From the NCBI RefSeq assembly GCF_963506605.1, contig NC_083288.1:29822001-29886000 (forward strand): DNA of 64,000 bases. The letters run 5' to 3'. Every line of letters starts with the position of its first letter. The stretch's first letter is position 1. The notes under the pieces are model-generated. The model did no database searches. It saw only the letters and a list, made by a program, of their open reading frames with translations, and was not told the DNA's origin. This stretch comes from Zootoca vivipara (Eukaryota). A program made the translations under genes and the position numbers. Positions 1-64,000 of this stretch are shown here, in pieces.

Positions 1-955
1 AAATACATCCCAGCAGCCCTAGAAGTTTTTCAAGCCAAATCTTTGGCGCAGATACTTTATGGGGCCCGAATTTGGACGGGTAACTATTTTAGCATTCTTG
101 AAACTGTCCAATCCAAATTTCTAAGGCAGATTTTCTCTGTACCACCTTGTGTCCCAAATGCAGCATTACGACTGGAGGCAAGTCTTCCCTCTGTAGAAGC
201 TCGGTACTGGCCAAGAACTCTTAATTATTGGCTCCGTCTAAATCTAAATCCATCTGGTCTATTGCCCTTAGTGACACAAGACCCCCATAAAAGTGTGTGG
301 ATTAAAATAGTGCATCAAAAACTCCTCTCCTGAGGACTTCACCCACATCAGCTCCTCATGATGAGCTTTACTAAAGCAAAAGGCCTAATTGGACAGAACC
401 TGAAGGACTTAGTCTGAGAGCAACAGAACAATCTGGCCATTATAAATAAATTCTTTCCTTGGTATGCCTTTTTTCCTCTTCTCATTTTGATTTCTTGGCA
501 CCATATTTGTATAAATTAACTATCCCTAAATATAGACATGCCTTCACATTGGCCAGATTGGATGTGATGCCCTCTGCCGTACTTGAGGGCCGATACCAAA
601 AGATTCCAACTGAGAAACGACTCTGCCCCTGTGGAGATGGCAATACGGAAACAGTAGCTCATGTTCTCCTGTCTTGTCCCCTTTATAAAGATCTGAGGAA
701 TGAGATCATTACCCCAATCTTACTTAACATCCCAAGCCACCCATCTGCGGCCACATTGTTCTTTCTTCTATCAGACCAAAATGATCAGACAACAGTAAAG
801 GTTGCTAGGTTTATTGAGGGTGCAATGAGATTAAGGGCCACTATCTGAACGATAATCTTGGTTATTTGATTGTCCTTTTTACCTATTGTTGTTTTTATCT
901 GTATATACTGCTTGTTTTATGTTGCTATGGCCGTTGGCTAACGTGAATAAAGTTT
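1..955 (+). mobile_element. 3' end of a degenerate non-LTR retrotransposon (RTE-X-like LINE)
   Basis: ORFs 43-333 (ILYGARIW...LETVQSKFLRQI, RT C-terminal) and 459-848 (LEGRY...RLCPC-x7-HVLLSCPLY, CCHC knuckle), broken by a stop/frameshift; AATAAA at ~946. Confidence 0.7.
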
Positions 956-1074
956 TTTATTATCCCACAGGAAATAAACACATATTAGAAATAAAACTTG
1001 TTTGCAAAATGCACATATTGGGCATAATTGTGGGGAAATACAATTTTTAGGATAAATATTCATGTATCAATCGT

Positions 1075-1357
1075 GTGCCAGCTCCATCTGGTAGGCTAAG
1101 ACCCTACCTCCCCAAAGACTGTCTTGCCAGAGTGGTGCATGCTATAGTTATCTCCCGCTTGAACTACTGCAATGCGCTCTGCATGGGGCTACCTTTGAAG
1201 GTGTCCTGGAAACTACAACTAATCTAGAATGTGGCAGCTAGACTGGTGACTGGGAATGGCTGCTGAAACTATATAACACCAGTCCTGAAAGACCTACATT
1301 GGCTACCAGTACACTTCCAAGCAAAATGCAAAGTGTTGGTGCTGACCTTTAAAGCCT
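1075..1357 (+). mobile_element. L2 LINE RT C-terminal fragment
   Basis: Manual translation gives VVHAIVISRLNYCNAL...AARLVTG...ITPVLKDLHWLPV...KVLVLTFKA, the typical L2 ORF2 end. Confidence 0.8.
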
Positions 1358-1985
1358 AGTATTTAGTATTTAAAGCAGGAAGCCACTAGTTTTGTTGAAT
1401 TAGAATATAATTGTTGAGTAACAAATGTAACTTTTGATATGGAAAAAAGAACAAAATACTATTACAAAAAAGAGGAAGACTGTTGCCTTCCATTGCAGTG
1501 GACAAGAAAGATGTTATATCAAGAGCTATACATAGTTCACCAGGGGCTGATTCTTGTATCATAGGTGCAAGCAGGACAAACACTCTGAAACATTAACTTG
1601 AGCCAGGTAAAAGTCAGGTAATACACATACCCTCCAACATTCCTCTGGTGAAAAGAGGGACATTTTCAACTGAGGACTTTGGAGAGTATGCAACCATGGT
1701 AAGGTGCAGTGGTGTAAGTGTGGGTTAAAATGTTTCCCCATGCTTTATATTTCTGTGGAAAATTCGTTCATTCAACTTATTATAGTCAATGAACCATAAC
1801 TGAAGTACAAAACTGTATAATTCAGATTTAGCAAAACAATAACCATAACAATTCTATACCACCCTTCATCCACACATCACAGGGCAGTTTACAATATAAA
1901 AACACAAAAATGCATAATAGAGTAACAGACAAAAACAATAACCCCATCCACTTTAAAAGGCCACATTTCATTTAATTAGCATAGC

Positions 1986-2339
1986 CAGCGCCGTCTTAAG
2001 CGCCCCTGTCGCCATGGTGCGCCGGATCTCTCCAGCGCCCTATGGCGCCCCTGTCGCCATGGTGCGCCGGATCTCTCCGGCGCCCTTCCGCCCCGTCCCC
2101 CAACACGGTGGGCGGGTGGGCGCGGCGCTGCTGCGCGGCGGGCGGGCAGACACAGCGTGATCTCTCCGGCGCCCTCCCGCCCCATTTCCCAGCGCGGTGG
2201 GCAGGTGGGCACCGCGCGCAGCTGCGCAGCGGACCGGCGGACCGGCCGGCCAGCGGGCGGGCGCAGCTCGCGGCGCCCTCCTGGCGGGCCGGCGCCATGG
2301 TGCCCTGCGCCACCGGGGGTCTACGATGAGCTGGCCCTG
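1986..2339. mobile_element. GC-rich non-autonomous hAT element (MITE)
   Basis: 8-bp TSD AGCATAGC (1978-1985, 2340-2347); imperfect TIRs CAGCGCCGTC.../...GCTGGCCCTG; empty site in paralog at ~21811. Confidence 0.85.
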
Positions 2340-2577
2340 AGCATAGCCCAAAGTCACTTATGATGGTGGCCAGAGACCAAAGCATGTGGAGGGCTGTAGG
2401 GCAAAGAAGGAAATTTTAACCACTAAACCAATACTCACAATTTGCAATATAAACAATATACCGGTAACCCTTCTAGATCAATTGAGAAAACTGAGCTAAA
2501 TCTATTCTAAGCTAAAGTTTCCTCAAAGAATTTCCAGTTTCCTATCATTAGTATTATAGTGCATGCAGAATTTTCCT

Positions 2578-3543
2578 TCACAAAATAAGACTGGAAAGGT
2601 TTTTCATAGAGGAGTGACGCAAACGCAATAGCTTTGACAGAGCATTTTTAATCTCCCTATTTCTCATGCTATAGATTACTGGATTCATCAAGGGTGGAAC
2701 CATGGAATACATCACTGTAAATGCCAAATCCAGATGTAATGAGCTAGGCTTAAAGAAAGCAAAGTATGAAGTGAATACAAATAGGCAGTAAACAATGAGA
2801 TGGGGAAGGCAAGTTGAGAAAGCCTTTTGCCTTCCTTCAGTTGAGGGGATTTTCAGCACGGCAGTGAAAATGTACACATAGGATATAATGTTGAAGATAA
2901 AGCAGCCAATCCCAAAGACAGCACTTATTACAATAACTCCTACTTCAATTAGATACAAATCAGTGCAGGCCAGCTTAAGTAACTGTGGGATTTCACAAAA
3001 AAATTGATTGACTACATTGGAACAAAAGGGGGATGCAAAGGTACCTCCGGTGTGTAACACTCCATAGAAAAAGCTGCTGATCCATACACTGCTAATCATT
3101 TGTATGTAGGTTTGTGTATTCATCAGCATCCCATACTGTAATGGTTTGCAAATGGCAACATACCGATCATATGCCATGACTGTGAGAAGAAAGAAATCAG
3201 ATCCCACAAAAAAGACAAAGAAGAGTAGTTGTGCAACACACCCAGAGTAGGAAATGCGTCTGGTGTTCAAGAGGGAATTTACCATGGACTTGGGAATAAT
3301 GACTGAAGCTTGCCCCAGGTCCTGCAAGGCTAAATTCATCAGGAAGAAGTACATAGGGGTGTGCAGATGATGGTCAAAGGCTACTGCAGAGATGATGAGA
3401 AGATTTCCCGTGACAGTTGCCAAATACAATACCAGGAATATAATGAAATGTAGAATTTGTAGTTCCCGAACGTCTGAGAATTCTAGGAGGAGGAATTCTG
3501 AGAAAGATGATTGATTATCCATGCTCTGCTTCTTCACATTCAT
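2578..3543 (-). CDS. Olfactory receptor, family 14-like (A-type copy 1)
   Basis: 7TM OR motifs LHTPMYFFL, MAYDRYVAIC, FCEIPQLLKL, KAFSTCLPHL, PPLMNPVIYSMRN; N-glycosylation NQSS. Start placed at MNVKK (3543) because a polypyrimidine+AG acceptor lies 4 nt upstream. Confidence 0.95.
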   Translation of the reverse strand: MNVKKQSMDNQSSFSEFLLLEFSDVRELQILHFIIFLVLYLATVTGNLLIISAVAFDHHLHTPMYFFLMNLALQDLGQASVIIPKSMVNSLLNTRRISYSGCVAQLLFFVFFVGSDFFLLTVMAYDRYVAICKPLQYGMLMNTQTYIQMISSVWISSFFYGVLHTGGTFASPFCSNVVNQFFCEIPQLLKLACTDLYLIEVGVIVISAVFGIGCFIFNIISYVYIFTAVLKIPSTEGRQKAFSTCLPHLIVYCLFVFTSYFAFFKPSSLHLDLAFTVMYSMVPPLMNPVIYSMRNREIKNALSKLLRLRHSSMKNLSSLIL

Positions 3544-3917
3544 GTTGCTATGGAAGAAAGCAGAAAGCCAGATGTTAAAAGTGGAGCCCATTTTATTTAC
3601 AATTGTTATTATTATTATTATTTTTCATCCACTTTACGGTTGCCAACTGCAGACCACTGTGTTAAAAAATTATAACAAATTCATGTAATCCAAGTTACAC
3701 TTCACTTCCTAGTGTGAAAGTATCTGAAAATATCCAGAAAATAGATGCAACACATCCTGAGGTACTTTGTGTTATGCAAGATTTGTGAACAAAGGTAGAT
3801 AGTTGCAGGAGAGTGACTATCTGTGTAGAGGAGAATATGAGAGTTAGGGAGACAGAAGGAAAGATGATCAATACATTACTTTCATTCTAAGTGCAAGTGA
3901 AAAATATAGAAAGTTAT

Positions 3918-4125
3918 CTTACTATTTTTGTTCTACCTAGGGTTCTCTGCAGTATGCTTCTCCAGTGAAATTAAATGACTGCATATCACTCTACCCATAC
4001 CTGCAATTTTATAGTAATCCTCCAGCAGTTGGATTTATGATGACAAAAAACATGAATCAACATGGGGAAGAGACTTATTAATAACTCTCCTGTCTTTCTA
4101 GAGATTTACTCTCACAGGAATTCAA
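3918..4125 (-). promoter_or_regulatory. Putative OR promoter and non-coding first exon (A1)
   Basis: Minus strand: O/E-like TCCTGTGAGA (4110-4119), TATAAAA (4007-4013), GTAAG donor (3918-3922); same layout upstream of every intact OR. Confidence 0.65.
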
Positions 4126-4173
4126 AACACATCCACATTAGGACTTTAGAGAAACAATACTGCATTTTGGTTA

Positions 4174-4331
4174 GTTGCAGGTAGGTAGCCGTGTTGGTCT
4201 TCCGTAGTCGGAAAAATTTTAAAAAATTCCTTCCACTAGCACCTTAGAGACCAACTAAGTTTGTCATTGGTATGACCAATGATAAACTTAGTTCGCCTCT
4301 AAGGTGCTACTGGAAGGATATTTTTTTATTT
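4174..4331. mobile_element. Penelope-like element remnant forming an inverted repeat
   Basis: 13-bp TSD TGCATTTTGGTTA; ~45-bp-arm hairpin at 4228-4318; shares sequence with 9891-10032; absent from B-type promoters; copy at ~23657-23813. Confidence 0.65.
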
Positions 4332-4621
4332 TGCATTTTGGTTAATTTTGCTAATTTGATTAGGAAAGTCTGTTTGTTTTGGTTATCATGAGAATAACAG
4401 AACTGTGAAGGGAACTAATCATTCCACTACAGCGTTATCAGATATACCCAGCTTCATGAATTTCTTCTGGCATGGATAGCTCTAACTATCAATGTTAATA
4501 ATGAGTGTAATGAGCCTAGGCAGCCAGCTTGATAACATAGTACGCCAGAGTAATTAACTTGAAGATTTATTGCAGACAAAGCAATTAGCCTCAGAGCACT
4601 CTTGCCTATCGTCCATTAGTA

Positions 4622-4759
4622 CAGTGTTTCTCAACCAGTGTGCCTCCAGATGTTTTGGGACTACAACTCCCATCATTCCTGACCACTGGTCTTGCTAGCT
4701 AGGGATGATGGGAATTGTAGTCCCAAAACATCTGGAGGCACACTGGTTGAGAAACACTG
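4622..4759. mobile_element. Palindromic hAT (Charlie-like) MITE
   Basis: TIR CAGTGTTTCTCAACC...GGTTGAGAAACACTG, 8-bp TSD CATTAGTA, empty site at ~24096. Confidence 0.9.
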
Positions 4760-5495
4760 CATTAGTACACTCAAGTTGACCCTTCTGAGGAATGTTTCCA
4801 GTGTCTGCAGAATATACTGAACCTATGAGCTTTGCATTTCTTGGTTTGTTTTCTGTCTAAAACCCTTCCCATTCATCAGATTCTTGGGCTCACTGGGTCA
4901 ACCAACTCCTCTTCTGGTGAAGAAAAGCTCTATCTTGCTTTTGAGCCTGCCTGCCTGAGAGCTTTGGCTTTGTTCCAGCCTGCTTCCAGCTACTGTCTTA
5001 TCTCTATTCCTTTTCGTGTCAACAAGAGGAGGGGGTGCCGGCTCTCCTCTGCCTGAGAGAAATCCAATCTTCTCTGCTGCTGGCTGGTTTCTAACTGAGG
5101 CTGCAAATCCTGGTTTTGGGCAGGCATGATCATGACACCACCCCCTCCCCTCCCCTATCCTCCTCCTCCTCCTCCTCCTCCTCCTCTTCCTGTCCTCCCT
5201 CTTTCTGAGGTTCGCTGTCTAGCCCTTCCCACCAGTCATCCTCACTCTCTTCCACATCATCTTCTCCTTGCAGGTTCCCCTCTATTCCCACTCTGCCTCA
5301 CTCTCTTCATCTTCTTCCTGTTGGGAGATTCATTCCCCGTGTGCAGTCATAGGTTTATTGTGTATCATATGACTGTATGTGTTTTCATTCCACAGAGTGG
5401 AAGTGACGTAGACAGGATGTTTGTCTTACGTGTTCCTGGAGTGGAACTATTGTTCCTTTGTTCATTCTCTTTACTGCCTGTGATGCTAGAGAGAG

Positions 5496-5666
5496 CAGGC
5501 CCGGCTCTAGGTGCAGTTCCGGTGGCACGGGGCGGCAGGGCCGGCAGGGGGAGGCACTGAGCGGTGAAGCCACGTGGAAGCCGTGCTGTGCGCTGTGAGG
5601 GCGGGGGCGCCGGAGCGATCTCCACACCTCAGCGCCAGGGCGCCTGACCTGCTTGAGACTGCCCTG
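5496..5666. mobile_element. GC-rich hAT MITE, related to 1986-2339, opposite orientation
   Basis: 8-bp TSD AGAGAGAG; ends CAGGCCCGGC.../...GCTTGAGACTGCCCTG; absent in paralog at ~24822. Confidence 0.8.
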
Positions 5667-6399
5667 AGAGAGAGGGAGCCATAATGAAGAGCTCCAAGTC
5701 TGTTTATATGTAAATAAACTAGCTTAGCCCAAAAGCTGTGCTACTGAGTCTGTCACGCTACTGCGCAAACCTCTGCGGATCATTAAAGTGCAGTGGTGCT
5801 TCACATCACCAGTCACTGTGATGTTCGGGCTGAAGAACGCTCAAGAAGCTCACGAACGATCTCCCAGGAGGGAGGGGACATGCCAGTCGGGTATGTGTGT
5901 CTGCCATGGCCTTACTCTCGAGTAGGCACCCTCCTGGACATGCTGACGTTTCCATAACCTCATACTCCCCCCTCCCTCCTCTTGGTTTGGGTTTGTTTGG
6001 GTACCTGTGGCTGAATTCTACCTGTAACCCAGGGTTACACATTCCCAGAATCCTCCCAATAATTTCCCTCATTTCCATAACCTTTCCAAGCTATGAAATA
6101 CTGCAATCTCCACCCCCTCCATTGAGAGTCCAACAACTGTGACACTTCAATTCTGGTTCACCTTCTATTATTATCGGGGGTGTGTGTGTTTGTGTGTGAC
6201 GTTTTTACGCTGTTTGGTATAGCCTTATCAACCCGACCCATCAAGGGTTAACTCAGACTCCGTGTCGACTGACTGAACGTACATGTTGAAATCCATCCAG
6301 GATGCAGCCACTGGACTATTTCTCTGTTTGAGGCTCATTATCTTCTGAGCGAGAGCCTCTTCTTGCATGCTGTCCATCATTTTTATGAAGGCATTTAAA

Positions 6400-6780
6400 T
6401 TGGCAAGAGTCCTGTCATTGTTTAATATTATCGGGGTCACCCAATGCCTTCTCAAAGGCTTTTTGGAACATAATGAAATTAAGGGGGGGGGGAATAAAGT
6501 GACTTTTGCCAGGAGGCGAGAATCCTCCCTCCTGGGGATACTAGACAGCGAAATCCCAAAGTATCCCTCAATGATATTGATATATGTGACTACAGCAGCA
6601 GAAATGGAATGAAGGAAGAATGGTTGATGATAATCTTGGAAGATGCAGAGATGGCAGAATTGATGGCACTGATAAAAGATGCAGATTTAGAATCCTTTAA
6701 AGAAGACTGGAACCATTTCTGGTCTATATAAAAATTTATTTCCCTTATGTGAAGACCACAGCAGGGCTTGAAGTGTAAGA
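6400..6780 (+). mobile_element. Old L1 ORF2 C-terminal remnant
   Basis: Degenerate LLGILDSEIPK...YVTTAA...EEWLM...MAELMALIKD, matching the C-terminus of the other L1s here; copies at ~25600-25970 and ~46860-47520. Confidence 0.6.
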
Positions 6781-6788
6781 AAAGAGCA

Positions 6789-6794
<6 letters not shown>

Positions 6795-6841
<47 letters not shown>
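6795..6841. repeat. (TA)n microsatellite
   Basis: Directly visible; paralogous copy at 25985-26041. Confidence 0.95.
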
Positions 6842-6843
<2 letters not shown>

Positions 6844-7012
6844 GTTAGGGAGGATGAAATTAGATAAGACGGAACCTTAAAATGTAATTGTATGCAATCT
6901 GAGTTAAAATATCGATGTTGGGTGAGTGGGAAGTCATTAGTTCTGTTGAATTAGAACATAATTGTTGAGTAACAAATGTAACTTTTAATATGGAAAAACA
7001 AACAAAATACTA

Positions 7013-7237
7013 CAGTGGTACCTCTAGTTAAGAACTTAATTCGTTCAGGAGGTCCATTCCTAACATGAAACTGTTCTTAAACTGAGGTACAACTTTAGGT
7101 AGGGGGGCCTCCTCTGCTGCCGCGTCACTGGCGCACAATTTCTGTTCTCATCCTGAAATTAAGTTCTTAACCCAAGGTACTACTTCTGGGTTAGCAGAAA
7201 CTGTAACCCGAAGTGTTTGTAACCTGAGGTACCACTG
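7013..7237. mobile_element. Tc1/mariner-type MITE
   Basis: TA TSD, TIR CAGTGGTACCTC...GAGGTACCACTG; empty site at ~1459. Confidence 0.88.
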
Positions 7238-8510
7238 TACTACAAAAAAACATATTAGAGAGGATGAAATTAGATAAGGGCGAACCTTAAAATGCAATTG
7301 TATGTAATCTGAGTTATAAACATCGATGTTGGTGGAGCAGGAAGTCACTAGTTTGTTGAATTAGAATATAATTGTTGAGTGAGAAACATAACTTTTGATA
7401 TGGAAAAAAGTAAAAAGTACTATTATAAAATAGGAAGACTGTTGCCTTCCATTGCAATGGACAACAAATATGTTATATCAAGAGCTATACATAGTTCACC
7501 AGGGGCTGATTCTTGTCATAGGTGCAAGCAGGACAAACACTCTGAACCATTAACTTGAGCCAGGTAAAAGTCAGGTAAAACACATACCCTCCAACATTCC
7601 TCTGATTAAAATAGGGACGTTTTATTCTGAGGACTTTTGGAGGGTATGCAACCACAGTCAGTTGCAGTAGTGTAAGTGTGAGTTAAAATGTTTCCCTTTG
7701 CTTTACTTTTCCATGGGAAATTCGTTAATTCACCTTATTACTTATACCATAAGTGAAATACAATAAAATTCAGATTAAGCAATCAACAATTACATAAATT
7801 TTATACCACCCTAATCCACAGATCACAGTGCAGTTTACAACATAAAAACACAAAAATACATAATAGAGTATCGGGCAAAAACAATAAAAAGGCCCACTTT
7901 TAAAGTCATAGATTGTTTCATTAGCCCAAGGCCTGGACAGCATAGCACAAAGTCACGAATAATGGGAACATCTGAGGACTTTTGGAGGGTATGCAACCAC
8001 TGTCAGGTGCAGTGGTGTAAGTGCGGCTTCAAATATTTTACACTGTTTTACTTTTCCATGGAAAGTTCTTTCATTCAACTTATTGCAATCAAAAGACCAT
8101 AAGAAAAATACAGTAAAATTCAGATTAAGCAAAACAAAAAGAACAAAATAATTTCTATACCACCTTTCATCAATGGATCACAGGGCTTTTTAAAATATAA
8201 AAACACAAAAATACATAATAGAGTAACAAACAAAAACAAACACCAGACCCACTTTAAAAGGGCACAGATTGTTTCATTGGCAGAAGGCCTGGCCATCATA
8301 GCCCAAATTCACTTATGATGGGATCCAGAGACCAGAGCATGTGGAGGACCACAGGGCAAAGAAGGATATTTTAAGCACTACACCAAACGGATTCTCAAAA
8401 TTTGCAATATAAGCAATATAACTATTCTAGATCGATTGAGAAAACTAAGCTAAATCAATTTAGTTTCTTCAAAGTTTCCCTATAGGATTTCCAATTTTCT
8501 ATCATTAGTG

Positions 8511-8539
<29 letters not shown>

Positions 8540-8544
<5 letters not shown>

Positions 8545-8835
8545 TATATATACCTCACCCATCTGGCTGGGTTTCCCCAGCTACTCTTAGAGGCTCCCAA
8601 CAGAATATTAAAAACACGATAAAACATCAAACATTAAAAACATCCCTGAACACGAATGCATTCAGATGTCTTCTAAAAGTCAGATAGTTATTTATTTCCT
8701 TGACAGCTGGGAGGGCGTTCCACAGGGCGGTGACTACTACCAAGAAGCCCCTCTGCCTGGTTCCCTATAACCTCACTTATCACAGTGAGGGACTCACCAG
8801 AAGGCCCTCAGCACTGGACCTCAGTGTGTGGGCTG
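8540..8835 (-). mobile_element. L2 LINE 3' fragment just downstream of the OR stop codon
   Basis: Homologous to longer L2 at 61100-61820; (GAT)n tail; copies at ~39262-39551 and ~49190-49480. Confidence 0.7.
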
Positions 8836-8858
8836 TATACTGTATACAGAATTTTCCT

Positions 8859-9833
8859 TTACAAAAGAGGACTGGAAAGGTTTTTCCTAGAGGAGTGACT
8901 CAAACCCAATAGCTTTGACAGAGCATTTTTAATCTCCCTATTTCTCATGCTATAGATTACTGGATTCATCAAGGGTGGAACCATGGAATACATCACTGTA
9001 AATACCAAATCTAGATGTGGTGAGGTATTAGAGGGAGGCTTGAAGTATGCAAAGTAACCAGTAAATACATATAGGGCATAAACTATGAGATGGGGAAGGC
9101 AAGTCGAGAAAGCCTTTTGCCTTCCTTCAGTAGAGGGGATTTTCAGCACGGCAGTGAAAATGGAGACATAAGTTATGATGATGAAGATAAAACAGCCAAT
9201 CCCAATGACAGCACTTAACACGAGGACTCCTACTTCCATTAGATACAAATCAGTGCAGGCCAGCTTAAGTAACTGCGGGATTTCACAAAAAAATTGATTG
9301 ACTACATTGGAACAAAAGGGGGATGCAAAGGTACCTCCAGTGTGTAACACTCCATAGAAAAAGCTGCTGATCCATACACTGCCAATCATTTGTATGTAGG
9401 TTTGTCTATTCATCAGCATCCCATACTGTAATGGTTTGCAAATGGCAACATACCGATCATATGCCATGACTGTGAGAAGAAAGAAATCAGATCCCACAAA
9501 AAAGACAAAGAAGAGTACTTGTGCCACACACCCAGAGTAAGAAATGTACCTGGTGTTCATGAGGGAATTGAGCATGGATTTGGGATTAATGACTGAAACT
9601 TGTCCCAGGTCTTGCATGGCCAAGTTCATCAGGAAGAAGTACATAGGGGTGTGCAGGTGGTGGTCAATGGCTACTGCAGAGATGATGAGAAGATTCCCTG
9701 TGACAGTTGCCAAATACAATACCAGGAATATAATGGAATGAAGAATTTGTAGTTCCCGAACATCTGAGAATTCCAAGAGGAGAAATTCTGAGAAAGATGA
9801 TTGATTATCCATGCTCTGCTTCTTCACATTCAT
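8859..9833 (-). CDS. Olfactory receptor, family 14-like (B-type copy 1)
   Basis: Intact 324-aa ORF with all canonical OR motifs; CAG acceptor 4 nt before ATG. Confidence 0.96.
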   Translation of the reverse strand: MNVKKQSMDNQSSFSEFLLLEFSDVRELQILHSIIFLVLYLATVTGNLLIISAVAIDHHLHTPMYFFLMNLAMQDLGQVSVINPKSMLNSLMNTRYISYSGCVAQVLFFVFFVGSDFFLLTVMAYDRYVAICKPLQYGMLMNRQTYIQMIGSVWISSFFYGVLHTGGTFASPFCSNVVNQFFCEIPQLLKLACTDLYLMEVGVLVLSAVIGIGCFIFIIITYVSIFTAVLKIPSTEGRQKAFSTCLPHLIVYALYVFTGYFAYFKPPSNTSPHLDLVFTVMYSMVPPLMNPVIYSMRNREIKNALSKLLGLSHSSRKNLSSPLL

Positions 9834-9890
9834 GTTGCTGTGGAAAGAAGCAGAAATAATGCTGTCGAAACGGTTACCCTTTTCATTTAA

Positions 9891-10032
9891 AATACCTTTT
9901 CAGATATCTGAAGAAGTGTGCATGCACATGAAAGCTCATACAAAAATAAAAACTTAGTTGGTCTTTAAGGTGCTACTGAAAGAATTTTTTTATTTTGCTT
10001 CAACTCAGACCAACCCGGCTACCTACCTGTAA
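9891..10032 (+). mobile_element. Penelope-like element pLTR fragment
   Basis: 12-bp TSD CTTTTCATTTAA (9879-9890, 10033-10044); absent from paralogs at ~28280, ~40595, ~50525; contains a hammerhead core. Confidence 0.7.
9904..9941 (+). ncRNA. Minimal hammerhead ribozyme motif (Penelope-type)
   Basis: atat-CTGAAGA-a-gtgtgcatgcacat (stem II)-GAAA-GCTC-atac: CUGANGA/GAAA core, palindromic AGCT stem III, short stem I. Confidence 0.6.
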
Positions 10033-11896
10033 CTTTTCATTTAAGTTTTTGTTGCTGGTGATGATGTTAAGTTATTGTAGCAGGCAGCAACGTCCTGAAG
10101 AAGTTACTAATTTGGGGGCGGGGCAATGAGCCCGAAAATGATGATGATGATGACTGTGAATACTAGTGCTATTATCATTATTATTAGCAATGCAATTATG
10201 TTTGTAAGGTCATTATGGTTTGTTCATATCGCTGATCCACTATTTCCCTTAAGAGCTTGACTATTTAAAGGAGTTAGATGCCAAATATCCCGCTTTCTGC
10301 TGACTGAATCTTTTGAAAGTGGATCAGATTCACATACACAATAATGTTGTCCAAGTCCAGTCAATACCAGCCAGATATTCTTCCCACCCTAATATAATGC
10401 CATAGCTCAATTGTAGAAGGAAAAAGGCCATTTCATAATTTATTAGAAACCATGATGACAGTGTGAATCTGACATGAGCTAACTCATCACAGTCAATAGT
10501 CATCATCTTTAACATCCTGATAATTACTAAGGAGGGCTTTTACTATTTCTTTGTTTCTCTTGATTTCTCATCAGGGAAAGATGCTTGGTAAAACTACAGT
10601 AAGCTTCTGATTTAATGGGAAAGCTCCCAGCTTAGGGAAAGAGCACATGTTTCCTCAGATCAGGGTCTGGTATCTCCAAGGAGGACTAAGATAGATCACT
10701 GCCTCACACCCTGTAGAGCTGCTGCCAATCAGGGTAGCCCACCTTTCCCCAACCTGGTGCCCTCCAGATGTTTTGGACTAGAACTTCCTAAGCACTGACA
10801 TGGCTGCCTGGGTCAAAGGAATTGTAATCCAAAGCCTAAGGACGGCAGCAGGTTAAGGGAGGCTGATGCACATAAAAACATAGGTAGCCAGTCTATACTG
10901 GGTCAAAACCAGTGGTCCATCTAGCTCAATTTTTACTACAATGAATGGCAATGGCTTGCCGGTTACCAGATATTATTTCCCCCCCACACCCTATCTGAAG
11001 ATGCCTGGGAACTTCAGCATACAACAAGGGTCCTCCACCACCAAGCTGCAGACCTTCCCCACTGGCAATGCTGAGGTAGAGGTATCAATGGTCTGACGTA
11101 ACATGTGAAAATGGTTGCCTCCTTTCCACTAGATGGAAGATTTTGAAAGAATGGGAAAGGAATTGGTGTCCACAAATGGCTGCAGAAATATGAAGGGTAA
11201 TATAAACAGAGGGAAGTTTGAACTTGTAACCAGCCCAACGAAAAAATAAAATGTGAGAGTTACAATTCAAAAGTAAGAGGGAGAAGGTACAAGAGTAAAA
11301 TACACATCATATAATCATCAGCTAGGTGGAAATGAAAATAAGTCCTAAAGAAAAAGAGCAACATAGGCTTCACAGAGTATAATGTGAAGCTGCACCGCAA
11401 TTGCCACAAAATCATCCAGACAGTCACCGTATTATTTCAGTTAATATTTGCCCAGGATATACAAAACCTTTCCCCTTAATATGTGACATGGTTCGACATC
11501 ACCAGGCTTTTAAGAAATAAAAAAATAAAAACTCCTCTTTTTAAAACTCCTCAGATAGTTTCCCAGATGAGAAATATGGATATTCAATGCAAATGTGAAT
11601 TTACATTCTATTTCAGTGACTAGTCCAATCGCCAACTGTATACCTCTGAGTTAGAAATCTACAGCAAATTCATTCAATTCATGTTGCAATTCACTTCCTA
11701 GTATGAAAATATCTGAAAATAACCAGAATATAGATTCCATACATGTTGATGTACCTTGTGTTATGCCAGATTCATGAACAGAGGTAGAGTTCCAGGAGAG
11801 AGTGACTATTGGTGCAGGAGAAAATATAACAGCTAGAGATGACGAAGGGAGTGTGACCGGTTCATTTCTTTCATTCAGAAAATCCAAAGAAAGTAT

Positions 11897-12160
11897 CATA
11901 CTGTTTTTCTTCATATTCTTTTACTTCTCCAGTGCCATTAAAGGACTAGATGCCACTCCAGCCAAACATGCAATTTTATAAGATTCCACTTGCATTGGTA
12001 TCTATTAGGACAATAAACATTTATCAACATGGGGAAGAAATTGATTCCTATATATTCTGTCTTCCTAGAGATTTGTTCTCATGGGAATTGAACATATCTC
12101 AGCATTAAGGTTGTACAGAAACAATGATATATTTTGGTCAGTTTTGCTAATTTGATTAGG
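11897..12160 (-). promoter_or_regulatory. Putative OR promoter and first exon (B1)
   Basis: Homeodomain-like CTAATCAAATTAG (12147-12159), O/E TCCCATGAGA (12077-12086), TATAAAA (11974-11980), GTATG donor (11897-11901). Confidence 0.65.
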
Positions 12161-12521
12161 AAAGCCTGTTTGTTTAGGGTATCAGGAGAATAATGAGACT
12201 AAGGGTCTCACAGGCAAGGTGGTGGATAAATCACACAGTTCAAGCTGGAGTTAGCTCCATGAAATCAGTAGTTCTGACTACATGAAATCAGTAATTCTGA
12301 CTACATGAAATCAGTTGCCCACACTGAATGTTCCTGCCTCCCCACAGCTGCCTGTGTCTCCTTTTCACCAGGGCTCCTTAAAAACAATCAGAGACTACAC
12401 CTGCATGTAGCCTGCCTTTGCTCCTCCTCTCCTGGTTCTGGGAGTAAGTGAGGAGGGGATCCTGCTGCCAAGATGATGTCAGTCATGCACGCCACACGAT
12501 GTGCTGACATCAGTTGTGAGT

Positions 12522-12974
12522 GCCCGTTTGCTTATTCATCAGCATCTCATATGGTAATGGTTTGTAAATGGCAACATACCAATCGTATGTCAAGGCTGTG
12601 AGAAGAATGAAATCAGGTATTGAAAAGGTGAGACAGAAGAGGATTTGAGAAACACACTCAGAGTAAAAGGAATAAATAAATGTGCCTGGTGTTTATTAGG
12701 GAATTGGTCATAGGTTTGAGGATACTGGCTGAAACTTGGCCCAGGTCCTGCATGGCTACATTCATGAGAAGGAAGTACATGGGATTGTGGAGGTGGTGAT
12801 CAAAGGCTGCTGCCTAGATGTTGAGAAGATTTCTCACAACTGCTGCCAGGTAAAACACAAGGAATAGAAAAATATATAGAAGCTGTAGCTCCCAGACCCC
12901 AGAAAATTCCATGAGAATAAATTCTGACAGAGAGGATTAACTATGCTGTGCTCCTTCATATCCTTATTGCCCAT
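12522..12974 (-). pseudogene. Truncated OR pseudogene P1 (N-terminus to just past the DRY motif)
   Basis: Degenerate ...KEHSIVNPLS.EFIL...FDHHLH.PMYF...LTALTYDWYVAIYKPL; frameshifts; 3' half missing. Confidence 0.85.
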
Positions 12975-13120
12975 GGATAGAAGCAGAAGGGCATGTTAAG
13001 AAATCTAAGTTTTTTGGGGAAAATAAAATAAGAGGAGGGGGAGGAAGAAGTGGAAGGAGGACTCTGAATATTTTCACTACTGTTATAAGCAATTCTTGCA
13101 AACTCATGTGAATGGTGCTG

Positions 13121-13719
13121 AACAACTCCAATTTCAATGAGGTACAATTCAGAGCAGGCCATCTTAAGTAAATGTGGGATTTCACAGAAAAACTGATTGA
13201 CCACATTGGAGCAAAATTTAGGTACAAAGGTACCTCCGGTATGTAACACTCCATAGAGAAACCTGATGATCCATACAATAACAATCATTTGGATGCGGGC
13301 GTGCTTGTTCACCAGCATCTCATAATGTAGTGGTTTGCAAATGGCAATGTACCTATCATGCACCATGACTGTGAGAAGAGAGAAATCTGGTGCTACAAAG
13401 AAGACATACAAGAGGACTTGAGCAGCACACCTGAGTAAGAAATGTGTCCGTTCTCATGAGGGAAATTGCCATGGATTTGGGGGTAATGACTGAAACTGAG
13501 CCAATGTCCTATATAGCCAAGTTCATCAGAAAGAAGTACATAGGAGTGTGCAGGTGGTGGTCAAAGGCTACTGCATAGATTTCCTATAATTGTAGCAAGA
13601 TAAAAAGCAAGGAATCCAAAGAAGTGTAAAATCTGCAGTTCCTGAATCTGTGAGAATTCCAGCAGATAAAACTCTGATGAAGCAGATCGACTAATTATTC
13701 TTTCCTCCTTGACATCCAT
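13121..13719 (-). pseudogene. Truncated OR pseudogene P2 (C-type-like, ends at start of TM5)
   Basis: MDVKEERII...EFYLLEFSQIQELQILHF; frameshift after GNL; HDRYIAICKPL...FCEIPHLLKMAC then truncated. Confidence 0.9.
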
Positions 13720-13761
13720 GCTGCTTCTGGAAGGTAACGGAAGAGCAGGTGTTAAAAGGAT

Positions 13762-13807
<46 letters not shown>

Positions 13808-14239
13808 CTATATTCTTTTAGAATAAGGCAATGTTCTGAGGAAGAAAATCTGATGTTGATGACTGTGAATATGTGTAATGTATTATTAGAAATGGTGCTT
13901 TCCCTCTTTCTTCTTAGTGTCTTAACAAATGAAACTGATTTGCAAAAATGATACATGTTAAAATATGAGAGACACTACACACACCTTTGTAATTCAAGAG
14001 ATCTTTAATAAAAATATTTTTTTAAAAAAAGGGGGGGAAAGAAATGGTGCTTGCAAACTCATTGTAGTAGTTTGATAAGGCACAATGACATTTAACAGTT
14101 TGAACGTTTCATAATCAGCTGCCAAATATCCCACCTTCCAGTGACCGAGTCCCTGAGGGTGTAAACTTGAGTCACATTTCACACACCTAAGAATGTTGTC
14201 CGCATATAGAGGGCTTGGGAGGGGCAGGTGGAAGGAGGA

Positions 14240-14311
14240 TTCTGAGAATTCTAGGAGGAGAAATTCTGAGACAGATGATTTGTTATGCATGCTCTGCTTC
14301 TTCACATTCAT
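14240..14311 (-). pseudogene. OR N-terminal fragment P3
   Basis: MNVKKQSMHNKSSVSEFLLLEFSE followed by unrelated sequence. Confidence 0.8.
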
Positions 14312-14571
14312 TTTGCTAATGAGCAACAACACTCATTGGCAAAGAGTGCCTCTTAAACCCAGCACCTGTGGGATAAGTAATAACTGCATGCCTGATGCTT
14401 TTGCACTGCACCCAGATGGATTTTCTTCACATTTTATCAACCCTTTGTAAAAAGAGCTTCATTGTGCCTATACTCTAATGGGTTAAAGTGAGAATGAAAC
14501 TATCAAAGCAAGTCCCACCTGCATGTCACCTCCACATGAGTAGTTTTATAAGGAATTTTGAGTAGAGACAT

Positions 14572-15828
14572 TAGGGTTGCCAGACTCAATAGGGGACAGG
14601 ACTTCTGTGCCTTTAATTGCTCTGCTCTCTTTTGAGTCTGGAAACCTTAAAGAGAAACCAGCAGACCCTTTGCTTGGAAATTAAACACGATCAAAAATTG
14701 GAAAAAATTATGGATTAGGTATTTAAAATACATTACAGACTATGATCTAAAAGAAAATGTGCTCAAGATGCAGTTTAGGTGGCATCTTACACCGACCAAA
14801 CTGGCTAAGATGTATAGAGGAGTTAGTAACATCTGCTGGAGGAGTAAGGATGAAGTAGGTACTTTCATACACATATGGTGGTGTTGCAGGGAAATTAAGA
14901 AGTTCTGGGATGAAATATACAAAGAATTAAAAAAAATAGTCAAATACTCCTTTAAAAAAAACCCGAAATTTTTCTTTTGAGCATGCTGAGCGAAGAGATC
15001 AAAGCAAAAGACAGGTGCGTGCTGATGCATGCAACCACAGCGGGCAGACTCCTAGTTGCCAGAAACTGGAAAAGTGAAAAAATACCAAGTAAAGAAGAGT
15101 GGCCGATCAAATTAATAATTTATCAAAATCTAGCAATTAAGGTGGGTTTATCTAAAGGTTTAAGTGAAGAGAAAGCAGGAGAAGACTGGAAACCACTCAA
15201 ACTATACCTACAGAAACAAGTGGAAAAGGCGAAACTTATAGCGGAATTATGAGGGGTACAAATAAGACCAAGGAAATCAAAGAAAGAACCAAGCCAGATA
15301 AGTGTATGCAGAACATCAAGGAAATTTAAATCAGAATATAGGAGAGGTTGGAAGTCACGATATGGTGGAGGGGGGTGAAGGGGGTGGGCCAACAGATTTT
15401 AGTATTGTTCAACTTGAAATATCTTTTCAAGTCTTTTTAAACATGATCCTTTTTTTTCCTTACTATTAATTTACCAATCTAAACTTGGATTCAGATACAG
15501 AATGTCTGATATGTTATATTATGACAATTTATGTTATGTTATGTTATATCAGGTTATGTTATCTTATATTAAGATTTGAGTTTAATTTTCTATTACTGTT
15601 TAGTTTGTTTGTCTGTTTGTTTAGTCTTCTTTTTACATTATTTATCTATATGGTTTTTTGTTGTTGTCATTGCTGTTGTTTATGTTTTTTAAAAAAATGT
15701 CAATAAAGATTTTTTTTAAAAAAAGAAAAACCAGCAGACCCTTTGCTTGGAAATTAAACAAAGGGTCTGCTGGTTTCTCTTTAAGGTTTCCAGATTCAAA
15801 AGAGAGCAGGGCAATTAAAGGCACAGAA
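14572..15828. mobile_element. hAT (Tip100-like) palindromic MITE interrupted by an L1 and right-truncated
   Basis: Starts TAGGGTTGCCAGA; relative with both TIRs at 45901-46051. Confidence 0.7.
14688..15727 (+). mobile_element. 5'-truncated L1 (ORF2 C-terminus plus 3' UTR)
   Basis: RWHLTPTKL...CWR...HIWWCC zinc knuckle; ATTAGRLLVARNWKS; AATAAA and A-rich tail; 33-bp flanking duplication. Confidence 0.88.
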
Positions 15829-16006
15829 CAGAATATATAGTAATCAATGAATTTAGATAAGATGGAACCTTAAAATGCAATTGTATGCAATCTGAGTTAT
15901 AAACATCGATGTTGGGTGAGCGGGAAGTCATTAGTTCTGTTGAATTAGAATATAATTGTTGAGTAACAAATGTAACTTTTAATATGGAAAAACGAACAAA
16001 ATACTT

Positions 16007-16232
16007 TAGTGGTACCTCTAGTTAAGAACTTAATTCGTTCCGGAGGTCCATTCTTAACATGAAACTGTTCTTAACCTGAGGTACCACTTCAGCTAATGGG
16101 GCCTCCCGCTGCCGCCGCGCCACTAGCACACAATTTCTGTTCTCATCCTGAAGTTAAGTTCTTAACCTGAGGTACTACTTCCGGGTTAGCAGAAACTGTA
16201 ACCTGAAGCATTTGTAACCCGAGGTACCACTG
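16007..16232. mobile_element. Tc1/mariner MITE (duplicated copy of 7013-7237)
   Basis: Same TIRs and flanks. Confidence 0.85.
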
Positions 16233-16633
16233 TACTACAAAAAAAGGAAGACTGTTGCCTTCCATTGCAATGGACAAGAAAGATGTTATATCAAGAGCTA
16301 TACATAGTTCACCAAGGGCTGATTCTTGTATCATAGGTGCATGCAGAACAAACACTCTGAACTATTAACATGAGCCAGGTAAAAGTCAGGGGGGAAAAAC
16401 ACAACCTCCAACATTCCTCTGATGAAAATAGTGACATTTTCATCTGAGGACTTTTGGAGGGTATGCAACCACAGTCAGGTGCAGTGGTGTAAGTGCGGCT
16501 TCAAATATTTTACACTGCTTTCCTTTTCCATGGAAAGTTCTTTCATTCAACTTATTGCAGTCAATAGACTACAAGAAAAATACAATAAAATTCAGATTAA
16601 GCAAAACAAAAAGTACAAAATAATTTCTATAAC

Positions 16634-17275
16634 ATGAGAGGATTTTGGCAAACAAAAAAATTAGGGGTAGAATTTGTATCCTCAAATGAAAAGAAAACAA
16701 GAGGTGTGGTAATTTATGTAAAAGAAAACTATAGTGCTAAATTAGTATTTAAAGACGATGAGGGGAGAGTGACTGCCGTTCAAATAACGGTACAGGGAGA
16801 AAAGTTATTGATAGTAGGGGTATACGCCCCAAACCAAAAAAAGGCGGAATTTTATAAGAACCTTGAAAAAAGCTTATTTGAATATCAAGATGAAAAAATG
16901 ATTTTGCTGGGTGACTTGAACGGGGTGGTGTCACCAATAATGGATAGAATGGCAAAGAAAAAACCCAGCATGGATTGTAAACTCCCTAAATCCTTCTTTA
17001 ATCAGGTGGAGAGACTAGGATTGGTGGACAGCTGGAGGTTTAAAAACCCCACAGCAAAACAATTCACATTCTTCTCCCAGCCAAACCAAAGCTCGGGGAG
17101 GATAGATTTTATATGGATATCAAAGGAACTGACCATAAAAATTAATAAAACTGAGATCCAACCAAGGGTATTTTCAGACCACAACCCGATATACCTGGAA
17201 TTAAAGGGCGAAAAACCCTCCTTCCGGTGGAGATTAAACGAGGGTTTGTTTAATGACCAAAAAAATACTAGATAA
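16634..17275 (+). pseudogene. L1 ORF2 AP-endonuclease fragment
   Basis: GVYAPN, GDLN, GRIDFIW, SDH motifs. Confidence 0.88.
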
Positions 17276-17399
17276 AGCACACACAAAAACAATTAAGGAA
17301 TATTTTGAAATAAACTTAATAAAGAGACCAACCTAAAGGTAGTCTGGGATGCGGGAAAAGCATACATGTGGGGTTTCCTAAATCAGCAGAACAATATCA

Positions 17400-17456
<57 letters not shown>

Positions 17457-17806
17457 AGAAAGAAAGAAGAGATAACAAGGCAACTTATAGAAAATGAAAA
17501 ATTGTTGATATCAAAGCCTGGAGATACGAAACTAAAACAAAATATAAAAATGCTGCAAACCCAATTTGCTACTTTAGTAAATCAAGAAATAGAATGGAAA
17601 CTAAAATGGGCAAAACAAAATTTTTTGAATATGCAAACAAAAGTGGAAAGCTACTGGCTTGGCAACTTAAAAAAAGACAAAAGCAAAACTGTATAAATCA
17701 AATATGAAAAGATGACAAGATAACAGATAAGCAAAAAGATATTAGGAAAGCTTTTCAAAAATTTTATAAAGATCTGTATCAGAAAGGAAAGGAAGAAGAG
17801 GAGGAA

Positions 17807-20039
17807 ATGGAGTTATTTGTAGACAAATGTAGCCCAGCTTCAATATCAAAAGAAGAGGTAAATATGCTCAACGCCAAAATAACATCGGAAGAAATACAGG
17901 AAGGCATTAGAAGAATGAAGGCAGGAAAGGCCCCGGGCCCGGACGGGCTAACTGCAAAATATTATAAGGAATTGATAGACCAGATAGTACCAGTACTGAC
18001 ACAGATGCTGAATGAGATAATTGAGAAAGGACAGGTACCAAAAACATGGGAAGAAGCCCACATATCGTTAATTCCAAAAGAAAACTCAGATTTATTAGAA
18101 GTTAAAAACTACAGGCCGATCTCCCTGTTGAATCTAGACTATAAATTATTTGCGGATATCATTGGAAATAGATTGAAAAGAGTGCTGTCTGAAATAATCC
18201 ACAAAGACCAAACAGGTTTTCTACCTGGGCGTCAGATGAGAAACAACGTAAGAAACGTGGTAGATATCATTGAATATTTAGAACTGAAAATAGATAAAAA
18301 ACTGTGTTGATATTTGTTGACGCGGAGAAAGCGTTCGACAACATCTCTTGGAGATTTATGAAAAAATTACTGGAAAAAAGGGAGATGGGAGAAAAATTTA
18401 CGAGGTGTATTGATGCAATTTATTTTAAACAAAGGGCAAAGCTACCGGTAATTGTCAATAACATACTATCCGAAGAGTTGGAGATAACAAAGGGTACTAG
18501 ACAGGGGTGCCCTTTGTCACCCCTGTTGTTCATTTTAGTATTGGAAGTATTGTTAGAAAACATAAGAAAGAATAAGGAGATAAAAGGGATAAGGATAGGC
18601 AGGAAATAATTTAAACAAAAGACCTTTGCCGAGGACCTCGTGCTTACGCTAGAAGATCCTGATACCAGTATGGAGGCAATGATGAAAGAAATGGATCAGT
18701 TTGGGAGATTGGCTGGGTTTAAATTAAATAAAAGGAAAACGAAAATGATGATTAAAAATATGTCTAAAAAAGAAATGGGAGAGATACAAGAAAAGTTTGG
18801 TATCGAAGTAGTAAAAAAATTTAAATACTTAGGTATTTGGCTGTCCTCCAAAAACATTAATTTATTCAATGATAATTATGTTAAGATCTGGAAAGACATC
18901 CAAAAAGATATAGAATTATGGAATAACCTGCACCTATCATTATGGGGCAGGATTGCTACGATAAAAATGAATATACTACCAAGGCTCCTGTTTTTATTTC
19001 AGATGTTGCCGGTAGTCAAAGGAACAAAACAATTTGACGTATGGAGAAAAACATTATCCAAATTCATATGGCAGGGAAAACCCCCTAGAATAAAACACAA
19101 ACTTTTAATAGACAAAAAGGAGAGGGGAGGTTTTTCACTGCCGGACCTTAGATTATACTATGAGGCATCTTGTTTGATGTGGATTAAAGAATGGGCAGCA
19201 TTAAAAGACTTGGAGGGGTTTAATAATAGATACAGTTGGCACTGCTACCTGTGGTACAACAAGGTTAGTGTACATAAAGGTTTCTTAACACATGTGATCA
19301 GGAAATCGTTATATGAAGTGTGGGTAAGAAACAAGGGTTTACTCGAAAGAAAAACACCGAGGTGGCTGTCGCCTACTGAAGTCTTGACTATCAAAATAAA
19401 TAAATAAATATGGAAACTAACTGCCTGACTTATGATGATATTCTGATAGAAACAGGAGAAGGATGGGAAATAAAAACATATGAGCAGTTAAAAGAAAAAG
19501 GGATTGGGTGGTTGCAATACCACCAGATCCAGGACCTGTTTAAGCAAGACAAAAAGAACTACGGCTTTGAAAATAAAAAATCCAGGTTCCAAATAGAGTT
19601 AGTAGAAGGCAAGGAAAAATTGATGACTAAAATGTACGACCTCCTATTAGAGTGGAATACTAAGGACGAGGCGACAAAAGAATGTATGATAAAGTGGGCA
19701 GTTGATTTAGGATATAATATTGACTTCGATCAGTGGCACCATTTGTGGAACCATTATATCAAATTCACTGCCTGCATAACGTTAAAGGAAAACATCATGA
19801 AAATGATGTACCGATGGCATCTAACGCCCGTCAAGCTAGCAAAAATTTATAAAACAAATAACAAAAAATGCTGGAAATGTAACAACAAAGATGGTGATTT
19901 CTACCATATGTGGTGGCGGTGTGAAAAGGTGAAAGTATTCTGGGACTCAATTTATAATGAGCTAAAGAGGATGTTAAGGTGTACCTTCCCAAAGAAACCG
20001 GAATGTATACTTTTGGGAATAATGGGAAGAGAAATTTAA
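17807..20039 (+). pseudogene. L1 ORF2 reverse transcriptase and C-terminal domain, fragmented
   Basis: Four consecutive ORF pieces with RT motifs; catalytic FADD appears as FAED. Confidence 0.9.
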
Positions 20040-22051
20040 AAAGAGGACCAAAGGCTGTTCATGTACGCCACCACGGCCGCTAGAGTGATTTTAGCACAGA
20101 AATCCCAACTGTAGATGATTGGAGGGAAAAAATGATGGGTTATCTAGAATTGGCAAGGTTGACAGGAAGAATAAGAGACCAGAAAGAACAAAGGTATCAG
20201 GAAGAATGGGGAAAAATTATGGAATACCTAAAAGAATACTGCTAAAATATGTAAACACTAGTAGGAATGCTTTGAAAATACAACATAAAAAGCATATAGT
20301 CGTTGTCATTAACACAAGCTGGGAAATATTTGAGGTAGATAACAGACAATAAAGGATAAAGCGCAGAATATGAGGGATGATAAATAAAACCAAGAGAAAA
20401 GAAAAGAGGAAGTCCAGTTCGAGAGAACAAGCTTAGATTACAAGGATATATAAGAGGAAGAGAGAAGATGTAAACAAGAATTGACAAATGGTTTGTTTGT
20501 AAGATAATTTTTACTTTATTTTATTTTTGTGAAACAAAGTGCAATTGACATGTAATACAAAATGTATGGCAGTTTATTTGCAGGTAGGTGTTATAAAATA
20601 TTTGAATGAAAAATGGAAACAATAAAAAATTATTATCTGATGGATTTTCTTCACATTTTATCAACCTTTTGTAAAAGAACTCCCTGTGCCTATAATAGGT
20701 TAAAGTGAGAATGAAACTATCAAATCAAGTCCCACCTGCATGTAAACTCCACATGAGTAGTTCTGCAAGGAATTTTGAGTAGAGACATAAATATGCCTTG
20801 TTTTTAGGTGTATCTTGTAAACCCTTGTATCAAATAAAGAACTCACACCTAGAAATAACAAAATATTTGTTTATTCAAAGAAGATATGCATAACTTTAGA
20901 CATTACATTGCAAAGTCAGCAGATGCAGACTGCAACCAATCACTGAGACATCCATCCTCTCTTATCTAGAGATGAAAGTGATTCTGGCCCTCCAGAATGT
21001 TATTATTATTATATAGACGGGAACCATTTCTAGTCTATATAAAAAGTTATTTCCCAATATGTGAAGATCACAGCAGGATTTAAAGTGTAAGAAAACAACA
21101 GAATATATTCAGAAATATGTTAGAGAGGATGAAATGAGATAAGGCTGAACCTTAAAATGCAATTGTATGTAATCTGAATTATAAACATTGATGTTGGGTA
21201 AGCAGGAAGTCACTAGTTTTGTTGAATTAGAATATAATTGTTGAGTAACAAATGTAACTTTTGATATGGAAAAAAGAACAAAATACTATTACAAAAAAGA
21301 GGAAGACTGTTGTCTTCCATTGCAGTGGACAAGAAAGATGTTATATCAAGAGCTATACATAGTTCACCAGGGGCTGATTCTTGTATCATAGGTGCAAGCA
21401 GGACAAACACTCTGAACCATTAACATGAGCAAAGCAAAAGTCAGGTAAAACACATACCCCCCCCCCCAACATTCCTCTGATGAAAATAGGGACGTTTTAT
21501 TCTGAGGACTTTTGGAGGGTATGCAACCACAGTCAGTTGCAGTAGTGTAAGTGTGGGTTAAAATGTTTCCCCATGCTTTATATTTCTGTGGAAAATTCGT
21601 TCAGTCAACTTATTATAGTCGATGAACCATAACTGAAGTACAAAACTGTATAATTCAGATTTAGCAAAACAACAACCATAACAATTCTATACCGCCCTTC
21701 ATCCACACATCACAGGGCTGTTTACAATATAAAAACACAAAAATGCATAATAGAGTAACAGACAAAAACAATAACCCCATCCACTTTAAAAGGCCATATA
21801 TTGTTTAATTAGCATAGCCCAAAGTCACTTATGATGGTGGCCAGAGACCAAAGCATGTGGAGGGCTGCAGGGCAAAGAAGGAAATTTTAACCACTAAACC
21901 AATACTCACAATTTGCAATATAAGCAATATATCGGTAACCCTTCTAGATCAATTGAGAAAACTGAGCTAAATCTATTTAGCTGCTTTAAAGTTTCCTCAA
22001 AGAATTTCCAGTTTCCTATCATTAGTATTATAGTGCATGCTGAATTTTCCT

Positions 22052-23020
22052 TCACAAAATAAGACTGGAAAGCTTTTGCATAGAGGAGTGACGCAAACAC
22101 AATAGCTTTGACAGTGCATTTTTAATCTCTTTATTTCTCATGCTATAGATTCCTGGATTCATCAATGGTGGAACCATGGAATACATCACTGTAAAAGCCA
22201 AATCCAGATGTAATGAGCTAGGCTTAAAGAAAGCAAAGTATGAAGTGAATACAAATAGGCAGTAAACAATGAGGAGATGGGGAAGGCAAGTTGAGAAAGC
22301 CTTTTGCCTTCCTTCAGAAGAGGGGATTTTCAGCACGGCAGTGAAAATGTACACATAGGATATAATGTTGAAGATAAAGCAGCCAATCCCAATGACAGCA
22401 CTTAACACAAGAACTCCTATTTCCATTTGATACAAATCAGTGCAGGCCAGCTTAAGTAACTGTGGGATTTCACAAAAAAATTGATTGACTACATTTGAAC
22501 AAAAGGGGGGTGCAAAGGTACCTCTGGTGTGTAACACTCCATAGAAAAAGCTGCTAATCCACACACTGCTAATAATTTGGATGTAGGTTTGTCTATTCAT
22601 CAGCATCCCATACTGTAATGGTTTGCAAATGGCAACATACCGATCATATGCCATGACTGTGAGAAGAAAGAAATCAGATCCTGCAAAGAAGACAAAGAAG
22701 AGTACTTGTGCCACACACCCAGAGTAGGAAATGTGTCTGGTGTTCAAGAGGGAATTGACAATGGACTTGGGAATAATGACTGAAGCTTGCCCCAGGTCCT
22801 GCAAGGCTAAATTCATCAGGAAGAAGTACATAGGGGTGTGCAGATGGTGGTCAAAGGCTACTGCAGAGATGATGAGAAGATTCCCCGTGACAGTTGCCAA
22901 ATACAATACCAGGAATATAATGAAATGTAGAATTTGTAGTTCCCGAACGTCTGAGAATTCTAGGAGGAGGAATTCTGAGAAAGATGATTGATTATCCATG
23001 CTCTGCTTCTTCACATTCAT
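22052..23020 (-). CDS. Olfactory receptor, family 14-like (A-type copy 2)
   Basis: Open frame with OR motifs; start at MNVKK after the acceptor; atypical changes (HTRG, PHLLIV, NPGIY). Confidence 0.92.
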   Translation of the reverse strand: MNVKKQSMDNQSSFSEFLLLEFSDVRELQILHFIIFLVLYLATVTGNLLIISAVAFDHHLHTPMYFFLMNLALQDLGQASVIIPKSIVNSLLNTRHISYSGCVAQVLFFVFFAGSDFFLLTVMAYDRYVAICKPLQYGMLMNRQTYIQIISSVWISSFFYGVLHTRGTFAPPFCSNVVNQFFCEIPQLLKLACTDLYQMEIGVLVLSAVIGIGCFIFNIISYVYIFTAVLKIPSSEGRQKAFSTCLPHLLIVYCLFVFTSYFAFFKPSSLHLDLAFTVMYSMVPPLMNPGIYSMRNKEIKNALSKLLCLRHSSMQKLSSLIL

Positions 23021-23400
23021 GTTGCTATGGAAGAAAGCAGAAAGCCAGATGTTAAAAGTAGAGCCCATTTTATTTACAATTGTTGTAATTATTATTATTT
23101 TTCATCCACTTTACTGTTGCCAACTGTAGACCACTGTGTTGAAAAATTATAGCAAATTCATGTAATCCAAGTTACACTTCACTTCCTAGTGTGAAAGTAT
23201 CTGAAAATATCCAGAAAATAGATGCAACACATGCTGAGGTACTTTGTGCTATGCAAGATTTGTGAACAAAGGTAGATAGATAGTTGCAGGAGAGAGTGAC
23301 TATCTGTGTAGGGGAGAATATGAGAGTTAGGGAGACAGAAGGAAAGATGACCAATACATTACTTTCATTCTAAGTGCAAGTGAAAAATATAGAAAGTTAT

Positions 23401-23610
23401 CTTACTATTTTTGTTCTACCTAGGGTTCTCTGCAGTATGCTTCTCCAGTGAAATTAAATGACTGCATATCACTCTACCCATACCTGCAATTTTATAGCAA
23501 TCCTCCAGCAGTTGGATTTATGATGACAAAACAACATGAATCAACATGGGGAAGAGACTTATTAATAACTCTGCTGTCTTTCTAGAGATTTACTCTCACA
23601 GGAATTCAAA
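23401..23610 (-). promoter_or_regulatory. Putative OR promoter and first exon (A2)
   Basis: GTAAG donor 23401-23405, TATAAAA 23490-23496, O/E-like site 23594-23603. Confidence 0.62.
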
Positions 23611-25983
23611 ACACATCCGCATTAGGACTTTAGAGAAACAATACTGCATTTTTGTTAGTTGCAGGTAGGTAGTCGTTTTGGTATTCCGTAGTCGGAAAAA
23701 AATAATTCTTCCAGTAGCACCTTAGAGACCAACTAAGTTTGACATTGGTATGACCAATGACAAACTTAGTTGGTCTCTAAGGTGCTACCTGAAGGATTTT
23801 TTTTATTTTATTTTGCATTTTGGTTAATTTTGCTAATTTGATTAGGAAAGTCTGTATGTTTTGGTTATCATGAGAATAACAGAACTGTGAAGAGAACTAA
23901 TCATTACACTACAGCTTTATCAGCTATACCCAGCTTCATGAAATTCTTCTGGCATGGATAGCTCTAACTATCAATGTTAATAATGAGTGTAATGAGCCTA
24001 GGCAGCCAGCTTGATAACATAGTACGCCAGAGTAATTAACTTGAAGATTTATTGGAGACAAAGCCATTAGCCTCAGAGCGCTCTTGCCTATCGTCCATTA
24101 GTACACTCAAGTTGACCCTTCTGAGGAATGCTTCCAGTGTCTGCAGAATATATTGAACCTATGAGCTTTGCATTTCTTGGTTTGTTTTCTGTCTAAAACC
24201 CTTCCCATTTGTCAGATTCTTGGGCTCACTGTGTCAACCAACTCCTCTTCTGGTGAAGAAAAGCTCTCTCTTGCTTTTGTGCCTGCCTGAGAGCTTTGGC
24301 TTTGTTCCAGCCTGCTTCCAGCTACTGTCTTATCTGCATTCCTTTTTTCCCATGTCAACAAGAGGAGGGGGAGTTGCCGTCTCTCCTCTGCCTGAGAGAA
24401 ATCCAAGCTTCTCTGCTGTTGGCTGCTTTCAAACTCTGACTGCAAATCCTGGCTTTGGGCAGGCATGATCATGACACCACCCCCTCCCCTATGATCCCCC
24501 CTCTTCTCCTCCTCCTCCTCTTCCTGTCCTCCCTCTCTCCGACGTTCGCTGTCTAGGCCTTCCCACCAGTCATCCTCACTCTCTTCCACATCATCTTCCC
24601 CTTGCAGGTTCCCCTCTATTCCCACTCTGCCTCACTCTCTTCGTCTTCTTCCTGTTGGGAGATTCATTCCCCGTGTGCAGTCATAGGTTTATTGTGTATC
24701 ATATGACTGTATGTGTTTTCATTCCACAGAGTGGAAGTGACGTAGACAGGATGTTTGTCTTACGTGTTCTTGGAGTGGAACTATTGTTCCTTTGTTCATT
24801 CTCTTTACTGCCTGTGATGCTAGGGAGAGGGAGCCATAATGAAGAGCTCCAAATCTGTTTATATGTAAATAAACTAGCTTAGCCCAAATGCTGTGCTACT
24901 GAGTCTGTCACGCTACTGCGCAAACCTCTGCGGATCACTAAAGTGCGGTGGTGCTTCACATCACCAGTCACTGTGATGTTCGGGCTGAAGAACGCTCAAG
25001 AAGTTCGCAAACGATCTCCCAGGAGGGAGGGGACATGCCAGTCGGGTATGTGTGTCTGCCATGGCCTTACTCTCGAGTATTCACCCTCCTGGACATGTTG
25101 ACACTTCCATCACCTCATACTCCTCCCTCCCTCCCTCCTCTTGGTTTGGGTTTGTTTGGGTACCTGTGGCTGAATTCTACCTGTAACCCAGGGTTACACA
25201 TTCCCAGAATCCTCCCAAGAATTTCCCTCATTTCCATAACCTTTCCAAGCTATAAAATACTGCAATCTCCACCCCCTCCATTGAGAGTCCAACAACTGTG
25301 ACACTTCAATTCTGGTTCACCTTCCATTATTATTGGGTGTGTATGTGCGTGTGTGTGTGTGTGTGACGTTTTTACGCTGTTTGGTATAGCCTTATGAACC
25401 TGACCCATCAAGGGTTAACTCAGACTCAGTGTCGACTGAATGTTGAAATCCATCCAGGATGCAGTTGCTGAACGTACATGTTGAAATCCATCCAGGATGC
25501 AGCCACTGGACTATTTCTCTGTTTGAGGCTCATTATCTTCTGAGCAAGAGCCTCTTCTTGCATGCTGTCCATCATTTTTACGAAGGCGTTTAAATTGGCA
25601 AGAGTCCTGTCATTGTTTAATATTATCGGGGTCACCCAATGCCTTCTCAAAGGCTTTTTGGAACACAATGAAATTGAGGGGGGGGGGATTAAAGTGACTT
25701 TTGCCAGGAGACGAGAATCCTCCCTCCTGGGGATACTAGACAGTGAAATTCCAAAGTATCCCTCAATGATATTTATATATGTGACTACAGCAGCAGAAAT
25801 GGAATGAAGGAAGAATGGTTGATGATAATCTTGGAAGAAGCAGAGATGGCAGAATTGATGGCACTGATAAAAGATGCAGATTTAGAATCCTTTAAAGAAG
25901 ACTGGAACCATTTCTGGTCTATATAAAAAATTATTTCCCTTATGTGAAGACCACAGCAGGGCTTGAAGTGTAAGAAAAGAGCA

Positions 25984-26042
<59 letters not shown>

Positions 26043-26211
26043 GTTAGGGAGGATGAAATTACATAAGACGGAACCTTAAAATGCAATTGTATGCAATCTG
26101 AGTTAAAATATCGATGTTGGGTGAGTGGGAAGTCATTAGTTCTGTTGAATTAGAACATAATTGTTGAGTAACAAATGTAACTTTTAATATGGAAAAACAA
26201 ACAAAATACTA

Positions 26212-26397
26212 CAGTGGTACCTCTAGTTAAGAACTTAATTCGTTCAGGAGGTCCATTCCTAACATGAAACTGTTCTTAAACTGAGGTACAACTTTAGGTA
26301 GGGGGGCCTCCTGCTGCTGCCGCGTCACTGGCGCACAATTTCTGTTCTCATCCTGAAATTAAGTTCTTAACCCAAGGTACTACTTCTGGGTTAGCAG
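26212..26397. mobile_element. Tc1/mariner MITE copy, right end deleted
   Basis: Matches 7013 onward; right TIR missing. Confidence 0.8.
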
Positions 26398-27256
26398 GGC
26401 TTGAATTGTAAGAAAGCAGCAGCATACATCAAGAAACATATTAGAAAGGATGAAATTAGATAAGGCCAAACATTAAAATGCAATTGTATGTAATCTGAGT
26501 TATAAACATCCATGTTGGTGGAGCAGGAAGTCACTACTTTTGTTGAATTAGAATATAATTGATGAGTGAGAAATATAACTTTTGATATGGAAAAAAGAAC
26601 AAGAAGACTGTTGCCTTCCATTGCAATGGACAAGAAAGATGTTATATCAAGAGCTATACATAGGTCACCCGGGGCTGATTCTTCTATCATAGGTGCAAGC
26701 AGGACAAAAACTCTGAACCATTAACTTGAGCCAGGTAAAAGTCCGGTAAAACACATACCCTCCAACATTCCTCTTTGCTTTACTTTTCCATGGAAAATTC
26801 ATTAATTCACCTTATTACAGTCATTATGCCATACGTGAAATACAATAAAATTCAGATTAACCAATCAACAACTACATAAATAATATACCACCCTAATCCA
26901 CAGATCACAGTGCAGTTTACAACATGAAAACACAAAAATACATAATAGAGTATCGGGCAAAAACAATAAAAAGGTCCACTTTTAAAGCCATAGATGGTTT
27001 CATTAGCCAAAGGCCTGGACAGCATAGCACAGAGTCACGAATAATGGGAGCCAGAGACCAGAGCATGTGGAGGGCCGCAGGACAAAGAAGGATTTTGTAA
27101 ACACTACACCAAGTCTCACAATTTGCAATATAAGCAATGTACCCCTTCTAGATAAATTGAGAGAACAAAGCTTAATCTATTTAGCTGCTTCAAAGTTTCC
27201 TCATAGAATTTCCAGTTTCCTATCATTAGTGTTATACTCTATACAGATATTTTTCT

Positions 27257-28231
27257 TCACAAAATAAGACTGGAAAAGGTTTTCATCGAGGAGTGACTCA
27301 AACCCAATAGCTTTGACAGAGCATTTTTAATCTCCCTATTTCTCATGCTATAGATTACTGGATTCATCAAGGGTGGAACCATGGAATACATCACTGTAAA
27401 TGCTAAATCTAGATTTGGTGAGGTATTAGAAGTAGGCTTGAAGTACGCAAAGTATCCAGTGAATACAAATAGGGCATAAACTATGAGATGGGGAAGGCAA
27501 GTTGAGAAAGCCTTTTGCCTTCCTTCAGTAGAGGGGATTTTCAGCACAGCAGTGAAAATGTACACATAGGTTATCATGATGAAGATAAAACAGCCAATCC
27601 CAATGACACCGCTTAACACAAGAACTCCTATTTCCATTAGATACAAATCAGTGCAGGCCAGCTTAAGTAACTGCGGGATTTCACAAAAAAATTGATTGAC
27701 TACATTGGAACAAAAGGGGGATGCAAAGGTACCTCCGGTGTGTAACACTCCATAGACAAAGCTGCTGATCCATACACTGCTAATCATTTGAATGTAGGCC
27801 TGCCTATTCATCAGCATCCCATACTGTAATGGTTTGCAAATGGCAACATACCGATCATATGCCATGACTGTGAGAAGAAAAAAATCAGATGCCATAAATG
27901 ACATAAACAAGAGTACTTGTGCCACACACCCAGAGTAGGAAATGTACCTGGTGTTCATGAGGGAATTGAGCATGGATTTGGGATTAATGACTGAAACTTG
28001 TCCCAGGTCCTGCATGGCCAAGTTCATCAGGAAGAAGTACATAGGTGTGTGTAGGTGGTGGTCAAAGGCTACTGCAGAGATGATGAGAAGATTCCCTGTT
28101 ACAGTTGCCAAGTACAATGCCAGGAATATAATGGAATGTAGAATTTGTAGTTCCCGAATGTCTGAGAATTCTAGGAGGAGGAATTCTGAGAAAGATGATT
28201 GATTATCCATGCTCTGCTTCTTCACATTCAT
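27257..28231 (-). CDS. Olfactory receptor, family 14-like (B-type copy 2, A-like tail)
   Basis: Intact 324-aa ORF with all OR motifs. Confidence 0.96.
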   Translation of the reverse strand: MNVKKQSMDNQSSFSEFLLLEFSDIRELQILHSIIFLALYLATVTGNLLIISAVAFDHHLHTPMYFFLMNLAMQDLGQVSVINPKSMLNSLMNTRYISYSGCVAQVLLFMSFMASDFFLLTVMAYDRYVAICKPLQYGMLMNRQAYIQMISSVWISSFVYGVLHTGGTFASPFCSNVVNQFFCEIPQLLKLACTDLYLMEIGVLVLSGVIGIGCFIFIMITYVYIFTAVLKIPSTEGRQKAFSTCLPHLIVYALFVFTGYFAYFKPTSNTSPNLDLAFTVMYSMVPPLMNPVIYSMRNREIKNALSKLLGLSHSSMKTFSSLIL

Positions 28232-29300
28232 GTTGCTGTGGAAGGAAGCAGAAATAATGCTGTCGAGACAGTTACCCTTTTCGTTTAAGTTTTTGTTGCT
28301 GCTGCTGATGTTAAGTTATTGTAGCAGGCAGCAACGTCCTAAAGAAGTTATAATTATGGGGGGGGGGGCAATGAGCCCCAAAATGATGATGATGACTGTG
28401 AATACTAGTGCTATTATTATTATTAGCAATGCAATTATGTTTGTAAGGTCATTATTGTTTGTTCATATCGCTGATCCACTATTTCCCTTAAGAGTTTGAC
28501 TATTTAAAGGAGTTAGATGCCAAATATCCCACTTTCTGCTGATTGAATCTTTTGAAAGTGGATCAGATTCACATACACAATAATGTTGTCCAAGACCAGT
28601 CAATGCTAGCCAGATATTCTGCCCCCCCCCCCAAATATAATGCCATAGCTCAATTGTAGAAGGCAAAAGGCCATTTCATTATTTATTAGAAACCATGATG
28701 ACAGTGTGAATCTGACATTAGCTAACTAATCACAGTCAATAGTCACCATCTTTAACATCGTGCTAATTACCAAAGAGGGCTTTTAATATTTCTCTGTTTC
28801 TCTTGATTTCTCATCAGGGAAAGATGCTTGGTAAAACTACAGTAAGCTTCTGATTTAATGCGAAAGCTCCCAGCTTAGGGAAAGAGCACATGTTTCCTCA
28901 GATCAGGGTCTGGTATCTCCAAGGAGGACTAAGAAAGATCACTGCCACACAACCTGTGGAGCTGCTGCCAATCAGGGTAGCCCACCTTTCCCCAACCTAG
29001 TGCCCTCCAGATATTTTGGAGTAGAACTTCCTAAGCACTGTCATGGCTGCCTGGATCAAAGGAATCGTAGTCCAAACCCTTAGGAGGGCAGCAGGTTGAG
29101 GGAGGCTGATGCGGATGAAAACACAGGGAGCCAGTTTATACTGGGTCAAAACCAGTGGTCCATCTACCTCAGTTTCGACTACAATGAATGGCAATGGCTT
29201 GCCAGTTACCAGATATTATTCCCCCCACCCAGCCACTCTATCTGAAGATGCCTGGGATCTTCAGCATACAACAAGGGTCCTCCACCACCAAGCTGCTGAC

Positions 29301-29390
29301 CATAGCTGCCAAGTTTTCCCTTCTCTCGCGAGGAAGCCTATTCAGCATAAGGGAAAATCCCTTTAAAAAAGGGATAACTTGGCAGCTATG
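29301..29390. mobile_element. 90-bp hAT MITE
   Basis: 15-bp TIR CATAGCTGCCAAGTT, 8-bp TSD CTGCTGAC; empty sites at ~11046, ~41617, ~51793. Confidence 0.9.
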
Positions 29391-30257
29391 CTGCTGACCT
29401 TCCCCACTGGCAGTGCTGAGGTAGAAGTATCAATGGTCTGACGTAACATGTGACAATGGTTGCCTCCTTTCCACTGGATGGAAGATTTTGAAAGAATGGG
29501 AAAGATATTTGTGTCCAACCAATGGCTGCAGATGAACAGTGGTAGAAATATGAAGGGCAATTTGGACAGAGGGAAGTTTGATCTTGTAACCAGCCCAACG
29601 AAAAAATAAAATGTGACAGTTACAAATCAAAAGTAAGAGGGAGAAGATATCATAGTAAAATAAACATCATATAATCATCAGCTAGGTGGAAATGAAAATA
29701 AAGTCCTAAAGACAAAGAGCAATTTAGGCTTTGCAGAGTATAATTTGAAGCTGCACCACAATTGCCACAAAATTATCCAGACAGTCACAGTATTTTTTCA
29801 CTTAACATTTGCCCAGGATATACAAAACCTTTCCCTATTTGACAGGGTTCAACATCACCAGGGTTTTAAGAAATAAAAAAATAAAAACTCCTGTTTTTTT
29901 AAAACTCCTCAGATATTTTCCCAGATGAGAAATATGTATATTCAATGTAAATGTGAATTTACATTCTATTTCAGTGACTAGTCCTATCGCCAACTGTATA
30001 CCTCTGAGTTAGAAATCTACAGGAGATTCATTCAATTTATGTTGCAATTCACTTCCTAGTTATGAAAACATCTGAAAATATCCGGAAAATAGATTCTATA
30101 CATGTTGATGTACCTTGTATTATGCCAGATTCATGAACAGAGGTAGAGAGTTCCAGGAGAGAGTGACTATTGGTGCAGGAGACAATATGACAGATAGAGA
30201 TGGCGAAGGGAGGGTGACCGGTTCATTTCTTTCATTCAGAAAATCCAAAGAAAGTAT

Positions 30258-30525
30258 CTTACTATTTTTCTTCATATTCTTTTACTTCTACAGTGCCATT
30301 GAATGATTAGATGCCACTCCAGCCAAACATGCAATTTTATAAGATTCCACTTGCATTGGTATCTATTTTAGGACAATAAACATTTATCAACATGGGGAAG
30401 AAATTGATTAATATATCTTCTGTCTTCCTAGAGATTTGTTCTCATGGGAATTCAACACATCTCAGCATTAGGGTTGTACAGAAACAATGATATATTTTGG
30501 TCAGTTTTGCTAATTTGATTAGGAA
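30258..30525 (-). promoter_or_regulatory. Putative OR promoter and first exon (B2)
   Basis: GTAAG donor 30258-30262, TATAAAA 30335-30341, O/E TCCCATGAGA 30440-30449, TAAT palindrome. Confidence 0.65.
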
Positions 30526-30989
30526 AGCCTGTTTGTTTAGAGTATCAGGTGAATAACGAGACTAATAGGGGAACTAATTATTCCACTACAGTTTTAGCAA
30601 ATGTACTCATTTGCATGCAATTCTTCTGGCATGGAAAGCTCTAATTGCCAGTGTTAATGATGAGCAACACCACATTAAAGCCTTGTGTCTTAGGGCAAGG
30701 TGGTGAAAAAAATCATACAGTTCAAGCTGGAGTTAACTCTTTATTAGTGAGACAGATCTGAGTTTCATGCCTAATGACCACAGCAGTTCATGACTGACTC
30801 CATGAAATCAGTAGTTCTGACTCCATGAAATCAGTAGTTCTGACTCCATGAAATCAGAGACTGCACCTGTATGTAGCCTGCCTTTGCTCCTCCTCTCCTG
30901 GTTCTGGGAGTAAGTGAGGAGGGGATCCTGCTGTCAAGATGATGTCAGTCATGCACGCCACACAATGTGCTGACATCAGTTGTGAGTGC

Positions 30990-31415
30990 CCGTTTGCTTA
31001 TTCATCAGCATCTCATATGGTAATGGTTTGTAAATGGCAACATACCAATCATATGTCAAGGCTGTGAGAAGAATGAAATCAGGTATTGAAAAGGTGAGAC
31101 AGAAGAGGACTTGAGAAACACACTCAGAGTAAAAGGAATAAATAAATGTGCCTGGTGTTTATTAGGGAATTGGTCATAGATTTGGGGATACTGGCTGAAA
31201 CTTGGCCCAGTGAAACTTAGCCACTGCATGGAGGTGGTGATCAAAGGCTGCTGCCTAGATGTTGAGAAGATTTCCCACAACTGCTGCCAGGTAAAACACA
31301 AGGAATAGAAAAATATATAGAAGCTTTAACTCCCAGACCCCAGAAAATTCCATGAGAATAAATTCTGACAGAGAGGATTAACTATGCTGTGCTCCTTCAT
31401 ATCCCTATTGCCCAT
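30990..31415 (-). pseudogene. OR pseudogene P1, copy 2
   Basis: Near-identical to 12522-12974 with an extra internal deletion. Confidence 0.85.
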
Positions 31416-31575
31416 GGATACAAGCAGTAGGGCATGTTCAGAAATCTAAGTTATTTTAGGAAAAGAAAATAAGAGGAGGAGGAAGAGGAGGAGGAGGAGG
31501 AAAGAAGTGGAAGGAGGACTCTGAATATTTTCACTACTGATAAGCAATTCTTGCAAACTCGTGTGAATGGTGCTG

Positions 31576-32132
31576 AACAACTCCAATTTCAATGAGGTAC
31601 AAATTGATTGACCACATTGGAGCAAAATTTAGGTGCAAATTTACCTCTGGTGTGTAACACTCCATAGAGAAAGCTGATGATCCATACAATAACAATCATT
31701 TGGATGCAGGCGTGCTTGTTCACCAGCATCTCATAATGTAATGCTTTGCAAATGGCAATGTACCTATCATGCGCCATGACTGTGAGAAGAGAGAAATCTG
31801 ATGCTATAAAGAAGACATACAAGAGGACTTGAGCAGGACACCCTGAGTAAGAAATATGTCCATTACTCATGAGGGAAATTGCCATGGATTTGGGGATGAT
31901 GACTGAAACTGAGCCAATGTCCTGTATAGCCAAGTTCATCAGAAAGAAGTACATAGGAGTGTGCAGGTGGTGGTCAAAGGCTACTGCATAGATTTCCTGT
32001 AATTGTAGCAAGATAAAAAGCAAGGAATCCAAAGAAGTGTAGAATCTGCAGCTCCTGAATCTGTGAGAATTCCAGCAGATAAAACTCTGATGAAGCAGAT
32101 TGATTAATTATTCTTTCCTCCTTGACATCCAT
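31576..32132 (-). pseudogene. OR pseudogene P2, copy 2
   Basis: FDHHLHTPMYFFLMNLAIQDIG...MAHDRYIAIC; frameshift in TM1; deletion of the FCEIPHLLKMAC segment. Confidence 0.9.
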
Positions 32133-32177
32133 GCTGCCTCTGGAAGGTAACAGAAGAGCAGGTGTTTAAAATGATAG

Positions 32178-32216
<39 letters not shown>

Positions 32217-32513
32217 CTTTGTTATATCTAAATTCTTTTAGAATAAGGTAATGTTCTGAGGAAGAAAAGCTCATGTTGATGACTGTGAATATGTGTAATG
32301 TATTATTAGAAATGGTGCTTACAAACTCATTGTAGTAGTTTGATGTGACTAAGGCACAATGGCATTTAACAGTCTGAAGGTTTCATAATCAGCTGCCAAA
32401 TATCCCACCTTCCAGTGACTGAGTCCCTGAGTGTGTAAACTTGAATCACATTTCACACACCTAAGAATGTTGTCCGCATTTAGAGGGCTCGGAAGGGGCA
32501 GGTGGAAGGAGGA

Positions 32514-32585
32514 TTCTGAGAATTCTAGGAGGAGAAATTCTGAGATAGATGATTTGTTATGCATGCTCTGCTTCTTCACATTCAT
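32514..32585 (-). pseudogene. OR N-terminal fragment P3, copy 2
   Basis: MNVKKQSMHNKSSISEFLLLEFSE. Confidence 0.8.
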
Positions 32586-32742
32586 TTTGCTAATGAGCAA
32601 CAGCACTCATTGGTAAAGAGTGCCTCTTAAACCCAGCACCTGTGGGATAAGTAAAGAGTGCCTCTGAAACCCAGCACCTGTGGGATAAGTAGTAACTGTA
32701 TGCCTGAATGTTCCTGATGCTTTTGCACTGTACCCAGACGGA

Positions 32743-33467
32743 TTTTTTTTCTTTTTTTAAAATAATATTTTTATTGATTTTAACTTTTAACAACATAGAA
32801 AAAGACAAAATAAAAGAAAAACAGTAAAAGAGTTTTAAAAAAAACAAATAACAAATGAATCAAATATATTGGCTCGTTTGAGCGTACTTAACAATAAAGC
32901 CTCATTTACATAACAATTAAATTGCCCACTTGCCAATTCTGAAATTCCTTCGACTTCCTCCATCCCTCCCTTCCATGTTTCTATTTTTATTACTTATTTA
33001 GCACTTCTAAATATTTATACCATTCTTTCTTAAAATACACATTATAAATCATTATTCTATTTCCCTTTACATCTCTAAATTCCTTTACTTCATCATGACT
33101 TCTAAATCTGGAAAACTAGAAAACATAAAAACTATTTTTCATATTATCTTAAATCCTTCTCCTCAAATCTAAATTGCTTCTACCGCCTCCTTTTACTTCC
33201 ACGCCCTTTAATAATTATTTTTAATTTTATAGTTCTTCTCCAAATAAATTTTAAACTTCTTCCAATCTTCTTCCACCGACTCCTCACTCCAATCCCGGAT
33301 TCTCCCAGTCAGTTCAGACAGTTCCATGAATTCTATCAGCTTCATCTGCCAATTGTCAATCGTAGGAATACCTTCTGATTTCCAATTCCCTGCTAACACA
33401 ATTCTAGCTGCTGTTGTGGCATACAGAAAAAAGGTAATATCTTTCTTGGGCAATTCTTTTATTTTTA
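32743..33467 (-). mobile_element. L1 3' fragment (reverse orientation)
   Basis: LYATTAARIVLAGNWKSEGIPT...WKKFKIYL; T-rich tail at ~32743. Confidence 0.85.
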
Positions 33468-34581
33468 GTCCACCCTGAGGATTTTTGGCTCTTGGGATTT
33501 AAATTCAATAACAGTTGGTACTTTGATAAGGCAATGGCTATGGGTTGTTCAGTGGCCTGTGCGGCCTTCGAGGCTTTCAGCACATTCATTGAGTGGGCCA
33601 TGAAAACAACATCTGGTTTCCCCTTACGTGACTCATTACTTAGATGACCTTTTGATAATGGGGGCCCCTGATACTCCCTCCTGCGCTCTAGCTTTAGCCA
33701 GTTTCATGCGCCTGGCGGCAGACTTTGGTATACCATTGGCCACCAATAAGACGGAGGGTCCTTCTACGGTTCTCACCTACTTGGGTATTGAACTTGACAC
33801 ACAGCAGCAGTCATCATGTCTCCCCCAGGCCAAACTTGATTCCTTGAAAGTGCTATTGGAATCAATGTTGCGGGTCAGGAAGATGACCCTTCGCCAGGTC
33901 CAGTCGCTAATGGGCCATCTCAATTTCGCGTGTAGGGTGGTTGCGCCAGGCCAGGCCTTTTGTGCTCGCCTGGCATGTCTGACAGCCGGGGGGGTAGCCC
34001 CCCACCATCACATAAGGGTGACAAAGCAGATAAAGGAGGATATTAAGATTGGGCTCACATTCCTGCAGGATTCTAATGGGGTCTCATTCTGGCAAGAAGT
34101 CGTCAACCCAGGGGTGGAACTCCAGGTCCATTCGGATGCCTCCGGCCGCCATGGCTTCGGTGTGTTCTTCAGGGGCCGCTGGTGTGCGCACCCGTGGCCG
34201 CCCGCCTGGCATACAGCAGGCATCACTTGCGATCTAACATTTCTTGAGTTCTTCCCTGTTCTAGTTGCCATACGCCTCTGGGGAACCCTTTTTGCAAATT
34301 CTAGGGTATGTTTCTGGTCTGACAATCATGCGGTGGTAAGAATCATATCCCAGCAGTCCCCTAAGTCTGCCCGGGCTATCAGGGTGCTGCACCTATTTGT
34401 GCTTGAGTGCCTGAGGCACAATATTTCCTTCACGGCCTGCTTCATACCTGGTCTCAATAACAACATTGCTGATGCATTATCTCGTTTCCAGATGGAGCGT
34501 TTCCGCGAGCTGGCACCAGATGCAGCCCAGACCCCGGACGCCTTTCCAGACGAGCTGTGGGAGATTGGAAGCACAAAGTGA
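33468..34581 (+). pseudogene. Ngaro/DIRS reverse transcriptase-RNase H
   Basis: HPEDFWLLGFKF...YFDKAMAMGCS (frameshift ~33620), HYLDD, YLGIELD, RNase H SDAS, LEF, SDN, ADALSR. Confidence 0.9.
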
Positions 34582-35467
34582 ACCAGGGAGTATTGTCAGC
34601 CTTAGCCCCCTCTACTAGACGTTCCTATTCCAGGGCCTGGGACGCCTTTGGGCGTTTTTGGGGCTCCAAAACACGGCACGCAACCAAGGGGGAAGTACTT
34701 CAATTCCTAGTTCTCCTGAAGCACAGGGGCCTGGCCATAAAAACTCTAATGCTTTACAGGGCAGCTATATCCTTCTTTTTCAAATTCCTTCATTGGCTGG
34801 ATCCATGCGACACATTTCACGTCAAGAAGTTGCTGTCGGGCTGGCGTTGCATCATCCCTCCACACCAGGATGGCAGAAAGCCCATTACCATCGACATCCT
34901 GAATTTATTTGGAAAAAATTACCAGAGATTTGCTGGTCAAATTTTAAGACACATCTCTTTCGAGCAGCATTCTCCATGGCCTTCTTTGGGGCTATGTGTA
35001 TTGGAGAGTGTCTGGCAATCGGGGCACGTCAAGCAGGGTTGAGTGATTCAGATGTCAAGTTCTCCAGGGACACTGTCAATGTCAAAATTCGGTCCTCCGA
35101 AGCAGATCAGCTGCGAAAAGGTGTCACGTTGATGCTTGCTCCAACGGGACAAGAGGGTGCCTGCCCCTATAGGGACTCTCGCAGTATTTCCAGGGTCCGG
35201 CCAAAATGCAGGGGGCCTTTCTTCATTCATGCTAACATGCAGCCTTTATCCCAGTTTCAATTTATAGCAGTCTTGTGCAAAGTCCTAGCAGCCTGTGGAG
35301 CAGATCCCCAAGGATACTCTGGACATTCCTTCCGGATCGGGGCCACCACTTCAGCAGCAGTCCAGGGTTGGGACCCAGCCTGCATCAAGACATTAGGGCG
35401 TTGGCGCTCTGCTGCGTACAAGAGCTACATTCGCCCTGGCTCCTCTTCCTTAACGCTTACAATTTAA
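34557..35467 (+). pseudogene. Tyrosine recombinase, frameshifted
   Basis: N-terminal LAPSTRRSYSRAW domain; frameshift ~34900; AFFGAMCIGE, HSFRIGA, LGRWRSAAYKSY. Confidence 0.88.
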
Positions 35468-35479
35468 CTTTTTTTGCAG

Positions 35480-36048
35480 GTTTGCCCTTCACGAAGATCT
35501 GGGTAGTAGGGCACAGCTTCGTACATTGGGCGGCGGAACATGCCCAGCCACAAAAGGGGGTCTTCACCTCAACATTCACCCCAAGGTACGCATTTATTGG
35601 ATGGGTCACCAGAGCATGCGGTGGTCAGGCCTTTAGTAAGGCCACAGCGATGCCTGGCCCCCCGGGAGTACTGGTGGTACACCTGGGGGGAAATGATTTG
35701 GTTGAGTAAAAAGGCATTGCCCTTACCCTTGCGGCTAGGGCAGATATAGAGAAGCTGCACACCTTGTACCCAACAATGGCAATAGGCTGGTCCAATCTAA
35801 TCCCCCGCCTGTGTTGAAGGGGGGTTTCCAATCCTTCTCGCATTAACTACGCGGTGCAAAAAATCAACAGGGCTATGCGCAACACCATGAGGAAAATTGG
35901 GGGATTCTTTATCCCACACCCCACCATTAGGGCGGATGCGGCGGGCATGTTCAGAGCTGATGGGGTGCATCTGACCCCACTTGGGAATGACCTCTAGCTA
36001 AATGACGTGCGGCAGGCCCTCATGGACCGGCTAGACATTAGGTTCTGA
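35480..36048 (+). pseudogene. SGNH/GDSL-like hydrolase of Ngaro element
   Basis: Manual translation across frameshifts/stops: IWVVGHSFVHWA, MRW, VLVVHLGGNDL, WSNLIPR, FRADGVHLTPLGND. Confidence 0.82.
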
Positions 36049-36512
36049 TGTCAGAGTACGGATCATGGTCACTTGGTCGTGGGGCTTGGCGGCGAGGCCC
36101 TTAAGGGCCTCGGGTGGCGGTTTTAGGCCTTGGCAAGGTTTCCTTTTGTCTATCTTCAGTTGGGAGGGATACAATCAGGCTCCCTTCCCATGCGGCGGCG
36201 TTGCAGGGGCCCATTTAAAGGGGCATAATCGGGAGTCCGTGGCCCTGGAGCGGCGGCTCGTAGGTCAAACTCCTGGATGGGCTTAGTGGAAGGGCATGCT
36301 GTGTAAGTTTGCACTTTACAGTCCCCTCTCACTGGCCTCATCAACCTGCATATCCTCAGTCAGAGGGGCTGAGAGGGTTACCTGCCAAGGCCTGGGCCAA
36401 GTTTCCCACTTCCTGAATTCAATAAAGTTGTGGCCAATTTTAATCCATACTCTTGACTCTTGACTCTTTATTGAGGAATGGGGTAGGCACTACAGACAGG
36501 ACTTAGCACGTG

Positions 36513-36940
36513 TGTCACAGTGGCCTGGGTGGGCTACTTCAGAGTAACGACTCCACACAGCTCTGCATTTTATCTTTTTATTGGTGCTGTGTATTTACAG
36601 TGCTAAAGGCAGTGCTATTTACAAAGATACATCTTATCCGCTTTCTTCAGAACCTCCGAATGGAGATTGGCGCGTTCTTCTCCAGCATAAAAGCTTGGGG
36701 AGACCCCGCCTCTTCCCCCGACGTTTCTTGCGCAATTCCGGAGTCGGTGGGATTGGCCTTCCCCCCTTGCTCCCCCCTTCCTGTCCCACCTTGGGCAATG
36801 GCTCTGCTACCTTGCCTGAGCCTCGGACACCACTTCCTGCTTCTCCACTTGAGTCGGAACTCTCCCTGCTTTCCCCAGCGCTCGTAGATGGGCTGGAGCT
36901 CAAGATGGGAGGGACCTCCCGATATCCCTTGTCCCTCACA
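36513..36940 (-). mobile_element. Probable solo LTR (428 bp)
   Basis: TGTCA...TCACA termini, 5-bp TSD ACGTG/GCGTG, minus-strand AATAAA ~65 bp from the end. Confidence 0.6.
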
Positions 36941-36983
36941 GCGTGTGTACGCAAAAATTCTCTATGCTCAGAAATGGAATGAA

Positions 36984-37320
36984 CACCCTGGAAATGATAT
37001 CTTTCAGCTTCTGCCTTCTGGAGGGGGGTATAGGGTCATAAAGACCAGGACTAGCCGTCTGAGAAACAGCTTCTATCCAAGAGCAATTTTGGTTTTGAAC
37101 GCAGCGAAAGGCAGTCTGTGAGTGAGGGTCTGTATTCAGTTGTGGGGTATCAGAGTTTTAGGAAGCATTAGAGATCTTTTAGGGGTTAATTATGTATAGT
37201 CGGGATGGGTAGTGAGTCAATATGCATTTTTTGATTGTAGTCTGGTGGTGGTTGTTGTAAGTTTGATGTAGATTTTCAATTTTGTTGTTCAGCATGGGAC
37301 AATGACAATAAATATTATCG
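36984..37320 (+). mobile_element. Rex1/Babar-like LINE 3' fragment
   Basis: HPGNDIFQLLPSGGGYRVIKTRTSRLRNSFYPRAILVLN then AATAAA; copy at ~47077-47400. Confidence 0.75.
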
Positions 37321-38260
37321 TATTGAGGAAAGAACTCCCTCAAAGGAAGAATGGTTAACGAAAATCTTGGAATATGCAAAGGTGGCAGAATTGATGGTAC
37401 TGCTAAAAGATACAGATTTAGAATCTTTTAAAGAAGACTGGTGTATGGGCAATCTATCTGCAAGATAACTGTATTTCAAGGAGTTAGTGATCTAATATGG
37501 TTATCGTTCCTGTCTCTGTTCCTTCCTTCTTCCCTATCTCATGTTAAGCTCTTTTATGGCTGAGAACAGCCTTTAATGTCCTAATCTGTTGGAAGGAAGT
37601 GATAGTGCTGGATACCTTCTGACCTTCTTTGATGTTGAACATTGTTTGGAGAAAGTGAGTCATTGGGAAGAGGGTGGCTAATAAATTATCTGCATGTAGC
37701 CAGTCGGGCAAGCTACACAGGCTATCTATAAATCAGGTGGTCTTGGGCAGAGTTAATGAGAAGCTTGTGCACAGAATGTCAGCCGCAGGGCTGTGCCAAC
37801 TAAGGCTACCCGGGGAGTCGCTTTGCCGCTTCTTGAGGGCTTCCAAGTGGCAGATTGAAGTGGTTGCTTCATAAGCTATATATTGCTTGCTGTTTAGAAT
37901 AAAATATTTAATCTTCTCATTCACCTGTGTTTTTTATTGCCTCTGAATATCAAAATAAAAGAACCACCTTGCATATGGCAAGACAACTGGAAACCTTTTC
38001 TGGTCTATATAAAAAGTTATTTCTCATATGTGAAGACCACAGCAGGGTTTGAAGTGTAAGAAAAGAGCAGAATATATATATATAAAACATGTTAGGGAAG
38101 ATGAAATTAGATAAGACAGAACCTTAAAATGCAATTGTATGCAATCTGAGTTATAAACATTGACGTTGGGTGAGCGGGAAGTCATTAGTTCTGTTGAATT
38201 AGAATATAATTGTTGAGTAACAAATGTAACTTTTAATACGGAAAAACGAACAGAATACTA

Positions 38261-38490
38261 CAGTGGTACCCGTAGTTAAGAACTTAATTCGTTCCGGAGG
38301 TCCATTCTTAACGTGAATCTGTTCTTAACCTGAGGTACCACTTTAGCTAATGGGGCTTCTCACTGCTGCCGCGCCACTGGCACACAATTTCTGTTCTCAT
38401 CCTGAAGTTAAGTTCTTAACCTGAGGTACTTACTACTTCCGGGTTAGCAGAAACTGTAACCCAAAGCGTTTGTAACCCGAGGTACCACTG
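38261..38490. mobile_element. Tc1/mariner MITE (duplicated copy)
   Basis: TA-CAGTGGTACC...GGTACCACTG-TA. Confidence 0.85.
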
Positions 38491-39537
38491 TACTACAAAA
38501 AAAGGAAGACTGTTGCCTTCCATTGCAATGGACAAGAAAGATGTTATATCAAGAGCTATACATAGTTCACCAAGTGCTGATTCTTGTATCATAGGTGCAT
38601 GCAGGACAAACACTCTGAACTATTAACATGAGCCAGGTAAAAGTCAGGAAAAAAACACAACCTCCAACTTTCCTCTGAAGAAAATAGTGGCATTTTCATC
38701 TGAGGACTTTTGGAGGGTATGCAACCACTGTCAGGTGCAGTGGTATAAGTGTGGCTTCAAATATTTTATACTGCTTTACTTTTCCATGGAAAGTTATTTC
38801 ATTCAACTTATTGCAATCAAAAGACCATGAGAAAAATACAGTAAAATTCAGATTAAGCAAAACAAAAAGAACAAAATAATTTCTATACCACCTTTCATCA
38901 ATGGATCACAGGGCTGTTTACAATATAAAAACACAAAAATACATAATAGAGTAACAAACAAAAACAAACACCAGACCCACTTTAAAAGGGCACAGATTGT
39001 TTCATTGGCAGAAGGCCTGGCCATCATAGCCCAAATTCACTTATGATGGGATCCAGAGACCAGAGCATGTGGAGGACCACAGGGTAAAGAAGGATATTTT
39101 AAGCACTACACCAAACGGATTCTCAAAATTTGCAATATAAGCAATATAACTATTCTAGATCGATTGAGAAAACTAAGCTAAATCAATTTAGTTTCTTCAA
39201 AGTTTCCCTATAGGATTTCCAATTTTCTATCATTAGTGTGATGATGATGATGATGATGATAATTTTTATATATACCTCACCCATCTGGCTGGGTTTCCCC
39301 AGCTACTCTGGGAGACTCCCAACAAAATATTAAAAACACGATAAAACATCAAACATTAAAAACATCCATAAACAGGACTGCATTCAGATGTCTTCTAAAA
39401 GTCAGATAGTTATTTATTTCCTTGACAGCTGGGAGGGCGTTCCACAGGGCGGTGACTACTACCAAGACTCTGCCTGGTTCCCTGTAACTTCACTTATCGC
39501 AGTGAGGGACTCACCAGAAGGCCCTCAGCGCTGGACC

Positions 39538-40548
39538 TCAGTGTGTGGGCTGTATACTGTAAACAGAATTTTCCTTTACAAGAGGACTGGAAAGGTTTTT
39601 CCTAGAGGAGTGACTCAAACCCAATAGCTTTGACAGACTATTTTTAATCTCCCTATTTCTCATGCTATAGATTACTGGATTCATCAAGGGTGGAACCATG
39701 GAATACATCACTGTAAATGCCAAATCTAGATTTGGTGAGGTATTAGAGGGAGGCTTGAAGTATGCAAAGTAACCAGTAAATACAAATAGGGCATAAACAA
39801 TGAGATGGGGAAGGCAAGTTGAGAAAGCCTTTTGCCTTCCTTCAGTAGAGGGGATTTTCAGCACGGCAGTGAAAATGGACACATAAGTTATGATGATGAA
39901 GATAAAACAGCCAATCCCAATGACAGCACTTAACACAAGAACTCCTACTTCAATTAGATACAAATCAGTGCAGGCCAGCTTAAGTAACTGTGGGGTTTCA
40001 CAAAAAAATTGATTGACTACATTGGAACAAAAGGGGGATGCAAAGGTACCTCCGGTGTGTAACACTCCATAGAAAAAGCTGCTGATCCATACACCAATAA
40101 TCATTTGGATATAGGCCTGCCTATTCATCAGCATCCCATACTGTAATGGTTTGCAAATGGCAACATACCGATCATATGCCATGACTGTGAGAAGAAAGAA
40201 GTCAGATCCCACAAAGAAGACAAAGAAGAGTACTTGTGCCACACACCCAGAGTAGGAAATGTACCTGGTGTTCATGAGGGAATTGAGCATGGATTTGGGA
40301 TTAATGACTGAAACTTGTCCCAGGTCCTGCATGGCCAAGTTCATCAGGAAGAAGTACATAGGGGTGTGCAGGTGGTGGTCAAAGGCTACTGCAGAGATGA
40401 TGAGAAGATTCCCTGTGACAGTTGCCAAATACAATGCCAGGAATATAATGGAATGTAGAATTTGTAGTTCCCGAATGTCTGAGAATTCCTGGAGGAGGAA
40501 TTCTGAGAAAGATGATTGATTATCCATGCTCTGCTTCTTCACATTCAT
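39538..40548 (-). CDS. Olfactory receptor, family 14-like (B-type copy 3, extended C-terminus)
   Basis: 336-aa ORF with OR motifs; 2-bp deletion removes the ancestral stop. Confidence 0.93.
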   Translation of the reverse strand: MNVKKQSMDNQSSFSEFLLQEFSDIRELQILHSIIFLALYLATVTGNLLIISAVAFDHHLHTPMYFFLMNLAMQDLGQVSVINPKSMLNSLMNTRYISYSGCVAQVLFFVFFVGSDFFLLTVMAYDRYVAICKPLQYGMLMNRQAYIQMIIGVWISSFFYGVLHTGGTFASPFCSNVVNQFFCETPQLLKLACTDLYLIEVGVLVLSAVIGIGCFIFIIITYVSIFTAVLKIPSTEGRQKAFSTCLPHLIVYALFVFTGYFAYFKPPSNTSPNLDLAFTVMYSMVPPLMNPVIYSMRNREIKNSLSKLLGLSHSSRKNLSSPLVKENSVYSIQPTH

Positions 40549-42491
40549 GTTGCTGTGGAAGGAAGCAGAAATAATGCTGTCGAGACGGTTACCCTTTTCA
40601 TTTAAGTTTTTGTTGCTGATGATGATGTTAAGTTATTGTAGCAGGCAGCAACGTCCTGAAGAAGTTATGATTTGGGGGGGGGGGGGCAATGAGCTCAAAA
40701 ATGATGATGATGGTGACTGTGAATACTAGTGCTTTTATTATTATTATTAGCAACGCAATTATGTTTGTAAGGTCATTATTGTTTGTTCATACCGCTGATC
40801 CATTATTTCCCTTAAGAGTTTGACTATTTAAAGGAGTTAGATGCCAAATATCCCACTTTCTGCTGACTGAATCTTTTGAATGTGGATCAGATTCACATGC
40901 ACAATAATGTTGTCCAAGACCAGTCAGTACTTGCCAGATATTCTGTCCCCCCCCCAATATAATGCCATACATAGCTCAATTGTAGAAGGCAAAAGGCCAT
41001 TTCATTATTTATTAGAAACCATGATGACAGCGTGAATCTGACATGAGCTAACACATCACAGTTAATAATCATCATCTTTAACATCCTGCTAATTACTAAG
41101 GAGGGCCTTTACTATTTCTTTGTTTCTCTTGATTTCTCAACAGGGACAGATGCTTGGTAAAACTGCAGTAAGCTTCTGATTTAATGCGAAAGCTCCCAGC
41201 TTAGGGAAAGAGCACATGTTTCCTCAGATCAGGGTCTGGTATCTCCAAGGAGGACTAAGAAAGACCACTGCCTCACATCCTGTGGAGCTGCTGCCCATCA
41301 GGGTAGCCCACCTTTCCCCAACCTAGTGCCCTCCAGATGTTTTGGACTAGAACTTCCTAAGCACTGACATGGCTGCCTGGGTCAAATGAATTGTAGTTCA
41401 AAACCTAAGGAGGGCAGCAGGTTGAGGGAGGCTGATACACATAAAAACATAGGTGGCCAGTTTATACTGGGTCAAAACCAGTGGTTCATCTAGCTCAGTT
41501 TTGACTGCAATGAATGGCAATGGCTTGCTGGTTATCAGACATTATCCCCCACCCACCCACCCTATCTGAAGATGCCTGGGATCTTCAGAATACAACAAGG
41601 GTCCTCCACCTCTGAGCTGCAGACCTTCCCCACTGGCAATGCTGAGGTAGAGGTACCAATGGTGTGACTCAGCATGTGACAATGGTTGCCTCCTTTCCAC
41701 TGGATGGAAGGTTTTGAAAGAATGGGAAAGAAATTGGTGTCCAACCAATTGCTGCAGATGAACAGTGATAGAAATATGAAGGGTAATATGGACAGAGGGA
41801 AGTCTGAACTTGTAACAGCCCAAAGGAAAAAAATAACATGTGACAGTTACAATTCAAAAGTAAGAGGGAGAAGATATCATAGTAAAATACACATCATATA
41901 ATCATCAGCTAGGTGGAAACGAAAATAAGTACTAAAGAAAAACAGCAACGTAGGCTTCGCAGAGTATAATGTGAAGCTGCACCACAATTGCCACAAAATT
42001 ATCCAGGCAGTCACAGTATTATTTCAGTTAATATTTGCCCAGGATATACAAAACCTTTCCCCTTAATATTTGACAGGGTTCAACATCACCAGGGTTTTAA
42101 GAAATAAAAAATAAAAACTCCTGTTTTTTAAAAAAAACTCCTCAGATATTTTCCCAGATGAGAAATATGGATATTCAATGTAAATTTGAATTTACATTCT
42201 ATTTCAAGTGACTAGTCCTATCGCCAACTGTATACCTCTGAGTTAGAAATCTACAGGAGATTCATTCAATTTATGTTGCAATTCACTTCCTAGTTATGAA
42301 AACATCTGAAAATATCCCGAAAATAGATTCTATACATGTTGATGTACCTTGTATTATGCCAGATTCATGAACAGAGGTAGAGAGTTCCAGGAGAGAGTGA
42401 CTATTGGTGCAGGAGACAATATGACAGATAGAGATGGCGAAGGGAGGGTGACCGGTTCATTTCTTTCATTCAGAAAATCCAAAGAAAGTAT

Positions 42492-42755
42492 CTTACTATT
42501 TTTCTTCATTTTCTTTTACTTCTCCAGTGCCATTAAATGATTAGATGCCACTCCAGGCAAACATGCAATTTTATAAGATTCCACTTGCATTGGTATCGAT
42601 TAGGACAATAAACATTTATCAACATGGGGAAGAAATTGATTAATATATCTTCTGTCTTCCTAGAGATTTGTTCTCATGGGAATTCAACACATCTCAGCAT
42701 TAGGGTTGTACAGAAACAATGATATATTTTGGTCAGTTTTGCTAATTTGATTAGG
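42492..42755 (-). promoter_or_regulatory. Putative OR promoter and first exon (B3)
   Basis: GTAAG donor 42492-42496, TATAAAA 42569-42575, O/E 42672-42681. Confidence 0.65.
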
Positions 42756-43134
42756 AAAGCCTGTTTGTTTAGAGTATCAGGTGAATAACGAGACTAAGAG
42801 GGGAACTAATCATTCCACTACAATTTTAGCAAATGTACTCATTTGCATGCAATTCTTCAGGCATGGAGAGCTCTAATTGCCAGTGTTAATGATGAGCAGC
42901 ACCACATAAAGCCTTGTGTCACAGGGCAAGGTGGTGAATAAATCACACAGTTCAAGCTAGAGTTAACTCTTTATTAGTGAGACAGACCTGAGTTTCATGC
43001 CTAATGACCACAACAGTTCATGACTGACTCCATGAAATCAGCAGTTCTGACTCCATGAAATCAGTTGCCCACACTGAAAGTTCCTGCCTCCCCACAGCTC
43101 CCTGTGTCTCCTTCTCGCCAGGGCTCCTTAAAAA

Positions 43135-44007
43135 GTGCATTATCTTATAAAAGATAATGTGGGTTGCGGAAGAGCTGGGAGAAGTCCTCTTGGTTTGGGG
43201 GTGGGCTGGCTGAGGCAGGCTGGTGGGGCGTGACAATGACTATTGTCCAGTTGATTGACAGGACGGCTCCTATATATTCTAAGTCCCTTTCATTTTTGGT
43301 CACTCTCGCTGGCGTTTTTGAATCTCCCTCCCACCCGCCGCGTGTTTAAGAAGGTGTTAGCCTGACGTTGCTTTGCCTCTCACGGGGTCGCCTGTATTCA
43401 AGGGCCCAGTAGGAATTTTGCCATTTGGCTGTTTGGCTTTTGCCACTTGGTTTTTGCCTACTGCTTAGCAAACTGTCACGACTTGTTAGGTTGGCGGTTA
43501 GGCTTTTGGTTAATTAATTTGGTTGGAGGAGGGGTGTGGCATCTATATGCCTACCCTCTTCCTAACGTTGCTCCACATAGAAGTATTCCGTTAAAGGAAT
43601 CCTGGGGTTCTCGGCTCTAGTCCTTACATTCCCACCATAGGCGGGGCTGAGGGGCCATTGCAGAGTTTGAGCCTTGGGGAACATTCCTAGCGAGAGGGGA
43701 GAATGCCTGGGCACAGCTACCTCCTTTCCCATGGGGTGTTTACTTTACTTGCCCGATCCCATGGGAAAGTTGGAGCTGGTCCTGTCCCTAGTGGACAGAT
43801 GGAATTGGTGGTCCTGTCCCAAGCGGGGCAGATGGAAATTGGTCCTGTCCCAAAGATGGGGGCAGATGGTTTAACCAAAAGCCTAAGCCAACACTCAATT
43901 TAAATTGTATTTAAATAAAGTTGTGGCCAAAACAATGCCAAAAACCCAAACCTAAAATATGTGTCTGTTGTGAGTTATTTGGGGGATTTCAGTCAGCCTC
44001 GTCACGC
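43135..44007 (+). mobile_element. Non-coding insertion, probable solo terminal repeat of a DIRS/Ngaro element
   Basis: Absent at paralogous site ~12381; only AAA repeated at the ends; shares AATAAAGTTGTGGCCAA with the Ngaro 3' end (36421); TATA-like TATATA at ~43271. Confidence 0.6.
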
Positions 44008-44150
44008 AAACAATCAGAGATTGCACCTGCATGTACCCTGCCTTTGCTCCTCCTCTCCTGGTTCTGGGAGTAAGTGAGGAGGGGATCCTGCTGCCAAGCT
44101 GATGTCAGCCATGCACGCCACACGATGTGCTGACATCAGTTATGAGTGCC

Positions 44151-44588
44151 CGTTTGCTTATTCATCAGCATCTCATATGGTAATGGTTTTTAAATGGCAA
44201 CATACCAATTGCATGTCAAGGCTGTGAGAAGAATGAAATCAGGTATTGAAAAGTTGAGACAGAAGAGCACTTGAGAAACACACCCATAGTAAAAGGAATA
44301 AATAAATGTGCCTGGTGTTTATTAGGGAATTGGCCATAGATTTGGGGATACCGGCTGAAACTTGGCCCAGGTCCTGCATGGCTAAATTCATGAGAAGGAA
44401 GTACATGGGGGTGTGGAGGTGGTGATCAAAGGCTGCTGCCTAGATGTTGAGACGATTTCCCACAACTGCTGCCAGATAAAATACAAGGAATAGAAAATAT
44501 ATATAGAAGCTATAGCTCCCAGACCCCAGAGAATAAATTCTGACAGAGGATTAACTATGCTGTGCTCCTTCATATCCTTATTGCCCAT
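44151..44588 (-). pseudogene. OR pseudogene P1, copy 3
   Basis: Paralog of 12522-12974. Confidence 0.85.
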
Positions 44589-44739
44589 GGATAGAAGCAG
44601 AAGGGCATGTTAAGAAATCTAAGTTATTTTAGGAAAAGAAAATAAGAGGAGGAGGAGGGGGGAAAGAAGTGGAAGGAGGACTCTGAATATTTTCACTACT
44701 GTTATAAGCAATTCTTGCAAACTCATGTGAATGGTGCTG

Positions 44740-45185
44740 AACAACTCCAATTTCAATGAGGTACAAATCAGAGCAGGCCATCTTAAGTAAATGTGGGATT
44801 TCACAGAAAAATTGATTGACCACATTGGAGCAAAATTTAGGTACAAAGCTACCTCCGGTGTGTAACACTCCATAGAGAAAGCTGATGATCCATACAATAA
44901 CAATCAATAATATCCGTTCTCATGAGGGAAATTGTCATGGATTTGGGGATAATGACTGAAACTGAGCCAATGTCCTGTATAGCCAAGTTCATCAGAAAGA
45001 AGTACATAGGAGTGTGCAGGTGGTGGTCAAAGGCTACTGCATAGATTTCCTGTAATTGTAGCAAGATAAAAAGCAAGGAATCCAAAGAAGTGTAGAATCT
45101 GCAGCTCCTGAATCTGTGAGAATTCCAGCAGATAAAACTCTGATGAAGCAGATTGATTAATTATTCTTTCCTCCTTGACATACAT
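44740..45185 (-). pseudogene. OR pseudogene P2, copy 3
   Basis: Paralog of 13121-13719 with the TM3/DRY region deleted. Confidence 0.88.
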
Positions 45186-45232
45186 GCTGCCTCTGGAAGG
45201 TAACAGAAGAGCAGGTGTTAAAAATATAAAAA

Positions 45233-45271
<39 letters not shown>

Positions 45272-45558
45272 ATTCTTTTAGAATAAGGCAATGTTCTGAG
45301 GAAGAAAAGCTGATGTTGATGACTGTGAATATGTGTAATGTATTACTAGAAATGGTGCTTGCAAACTCATTGTACCATAGTAGTTTGATGTGACTAAGGC
45401 ACAATCACATTTAACAGTTTGAAGGTTTCATAATCAGCTGCCAAATATCCCACCTTCCAGTGACCGAGTCCCTGAGGGTGTAAACTTGAGTCACATTTCA
45501 CACACCTAAGAATGTTGTCCGCATATAGAGGGCTTGGGAGGGGCAGGTGGAAGGAGGA

Positions 45559-45630
45559 TTCTGAGAATTCTAGGAGGAGAAATTCTGAGATAGATGATTT
45601 GTTATGCATGCTCTGCTTCTTCACATTCAT
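45559..45630 (-). pseudogene. OR N-terminal fragment P3, copy 3
   Basis: MNVKKQSMHNKSSISEFLLLEFSE. Confidence 0.8.
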
Positions 45631-45900
45631 TTTGCTAATGAGCAACAACACTCATTGGCAAAGAGTGCCTCTTAAACCCAGCACCTGTGGGATAAGTAAT
45701 AACTGCATGCCTGAATGTTCCTGATGCTTTTGCACTGCACCCAGATGGATTTTCTTCACATTTTATCAACCCTTTGTAAAAAGAGCTTCCTTGTGCCTAT
45801 ACTCTAATGGGTTAAAGTATGAATGAAACTATCAAAGCAAGTCCCACCTGCATGTCACCTCCACATGAGTAGTTTTATAAGGAATTTTGAGTAGAGACAT

Positions 45901-46051
45901 TAGGGTTGCCAGACTCAGTAGTGGACAGGACTTTCTGCTTGGAAATTAAACAAAGGGTCTGCTGGTTTCTCTTTAAGGTTTCCAGACTCAAAAGAGAGCA
46001 GGGGAATTAAAGGTACAGAAGTCCTGTCCACTATTGAGTCTGCCAACCCTA
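45901..46051. mobile_element. hAT (Tip100-like) MITE
   Basis: TIR TAGGGTTGCCAGACTCA...TGAGTCTGCCAACCCTA; TSD AGAGACAT/CGAGACAT; empty site at ~20781. Confidence 0.85.
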
Positions 46052-48343
46052 CGAGACATAAATGTGCCTAGTTTTTATGTGCACATTGTTAACCCTTGTA
46101 TCCACTAAAGAACTCTCACCAAGAAATAACCAAAAGATTATAAGATAAAGATTGGTTTATTCAAGGAAGATATGAACAACTCCAGACATTACATTGCAAG
46201 GTCAGCAGGTGCTGATGGCAACCAATCACTGGTACATCCATCCTCTCCCATCTAGAGATGAAAGTGATCCTAGCCCTCTGAAATGTTAAGGGGTGAACAT
46301 AACCAGTAGATCGTAGTGGAAAAGTTATGCCTTATGCTGCAGACAGGCAAGAATCAGAGTTCAAGAGTTTATCACTGTGAGTTTACCATTGTGAGTTTAT
46401 CACTGCCCATCTCTTTCTCCTTCGATCTGTCAGGCAATAGCCAATAGCAATCTCTCACTTTCTCTGGTCCAAAGCTCAAAGGACTACAGAGTATTGTGTA
46501 GAGGAATGCATTGGAGCAAAGAGTGCCCATTTACCTTTAGGGAGTTCCAATATGCTTCCAGGTCTTACTATATTACAAGGGTGAGGGGAATGCTAATAAA
46601 CAAAACTGAAAAGAAAAGGGTATGTGTGTGTGTGTGTGTGTGTGTATATATGCAAATTATTCTGCTATTTATATGGAATGAAGCTGGGATGAAGATTAGA
46701 ACGTCTGAAATGCTGAGCATGGGAATTTTTATCTTCCTTGTTTGTACGTCATAAATTTAAGGAAAATGCAATCCTCAGTGTTTCTGTGCATCAGACTTCC
46801 TTTCAAGGTTAATGGCTATCCAATTTTTGCCCATCAGTTTGCAATGCGTTCATCTGATCCTCCCTGGCATTTGGAGTTACGAAGTCTGTTGCTTTCTCAA
46901 ATGATTTTTGGGACATAATGAAATTAAGAAAAAAATTAAAGTGTCTTTTGCCAGGAGGCAGTAATCCTTCCTGCTGGGGATGAAGACAGCGAAATCCTAA
47001 AGAATCCCTCAATGTTATTTATACTGTATATGTGACTCCAGCAGCAAAGATACTCTGTGCTCAGAAATGGAATGAACACCCTTGAAATGATCTCTTTTAG
47101 CTTCTGCCTTCTGGAAGGGGGTATAGGGTCATAAAGACCAAGTCTAGCTGCCTTAGAAACAGCTTCTATCCAAGAGCGATTTCGGTTTTGAACGCAGCGA
47201 AAGGCAGTCTGTGAGTGAGGGTCTGTATTCAGTTGTGGGGTATCAGAGTTTTAGGGAGCATTAGAGATTTTTTAGGGGTTAATTATGTATAGGCGGGATG
47301 GATAGTGAGTCAATATGCATTTTTTTATAGTAGGCTGCTGGTGGTTGTTGTAGATTTTCAATTTCGTTGTTCTGCATGGGACAATGACAATAAATATTAT
47401 CGTATTGAGGAAAGAACTCCCTCAAAGGAAGAATGGTTAATGAAAATCTTGGAATATGCAAAGGTGGCAGAATTGATGGCACTGATAAAAGATACAGATT
47501 TAGAATCCTTTAAAGAAAGCTGGTGTATGGGCAATCTATCTGCAAGATAACTGTATTTCAAGGAGTTAGTTATCTAATGTGGTTATCGTTCCTGTCTCTG
47601 TTCCTTCCTTCTTCCCTATCTCTTGTTCAGCTCTTTTATGGCTGAGAACAGCCTTTAATGTCCTAATCTGTTGGAAGGAAGTGATAGTGCTGGATACCTT
47701 CTGACCCTCTTTGATGTTGAACATTGTTTGGAGAAAGTGAGGCATTGGGAAGAGGGTGGCTAATGAATTATCTGCACGTAGCCAGTCGGGCAAGCTACAC
47801 AGGCTATCTATAAATCAGATGGTCTTGGGCAGAGTTAATGAGAAGATTGTGCACAGTATGTCAGCCGCAGGGCTGTGCCAACTAAGGCTACCTGGGGAGT
47901 CGCTTTGCCGCTTCTTGAGGGCTTCCAAGTGGCAGATTGAAGTGGTTTCTTCATAATCTATATATTGCTTGCTGTTTAGAATAAAACATTTAGTCTTCTC
48001 ATTCACATGTGTTTTGTATTGCCTCTGAATATCAAAATAAAAGAACCACCTTGCATTTGGCAAGACAACTGGAAACCATTTCTGGTCTATATAAAAAGTT
48101 ATTTTTCATATGTGAAGACCACAGCAGGGTTTGAAGTGTAAGAAAACAGCAGAATATATATATATAAAAACATGTTAGGGAGGATGAAATTTGATAAGAC
48201 GGAACCTTAAAATGCAATTGTATGCAATCTGAGTTATAAACATTGACGTTGGGTGAGCGGGAAGTCATTAGTTCTGTTGAATTACAATATAATTGTTGAG
48301 TAACAAATGCCACTTTTAATACGGAAAAACGAACAGAATACTA

Positions 48344-48569
48344 CAGTGGTACCTCTAGTTAAGAACTTAATTCGTTCTGGAGGTCCATTCTTAACGTGAA
48401 ACTGTTCTTAACCTGAGGTACCACTTTAGCTAATGGGGCCTCTCACTGCTGCCGCGCCACTGGCGCGCAATTTCTGTTCTCATCTTGAAGTTAAGTTCTT
48501 AACCTGAGGTACTACTTCCAGGTTAGCAGAAACTGTAACCCAAAGGGTTTGTAAGCCGAGGTACCACTA
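48344..48569. mobile_element. Tc1/mariner MITE (duplicated copy)
   Basis: Same element and flanks as 7013-7237. Confidence 0.85.
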
Positions 48570-49504
48570 TACTACAAAAAAAGTCAGGGAAAAAAACACA
48601 ACCTCCAACTTTCCTCTGATGAAAATAGTGACATTTTCATCTGAGGACTTTTGGAGGGTATGCAACCACTGTCAGGTGCAGTGGTGTAAGTGTGGCTTCA
48701 AATATTTTACACTGCTTTACTTTTCCATGGAAAGTTCTTTCATTCAACTTATTGCAGTCAATAGACCATAAGAAAAATACAATAAAATTCAGATTAAGCA
48801 AAACAAAAAGAACAAAATAAGTTCTATACAACCCTTCATCAATGGATCACAGGACAGTTTACAATATGAAAACACAAAAATACATAATAGAGTAACAAAC
48901 AAAAACAAACACCAGACCCACTTTAAAAGGGCACAGATTGTTTCATTGGCAGAAGGCCTGGCCATCATAGCCCAAATTCACTTATGATGGGATCCAGAGA
49001 CCAGAGCATGTGGAGGACCACAGGGCAAAGAAGGATATTTTAAGCACTACACCAAACGGATTCTCAAAATTTGCAATATAAGCAATATAACTATTCTAAA
49101 TCGATTGAGAAAACTAAGCTAAATCAATTTAATTTCTTCAAAGTTTCCCTATACTATTTCAAATTTCCTATCATTAGTTTAATAATAATAATATACCTCA
49201 CCCATCTGGCTGGGTTTCCCCAGCTACTCTGGGAGGCTCCCAACAGAATAATAAAAACACAATCAAACATCAAACATTAAAAAAATCCCTAAACAGGACT
49301 GCATTCAGGTGTCTTCTAAAAGTCAGATAGTTATTTATTTCCTTGACAGCTGATGGGAGGCTGTTCCACAGGGCAGGGACCACTACCAAGAAGGCCCTCT
49401 GCCTGGTTCCCTGTAACCTCACCTATCGCAGTGAGGGACTCACCAGAAGGCCCTCAGCGCTGGACCTCAGACTTTGGACTGTATACTGTATACAGAATTT
49501 TCCT

Positions 49505-50479
49505 TTACAAAAGAGGACTGGAAAGGTTTTTCATAGAGGAGTGACTCAAACCCAATAGCTTTGACAGAGCATTTTTAATCTCCCTATTTCTCATGCTATA
49601 GATTACTGGATTCATCAAGGGTGGAACCATGGAATACATCACTGTAAATGCCAAATCTAGATGTGGTGAGGTATTAGAGGGAGGCCTTAAATATGCAAAG
49701 TAAGCAGTAAATACAAATAGGGCATAAACTATGAGATGGGGGAGGCAAGTTGAGAAAGCCTTTTGCCTTCCTTCAGTTGAGGGGATTTTCAGCACGGCGG
49801 TGAAAATGTACACATAGGTTATAACGATGAAGATAAAACAGCCAATCCCAATGACAGCACTTAAGACAAGAACTCCTACTTCCATTAGATACAAATCAGT
49901 GCAGACCAGCTTAAGTAACTGTGGGATTTCACAAAAAAATTGATTGACTACATTGGAACAAAAGGGGGATGCAAAGGTACCTCCGGTGTGTAACACTCCA
50001 TAGAAAAAGCTGCTGATCCATACACCAATAATCATTTGGATATAGGCCTGCCTATTCATCAGCATCCCATACTGTAATGGTTTGCAAATGGCAACGTACC
50101 GATCATATGCCATGACTGTGAGAAGAAAGAAATCAGATGCCATAAATGACATGAACAAGAGTACTTGTGCCACACACCCAGAGTAGGAAATGTACCTGGT
50201 GTTCATGAGGGAATTGAGCATGGATTTGGGATTAATGACTGAAACTTGTCCCAGGTCCTGCATGGCCAAGTTCATCAGGAAGAAGTACATAGGTGTGTGC
50301 AGGTGGTGGTCAAAGGCTACTGCAGAGATGATGAGAAGATTCCCTGTGACAGTTGCCAAATACAACGCCAGGAATATAATGGAATGTAGAATTTGTAGTT
50401 CCCGAATGTCTGAGAATTCCAGGAGGAGGAATTCTGAGAAAGATGATTGATTATCCATGCTCTGCTTCTTCACATTCAT
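49505..50479 (-). CDS. Olfactory receptor, family 14-like (B-type copy 4)
   Basis: Intact 324-aa ORF with all OR motifs. Confidence 0.96.
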   Translation of the reverse strand: MNVKKQSMDNQSSFSEFLLLEFSDIRELQILHSIIFLALYLATVTGNLLIISAVAFDHHLHTPMYFFLMNLAMQDLGQVSVINPKSMLNSLMNTRYISYSGCVAQVLLFMSFMASDFFLLTVMAYDRYVAICKPLQYGMLMNRQAYIQMIIGVWISSFFYGVLHTGGTFASPFCSNVVNQFFCEIPQLLKLVCTDLYLMEVGVLVLSAVIGIGCFIFIVITYVYIFTAVLKIPSTEGRQKAFSTCLPHLIVYALFVFTAYFAYLRPPSNTSPHLDLAFTVMYSMVPPLMNPVIYSMRNREIKNALSKLLGLSHSSMKNLSSPLL

Positions 50480-50663
50480 GTTGCTGTGGAAGGAAGCAGA
50501 AATAATGCTGTCGAGACGGTTACCCTTTTCATTTAAGTTTTTGTTGCTGATGATGATGTTAAGTTATTGTAGCAGGCAGCAACGTCCTGAAGAAGATATG
50601 ATTGGGGGGGGGGGCAATGAGCTCAAAAATGATGATGATGATGATGACTGTGAATACTAGTGC

Positions 50664-50698
<35 letters not shown>

Positions 50699-50794
50699 GC
50701 AATGCAATTATGTTTGTAAGGTCATTATTGTTTGTTCATACCACTGATCTACTACCGGTATTTCCATTAAGAGCTTGACTATTTAAAGGAGTTA

Positions 50795-51039
50795 CCGTGT
50801 TTCTCCAAAAATAAGATGCCGTCTTATATTTATTTTTCCTCAAAGAACACACTATGAACACACTATGGCTTATTTTCAGGGGATGTCCTATTTTTTTTCC
50901 CCTCCTCCTGCTGCGGCCGGCATTGCTGCTGTGCCTATCACTATGTCTTATATTCGGGGTATGGCTTATATTCCTTGAATGCTTAAAAATCCTGCTACGG
51001 CTTATTTTATGGCTACAACTTACTTTCGGAGAAACAGGG
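50795..51039. mobile_element. Tigger/pogo-like MITE
   Basis: TA TSD, imperfect TIR CCGTGTTTCTCCAAAAATAAG...CTTACTTTCGGAGAAACAGGG; empty site GAGTTAGATG in paralogs (~10271). Confidence 0.8.
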
Positions 51040-52662
51040 TAGATGCTTTCTGCTGACTGAGTCTTTTGAATGTGGATCAGATTCACATACACAATAATGT
51101 TGTCCAAGTCCAGTCAATACTAGCCAGATATTCTGGCCCCCCTAATATAATGCCATAGCTCAATTGTAGAAGGCAGAAGGCAATTTCATAATTTATTAGA
51201 AACCATGATGGCAGTGTGAATCTGACATGAGCTAACTCATCACTGTCAATAGTCATCATCTTTAACATCCTGCTGATTACTAAGGAGGGCCTTTACCATT
51301 CCTTTGTTTCTCCTGATTTCTCATCAGGGACAGATGCTTGGTAAAACTACAGTAAGCTTCTGATTTAATGGGAAAGCTCCCAGCTTAGGGAAAGAGCACA
51401 TGTTTCCTCAGATCAGCGTCTGGGATCTCCAAGAAAGCCCACTGCCTCACATCCTGTGGAGCTGCTGCCCATCAGGGTAGCCCACCTTTCCCCAACCTAG
51501 TGCCCTCCAGATGTTTTGGACTAGAACTTCCTAAGCACTGTCATGGCTGCCTGGGTCAAATGAATTGTAGTTCAAAACCTAAGGAGGGCAGCAGGTTGAG
51601 GCAGGCTGATGTACATGAAAACACAGGTAGCCAGTTTATACTGGGTCAAAACCAGTGGTCCATCTAGCTCAGTTTTGACTATAATGAATGGCAATGGCTT
51701 GCCGGTTACTAAATATTATTTCTACCACCTACCCTCCCCATCTGAAGATGCCTGGGATCTTCAGCATACAACAAGGGTCCTCCATCACTGAGCTGCAGAC
51801 CTTCCCCACTGGCAGTGCTGAAGTAGAGGTACCAATGGTGTGACTCAGCATGTGACAATGGTTGCCTCCTTTCCACAGGATGGAAGGTTTTGAAAGAATG
51901 GGAAAGAAATTGGTGTCCAACCAATTACTGCTGATGAACAGTGGTAGAAATTTGAAGGGTAATATGGACAGAGGGAAGTCTGAACTTGTAACAGCCCAAA
52001 GAAAAAAAAATAACATGTGACAGTTACAATTTAAAAGTAAGAGGGAAAAGATATCATAGTAAAATACACATCATATAATCATCAGCTAGGTGGAAATGAA
52101 AATAAGTCCTAAAGAAAAAGAGCAACGTAGGCTTTGCAGAGTATAATGTGAAGCTGCACCACAATTGCCACAAAATTATCCAGACAGTCACAGTATTATT
52201 TCAGTTAATATTTGCCCAGGATATACAAAACCTTTCCCCTTAATATTTGACAGGGTTCAACATCACCAGGGTTTTAAGAAATAAAAAAATAAAAACTCCT
52301 CTTTTTAAAACTCCTCAGATATTTTCCCAGATGAGAAATATGGATATTGAATGTAAATTTGAATTTACATTCTATTTCAGTGACTAGTCCTATCGCCAAC
52401 TGTATACCTCTGAGTTAGAAATCTATGGCAAATTCATTCAATTCATGTTGCTATTCACTTTCTAGTATGAAAACATCTGAAAATATCCAGAATATAGATT
52501 CTATACATGTTGATGTACCTTGTGTTATGTCAGATTCATGAACAGAGGTAGAGAGTTCCAGGAGAGAGTGACTATTGGTGCAGGAGACAATATGACAGAA
52601 AGAGATGACGAAGGGAGGGTGACCGGTTCATTTCTTTCATTCAGAAAATCCAAAGAAAGTAT

Positions 52663-52930
52663 CTTACTATTTTTCTTCATTTTCTTTTACTTCTCCAGTG
52701 CCATTAAATGACTTGATGCCACTCCAGCAAAACATGTAATTTTATAAGAATCCACTTATGTTGGTATCTATTTTAGGACAATAAACATTTATCAACATGA
52801 GGAAGAAATTGATTAATATATCTTCTGTCTTCCTAGAGATTTGTTCTCATGGGAATTCAACACATCTCAGCATTTGGGTTGTACAGAAACAATGATATAT
52901 TTTGGTCAGTTTTGCTAATTTGATTAGGAA
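52663..52930 (-). promoter_or_regulatory. Putative OR promoter and first exon (B4)
   Basis: GTAAG donor 52663-52667, TATAAAA 52740-52746, O/E 52845-52854. Confidence 0.65.
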
Positions 52931-53167
52931 AGTCTGTTTGTTTAGGGTATCAGGAGAATAATGAGACTAATAGGGGAACTAATCATTCCGCTACAATTTT
53001 AGCAAATGTACTCATTTGCATGCAATTCTTCAGGCATGGAGAGCTCTAATTGCCAGTGTTAATGATGAGCAGCACCACATAAAGCCTTGTGTCACAGGGC
53101 AAGGTGGTGAATAAATCACACAGTTCAGAATAATGTGAAATTATTCCGCAATCTGACACAAAATAAT

Positions 53168-53312
53168 AATAGAATCATAGAGTTGGAAGGGACTCTGAGG
53201 ATCATTCTAGTCCAACCCCTGCAATGCAGGACTATGCAGCCGTCCGATACGGGAATCAAACCTGCAACATTGGCATTTTCAGTGCCATGCTCTAGGCAAC
53301 TGAGCTATCCAG
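53168..53312 (-). mobile_element. tRNA-derived SINE with CR1-like 3' tail
   Basis: Minus strand: A box TAGCTCAGTTG, B box GGTTTGATTCC, tail CCCTTCCAACTCTATGATTCTA. Confidence 0.75.
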
Positions 53313-53809
53313 GCTTCATTCACAGTATATATCCAATACTTCAGAAAATGTCTACCTGGGATGTACACATCCTTCCTCAGGAACACTTGACTACTTTTAG
53401 CAAACTTTCAAGGCTTTTCTTTAATGCAGAAAAGTCCTCTCCTTAAGATACTTCAGGTGAGGAGGAATGTCCAATTCAATTGTCAGTTGACATTAGCAAA
53501 TATTCAGTCTTGCTATCGATAACCTGTAGCCCTCCAGGATGGAGATTATACAGCAGATTTCTTTAATCCACATTGCAATTCACTTGATTGTGTGAAAATA
53601 TCTGAAAATTTCAAGAAAATAGACAAAGTGCATACACTTAAGTACTTTGTCCAATTCCAGACTCAAGAATACAGAGAAACTTGCAGGACAGAGCGACTAT
53701 ACAGTATGTGGAGGAAAGACCATGATAGAGAGATAGGGACATAGGGAGGGGAGATTAATTATTTTCATATAGAGTCCAATTGCAAAAAACAAAACAAAAA
53801 ACTAAACAG

Positions 53810-54030
53810 CTTACTATTTTTCTTTGTAGAATTCTTTCCACATTTTTTAAATGACTGCATATCATACCAGCTACACATGCAATTATATAAAAATACTCCT
53901 ACACTTGGAACTATAAGGGCAATAAAATTTGTCAGCATGGGGAGGAGATTTATTAATAACTCATTTCTGTTCCTAGAGATTTGGTTTCAGAGGAATTGAA
54001 AGCCTCTCGGTAGTAGAGCTGCACAGAAAC
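53810..54030 (-). promoter_or_regulatory. Orphan diverged OR promoter and first exon
   Basis: GTAAG donor 53810-53814, TATA-like 53883-53890, CATGGGGA and TCCTAGAGA blocks as in the other promoters. Confidence 0.55.
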
Positions 54031-54331
54031 AAAAATTTTTCACATATGACAATCCAAAGAAACAACAGCTTAGAATGGATATATGCCCATTTTCAGAAGC
54101 ATCCACAACAGGAACTGCAGCAAGGTGAATGGTCACGGCTGCATGTTTAATTAGTACCAGGAACATAGAATTATGGAATGAGGTGTTTGGGGGAAAGTCA
54201 AGTTAGCTCTACTCCCTTCTCAAATGAGGAAGGTATCTTTTTTGATCCCTCTATCCCTCTCCTCCATTCGTAGGAAATGAATCGTGATAGCATTTTATTC
54301 TGTGAACTGCCCTGAGATCTCCGGGACAGTA

Positions 54332-54377
<46 letters not shown>

Positions 54378-54839
54378 TTCAAAGAGATAGCTGTATCTCA
54401 TCCCAGCACAAAACAGCTCCAACTGACCTACATCATTTGCTCCCTCATTTTATCCTCATAGGAACTGTAAGGAAAACACTAGCTAAGGCCAAAAGTCAAA
54501 CGTTGAACTTTTTGTGCGAGTGGGAATTTGAACCCGTTTCAATACGATCAAACAGACTTCCCCATACTGGTGCCCTTCAGATGTTTTGGACCAACGTCTA
54601 TCAGCCCCAGCCAGAATAAGCTAATGGTCACTCCAAAATAACACACAGACACTCCAAAATAATACACAGGGGTGGGAGAAGAAGGCTGCTGTAAACAGAG
54701 GGTCTCCTGAAGATACCATTTCATCAGCAGATCTGTTCCATTTGGGCCTTTAGTGTGGTGGCATTTACCCTGTGGAAATCCTTCCATTTATATATTAGGC
54801 AATGTCTATATTGCCTTTTTGGCATCTGTTGAGGACTTT

Positions 54840-55478
54840 CAGAGGCGTCTTTCTCATAGGGCCTAGTGGCTCCGGCCTCTCAGGGGCGCTGGCAGGGCGC
54901 AACCAACCACTAAGCCCTATGGCTCCTCCTTTTCCTCCTCTCCCTTGGCTGCAGGAATCCCCTCAGCCGCTGCCTGCTGAGCTGCTGCAGCAAGAGCACC
55001 GGCAGTGGGCTGTCGTCAGGCAGCGGAGGAGGAGGAGGTGCCCCGGAGCCTCGCAAGTGAGCATGGGGTTCCGGCGGTCTGGCCAGGACTCCGTGTCACG
55101 CCTCCTTCTCCTTTCCCCCACTCTGGGCTCCGCTCAGTCAAGCTTCGCCACCAGCGTGCTCACAGCGCCCAAATGGCTTTTGCTGGTCCCACGGTGCGTG
55201 CACTGGTGGCTCGTGGAATGCAGGGCAGAGGCGGGCGCACGGCGCCACGTCTCTCTGGCTGGGGCTCCTGCTCTTTCTCCCGCAAGCCAGAGACTTTGGG
55301 AGTCACGCAGCATGTCACTTTCCTTCCCCGAGGCTGGAAGAGGGAGGGCAACACCTCCTCCACACCCCTCCCTCTTTGGGAAAGCTGCAAGCTCTGGTGA
55401 GCTCTAAATTTTGAAAAAGGGAAGGGGCACCGGAGGGATCTTTGCGCCACGGTGCTAGATGTGCTTAAGATGGCCCTG
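54840..55478. mobile_element. GC-rich hAT non-autonomous element
   Basis: 8-bp TSD AGGACTTT; right end GCTTAAGATGGCCCTG resembles the ends of the 1986 and 5496 elements. Confidence 0.8.
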
Positions 55479-56986
55479 AGGACTTTCATCTTTCAACATG
55501 CCTTCTAAGTGGATGGTCTTATCCCAGTTGGTATCTGTATTGGATTTGACAATATTTGTGCTAAATCAGGACTTCTTTTACCCTTGGTTAACCCTCCAGG
55601 GGTGAAAAGCCAGTGATGGTTGTAGTCACCCCACTCTCTCTCACACACACAGAGAGAGTGGCACACATTTCAAATAGCACCTACTTCCCAATTGATTCAT
55701 GGAGATGAGCTGAAGAATGGTACTATTTCTCCACTTTACTCATCAAACGATCACCATGATGACTAGGGACTGGGTGCTAGTCTCATCCAAGCATGGAATC
55801 TACATTCTCTTTTGTACTTTTTGTGAAATTCAGAAAAGTCTTAGCTAGGGCTGGGCGAAAAATGCCCCCCCCCCCCAAAAAAAAAATGTGTGTTGTTGGC
55901 CTCACTACCGGTACTTCTAAATATCAGAGATTTGTTTTTCAGAGTACAATAAACAAGAGTGATATCAAGCCAGTATGGATTACACAGACCATGACCTTAC
56001 ATTTATAAGAATTAGAATGTCAACAAACAGAGCAAAAAGTGAATTAACATATAAAGAGAAAAGTAGTATAAATGCCTCTTTACTTATGAACACTTCAGAA
56101 TAATGTTGAGTTACAGAGTATTTCAAACTTTAGCATGTCTAGTTTACAATACTCACAACTTCTGAAATGTATTTCAGGTGCAAAATGTATGCTAAATTAG
56201 ATGGGAAATGTGAGTAATTAGGCAGCATTTAATAATTTTTAAAAATGAATACTCCAAATTTTACAGCTTAAATATGTGCACATAGTGTAAACATCACAAA
56301 AATATCAGTTTCTCATTGGGATTTACAAATACTGCACATTTATAGGAAAAGCTTGTGAGATTATTAACACATTAGACACAGAAAAAAAATATCATTGTGC
56401 CTTGAGCCAACTTAAATGAATGTCAGGGGCGCAATCTTTAGCCATTTAATTATTGAAGTAAACTTAATTGAATTCAGTGGTGAATATGTCCAATCTGACA
56501 TGCACAGAATTGCACTGTAATTTTGTTTAACTGAGGAAGGGCGACTACAGATAAATCCAGTCAAGACAGAAGCAATGGTGAACACCAGCCAATCTGAGCA
56601 GACGGCAAAGGTGTAGATGGTGCAACTGACCTGGAGGAATGGATGGAGGATGACTTTGTGAACACATAGAGAATTTTGTGTCTACACACCCAAATGTACC
56701 CATAAAATAAATGGTGAGTATCACAGAAATCAGAGTTGAAAGTGACTTGAAATGTCAACTTGCCTAATTCCCTGCTGATGCAGGAAAACCACTATTATAG
56801 CATCCCTAGCATATGGCCATCCATCATTTGCCTTTAAAAAAATGACTCATTTCCATCACCCTTTGACACCACCCTATTTTACTGTCAAAGTAATCTTTCA
56901 TCAAAATATCTTTTGTTGCAAATCAAACCTATTGGTGCAGGTCTTGTCATCTGGAGCAAAGGGAACTCTAAACATATCCAGACCCT

Positions 56987-57970
56987 TCACCTTTGGAGGA
57001 AAAAAAAACTAGAGAAGGCATTCATAGAAGAGAGCCTTGAACCCAGCAGTTTTGACAAAGCATTTTTTACCTCCTTGTTTCTCATGCTGTAGATTATTGG
57101 ATTCATCAGTGGTGGAACCATGGAATATATCATGGTAAATGCCAAATCCAAGTGTGATGGACTGTTAGAGGTGGGCTTGAGGTAAGCAAAGCAGCCAGTG
57201 AACACAAATATAGAGACAACAATGAGGTGGGGAAGACATGTGGAGAACGCCCTTTGCCTTCCCTCAGCAGAGGGGATTTTCAGCACTTCGGTGAAGATTT
57301 GTACATAGGTTGCAATGATGAAGATGAAGCAGCCTAACACAGTGACAGATCCTAACACAATAGCTCCAATTTCAAAAAGGTACAAATCAGAGCAGGCCAT
57401 CTTAAGCAAATGTGGGACTTCGCAGAAAAACTGATTGACCACATTGGAGCAAAGGGGGGAAGAAAAGGTACACCCAGTGTGTAAAACTCCACAAAGAAAG
57501 CTGCTGATCCATACTCTAATAACCATTTGGATGCAGGCTTGCATATTCATCAACATCTCATACTGTAGCGGTTTGCAAATGGCAACATATCGATCATATG
57601 CCATAACTGTGAGGAGAAAGAAATCGGATATTAAAAAGAAGAGAAAGAAGAAGACTTGAGCAACACATCCTGCGTAAGAAATGTATCTAATATTTAAGAG
57701 GGTGTTGGCCATGGATTTGGGCATAATCACTGAAACTGAACCAATGTCCTGTATAGCCAAGTTGATGAGAAAGAAGTACATGGGTGTTTGCAGGTGGGAG
57801 TCAAAGGCTACTGCAGAGATGATGAGAATATTTCCTATAAGTGCTGCCAGATAAAAAGCAAGGAACATACAGAAGTGTAGAATCTGTAGTTCCCTTACTT
57901 CTGAAAATTCCATTAGAAGAAATCCTGACGGAGAGGATTGATTAACTATGCTTTGCTCCTTAGTATCCAT
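56987..57970 (-). CDS. Olfactory receptor, family 14-like (divergent C-type)
   Basis: Intact 327-aa ORF: LQTPMYFFL, MAYDRYVAIC, RAFSTCLPHL, PPLMNPIIYSMRN; CAG acceptor 5 nt before ATG. Confidence 0.96.
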   Translation of the reverse strand: MDTKEQSIVNQSSPSGFLLMEFSEVRELQILHFCMFLAFYLAALIGNILIISAVAFDSHLQTPMYFFLINLAIQDIGSVSVIMPKSMANTLLNIRYISYAGCVAQVFFFLFFLISDFFLLTVMAYDRYVAICKPLQYEMLMNMQACIQMVIRVWISSFLCGVLHTGCTFSSPLCSNVVNQFFCEVPHLLKMACSDLYLFEIGAIVLGSVTVLGCFIFIIATYVQIFTEVLKIPSAEGRQRAFSTCLPHLIVVSIFVFTGCFAYLKPTSNSPSHLDLAFTMIYSMVPPLMNPIIYSMRNKEVKNALSKLLGSRLSSMNAFSSFFFLQR

Positions 57971-58148
57971 GCTGTCTGTGGAAGGAAATGGGACAGGTGT
58001 TAAGAGGAAATTGAAAGATTGTAAGCAGTGGACCTACAGTAAAGTACTTGCACTTTGGATTTCAAAATAGCAATAATAGTTACAGCTATGCATCATGTAT
58101 TTTGGAAAAAGAAGTTATGCTATGTCCATACACCAAGGTAGTGGTATA

Positions 58149-58392
58149 GAGTGGTACCTCTACTTACGAATTTAATGCGTTCTGAACGCACATTCGTAAG
58201 TCGGAAAAAATTGTAAGTCGAATTCCACAGGAATGCATTGGGAGAAAAAAATTCGTAAGTCGAAGCAACCCTATCTAAAAATTCATAAGTAGAAAAAATC
58301 CTATATAAATCCCATCCAAGATGGTGGACGGAGTTCCGTTCGTAAGTAGAAACATTCGTAAGTAGAGTTATCTGTAAGTAGAGGTACCACTG
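58149..58392. mobile_element. Tc1/mariner MITE
   Basis: TIR AGTGGTACCTCTACTTAC...GTAAGTAGAGGTACCACTG, TA TSD. Confidence 0.85.
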
Positions 58393-58684
58393 TAATCTAA
58401 AATATGCAGATGGAAGCAATTTTAAAACTGGTAACGAGGCAGGGGCAGGCAGAAGAAGAATAGGTGATTGCTGTAACTGAGTATACATTGACTTCTACTT
58501 CTTTACTGAGAATTCATGCCAATTTATTTGGTCAAATTTTACAGAAGGGTGCTATAATAGTCATTGTTTATTGAACATTCATTATGATTTGGTTGTTAGG
58601 AGGTGCACTTTCTCATTACTTTCCTTAGTGCAAAAAAATTATAATAGAGCCCCAAATCCACAAAAATATCCATTCACCTGGGGC

Positions 58685-58688
<4 letters not shown>

Positions 58689-58739
<51 letters not shown>
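58689..58739. repeat. (GT)n microsatellite
   Basis: Directly visible. Confidence 0.95.
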
Positions 58740-58740
<1 letters not shown>

Positions 58741-58982
58741 TGTTTGCCACACAGCATGGTCATGTCCAGACAGGGGAAATCACCACCTACCTGCATTGCT
58801 GGGGGAGGGTGATGGTTGCCTACCACCACCCTCCACCTTGCTGTGCCAGACCTTCAAAATGGGCAGGCCTTACCCACAAAGCAATTGGGGCAAGAGCATG
58901 GGGGGCTGCCTACCCCTGATGTATTTAGGAAGGCAACCTGGAGCAGGCTGCCCTCTTGGTTGATTTGCCAGTATGTAACTAA

Positions 58983-59315
58983 ACACATAAGAAGAGCTCA
59001 ACTGGATCAGGCCAAAGGCCTCTGTGCTCTAGAATCCTGTTATCACAGTGACCAACCAGATCCCTATGAGAAGCCTGAGTTGAAGAGCAACCCCTAGTTT
59101 TTAGTGGTATTTAGAGGCAGACTGCTGTCTTTGACACTAGAGGTGGAACAGAGCCATCATGGCCAGAAAATGCCATTAACACTTTGTGTCATAAATTAGT
59201 CTAATTCCCTCTTTTAAAGCCACCCAAGTCGGTGACTCTGACTACAATTTGTGGAAGTGAATTCCATTGCTAAAGGATATGCTATGTGAAGAAGGACTTT
59301 CTTTTGTCTATCCTA
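58983..59315 (-). mobile_element. Old CR1-like LINE 3' fragment
   Basis: ACATAAGAAGAGC...CTGGATCAGGCCAAAGG-type CR1 3' terminus in reverse. Confidence 0.5.
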
Positions 59316-59947
59316 AATTAAACAACCTTAAGGTTCCAGGTATTGGTGCGTATTGGTCCACTTTTCTGTATTTTGCAATGCAATTCTGCAATCTCCCCCC
59401 CCCCCCAATACATTAAACATGTATGTATAGTGCATATTATGGGAAACTGCAATAAAAATGCACACAACAGTGAATGTTAGTGGGGGGAATGTACAAAGAT
59501 ATATTATGTTTGGGGAAGGTTCTTGTAAATGTATGTAGTGGATATAATTGTGTGAAAATGAATATTTTAAGAAAAAAATGTGCATGGCAATTTGTATGAA
59601 TGTTCATGCAGACTATTCAGCAAAAAACACACACAGAAACTGATGTGGAAATACTGCAAAGAGAACTTAAGATTGTAAAAATGAGTAATGGAGAAAAATC
59701 AAAATTGAGAGATTCATCCATCTTTATCAAAAACTGCACAATAGACTGTTTACCCATTCTAAGCAATTAAAATGAACTGTAATAATCTGTTCTGTTTGAG
59801 TTTCATTGACAATAGAGAGTGCTGTGGGAAGGAGCAAATGTATGGGAAAGAAAAGAATGAGAGAGGGGAAAGGGAGGAGAGTGCATTGATTTTGCTTTGA
59901 GCTCAATTGACTACTAAGATCATAAGAAAAATGTAAGCACCTAATAG

Positions 59948-60160
59948 CTTACCATTTTTTCTTCACAAATTTCTCTCAACTTCATATTCTCTCCCTCCCT
60001 CCTCCAGTGGAAGTATTGAACATGTATCAGTTGAGCCATACAATACACTTTATAAACCCCTTTGTGTGGATCTATGATGACAATATCAATTTGTTAATGT
60101 GGGAAGGGACAATCATGTCCCTTTTGTGTTCTTAGAGATCTGCTCTCTTGGGAATCCAAG
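59948..60160 (-). promoter_or_regulatory. Putative promoter and first exon of C-type OR
   Basis: G|GTAAG donor 59948-59952, TATAAA 60049-60056, O/E TCCCAAGAGA 60144-60153, TCTCTAAGA 60130-60138; spacing conserved despite divergent surroundings. Confidence 0.62.
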
Positions 60161-60182
60161 ACTTCTCATTAGTAAGGCATAC

Positions 60183-60544
60183 TAAAGGCAAAGCTAAAGG
60201 AACCCCTGACAGTTAAGTCTAGTTGCAGATGACACGGGGGTTGCGGCACTCATCTCGCTCTACAGGCCGAGGGAGTCGCCGTTTGTCCGCAGACAGCTTC
60301 CAGGTCATGTGGCCAGCATGATTAAGCCGTTTCTGGCGAACCAGAGCAGCACGCAGAAACGCTGTTTACCTTCCCGCCGGAGCGGTACCTATTTATCTAC
60401 TTGCACTTGATGTGGTTTTGAACTGCTATGTGGGCAGGAGCAGGGACCAAGCAACAGGAGTTCACCCCATCGTGGAGATTCAAACTGCCGACCTTCTGAT
60501 CAGCAAGCCCTAGGCTCAGTGGTTTAGACCACAGCACCAACTGC

Positions 60545-60547
<3 letters not shown>
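60183..60547 (-). mobile_element. Sauria SINE (lacertid-like), about full length
   Basis: Diagnostic CAGCTTCC.GGTCATGTGGCCAGCATGA, TTTACCTTCCCGCCGGAGCGGTACCTATTTATCTACT, tRNA-like head, (ACCTTT)-like tail. Confidence 0.9.

Positions 60548-60608
<61 letters not shown>
60546..60608. repeat. (CT)n microsatellite
   Basis: Directly visible. Confidence 0.95.
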
Positions 60609-60612
<4 letters not shown>

Positions 60613-60721
60613 ATATGATAAGTAAAGACTGACAAAAGTTCATGAGAATTACAAAGGAATATAGAAAGCTGTCTTGTACTGAATCAGACCATTGGTCTAT
60701 CTAGCTCAGCATTGTCTGCAC

Positions 60722-60857
60722 CAGGCATCCCCAAACTGCGGCCCTCCATATGTTTTGGCCTACAACTCCCATGATCCCTAGCTAACAGGGCCAGTGGTCA
60801 GGGACGATGGGAATTGTAGTCCAAAACATCTGGTGGGCCGAAGTCTGGGGATGCCTG
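60722..60857. mobile_element. Palindromic hAT MITE nested in a SINE remnant
   Basis: TIR CAGGCATCCCCA...TGGGGATGCCTG; TSD GTCTGCAC/GTCTACAC. Confidence 0.85.
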
Positions 60858-61099
60858 GTCTACACTGACTGGCATTGGCTCTCCAGAATGCCTGAATGTT
60901 TCTGATGCTTTTGACCTGCACCACTGGACTGGAGATTAGGAATCTCTCTCTCAAACCTCTTTCTCCAGCACAGACAGAGGCAGCCCCCTCTAAATAAAAA
61001 TTCTACTCAGCCACCCCATCTACCCAGCCTAAGCCACCTAAATTTTGGGAGCCTGGGTGTCGCAAGAAGAAGGAATAATAATAATAATAATAATAATAA

Positions 61100-61820
61100 T
61101 TTATTTTTATACCCCGCCCATCTGGCTGGGTTTCCCCAGCCACTCTGGGCAGCTTCCAACAGACATTAAAATACAACAATCTATTAAACATTAAAAGCTT
61201 CCCTAAACAGGGCTGCCTTCAGATGTCTCCTAAAAGTCTGGTACAGTGGTACCTCGGTTTATGAACACAATTGGTTCCGGAAGTCTCTTCATAAACTGAA
61301 GCGTTCATAAACTGAAGCGAACTTTCCCATTGAAAGTAATGGAAAGTGGATTAATCCGTTCCAGACGGGTCCGCGGAGTACTTAAACTGAAGCGTTCATA
61401 AACTGAAGCATGGGTGTAATTGGTTCCGGAAGTCTGTTCATAAACTGAAGCATTCATAAACTGAAGCGAACTTTCCCATTGAAAGTAATGGAAAATGAAT
61501 TAATCCGTTCCAGATGGGTCCGCGGCGTTCATAAACCGAAAATTCATAAACCGAGGTGTTCATAAACCGAGGTTCCACTGTAGTTGTTTATCTCTTTGAC
61601 ATCTGGTGGGAGGGCATTCCACAGGGCGGGTGCCACTACCGAGAAGGCCCTCTGCCTGGTTCCCTGTAGCTTGGCTTTTCGTAGCGAGGGAACTGCCAGA
61701 AGGCCCTCGGCGCTGGACCTCAGTGTCAGGGCAGAACGATGGGGGTGGAGATATACTGGTATACTGGACTGAGGCCGTTTAGGGCTTTAAAGGTCAGCAC
61801 CAACACTTTGAATTGTGCTC
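61100..61820 (-). mobile_element. L2 LINE 3' fragment interrupted by a MITE
   Basis: Reverse of ...KVLVLTFKALNGL...; (AAT)n tail at ~61074-61100. Confidence 0.78.
61244..61580. mobile_element. Tc1/mariner MITE with internal ~148-bp-period duplication
   Basis: TA TSD, TIR CAGTGGTACCTCGGTTTATGAAC...GTTCATAAACCGAGGTTCCACTG. Confidence 0.88.
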
Positions 61821-62076
61821 AGAAAGGAAGACTAATGAGTGGGTGTTTCAAACTTGAATGTCAGGATGCCAGTCTCCTTTGTGATTGGCTAGGAAGGCTA
61901 GCCATATCCAGCTGTACTCCCTCCCTTTAGAAGTAACTGAAACTTTGTCAAAATTAAAGGGAGACCGTCTGTCTGTTCACACAGTTTGGCTAATAATAAT
62001 AATAATAATATCTCAAAGATTTTAAGAAGTGTAAGACAGATCCATATTGTTGCATACCACTCCAATCACCAAGTGT

Positions 62077-62218
62077 TGTGAGATTCCAGGGGTCCCAGGT
62101 GCTTACCCAGGGTCTCTGTTTCCTTTGGAATGAGGCACAGTGGAGGCTGTGGTGTCTTTAGGCCAAGGGCTTTATTTGCACATATATAGAACCTTAGCCT
62201 ACAAGGGAGGGGTTCACA
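62077..62218 (-). mobile_element. Short LTR-like fragment truncating the V2R exon
   Basis: TGTGA...TCACA termini, TATA and AATAAA on minus strand, followed by a TGG-starting PBS-like sequence. Confidence 0.5.
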
Positions 62219-62634
62219 GCAGTTATAATCCACACTTTTGCAAAGTTGTCAGTCTTGAACAACTCAGCATGCTCTATTTTGGTTATTAAATTCCAAAGAG
62301 AGCGGGAATTTCCACTGACAACAAGCACATTGACATCTCTTAAAAGTAGCAACCCTATTTTTGTCACGTCTTTTTCTGAATCACGTTTTAGGTTTTCTAC
62401 CCTGTGTGAGAAGGCAACACAAATGCCATTGTGGGCAAGTAGAGGTGTTAAAATCTGCAAAAATGTTTCTCCATCGTCATCATCTGAAATGAAGAGGCCA
62501 ACCCACGTCCATTTGAAATGTAGGAGCAGCTTGACAATTGCATTGGGCTGAATGGTTTCACTTGGAGTCATCCGGTAGAGGGAAGGGAAGTTAGTTTTAC
62601 CTGTGAGTGCTGTGTCATACGCACCATAAGTGAG
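62219..62634 (-). pseudogene. Vomeronasal type-2 receptor (V2R, class C GPCR) extracellular-domain exon, truncated
   Basis: CAG acceptor then LTYGAYD...FPSLYRMTPSE.IQ..AIVKLLLHFKWTWVGL.ISDDDDGE.F...NGICVAF...AKVWIITA; exon stops abruptly. Confidence 0.88.
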
Positions 62635-62992
62635 CTGATGAGGAAAACATGGCTGCTTAGATCTCCGAAAAATAACAAAATGTAGCATTTCCCCAAAGTA
62701 TATGATTTCCAACTAAACATTTTAGTCTGTAAACTTATGCACATGTCACTGAAGTCAGACTCATTGAACACAGAACTATTCCCACTGGTCATCTCTGCAC
62801 CATCACACACCCATTGCTTACCATGATTCAGGGGTACCATCAGTAAAGTGAGACATGGTTTACACAGGAAGGATCTCCCAGGATTGGGAAACTTGAATGT
62901 TCCAGTTGCTTCCATCCAGTACATAAATAGTAGCAGTTGGGCCAAACAGCATGACCCTATTCTTCCCTTCAACATGATTAAAATAATTCATC

Positions 62993-64000
62993 TTGTGGTT
63001 TTGTCTTTTGGGGCTGTGTGAGAGTAAGTTTGTGTGCTTATTTGTTTTCTTACTTGTTTGTGTGCTTGTGCTGGTTTTCTAGGGCTGCTGCCTCTTGGAT
63101 TTGGGTGACTGTCCAGGCTTGTGTGGGTGTTTGTTTCTGGCTGTGACCTTGTTTGTTTCTGGCTGTGACCTTTCACCTAGAAGTGTGAGTCAGGAAGTTC
63201 AGGTGATTAGCTGTGGGCGGAGCTAGTCAGAGCTTGGAGTGCAGCGACTGAGGAAGGAGCAGAAGGTGAGCTGAGCTTGGGAGACACTCTGTAGGTTTTG
63301 TGGTTTTGTCTTTTGGGGCTGTGTGTGAGTAAGTTTGTGTGCTTATTTGTTTTCTTACTTGTTTGTGTGCTTGTGCTGGTTTTCTAGGGCTGCTGCCTCT
63401 TGGATTTGGGTGACTGTCCAGGCTTGTGTGGGTGTTTGTTTCTGGCTGTGACCTTGTTTGTTTCTGGCTGTGACCTTTCACCTAGAAGTGTGAGTCAGGA
63501 AGTTCAGGTGATTAGCTGTGGGCGGAGCTAGTCAGAGCTTGGAGTGCAGCGACTTAGGAAGGAGCAGAAGGTGAGCTGAGCTTGGGAGACACTCTGTAGG
63601 TTTTGTGGTTTTGTCTTTTGGGGCTGTGTGTGAGTAAGTTTGTGTGCTTATTTGTTTTCTTACTTGTTTGTGTGCTTGTGCTGGTTTTCTAGGGCTGCTG
63701 CCTCTTGGATTTGGGTGACTGTCCAGGCTTGTGTGGGTGTTTGTTTCTGGCTGTGACCTTGTTTGTTTCTGGCTGTGACCTTTCACCTAGAAGTGTGAGT
63801 CAGGAAGTTCAGGTGATTAGCTGTGGGCGGAGCTAGTCAGAGCTTGGAGTGCAGCGACTGAGGAAGGAGCAGAAGGTGAGCTGAGCTTGGGAGACACTCT
63901 GTAGGTTTTGTGGTTTTGTCTTTTGGGGCTGTGTGTGAGTAAGTTTGTGTGCTTATTTGTTTTCTTACTTGTTTGTGTGCTTGTGCTGGTTTTCTAGGGC
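62993..64000. repeat. 305-bp tandem repeat (>=3.3 near-identical copies, runs off window)
   Basis: Near-identical minus-strand ORFs recur at 63227 and 63532; unit contains an internal ~21-bp dimer. Confidence 0.95.

Follow-up and report, generated by a model that had tools for sequence, protein, structure and literature searches.

A conserved promoter-like module upstream of OR14-like genes in the lizard Zootoca vivipara

The window analysed here, a stretch of 64,000 nucleotides of the Zootoca vivipara genome (NC_083288.1, positions 29,822,001 to 29,886,000), carries a real, recurrent module upstream of its intact OR genes. Its sequence, place and spacing, its conservation above the flanks and its restriction to the OR14-like cluster are read directly from the single genome analysed. 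It is likely that this block is the inherited proximal promoter and 5' non-coding exon of OR14-like genes, working like mouse OR promoters; the factors bound, the start site, the splice and the activity in olfactory neurons we infer from mouse.

All three window ORs that were scanned scored above the cut-off for Pfam PF13853, and the ORFs are intact, single-exon and of the 7tm_4 type. Lacertid relatives of the cluster members bear the automatic names 14A16-like or 14I1-like. These names, rather than a family tree with reference ORs, are what the designation OR14-like is taken from, and the OR14 label of an initial annotation of this DNA agrees with the NCBI names of close relatives. That annotation had described eight homologous minus-strand blocks, seven of them preceding intact OR ORFs and the eighth an orphan; all are present in the place and order described:

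2578..3543, minus strand: coding exon of OR A1, predicted acceptor AG ending at 3548
3918..4119, minus strand: module A1, O/E-like site 1 at 4119-4110, site 2 at 4104-4095, site 3 from 4068, TATA at 4013-4007, predicted exon 1, GT donor at 3922
4176..4335, no strand assigned: type A repeat insertion of ~160 bp, between homeodomain palindrome and site 1
4351..4363, minus strand: A1 homeodomain-like palindrome, displaced to -243 from site 1
8859..9833, minus strand: coding exon of OR B1
11896..12159, minus strand: module B1, palindrome 12159-12147, site 1 12086-12077, site 2 12071-12062, TATA 11980, variant donor GTATGA at 11901
22052..23020, minus strand: coding exon of OR A2
23401..23603, minus strand: module A2, site 1 23603-23594, site 2 23588-23579, TATA 23496, donor 23405
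23845-23833: A2 palindrome, displaced
27257..28231, minus strand: coding exon of OR B2
30258..30522, minus strand: module B2, palindrome 30522-30510, site 1 30449-30440, site 2 30434-30425, TATA 30341, donor 30262
39538..40548, minus strand: coding exon of OR B3
42492..42754, minus strand: module B3, palindrome 42754-42742, site 1 42681-42672, site 2 42666-42657, TATA 42575, donor 42496
49505..50479, minus strand: coding exon of OR B4
52663..52927, minus strand: module B4, palindrome 52927-52915, site 1 52854-52845, site 2 52839-52830, TATA 52746, donor 52667
53810..53994, minus strand: orphan module O, weaker site 1 (6/8), site 2 53979-53970, TATA-like 53889, donor 53814
56987..57970, minus strand: coding exon of OR C, predicted acceptor AG ending at 57976
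59948..60153, minus strand: module C, site 1 60153-60144, site 2 60138-60129, TATA 60054, donor 59952
60200..60545, no strand assigned: interspersed repeat of ~340 bp inserted upstream of C site 1
60610..60622, minus strand: C palindrome, likely the displaced homeodomain type, one mismatch, ~-469 from site 1, profile hit E=0.0034

The claimed distances are confirmed (99-108 bp from site 1 to TATA and 75-102 bp from TATA to donor), as is the pyrimidine-rich AG 4 nt before the ATG in types A and B and 5 nt in type C; the junctions 3923->3547 and 59953->57975 are indeed those predicted from the sequence. The same motifs had been attributed to all eight blocks. Their order and spacing are common to all, but exact motifs occur in only four to seven of the eight: TCCCATGAGA in 4/8, TCTCTAGGA in 5/8, TCCCCATG in 6/8, TATAAAA in 6/8, the palindrome in 6/8 and GTAAG in 7/8, B1 being the exception. 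The third site (TCCCCATG) and the acceptor-to-ATG distance of 4-5 nt are traits of the window's clade. Orphan O has ~250 bp of homologous intron downstream, lacks a coding exon of its own and lies 1.1 kb upstream of module B4. Its candidacy as promoter of three OR pseudogenes was rejected, as homology linking them is absent.

Outside the window, a profile seeded with the eight blocks gave six hits. Five of these share the strand of an intact OR and precede it by no more than 3.2 kb (P=4e-4 for a chance fraction of 0.15). After iteration, 21 of the 27 intact OR14-like genes in 264 kb had a copy upstream, on the same strand and no farther than 4 kb, and there were two orphans besides. In total, 23 copies near the window were scored for sites, TATA and donor; this number excludes a weak match located 231 bp before the OR at -93225. 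A held-out stretch of 200 kb contained 12 profile hits, in seven cases with an intact OR14-like ORF no more than 5 kb away (P=0.002). The profile search detected no copy at six of the 27 ORs near the window and at eight of the 15 in the held-out stretch. Two copies of the home region and five of the held-out hits lack an intact OR within 5 kb; the orphans are O, another at C13:29913824, and those five held-out hits. Other OR clusters, spanning 600 kb with 74 intact ORs of other families, gave zero profile hits; on reversed sequence, the iterated profile gave none and the seed profile one weak hit. Blastn-type searches of the genome returned close copies only. Finally, a tight site-pair pattern matched ten times in 1.44 Gb, always in the OR14-like cluster, against zero in the control; since the pattern derives from these copies, its specificity alone counts.

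Conservation across lineages peaks on the two O/E(Ebf)-like sites. These lie 15 bp apart in 19 of the 23 copies and 16 bp apart in the held-out clade, a spacing that is partly built in because copies were found by their likeness to the seed. Among 13 lineages (59-78% amino acid identity, 0.33-0.77 identity at four-fold sites, pairs A1-B3 and E3-L left out), identity over shuffles peaks from -40 to +60 around site 1; in the eight lineages outside the seed clade, ungapped identity reaches 0.72 at site 1 and 0.65 at site 2, against 0.27-0.33 in the flanks. Module heads contain 32 sites matching at least 7/8 positions of TCYCNNGRGA, versus 2 expected, as scored with a symmetrised consensus (PMC3247239, Table 1) rather than a matrix. 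Site 1 of B and C matches all eight scored positions, and site 2 mostly six or seven. Outside the window's clade, the first base of site 1 is A or G, not T, and the TG(A/G)GA half is the best conserved. O/E-like sites are enriched and conserved within ~200 bp upstream of the inferred start, as in OR promoters of the mammalian type. That the 15-bp spacing might hold for lizard ORs in general was also considered and rejected, as other families exhibit no clear spacing peak: within 4 kb upstream, pairs at 15 bp were found in 8/35 other class II lineages (range 1-12) and 2/14 class I lineages, in a test that is weak even on OR14-like genes (8/18 lineages at 15, and also 8 at 13).

The homeodomain-like palindrome, initially described as an addition of types A and B, is indeed present there, but is more widespread and takes the form TAAT-N3-ATTA. 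With zero or one mismatch, it stands at -68 to -81 from site 1 in B, D, F, H and I; leaving aside A and B, it is there in 4 of 11 lineages (P about 0.001). At the expected place it is absent in G, O, J, K, E, L and all 12 held-out hits. Repeat insertions displace it in type A and likely in type C; the type A repeat accounts for 87 blastn pieces in 1.06 Mb of sequence, self-hit included, and other copies of the repeat upstream of C are 79-83% alike.

The description of the module as TATA-containing applies to the window's clade and not elsewhere. TATAWA is found in 9/9 copies of the A/B/O/C/G clade and in 0/14 of the others near the window (9/23 overall), so that a fixed TATAWA, as expected of a TATA-containing core promoter, is not shared by all copies. 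Four of the 12 held-out hits have a TATAAA with just ~34 nt to the GTAAG that follows, too near for a normal exon. A GT donor follows site 1 by 180-233 nt in 17 of the 23 copies, and an acceptor-like AG precedes each gene; on its exon side the donor is weak, with ATA or ACA in most cases. Many copies present an ATG 13-18 nt ahead of the donor. Inspected by eye, it continues into the coding frame without interruption only in D1; D2 keeps the frame but meets a stop, D3, D4 and B are out of frame, and A and O have no such ATG. This inconsistency led us to reject a conserved two-exon coding region of the kind described in the accessible part of PMC7055050. RNA runs X1 and X6-X8 over 49400-60300, and X6-X9 on L011, were uninformative: depth fell almost entirely on repeats, including the one upstream of C, and neither OR reads nor splice junctions were seen.

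Could the blocks be alike merely because they were duplicated with the genes, the motifs being a reader's pick of the best-kept columns? Several observations point this way. The eight-fold repetition overstates the number of independent cases, as the eight copies represent four lineages (A1 and A2 align at 95.5% over 2.3 kb, B1-B4 at 91-95% over 1.2-2.2 kb). In the comparison of A with B, the intron (217/295 B3 positions identical) is as similar as the non-motif promoter, so that homology alone accounts for much of the matching inside the window. There, motif columns exceed the others (0.89 versus 0.66 for A1, O and C against B3), a post hoc figure, as the motifs were chosen from these very sequences. 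However, the site pair and the donor persist where four-fold sites are only 0.33-0.6 identical and flanks are no better than shuffles, and motif columns were better kept than the other columns in five lineages outside the window, unseen by the author of the initial annotation (0.73 versus 0.62, p=0.023). Neutral hitch-hiking is thus highly improbable.

Improbable too, if less markedly so, is a functional element read by other factors: Ikaros-family proteins, an RBPJ-type protein, or one factor on a GRGA-N5-TCYC inverted repeat instead of two Ebf dimers. The best-kept part is the right half of site 1, and the 5-bp linker of the pair is itself partly conserved (0.54), as such a reader might imply; paired RBPJ sites, however, require a longer spacer. 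Scanning does not separate O/E from Ikaros matrices, according to the accessible text of PMC3247239, but the full O/E match of site 1 in B and C, and the dominance of O/E sites among the motifs of mouse OR promoters (PMC3247239), favour Ebf. As for an enhancer acting locally, or a first exon among several alternatives with the main start elsewhere, the existence of orphan copies and the lack of TATA in most lineages would fit, but copies always take the strand of the gene and most of them close with a GT donor at a near-constant distance, neither of which an enhancer requires; we regard it as very unlikely.

The promoter reading, including the O/E-like and homeodomain-like sites and the 5' non-coding exon of the initial annotation, is favoured by where the block lies, by its conservation among diverged paralogues and by its confinement to the OR14-like cluster. 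The homologous block, comprising a homeodomain-like palindrome, a pair of O/E-like sites at a distance of 15 bp, TATA in one clade and a GT donor, was copied along with each OR14-like gene. It recurs because tandem duplication carried it; selection likely kept the sites as spacers drifted. By analogy with mouse, the palindrome is predicted to bind Lhx2/Emx2-type proteins and the O/E-like sites Ebf; transcription would start ~30 bp past TATA in the A/B/C/G/O clade, the predicted exon 1 would be spliced to the acceptor just before the coding exon, and the promoter would be active in olfactory neurons. More speculatively, and with rather low probability, the two O/E-like sites at 15-16 bp may form a cooperative double-Ebf element marking the sauropsid OR14 subfamily, the homeodomain-displacing insertions in A and C may retune the frequency of gene choice, and orphans such as O may act as extra promoters or local enhancers. 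If true, this would be an OR promoter code of a non-mammal that can be read from its spacing, natural mutants included. The starts and junctions predicted from the ~300-bp module in over 20 genes allow a direct test of whether control of OR choice by Ebf and homeodomain proteins is older than the split between mammals and reptiles, and natural variants are at hand: displaced homeodomain sites, TATA or none, orphan copies and promoter-coding swaps.

We found no analysis of lizard or bird OR promoters in the literature; in the papers found, the logic of OR promoters comes from mouse and other mammals. Nor did we find published work on tandem Ebf spacing, although mouse promoter tables could show similar spacing; the fixed spacing of O/E sites appears to be the sole feature not found in print, the rest fitting a known kind of promoter. 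The lizard module shares with mouse OR promoters a short AT-rich region with at least one O/E-type site in the 200 bp next to the start, predicted in the lizard, as well as TATA in a subset and a single coding exon (PMC3247239, PMC5318403). Mouse OR promoters also have homeodomain sites, including a Cart-1-type palindromic matrix (PMC3247239, Table 1), and an intron in the 5' UTR (PMC3247239, PMC5318403); their lizard counterparts would be the homeodomain-like palindrome of several lineages and the predicted intron. A conserved O/E site within 200 bp is present in 78% of 314 mouse OR promoters, and 39% have a TATA call (PMC3247239); in the accessible parts of PMC3247239 and PMC5318403, the number of O/E sites per promoter is given as 0-4, and a fixed distance between paired sites is not mentioned. 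Peculiar to the lizard module, known from its sequence alone, is one order and spacing traceable across paralogues of ~60% amino acid identity. Class I ORs, OR37 and V1R clusters likewise retain a common promoter organization within a subfamily after duplication, as far as the accessible part of PMC1995454 indicates. Greek Island enhancers, in the accessible text of PMC5608512, also tolerate degenerate Ebf sites given stereotyped spacing, but their composite consists of adjoining Lhx2 and Ebf sites. By inspection rather than with the published matrix, no such adjacency was seen in the lizard module, whose palindrome lies 68-81 bp from site 1. Its fixed pair is instead Ebf-like/Ebf-like, with the homeodomain site ~70 bp off, and the whole has a set orientation, with a splice donor at its end.

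The seven intact olfactory receptor (OR) ORFs of the window all lie on the minus strand; the Pfam domain 7tm_4 was matched in all three of those scanned, and close relatives in lacertid lizards carry the names 14A16-like or 14I1-like. Eight homologous blocks (A1, A2, B1-B4 and C, plus an orphan, O) were found where the initial annotation had placed an OR14 promoter module repeated eight times on this strand. Its spacing was also confirmed, with 99-108 bp from the first O/E (Ebf-like) site to TATA and 75-102 bp from TATA to the GT donor, as was an acceptor-like AG 4 or 5 nt ahead of each ATG. Exact motif matches are fewer than had been implied (site 1 in four of the eight blocks, site 2 in five, site 3 in six, TATAAAA in six and GTAAG in seven), the B1 donor being a variant.

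The eight copies do not, however, represent independent repeats. Indeed, A1/A2 and B1-B4 are recent duplicates (91-96% identity over kilobases), so that the window holds four lineages, and the A-B intron is approximately 74% identical, comparable to the non-motif part of the promoter. Judged from these alignments, common descent explains most of the likeness within the window, a pitfall against which the accessible text of PMC3247239 cautions.

The setting of these genes comprises the following features (positions beyond the window are expressed on its scale):

2578-3543 (-) and 39538-40548 (-): coding exons of types A and B
12382-13900, 30852-32320 and 44008-45360: one broken and partly duplicated OR pseudogene in three copies, all immediately upstream of a B-type promoter and without modules of their own
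16601-20039 (+): LINE-like element with broken ORFs and an RVT_1 match
33604-35467 (+): ORFs that we take to resemble a DIRS-type retrotransposon, with no Pfam match at E<=0.001
62197-62712 (-): ORF the size of an exon, carrying an ANF_receptor domain and lying 2 kb upstream of module C, likely a piece of a V2R-type vomeronasal receptor; further such exons are interspersed with ORs at 30.05-30.08 Mb of the contig (C13)
62993-64000: tandem array of a 305-bp unit, copies 99% identical, continuing past the window end
160270: gene L (G000:C13:29982273 region)

The A and B coding exons are near-identical (0.87-0.93 at four-fold sites), whereas their promoters and introns are only approximately 74-76% alike, which suggests gene conversion confined to the coding exon. 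Gene L is likely a promoter-coding chimera: its coding exon clusters with E3/E4, and it shares an identical acceptor region with E3, whereas its promoter clusters with that of K (93/89 support).

Conservation beyond the window was followed in this one genome, across 264 kb (the window plus flanks of 100 kb at either end) containing 27 intact OR ORFs. A seed profile of the eight blocks matched six more places at E<0.02, five of them with an intact OR at most 3.2 kb downstream on the same strand (P=4e-4). After four profile rounds, and with one weak extra match excluded, 23 copies were obtained, two of them orphans; the other 21 each lie at most 4 kb ahead of a different intact OR, so that 21 of the 27 have a copy. 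A further 200 kb, held out from profile building, gave 12 matches at E<=0.2, all sharing the strand of the OR14-like genes nearby, seven of them at most 5 kb from an intact ORF (P=0.002), and eight of the 15 intact OR14-like ORFs there are without any match. The profile matched nothing in 600 kb sampled from other clusters, which carry 19 intact class I ORs and 55 intact ORs of other class II families; of 803 candidate OR places, 138 had been scored, and the sample was selected from these. Further copies without an intact OR within 5 kb lie at contig positions 29913824, 30038399, 30063246, 30087769 and 30097724 (G000:C13); a single subtype, in which TATAAA stands approximately 34 nt before a donor-like word, accounts for the last four. 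This arrangement, seen in four held-out matches, conflicts with the promoter-exon model.

The motifs themselves are better conserved than their flanks, as the initial annotation had supposed. Among 13 lineages, whose four-fold-site identity is 0.33-0.77 with two converted-looking pairs left out, identity above shuffles peaks between 40 bp upstream and 60 bp downstream of site 1. In the eight lineages beyond the window's clade (A, B, C, G and O), ungapped identity is 0.72 for site 1, 0.65 for site 2 and 0.54 for the linker between them, against 0.27-0.33 in the flanks. Scored on TCYCNNGRGA, a symmetrised version of the consensus given for O/E sites in Table 1 of PMC3247239, the module heads contain 32 sites at >=7/8 where 2 are expected; the O/E feature of a mammalian-type OR promoter is thus present, in a form that scanning cannot tell from Ikaros-type sites. 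The best second site begins 15 bp past the first in 19 of the 23 copies and 12 of the 13 lineage representatives, and 16 bp past it in 11 of the 12 held-out matches, a regularity that is partly ascertained because copies were found by likeness. A tight site-pair pattern has ten matches in the genome, every one inside this OR14-like cluster; in other OR families a crude count of little power gave no 15-bp peak.

Other elements are more variable. In lineages B, D, F, H and I the palindrome TAAT-N3-ATTA (<=1 mismatch) lies at -68 to -81; in A it stands at about -242 and in C probably at -469, shifted by repeat insertions in A and probably also in C. Neither the lineages G, O, J, K, E and L nor the held-out matches showed it at the -68 to -81 position. 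The description of the promoter as TATA-containing stands for the window's clade but not overall, canonical TATAWA occurring in nine of 23 copies, all of that clade; five of these nine have an initiator-like word 33-37 bp past TATA.

A GT donor lies 180-233 nt past site 1 in 17 of the 23 copies. Hand reading showed that the upstream ATGs close to the donor do not consistently stay in frame; a coding first exon was accordingly rejected, and the predicted exon 1 is best taken as non-coding. In type B, read likewise by hand, an upstream ATG would after splicing read to a stop overlapping the OR start codon. In most copies predicted exon 1 has, within its final 20 nt, a purine-rich run of the GAAGAA type, which may be an exonic splicing enhancer; the donor that follows is weak on its exon side. 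RNA runs aligned to this DNA yielded no usable reads over ORs or modules. By eye, a pyrimidine-rich AG precedes the start position usual for the family by approximately 22-32 nt in most genes of the 264-kb cluster, genes without a detected module included; in the window, a 7-residue N-terminal extension accounts for the distance of 4-5 nt.

The module's sequence, location, spacing and conservation are direct observations, and the module is likely functional; the factors bound, the start of transcription, the splice and the cell type are read by analogy with mouse. On this reading the palindrome would be bound by a homeodomain protein, the two O/E-like sites would take Ebf dimers, transcription would begin approximately 30 bp past TATA in the window's clade, and a first exon of approximately 45-70 nt would be spliced to the AG ahead of the coding exon.

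Titles and abstract openings, a scope with most subscription papers outside it, yielded no OR promoter study of a lizard, squamate or bird and no paper on tandem Ebf spacing. Mouse OR promoters, in the accessible parts of PMC5318403, PMC3247239 and PMC12547500, span approximately 300 bp with O/E and homeodomain sites, sometimes TATA, and introns in the 5' UTR. The module is not an element of the Greek Island composite type, as far as the accessible text of PMC5608512 describes it; its way of working is likened, here from sequence alone, to that of the mouse OR proximal promoter. It is real and ordinary in kind, and its fixed O/E pair, together with its natural variants, suits it well to testing OR promoter logic beyond mammals.
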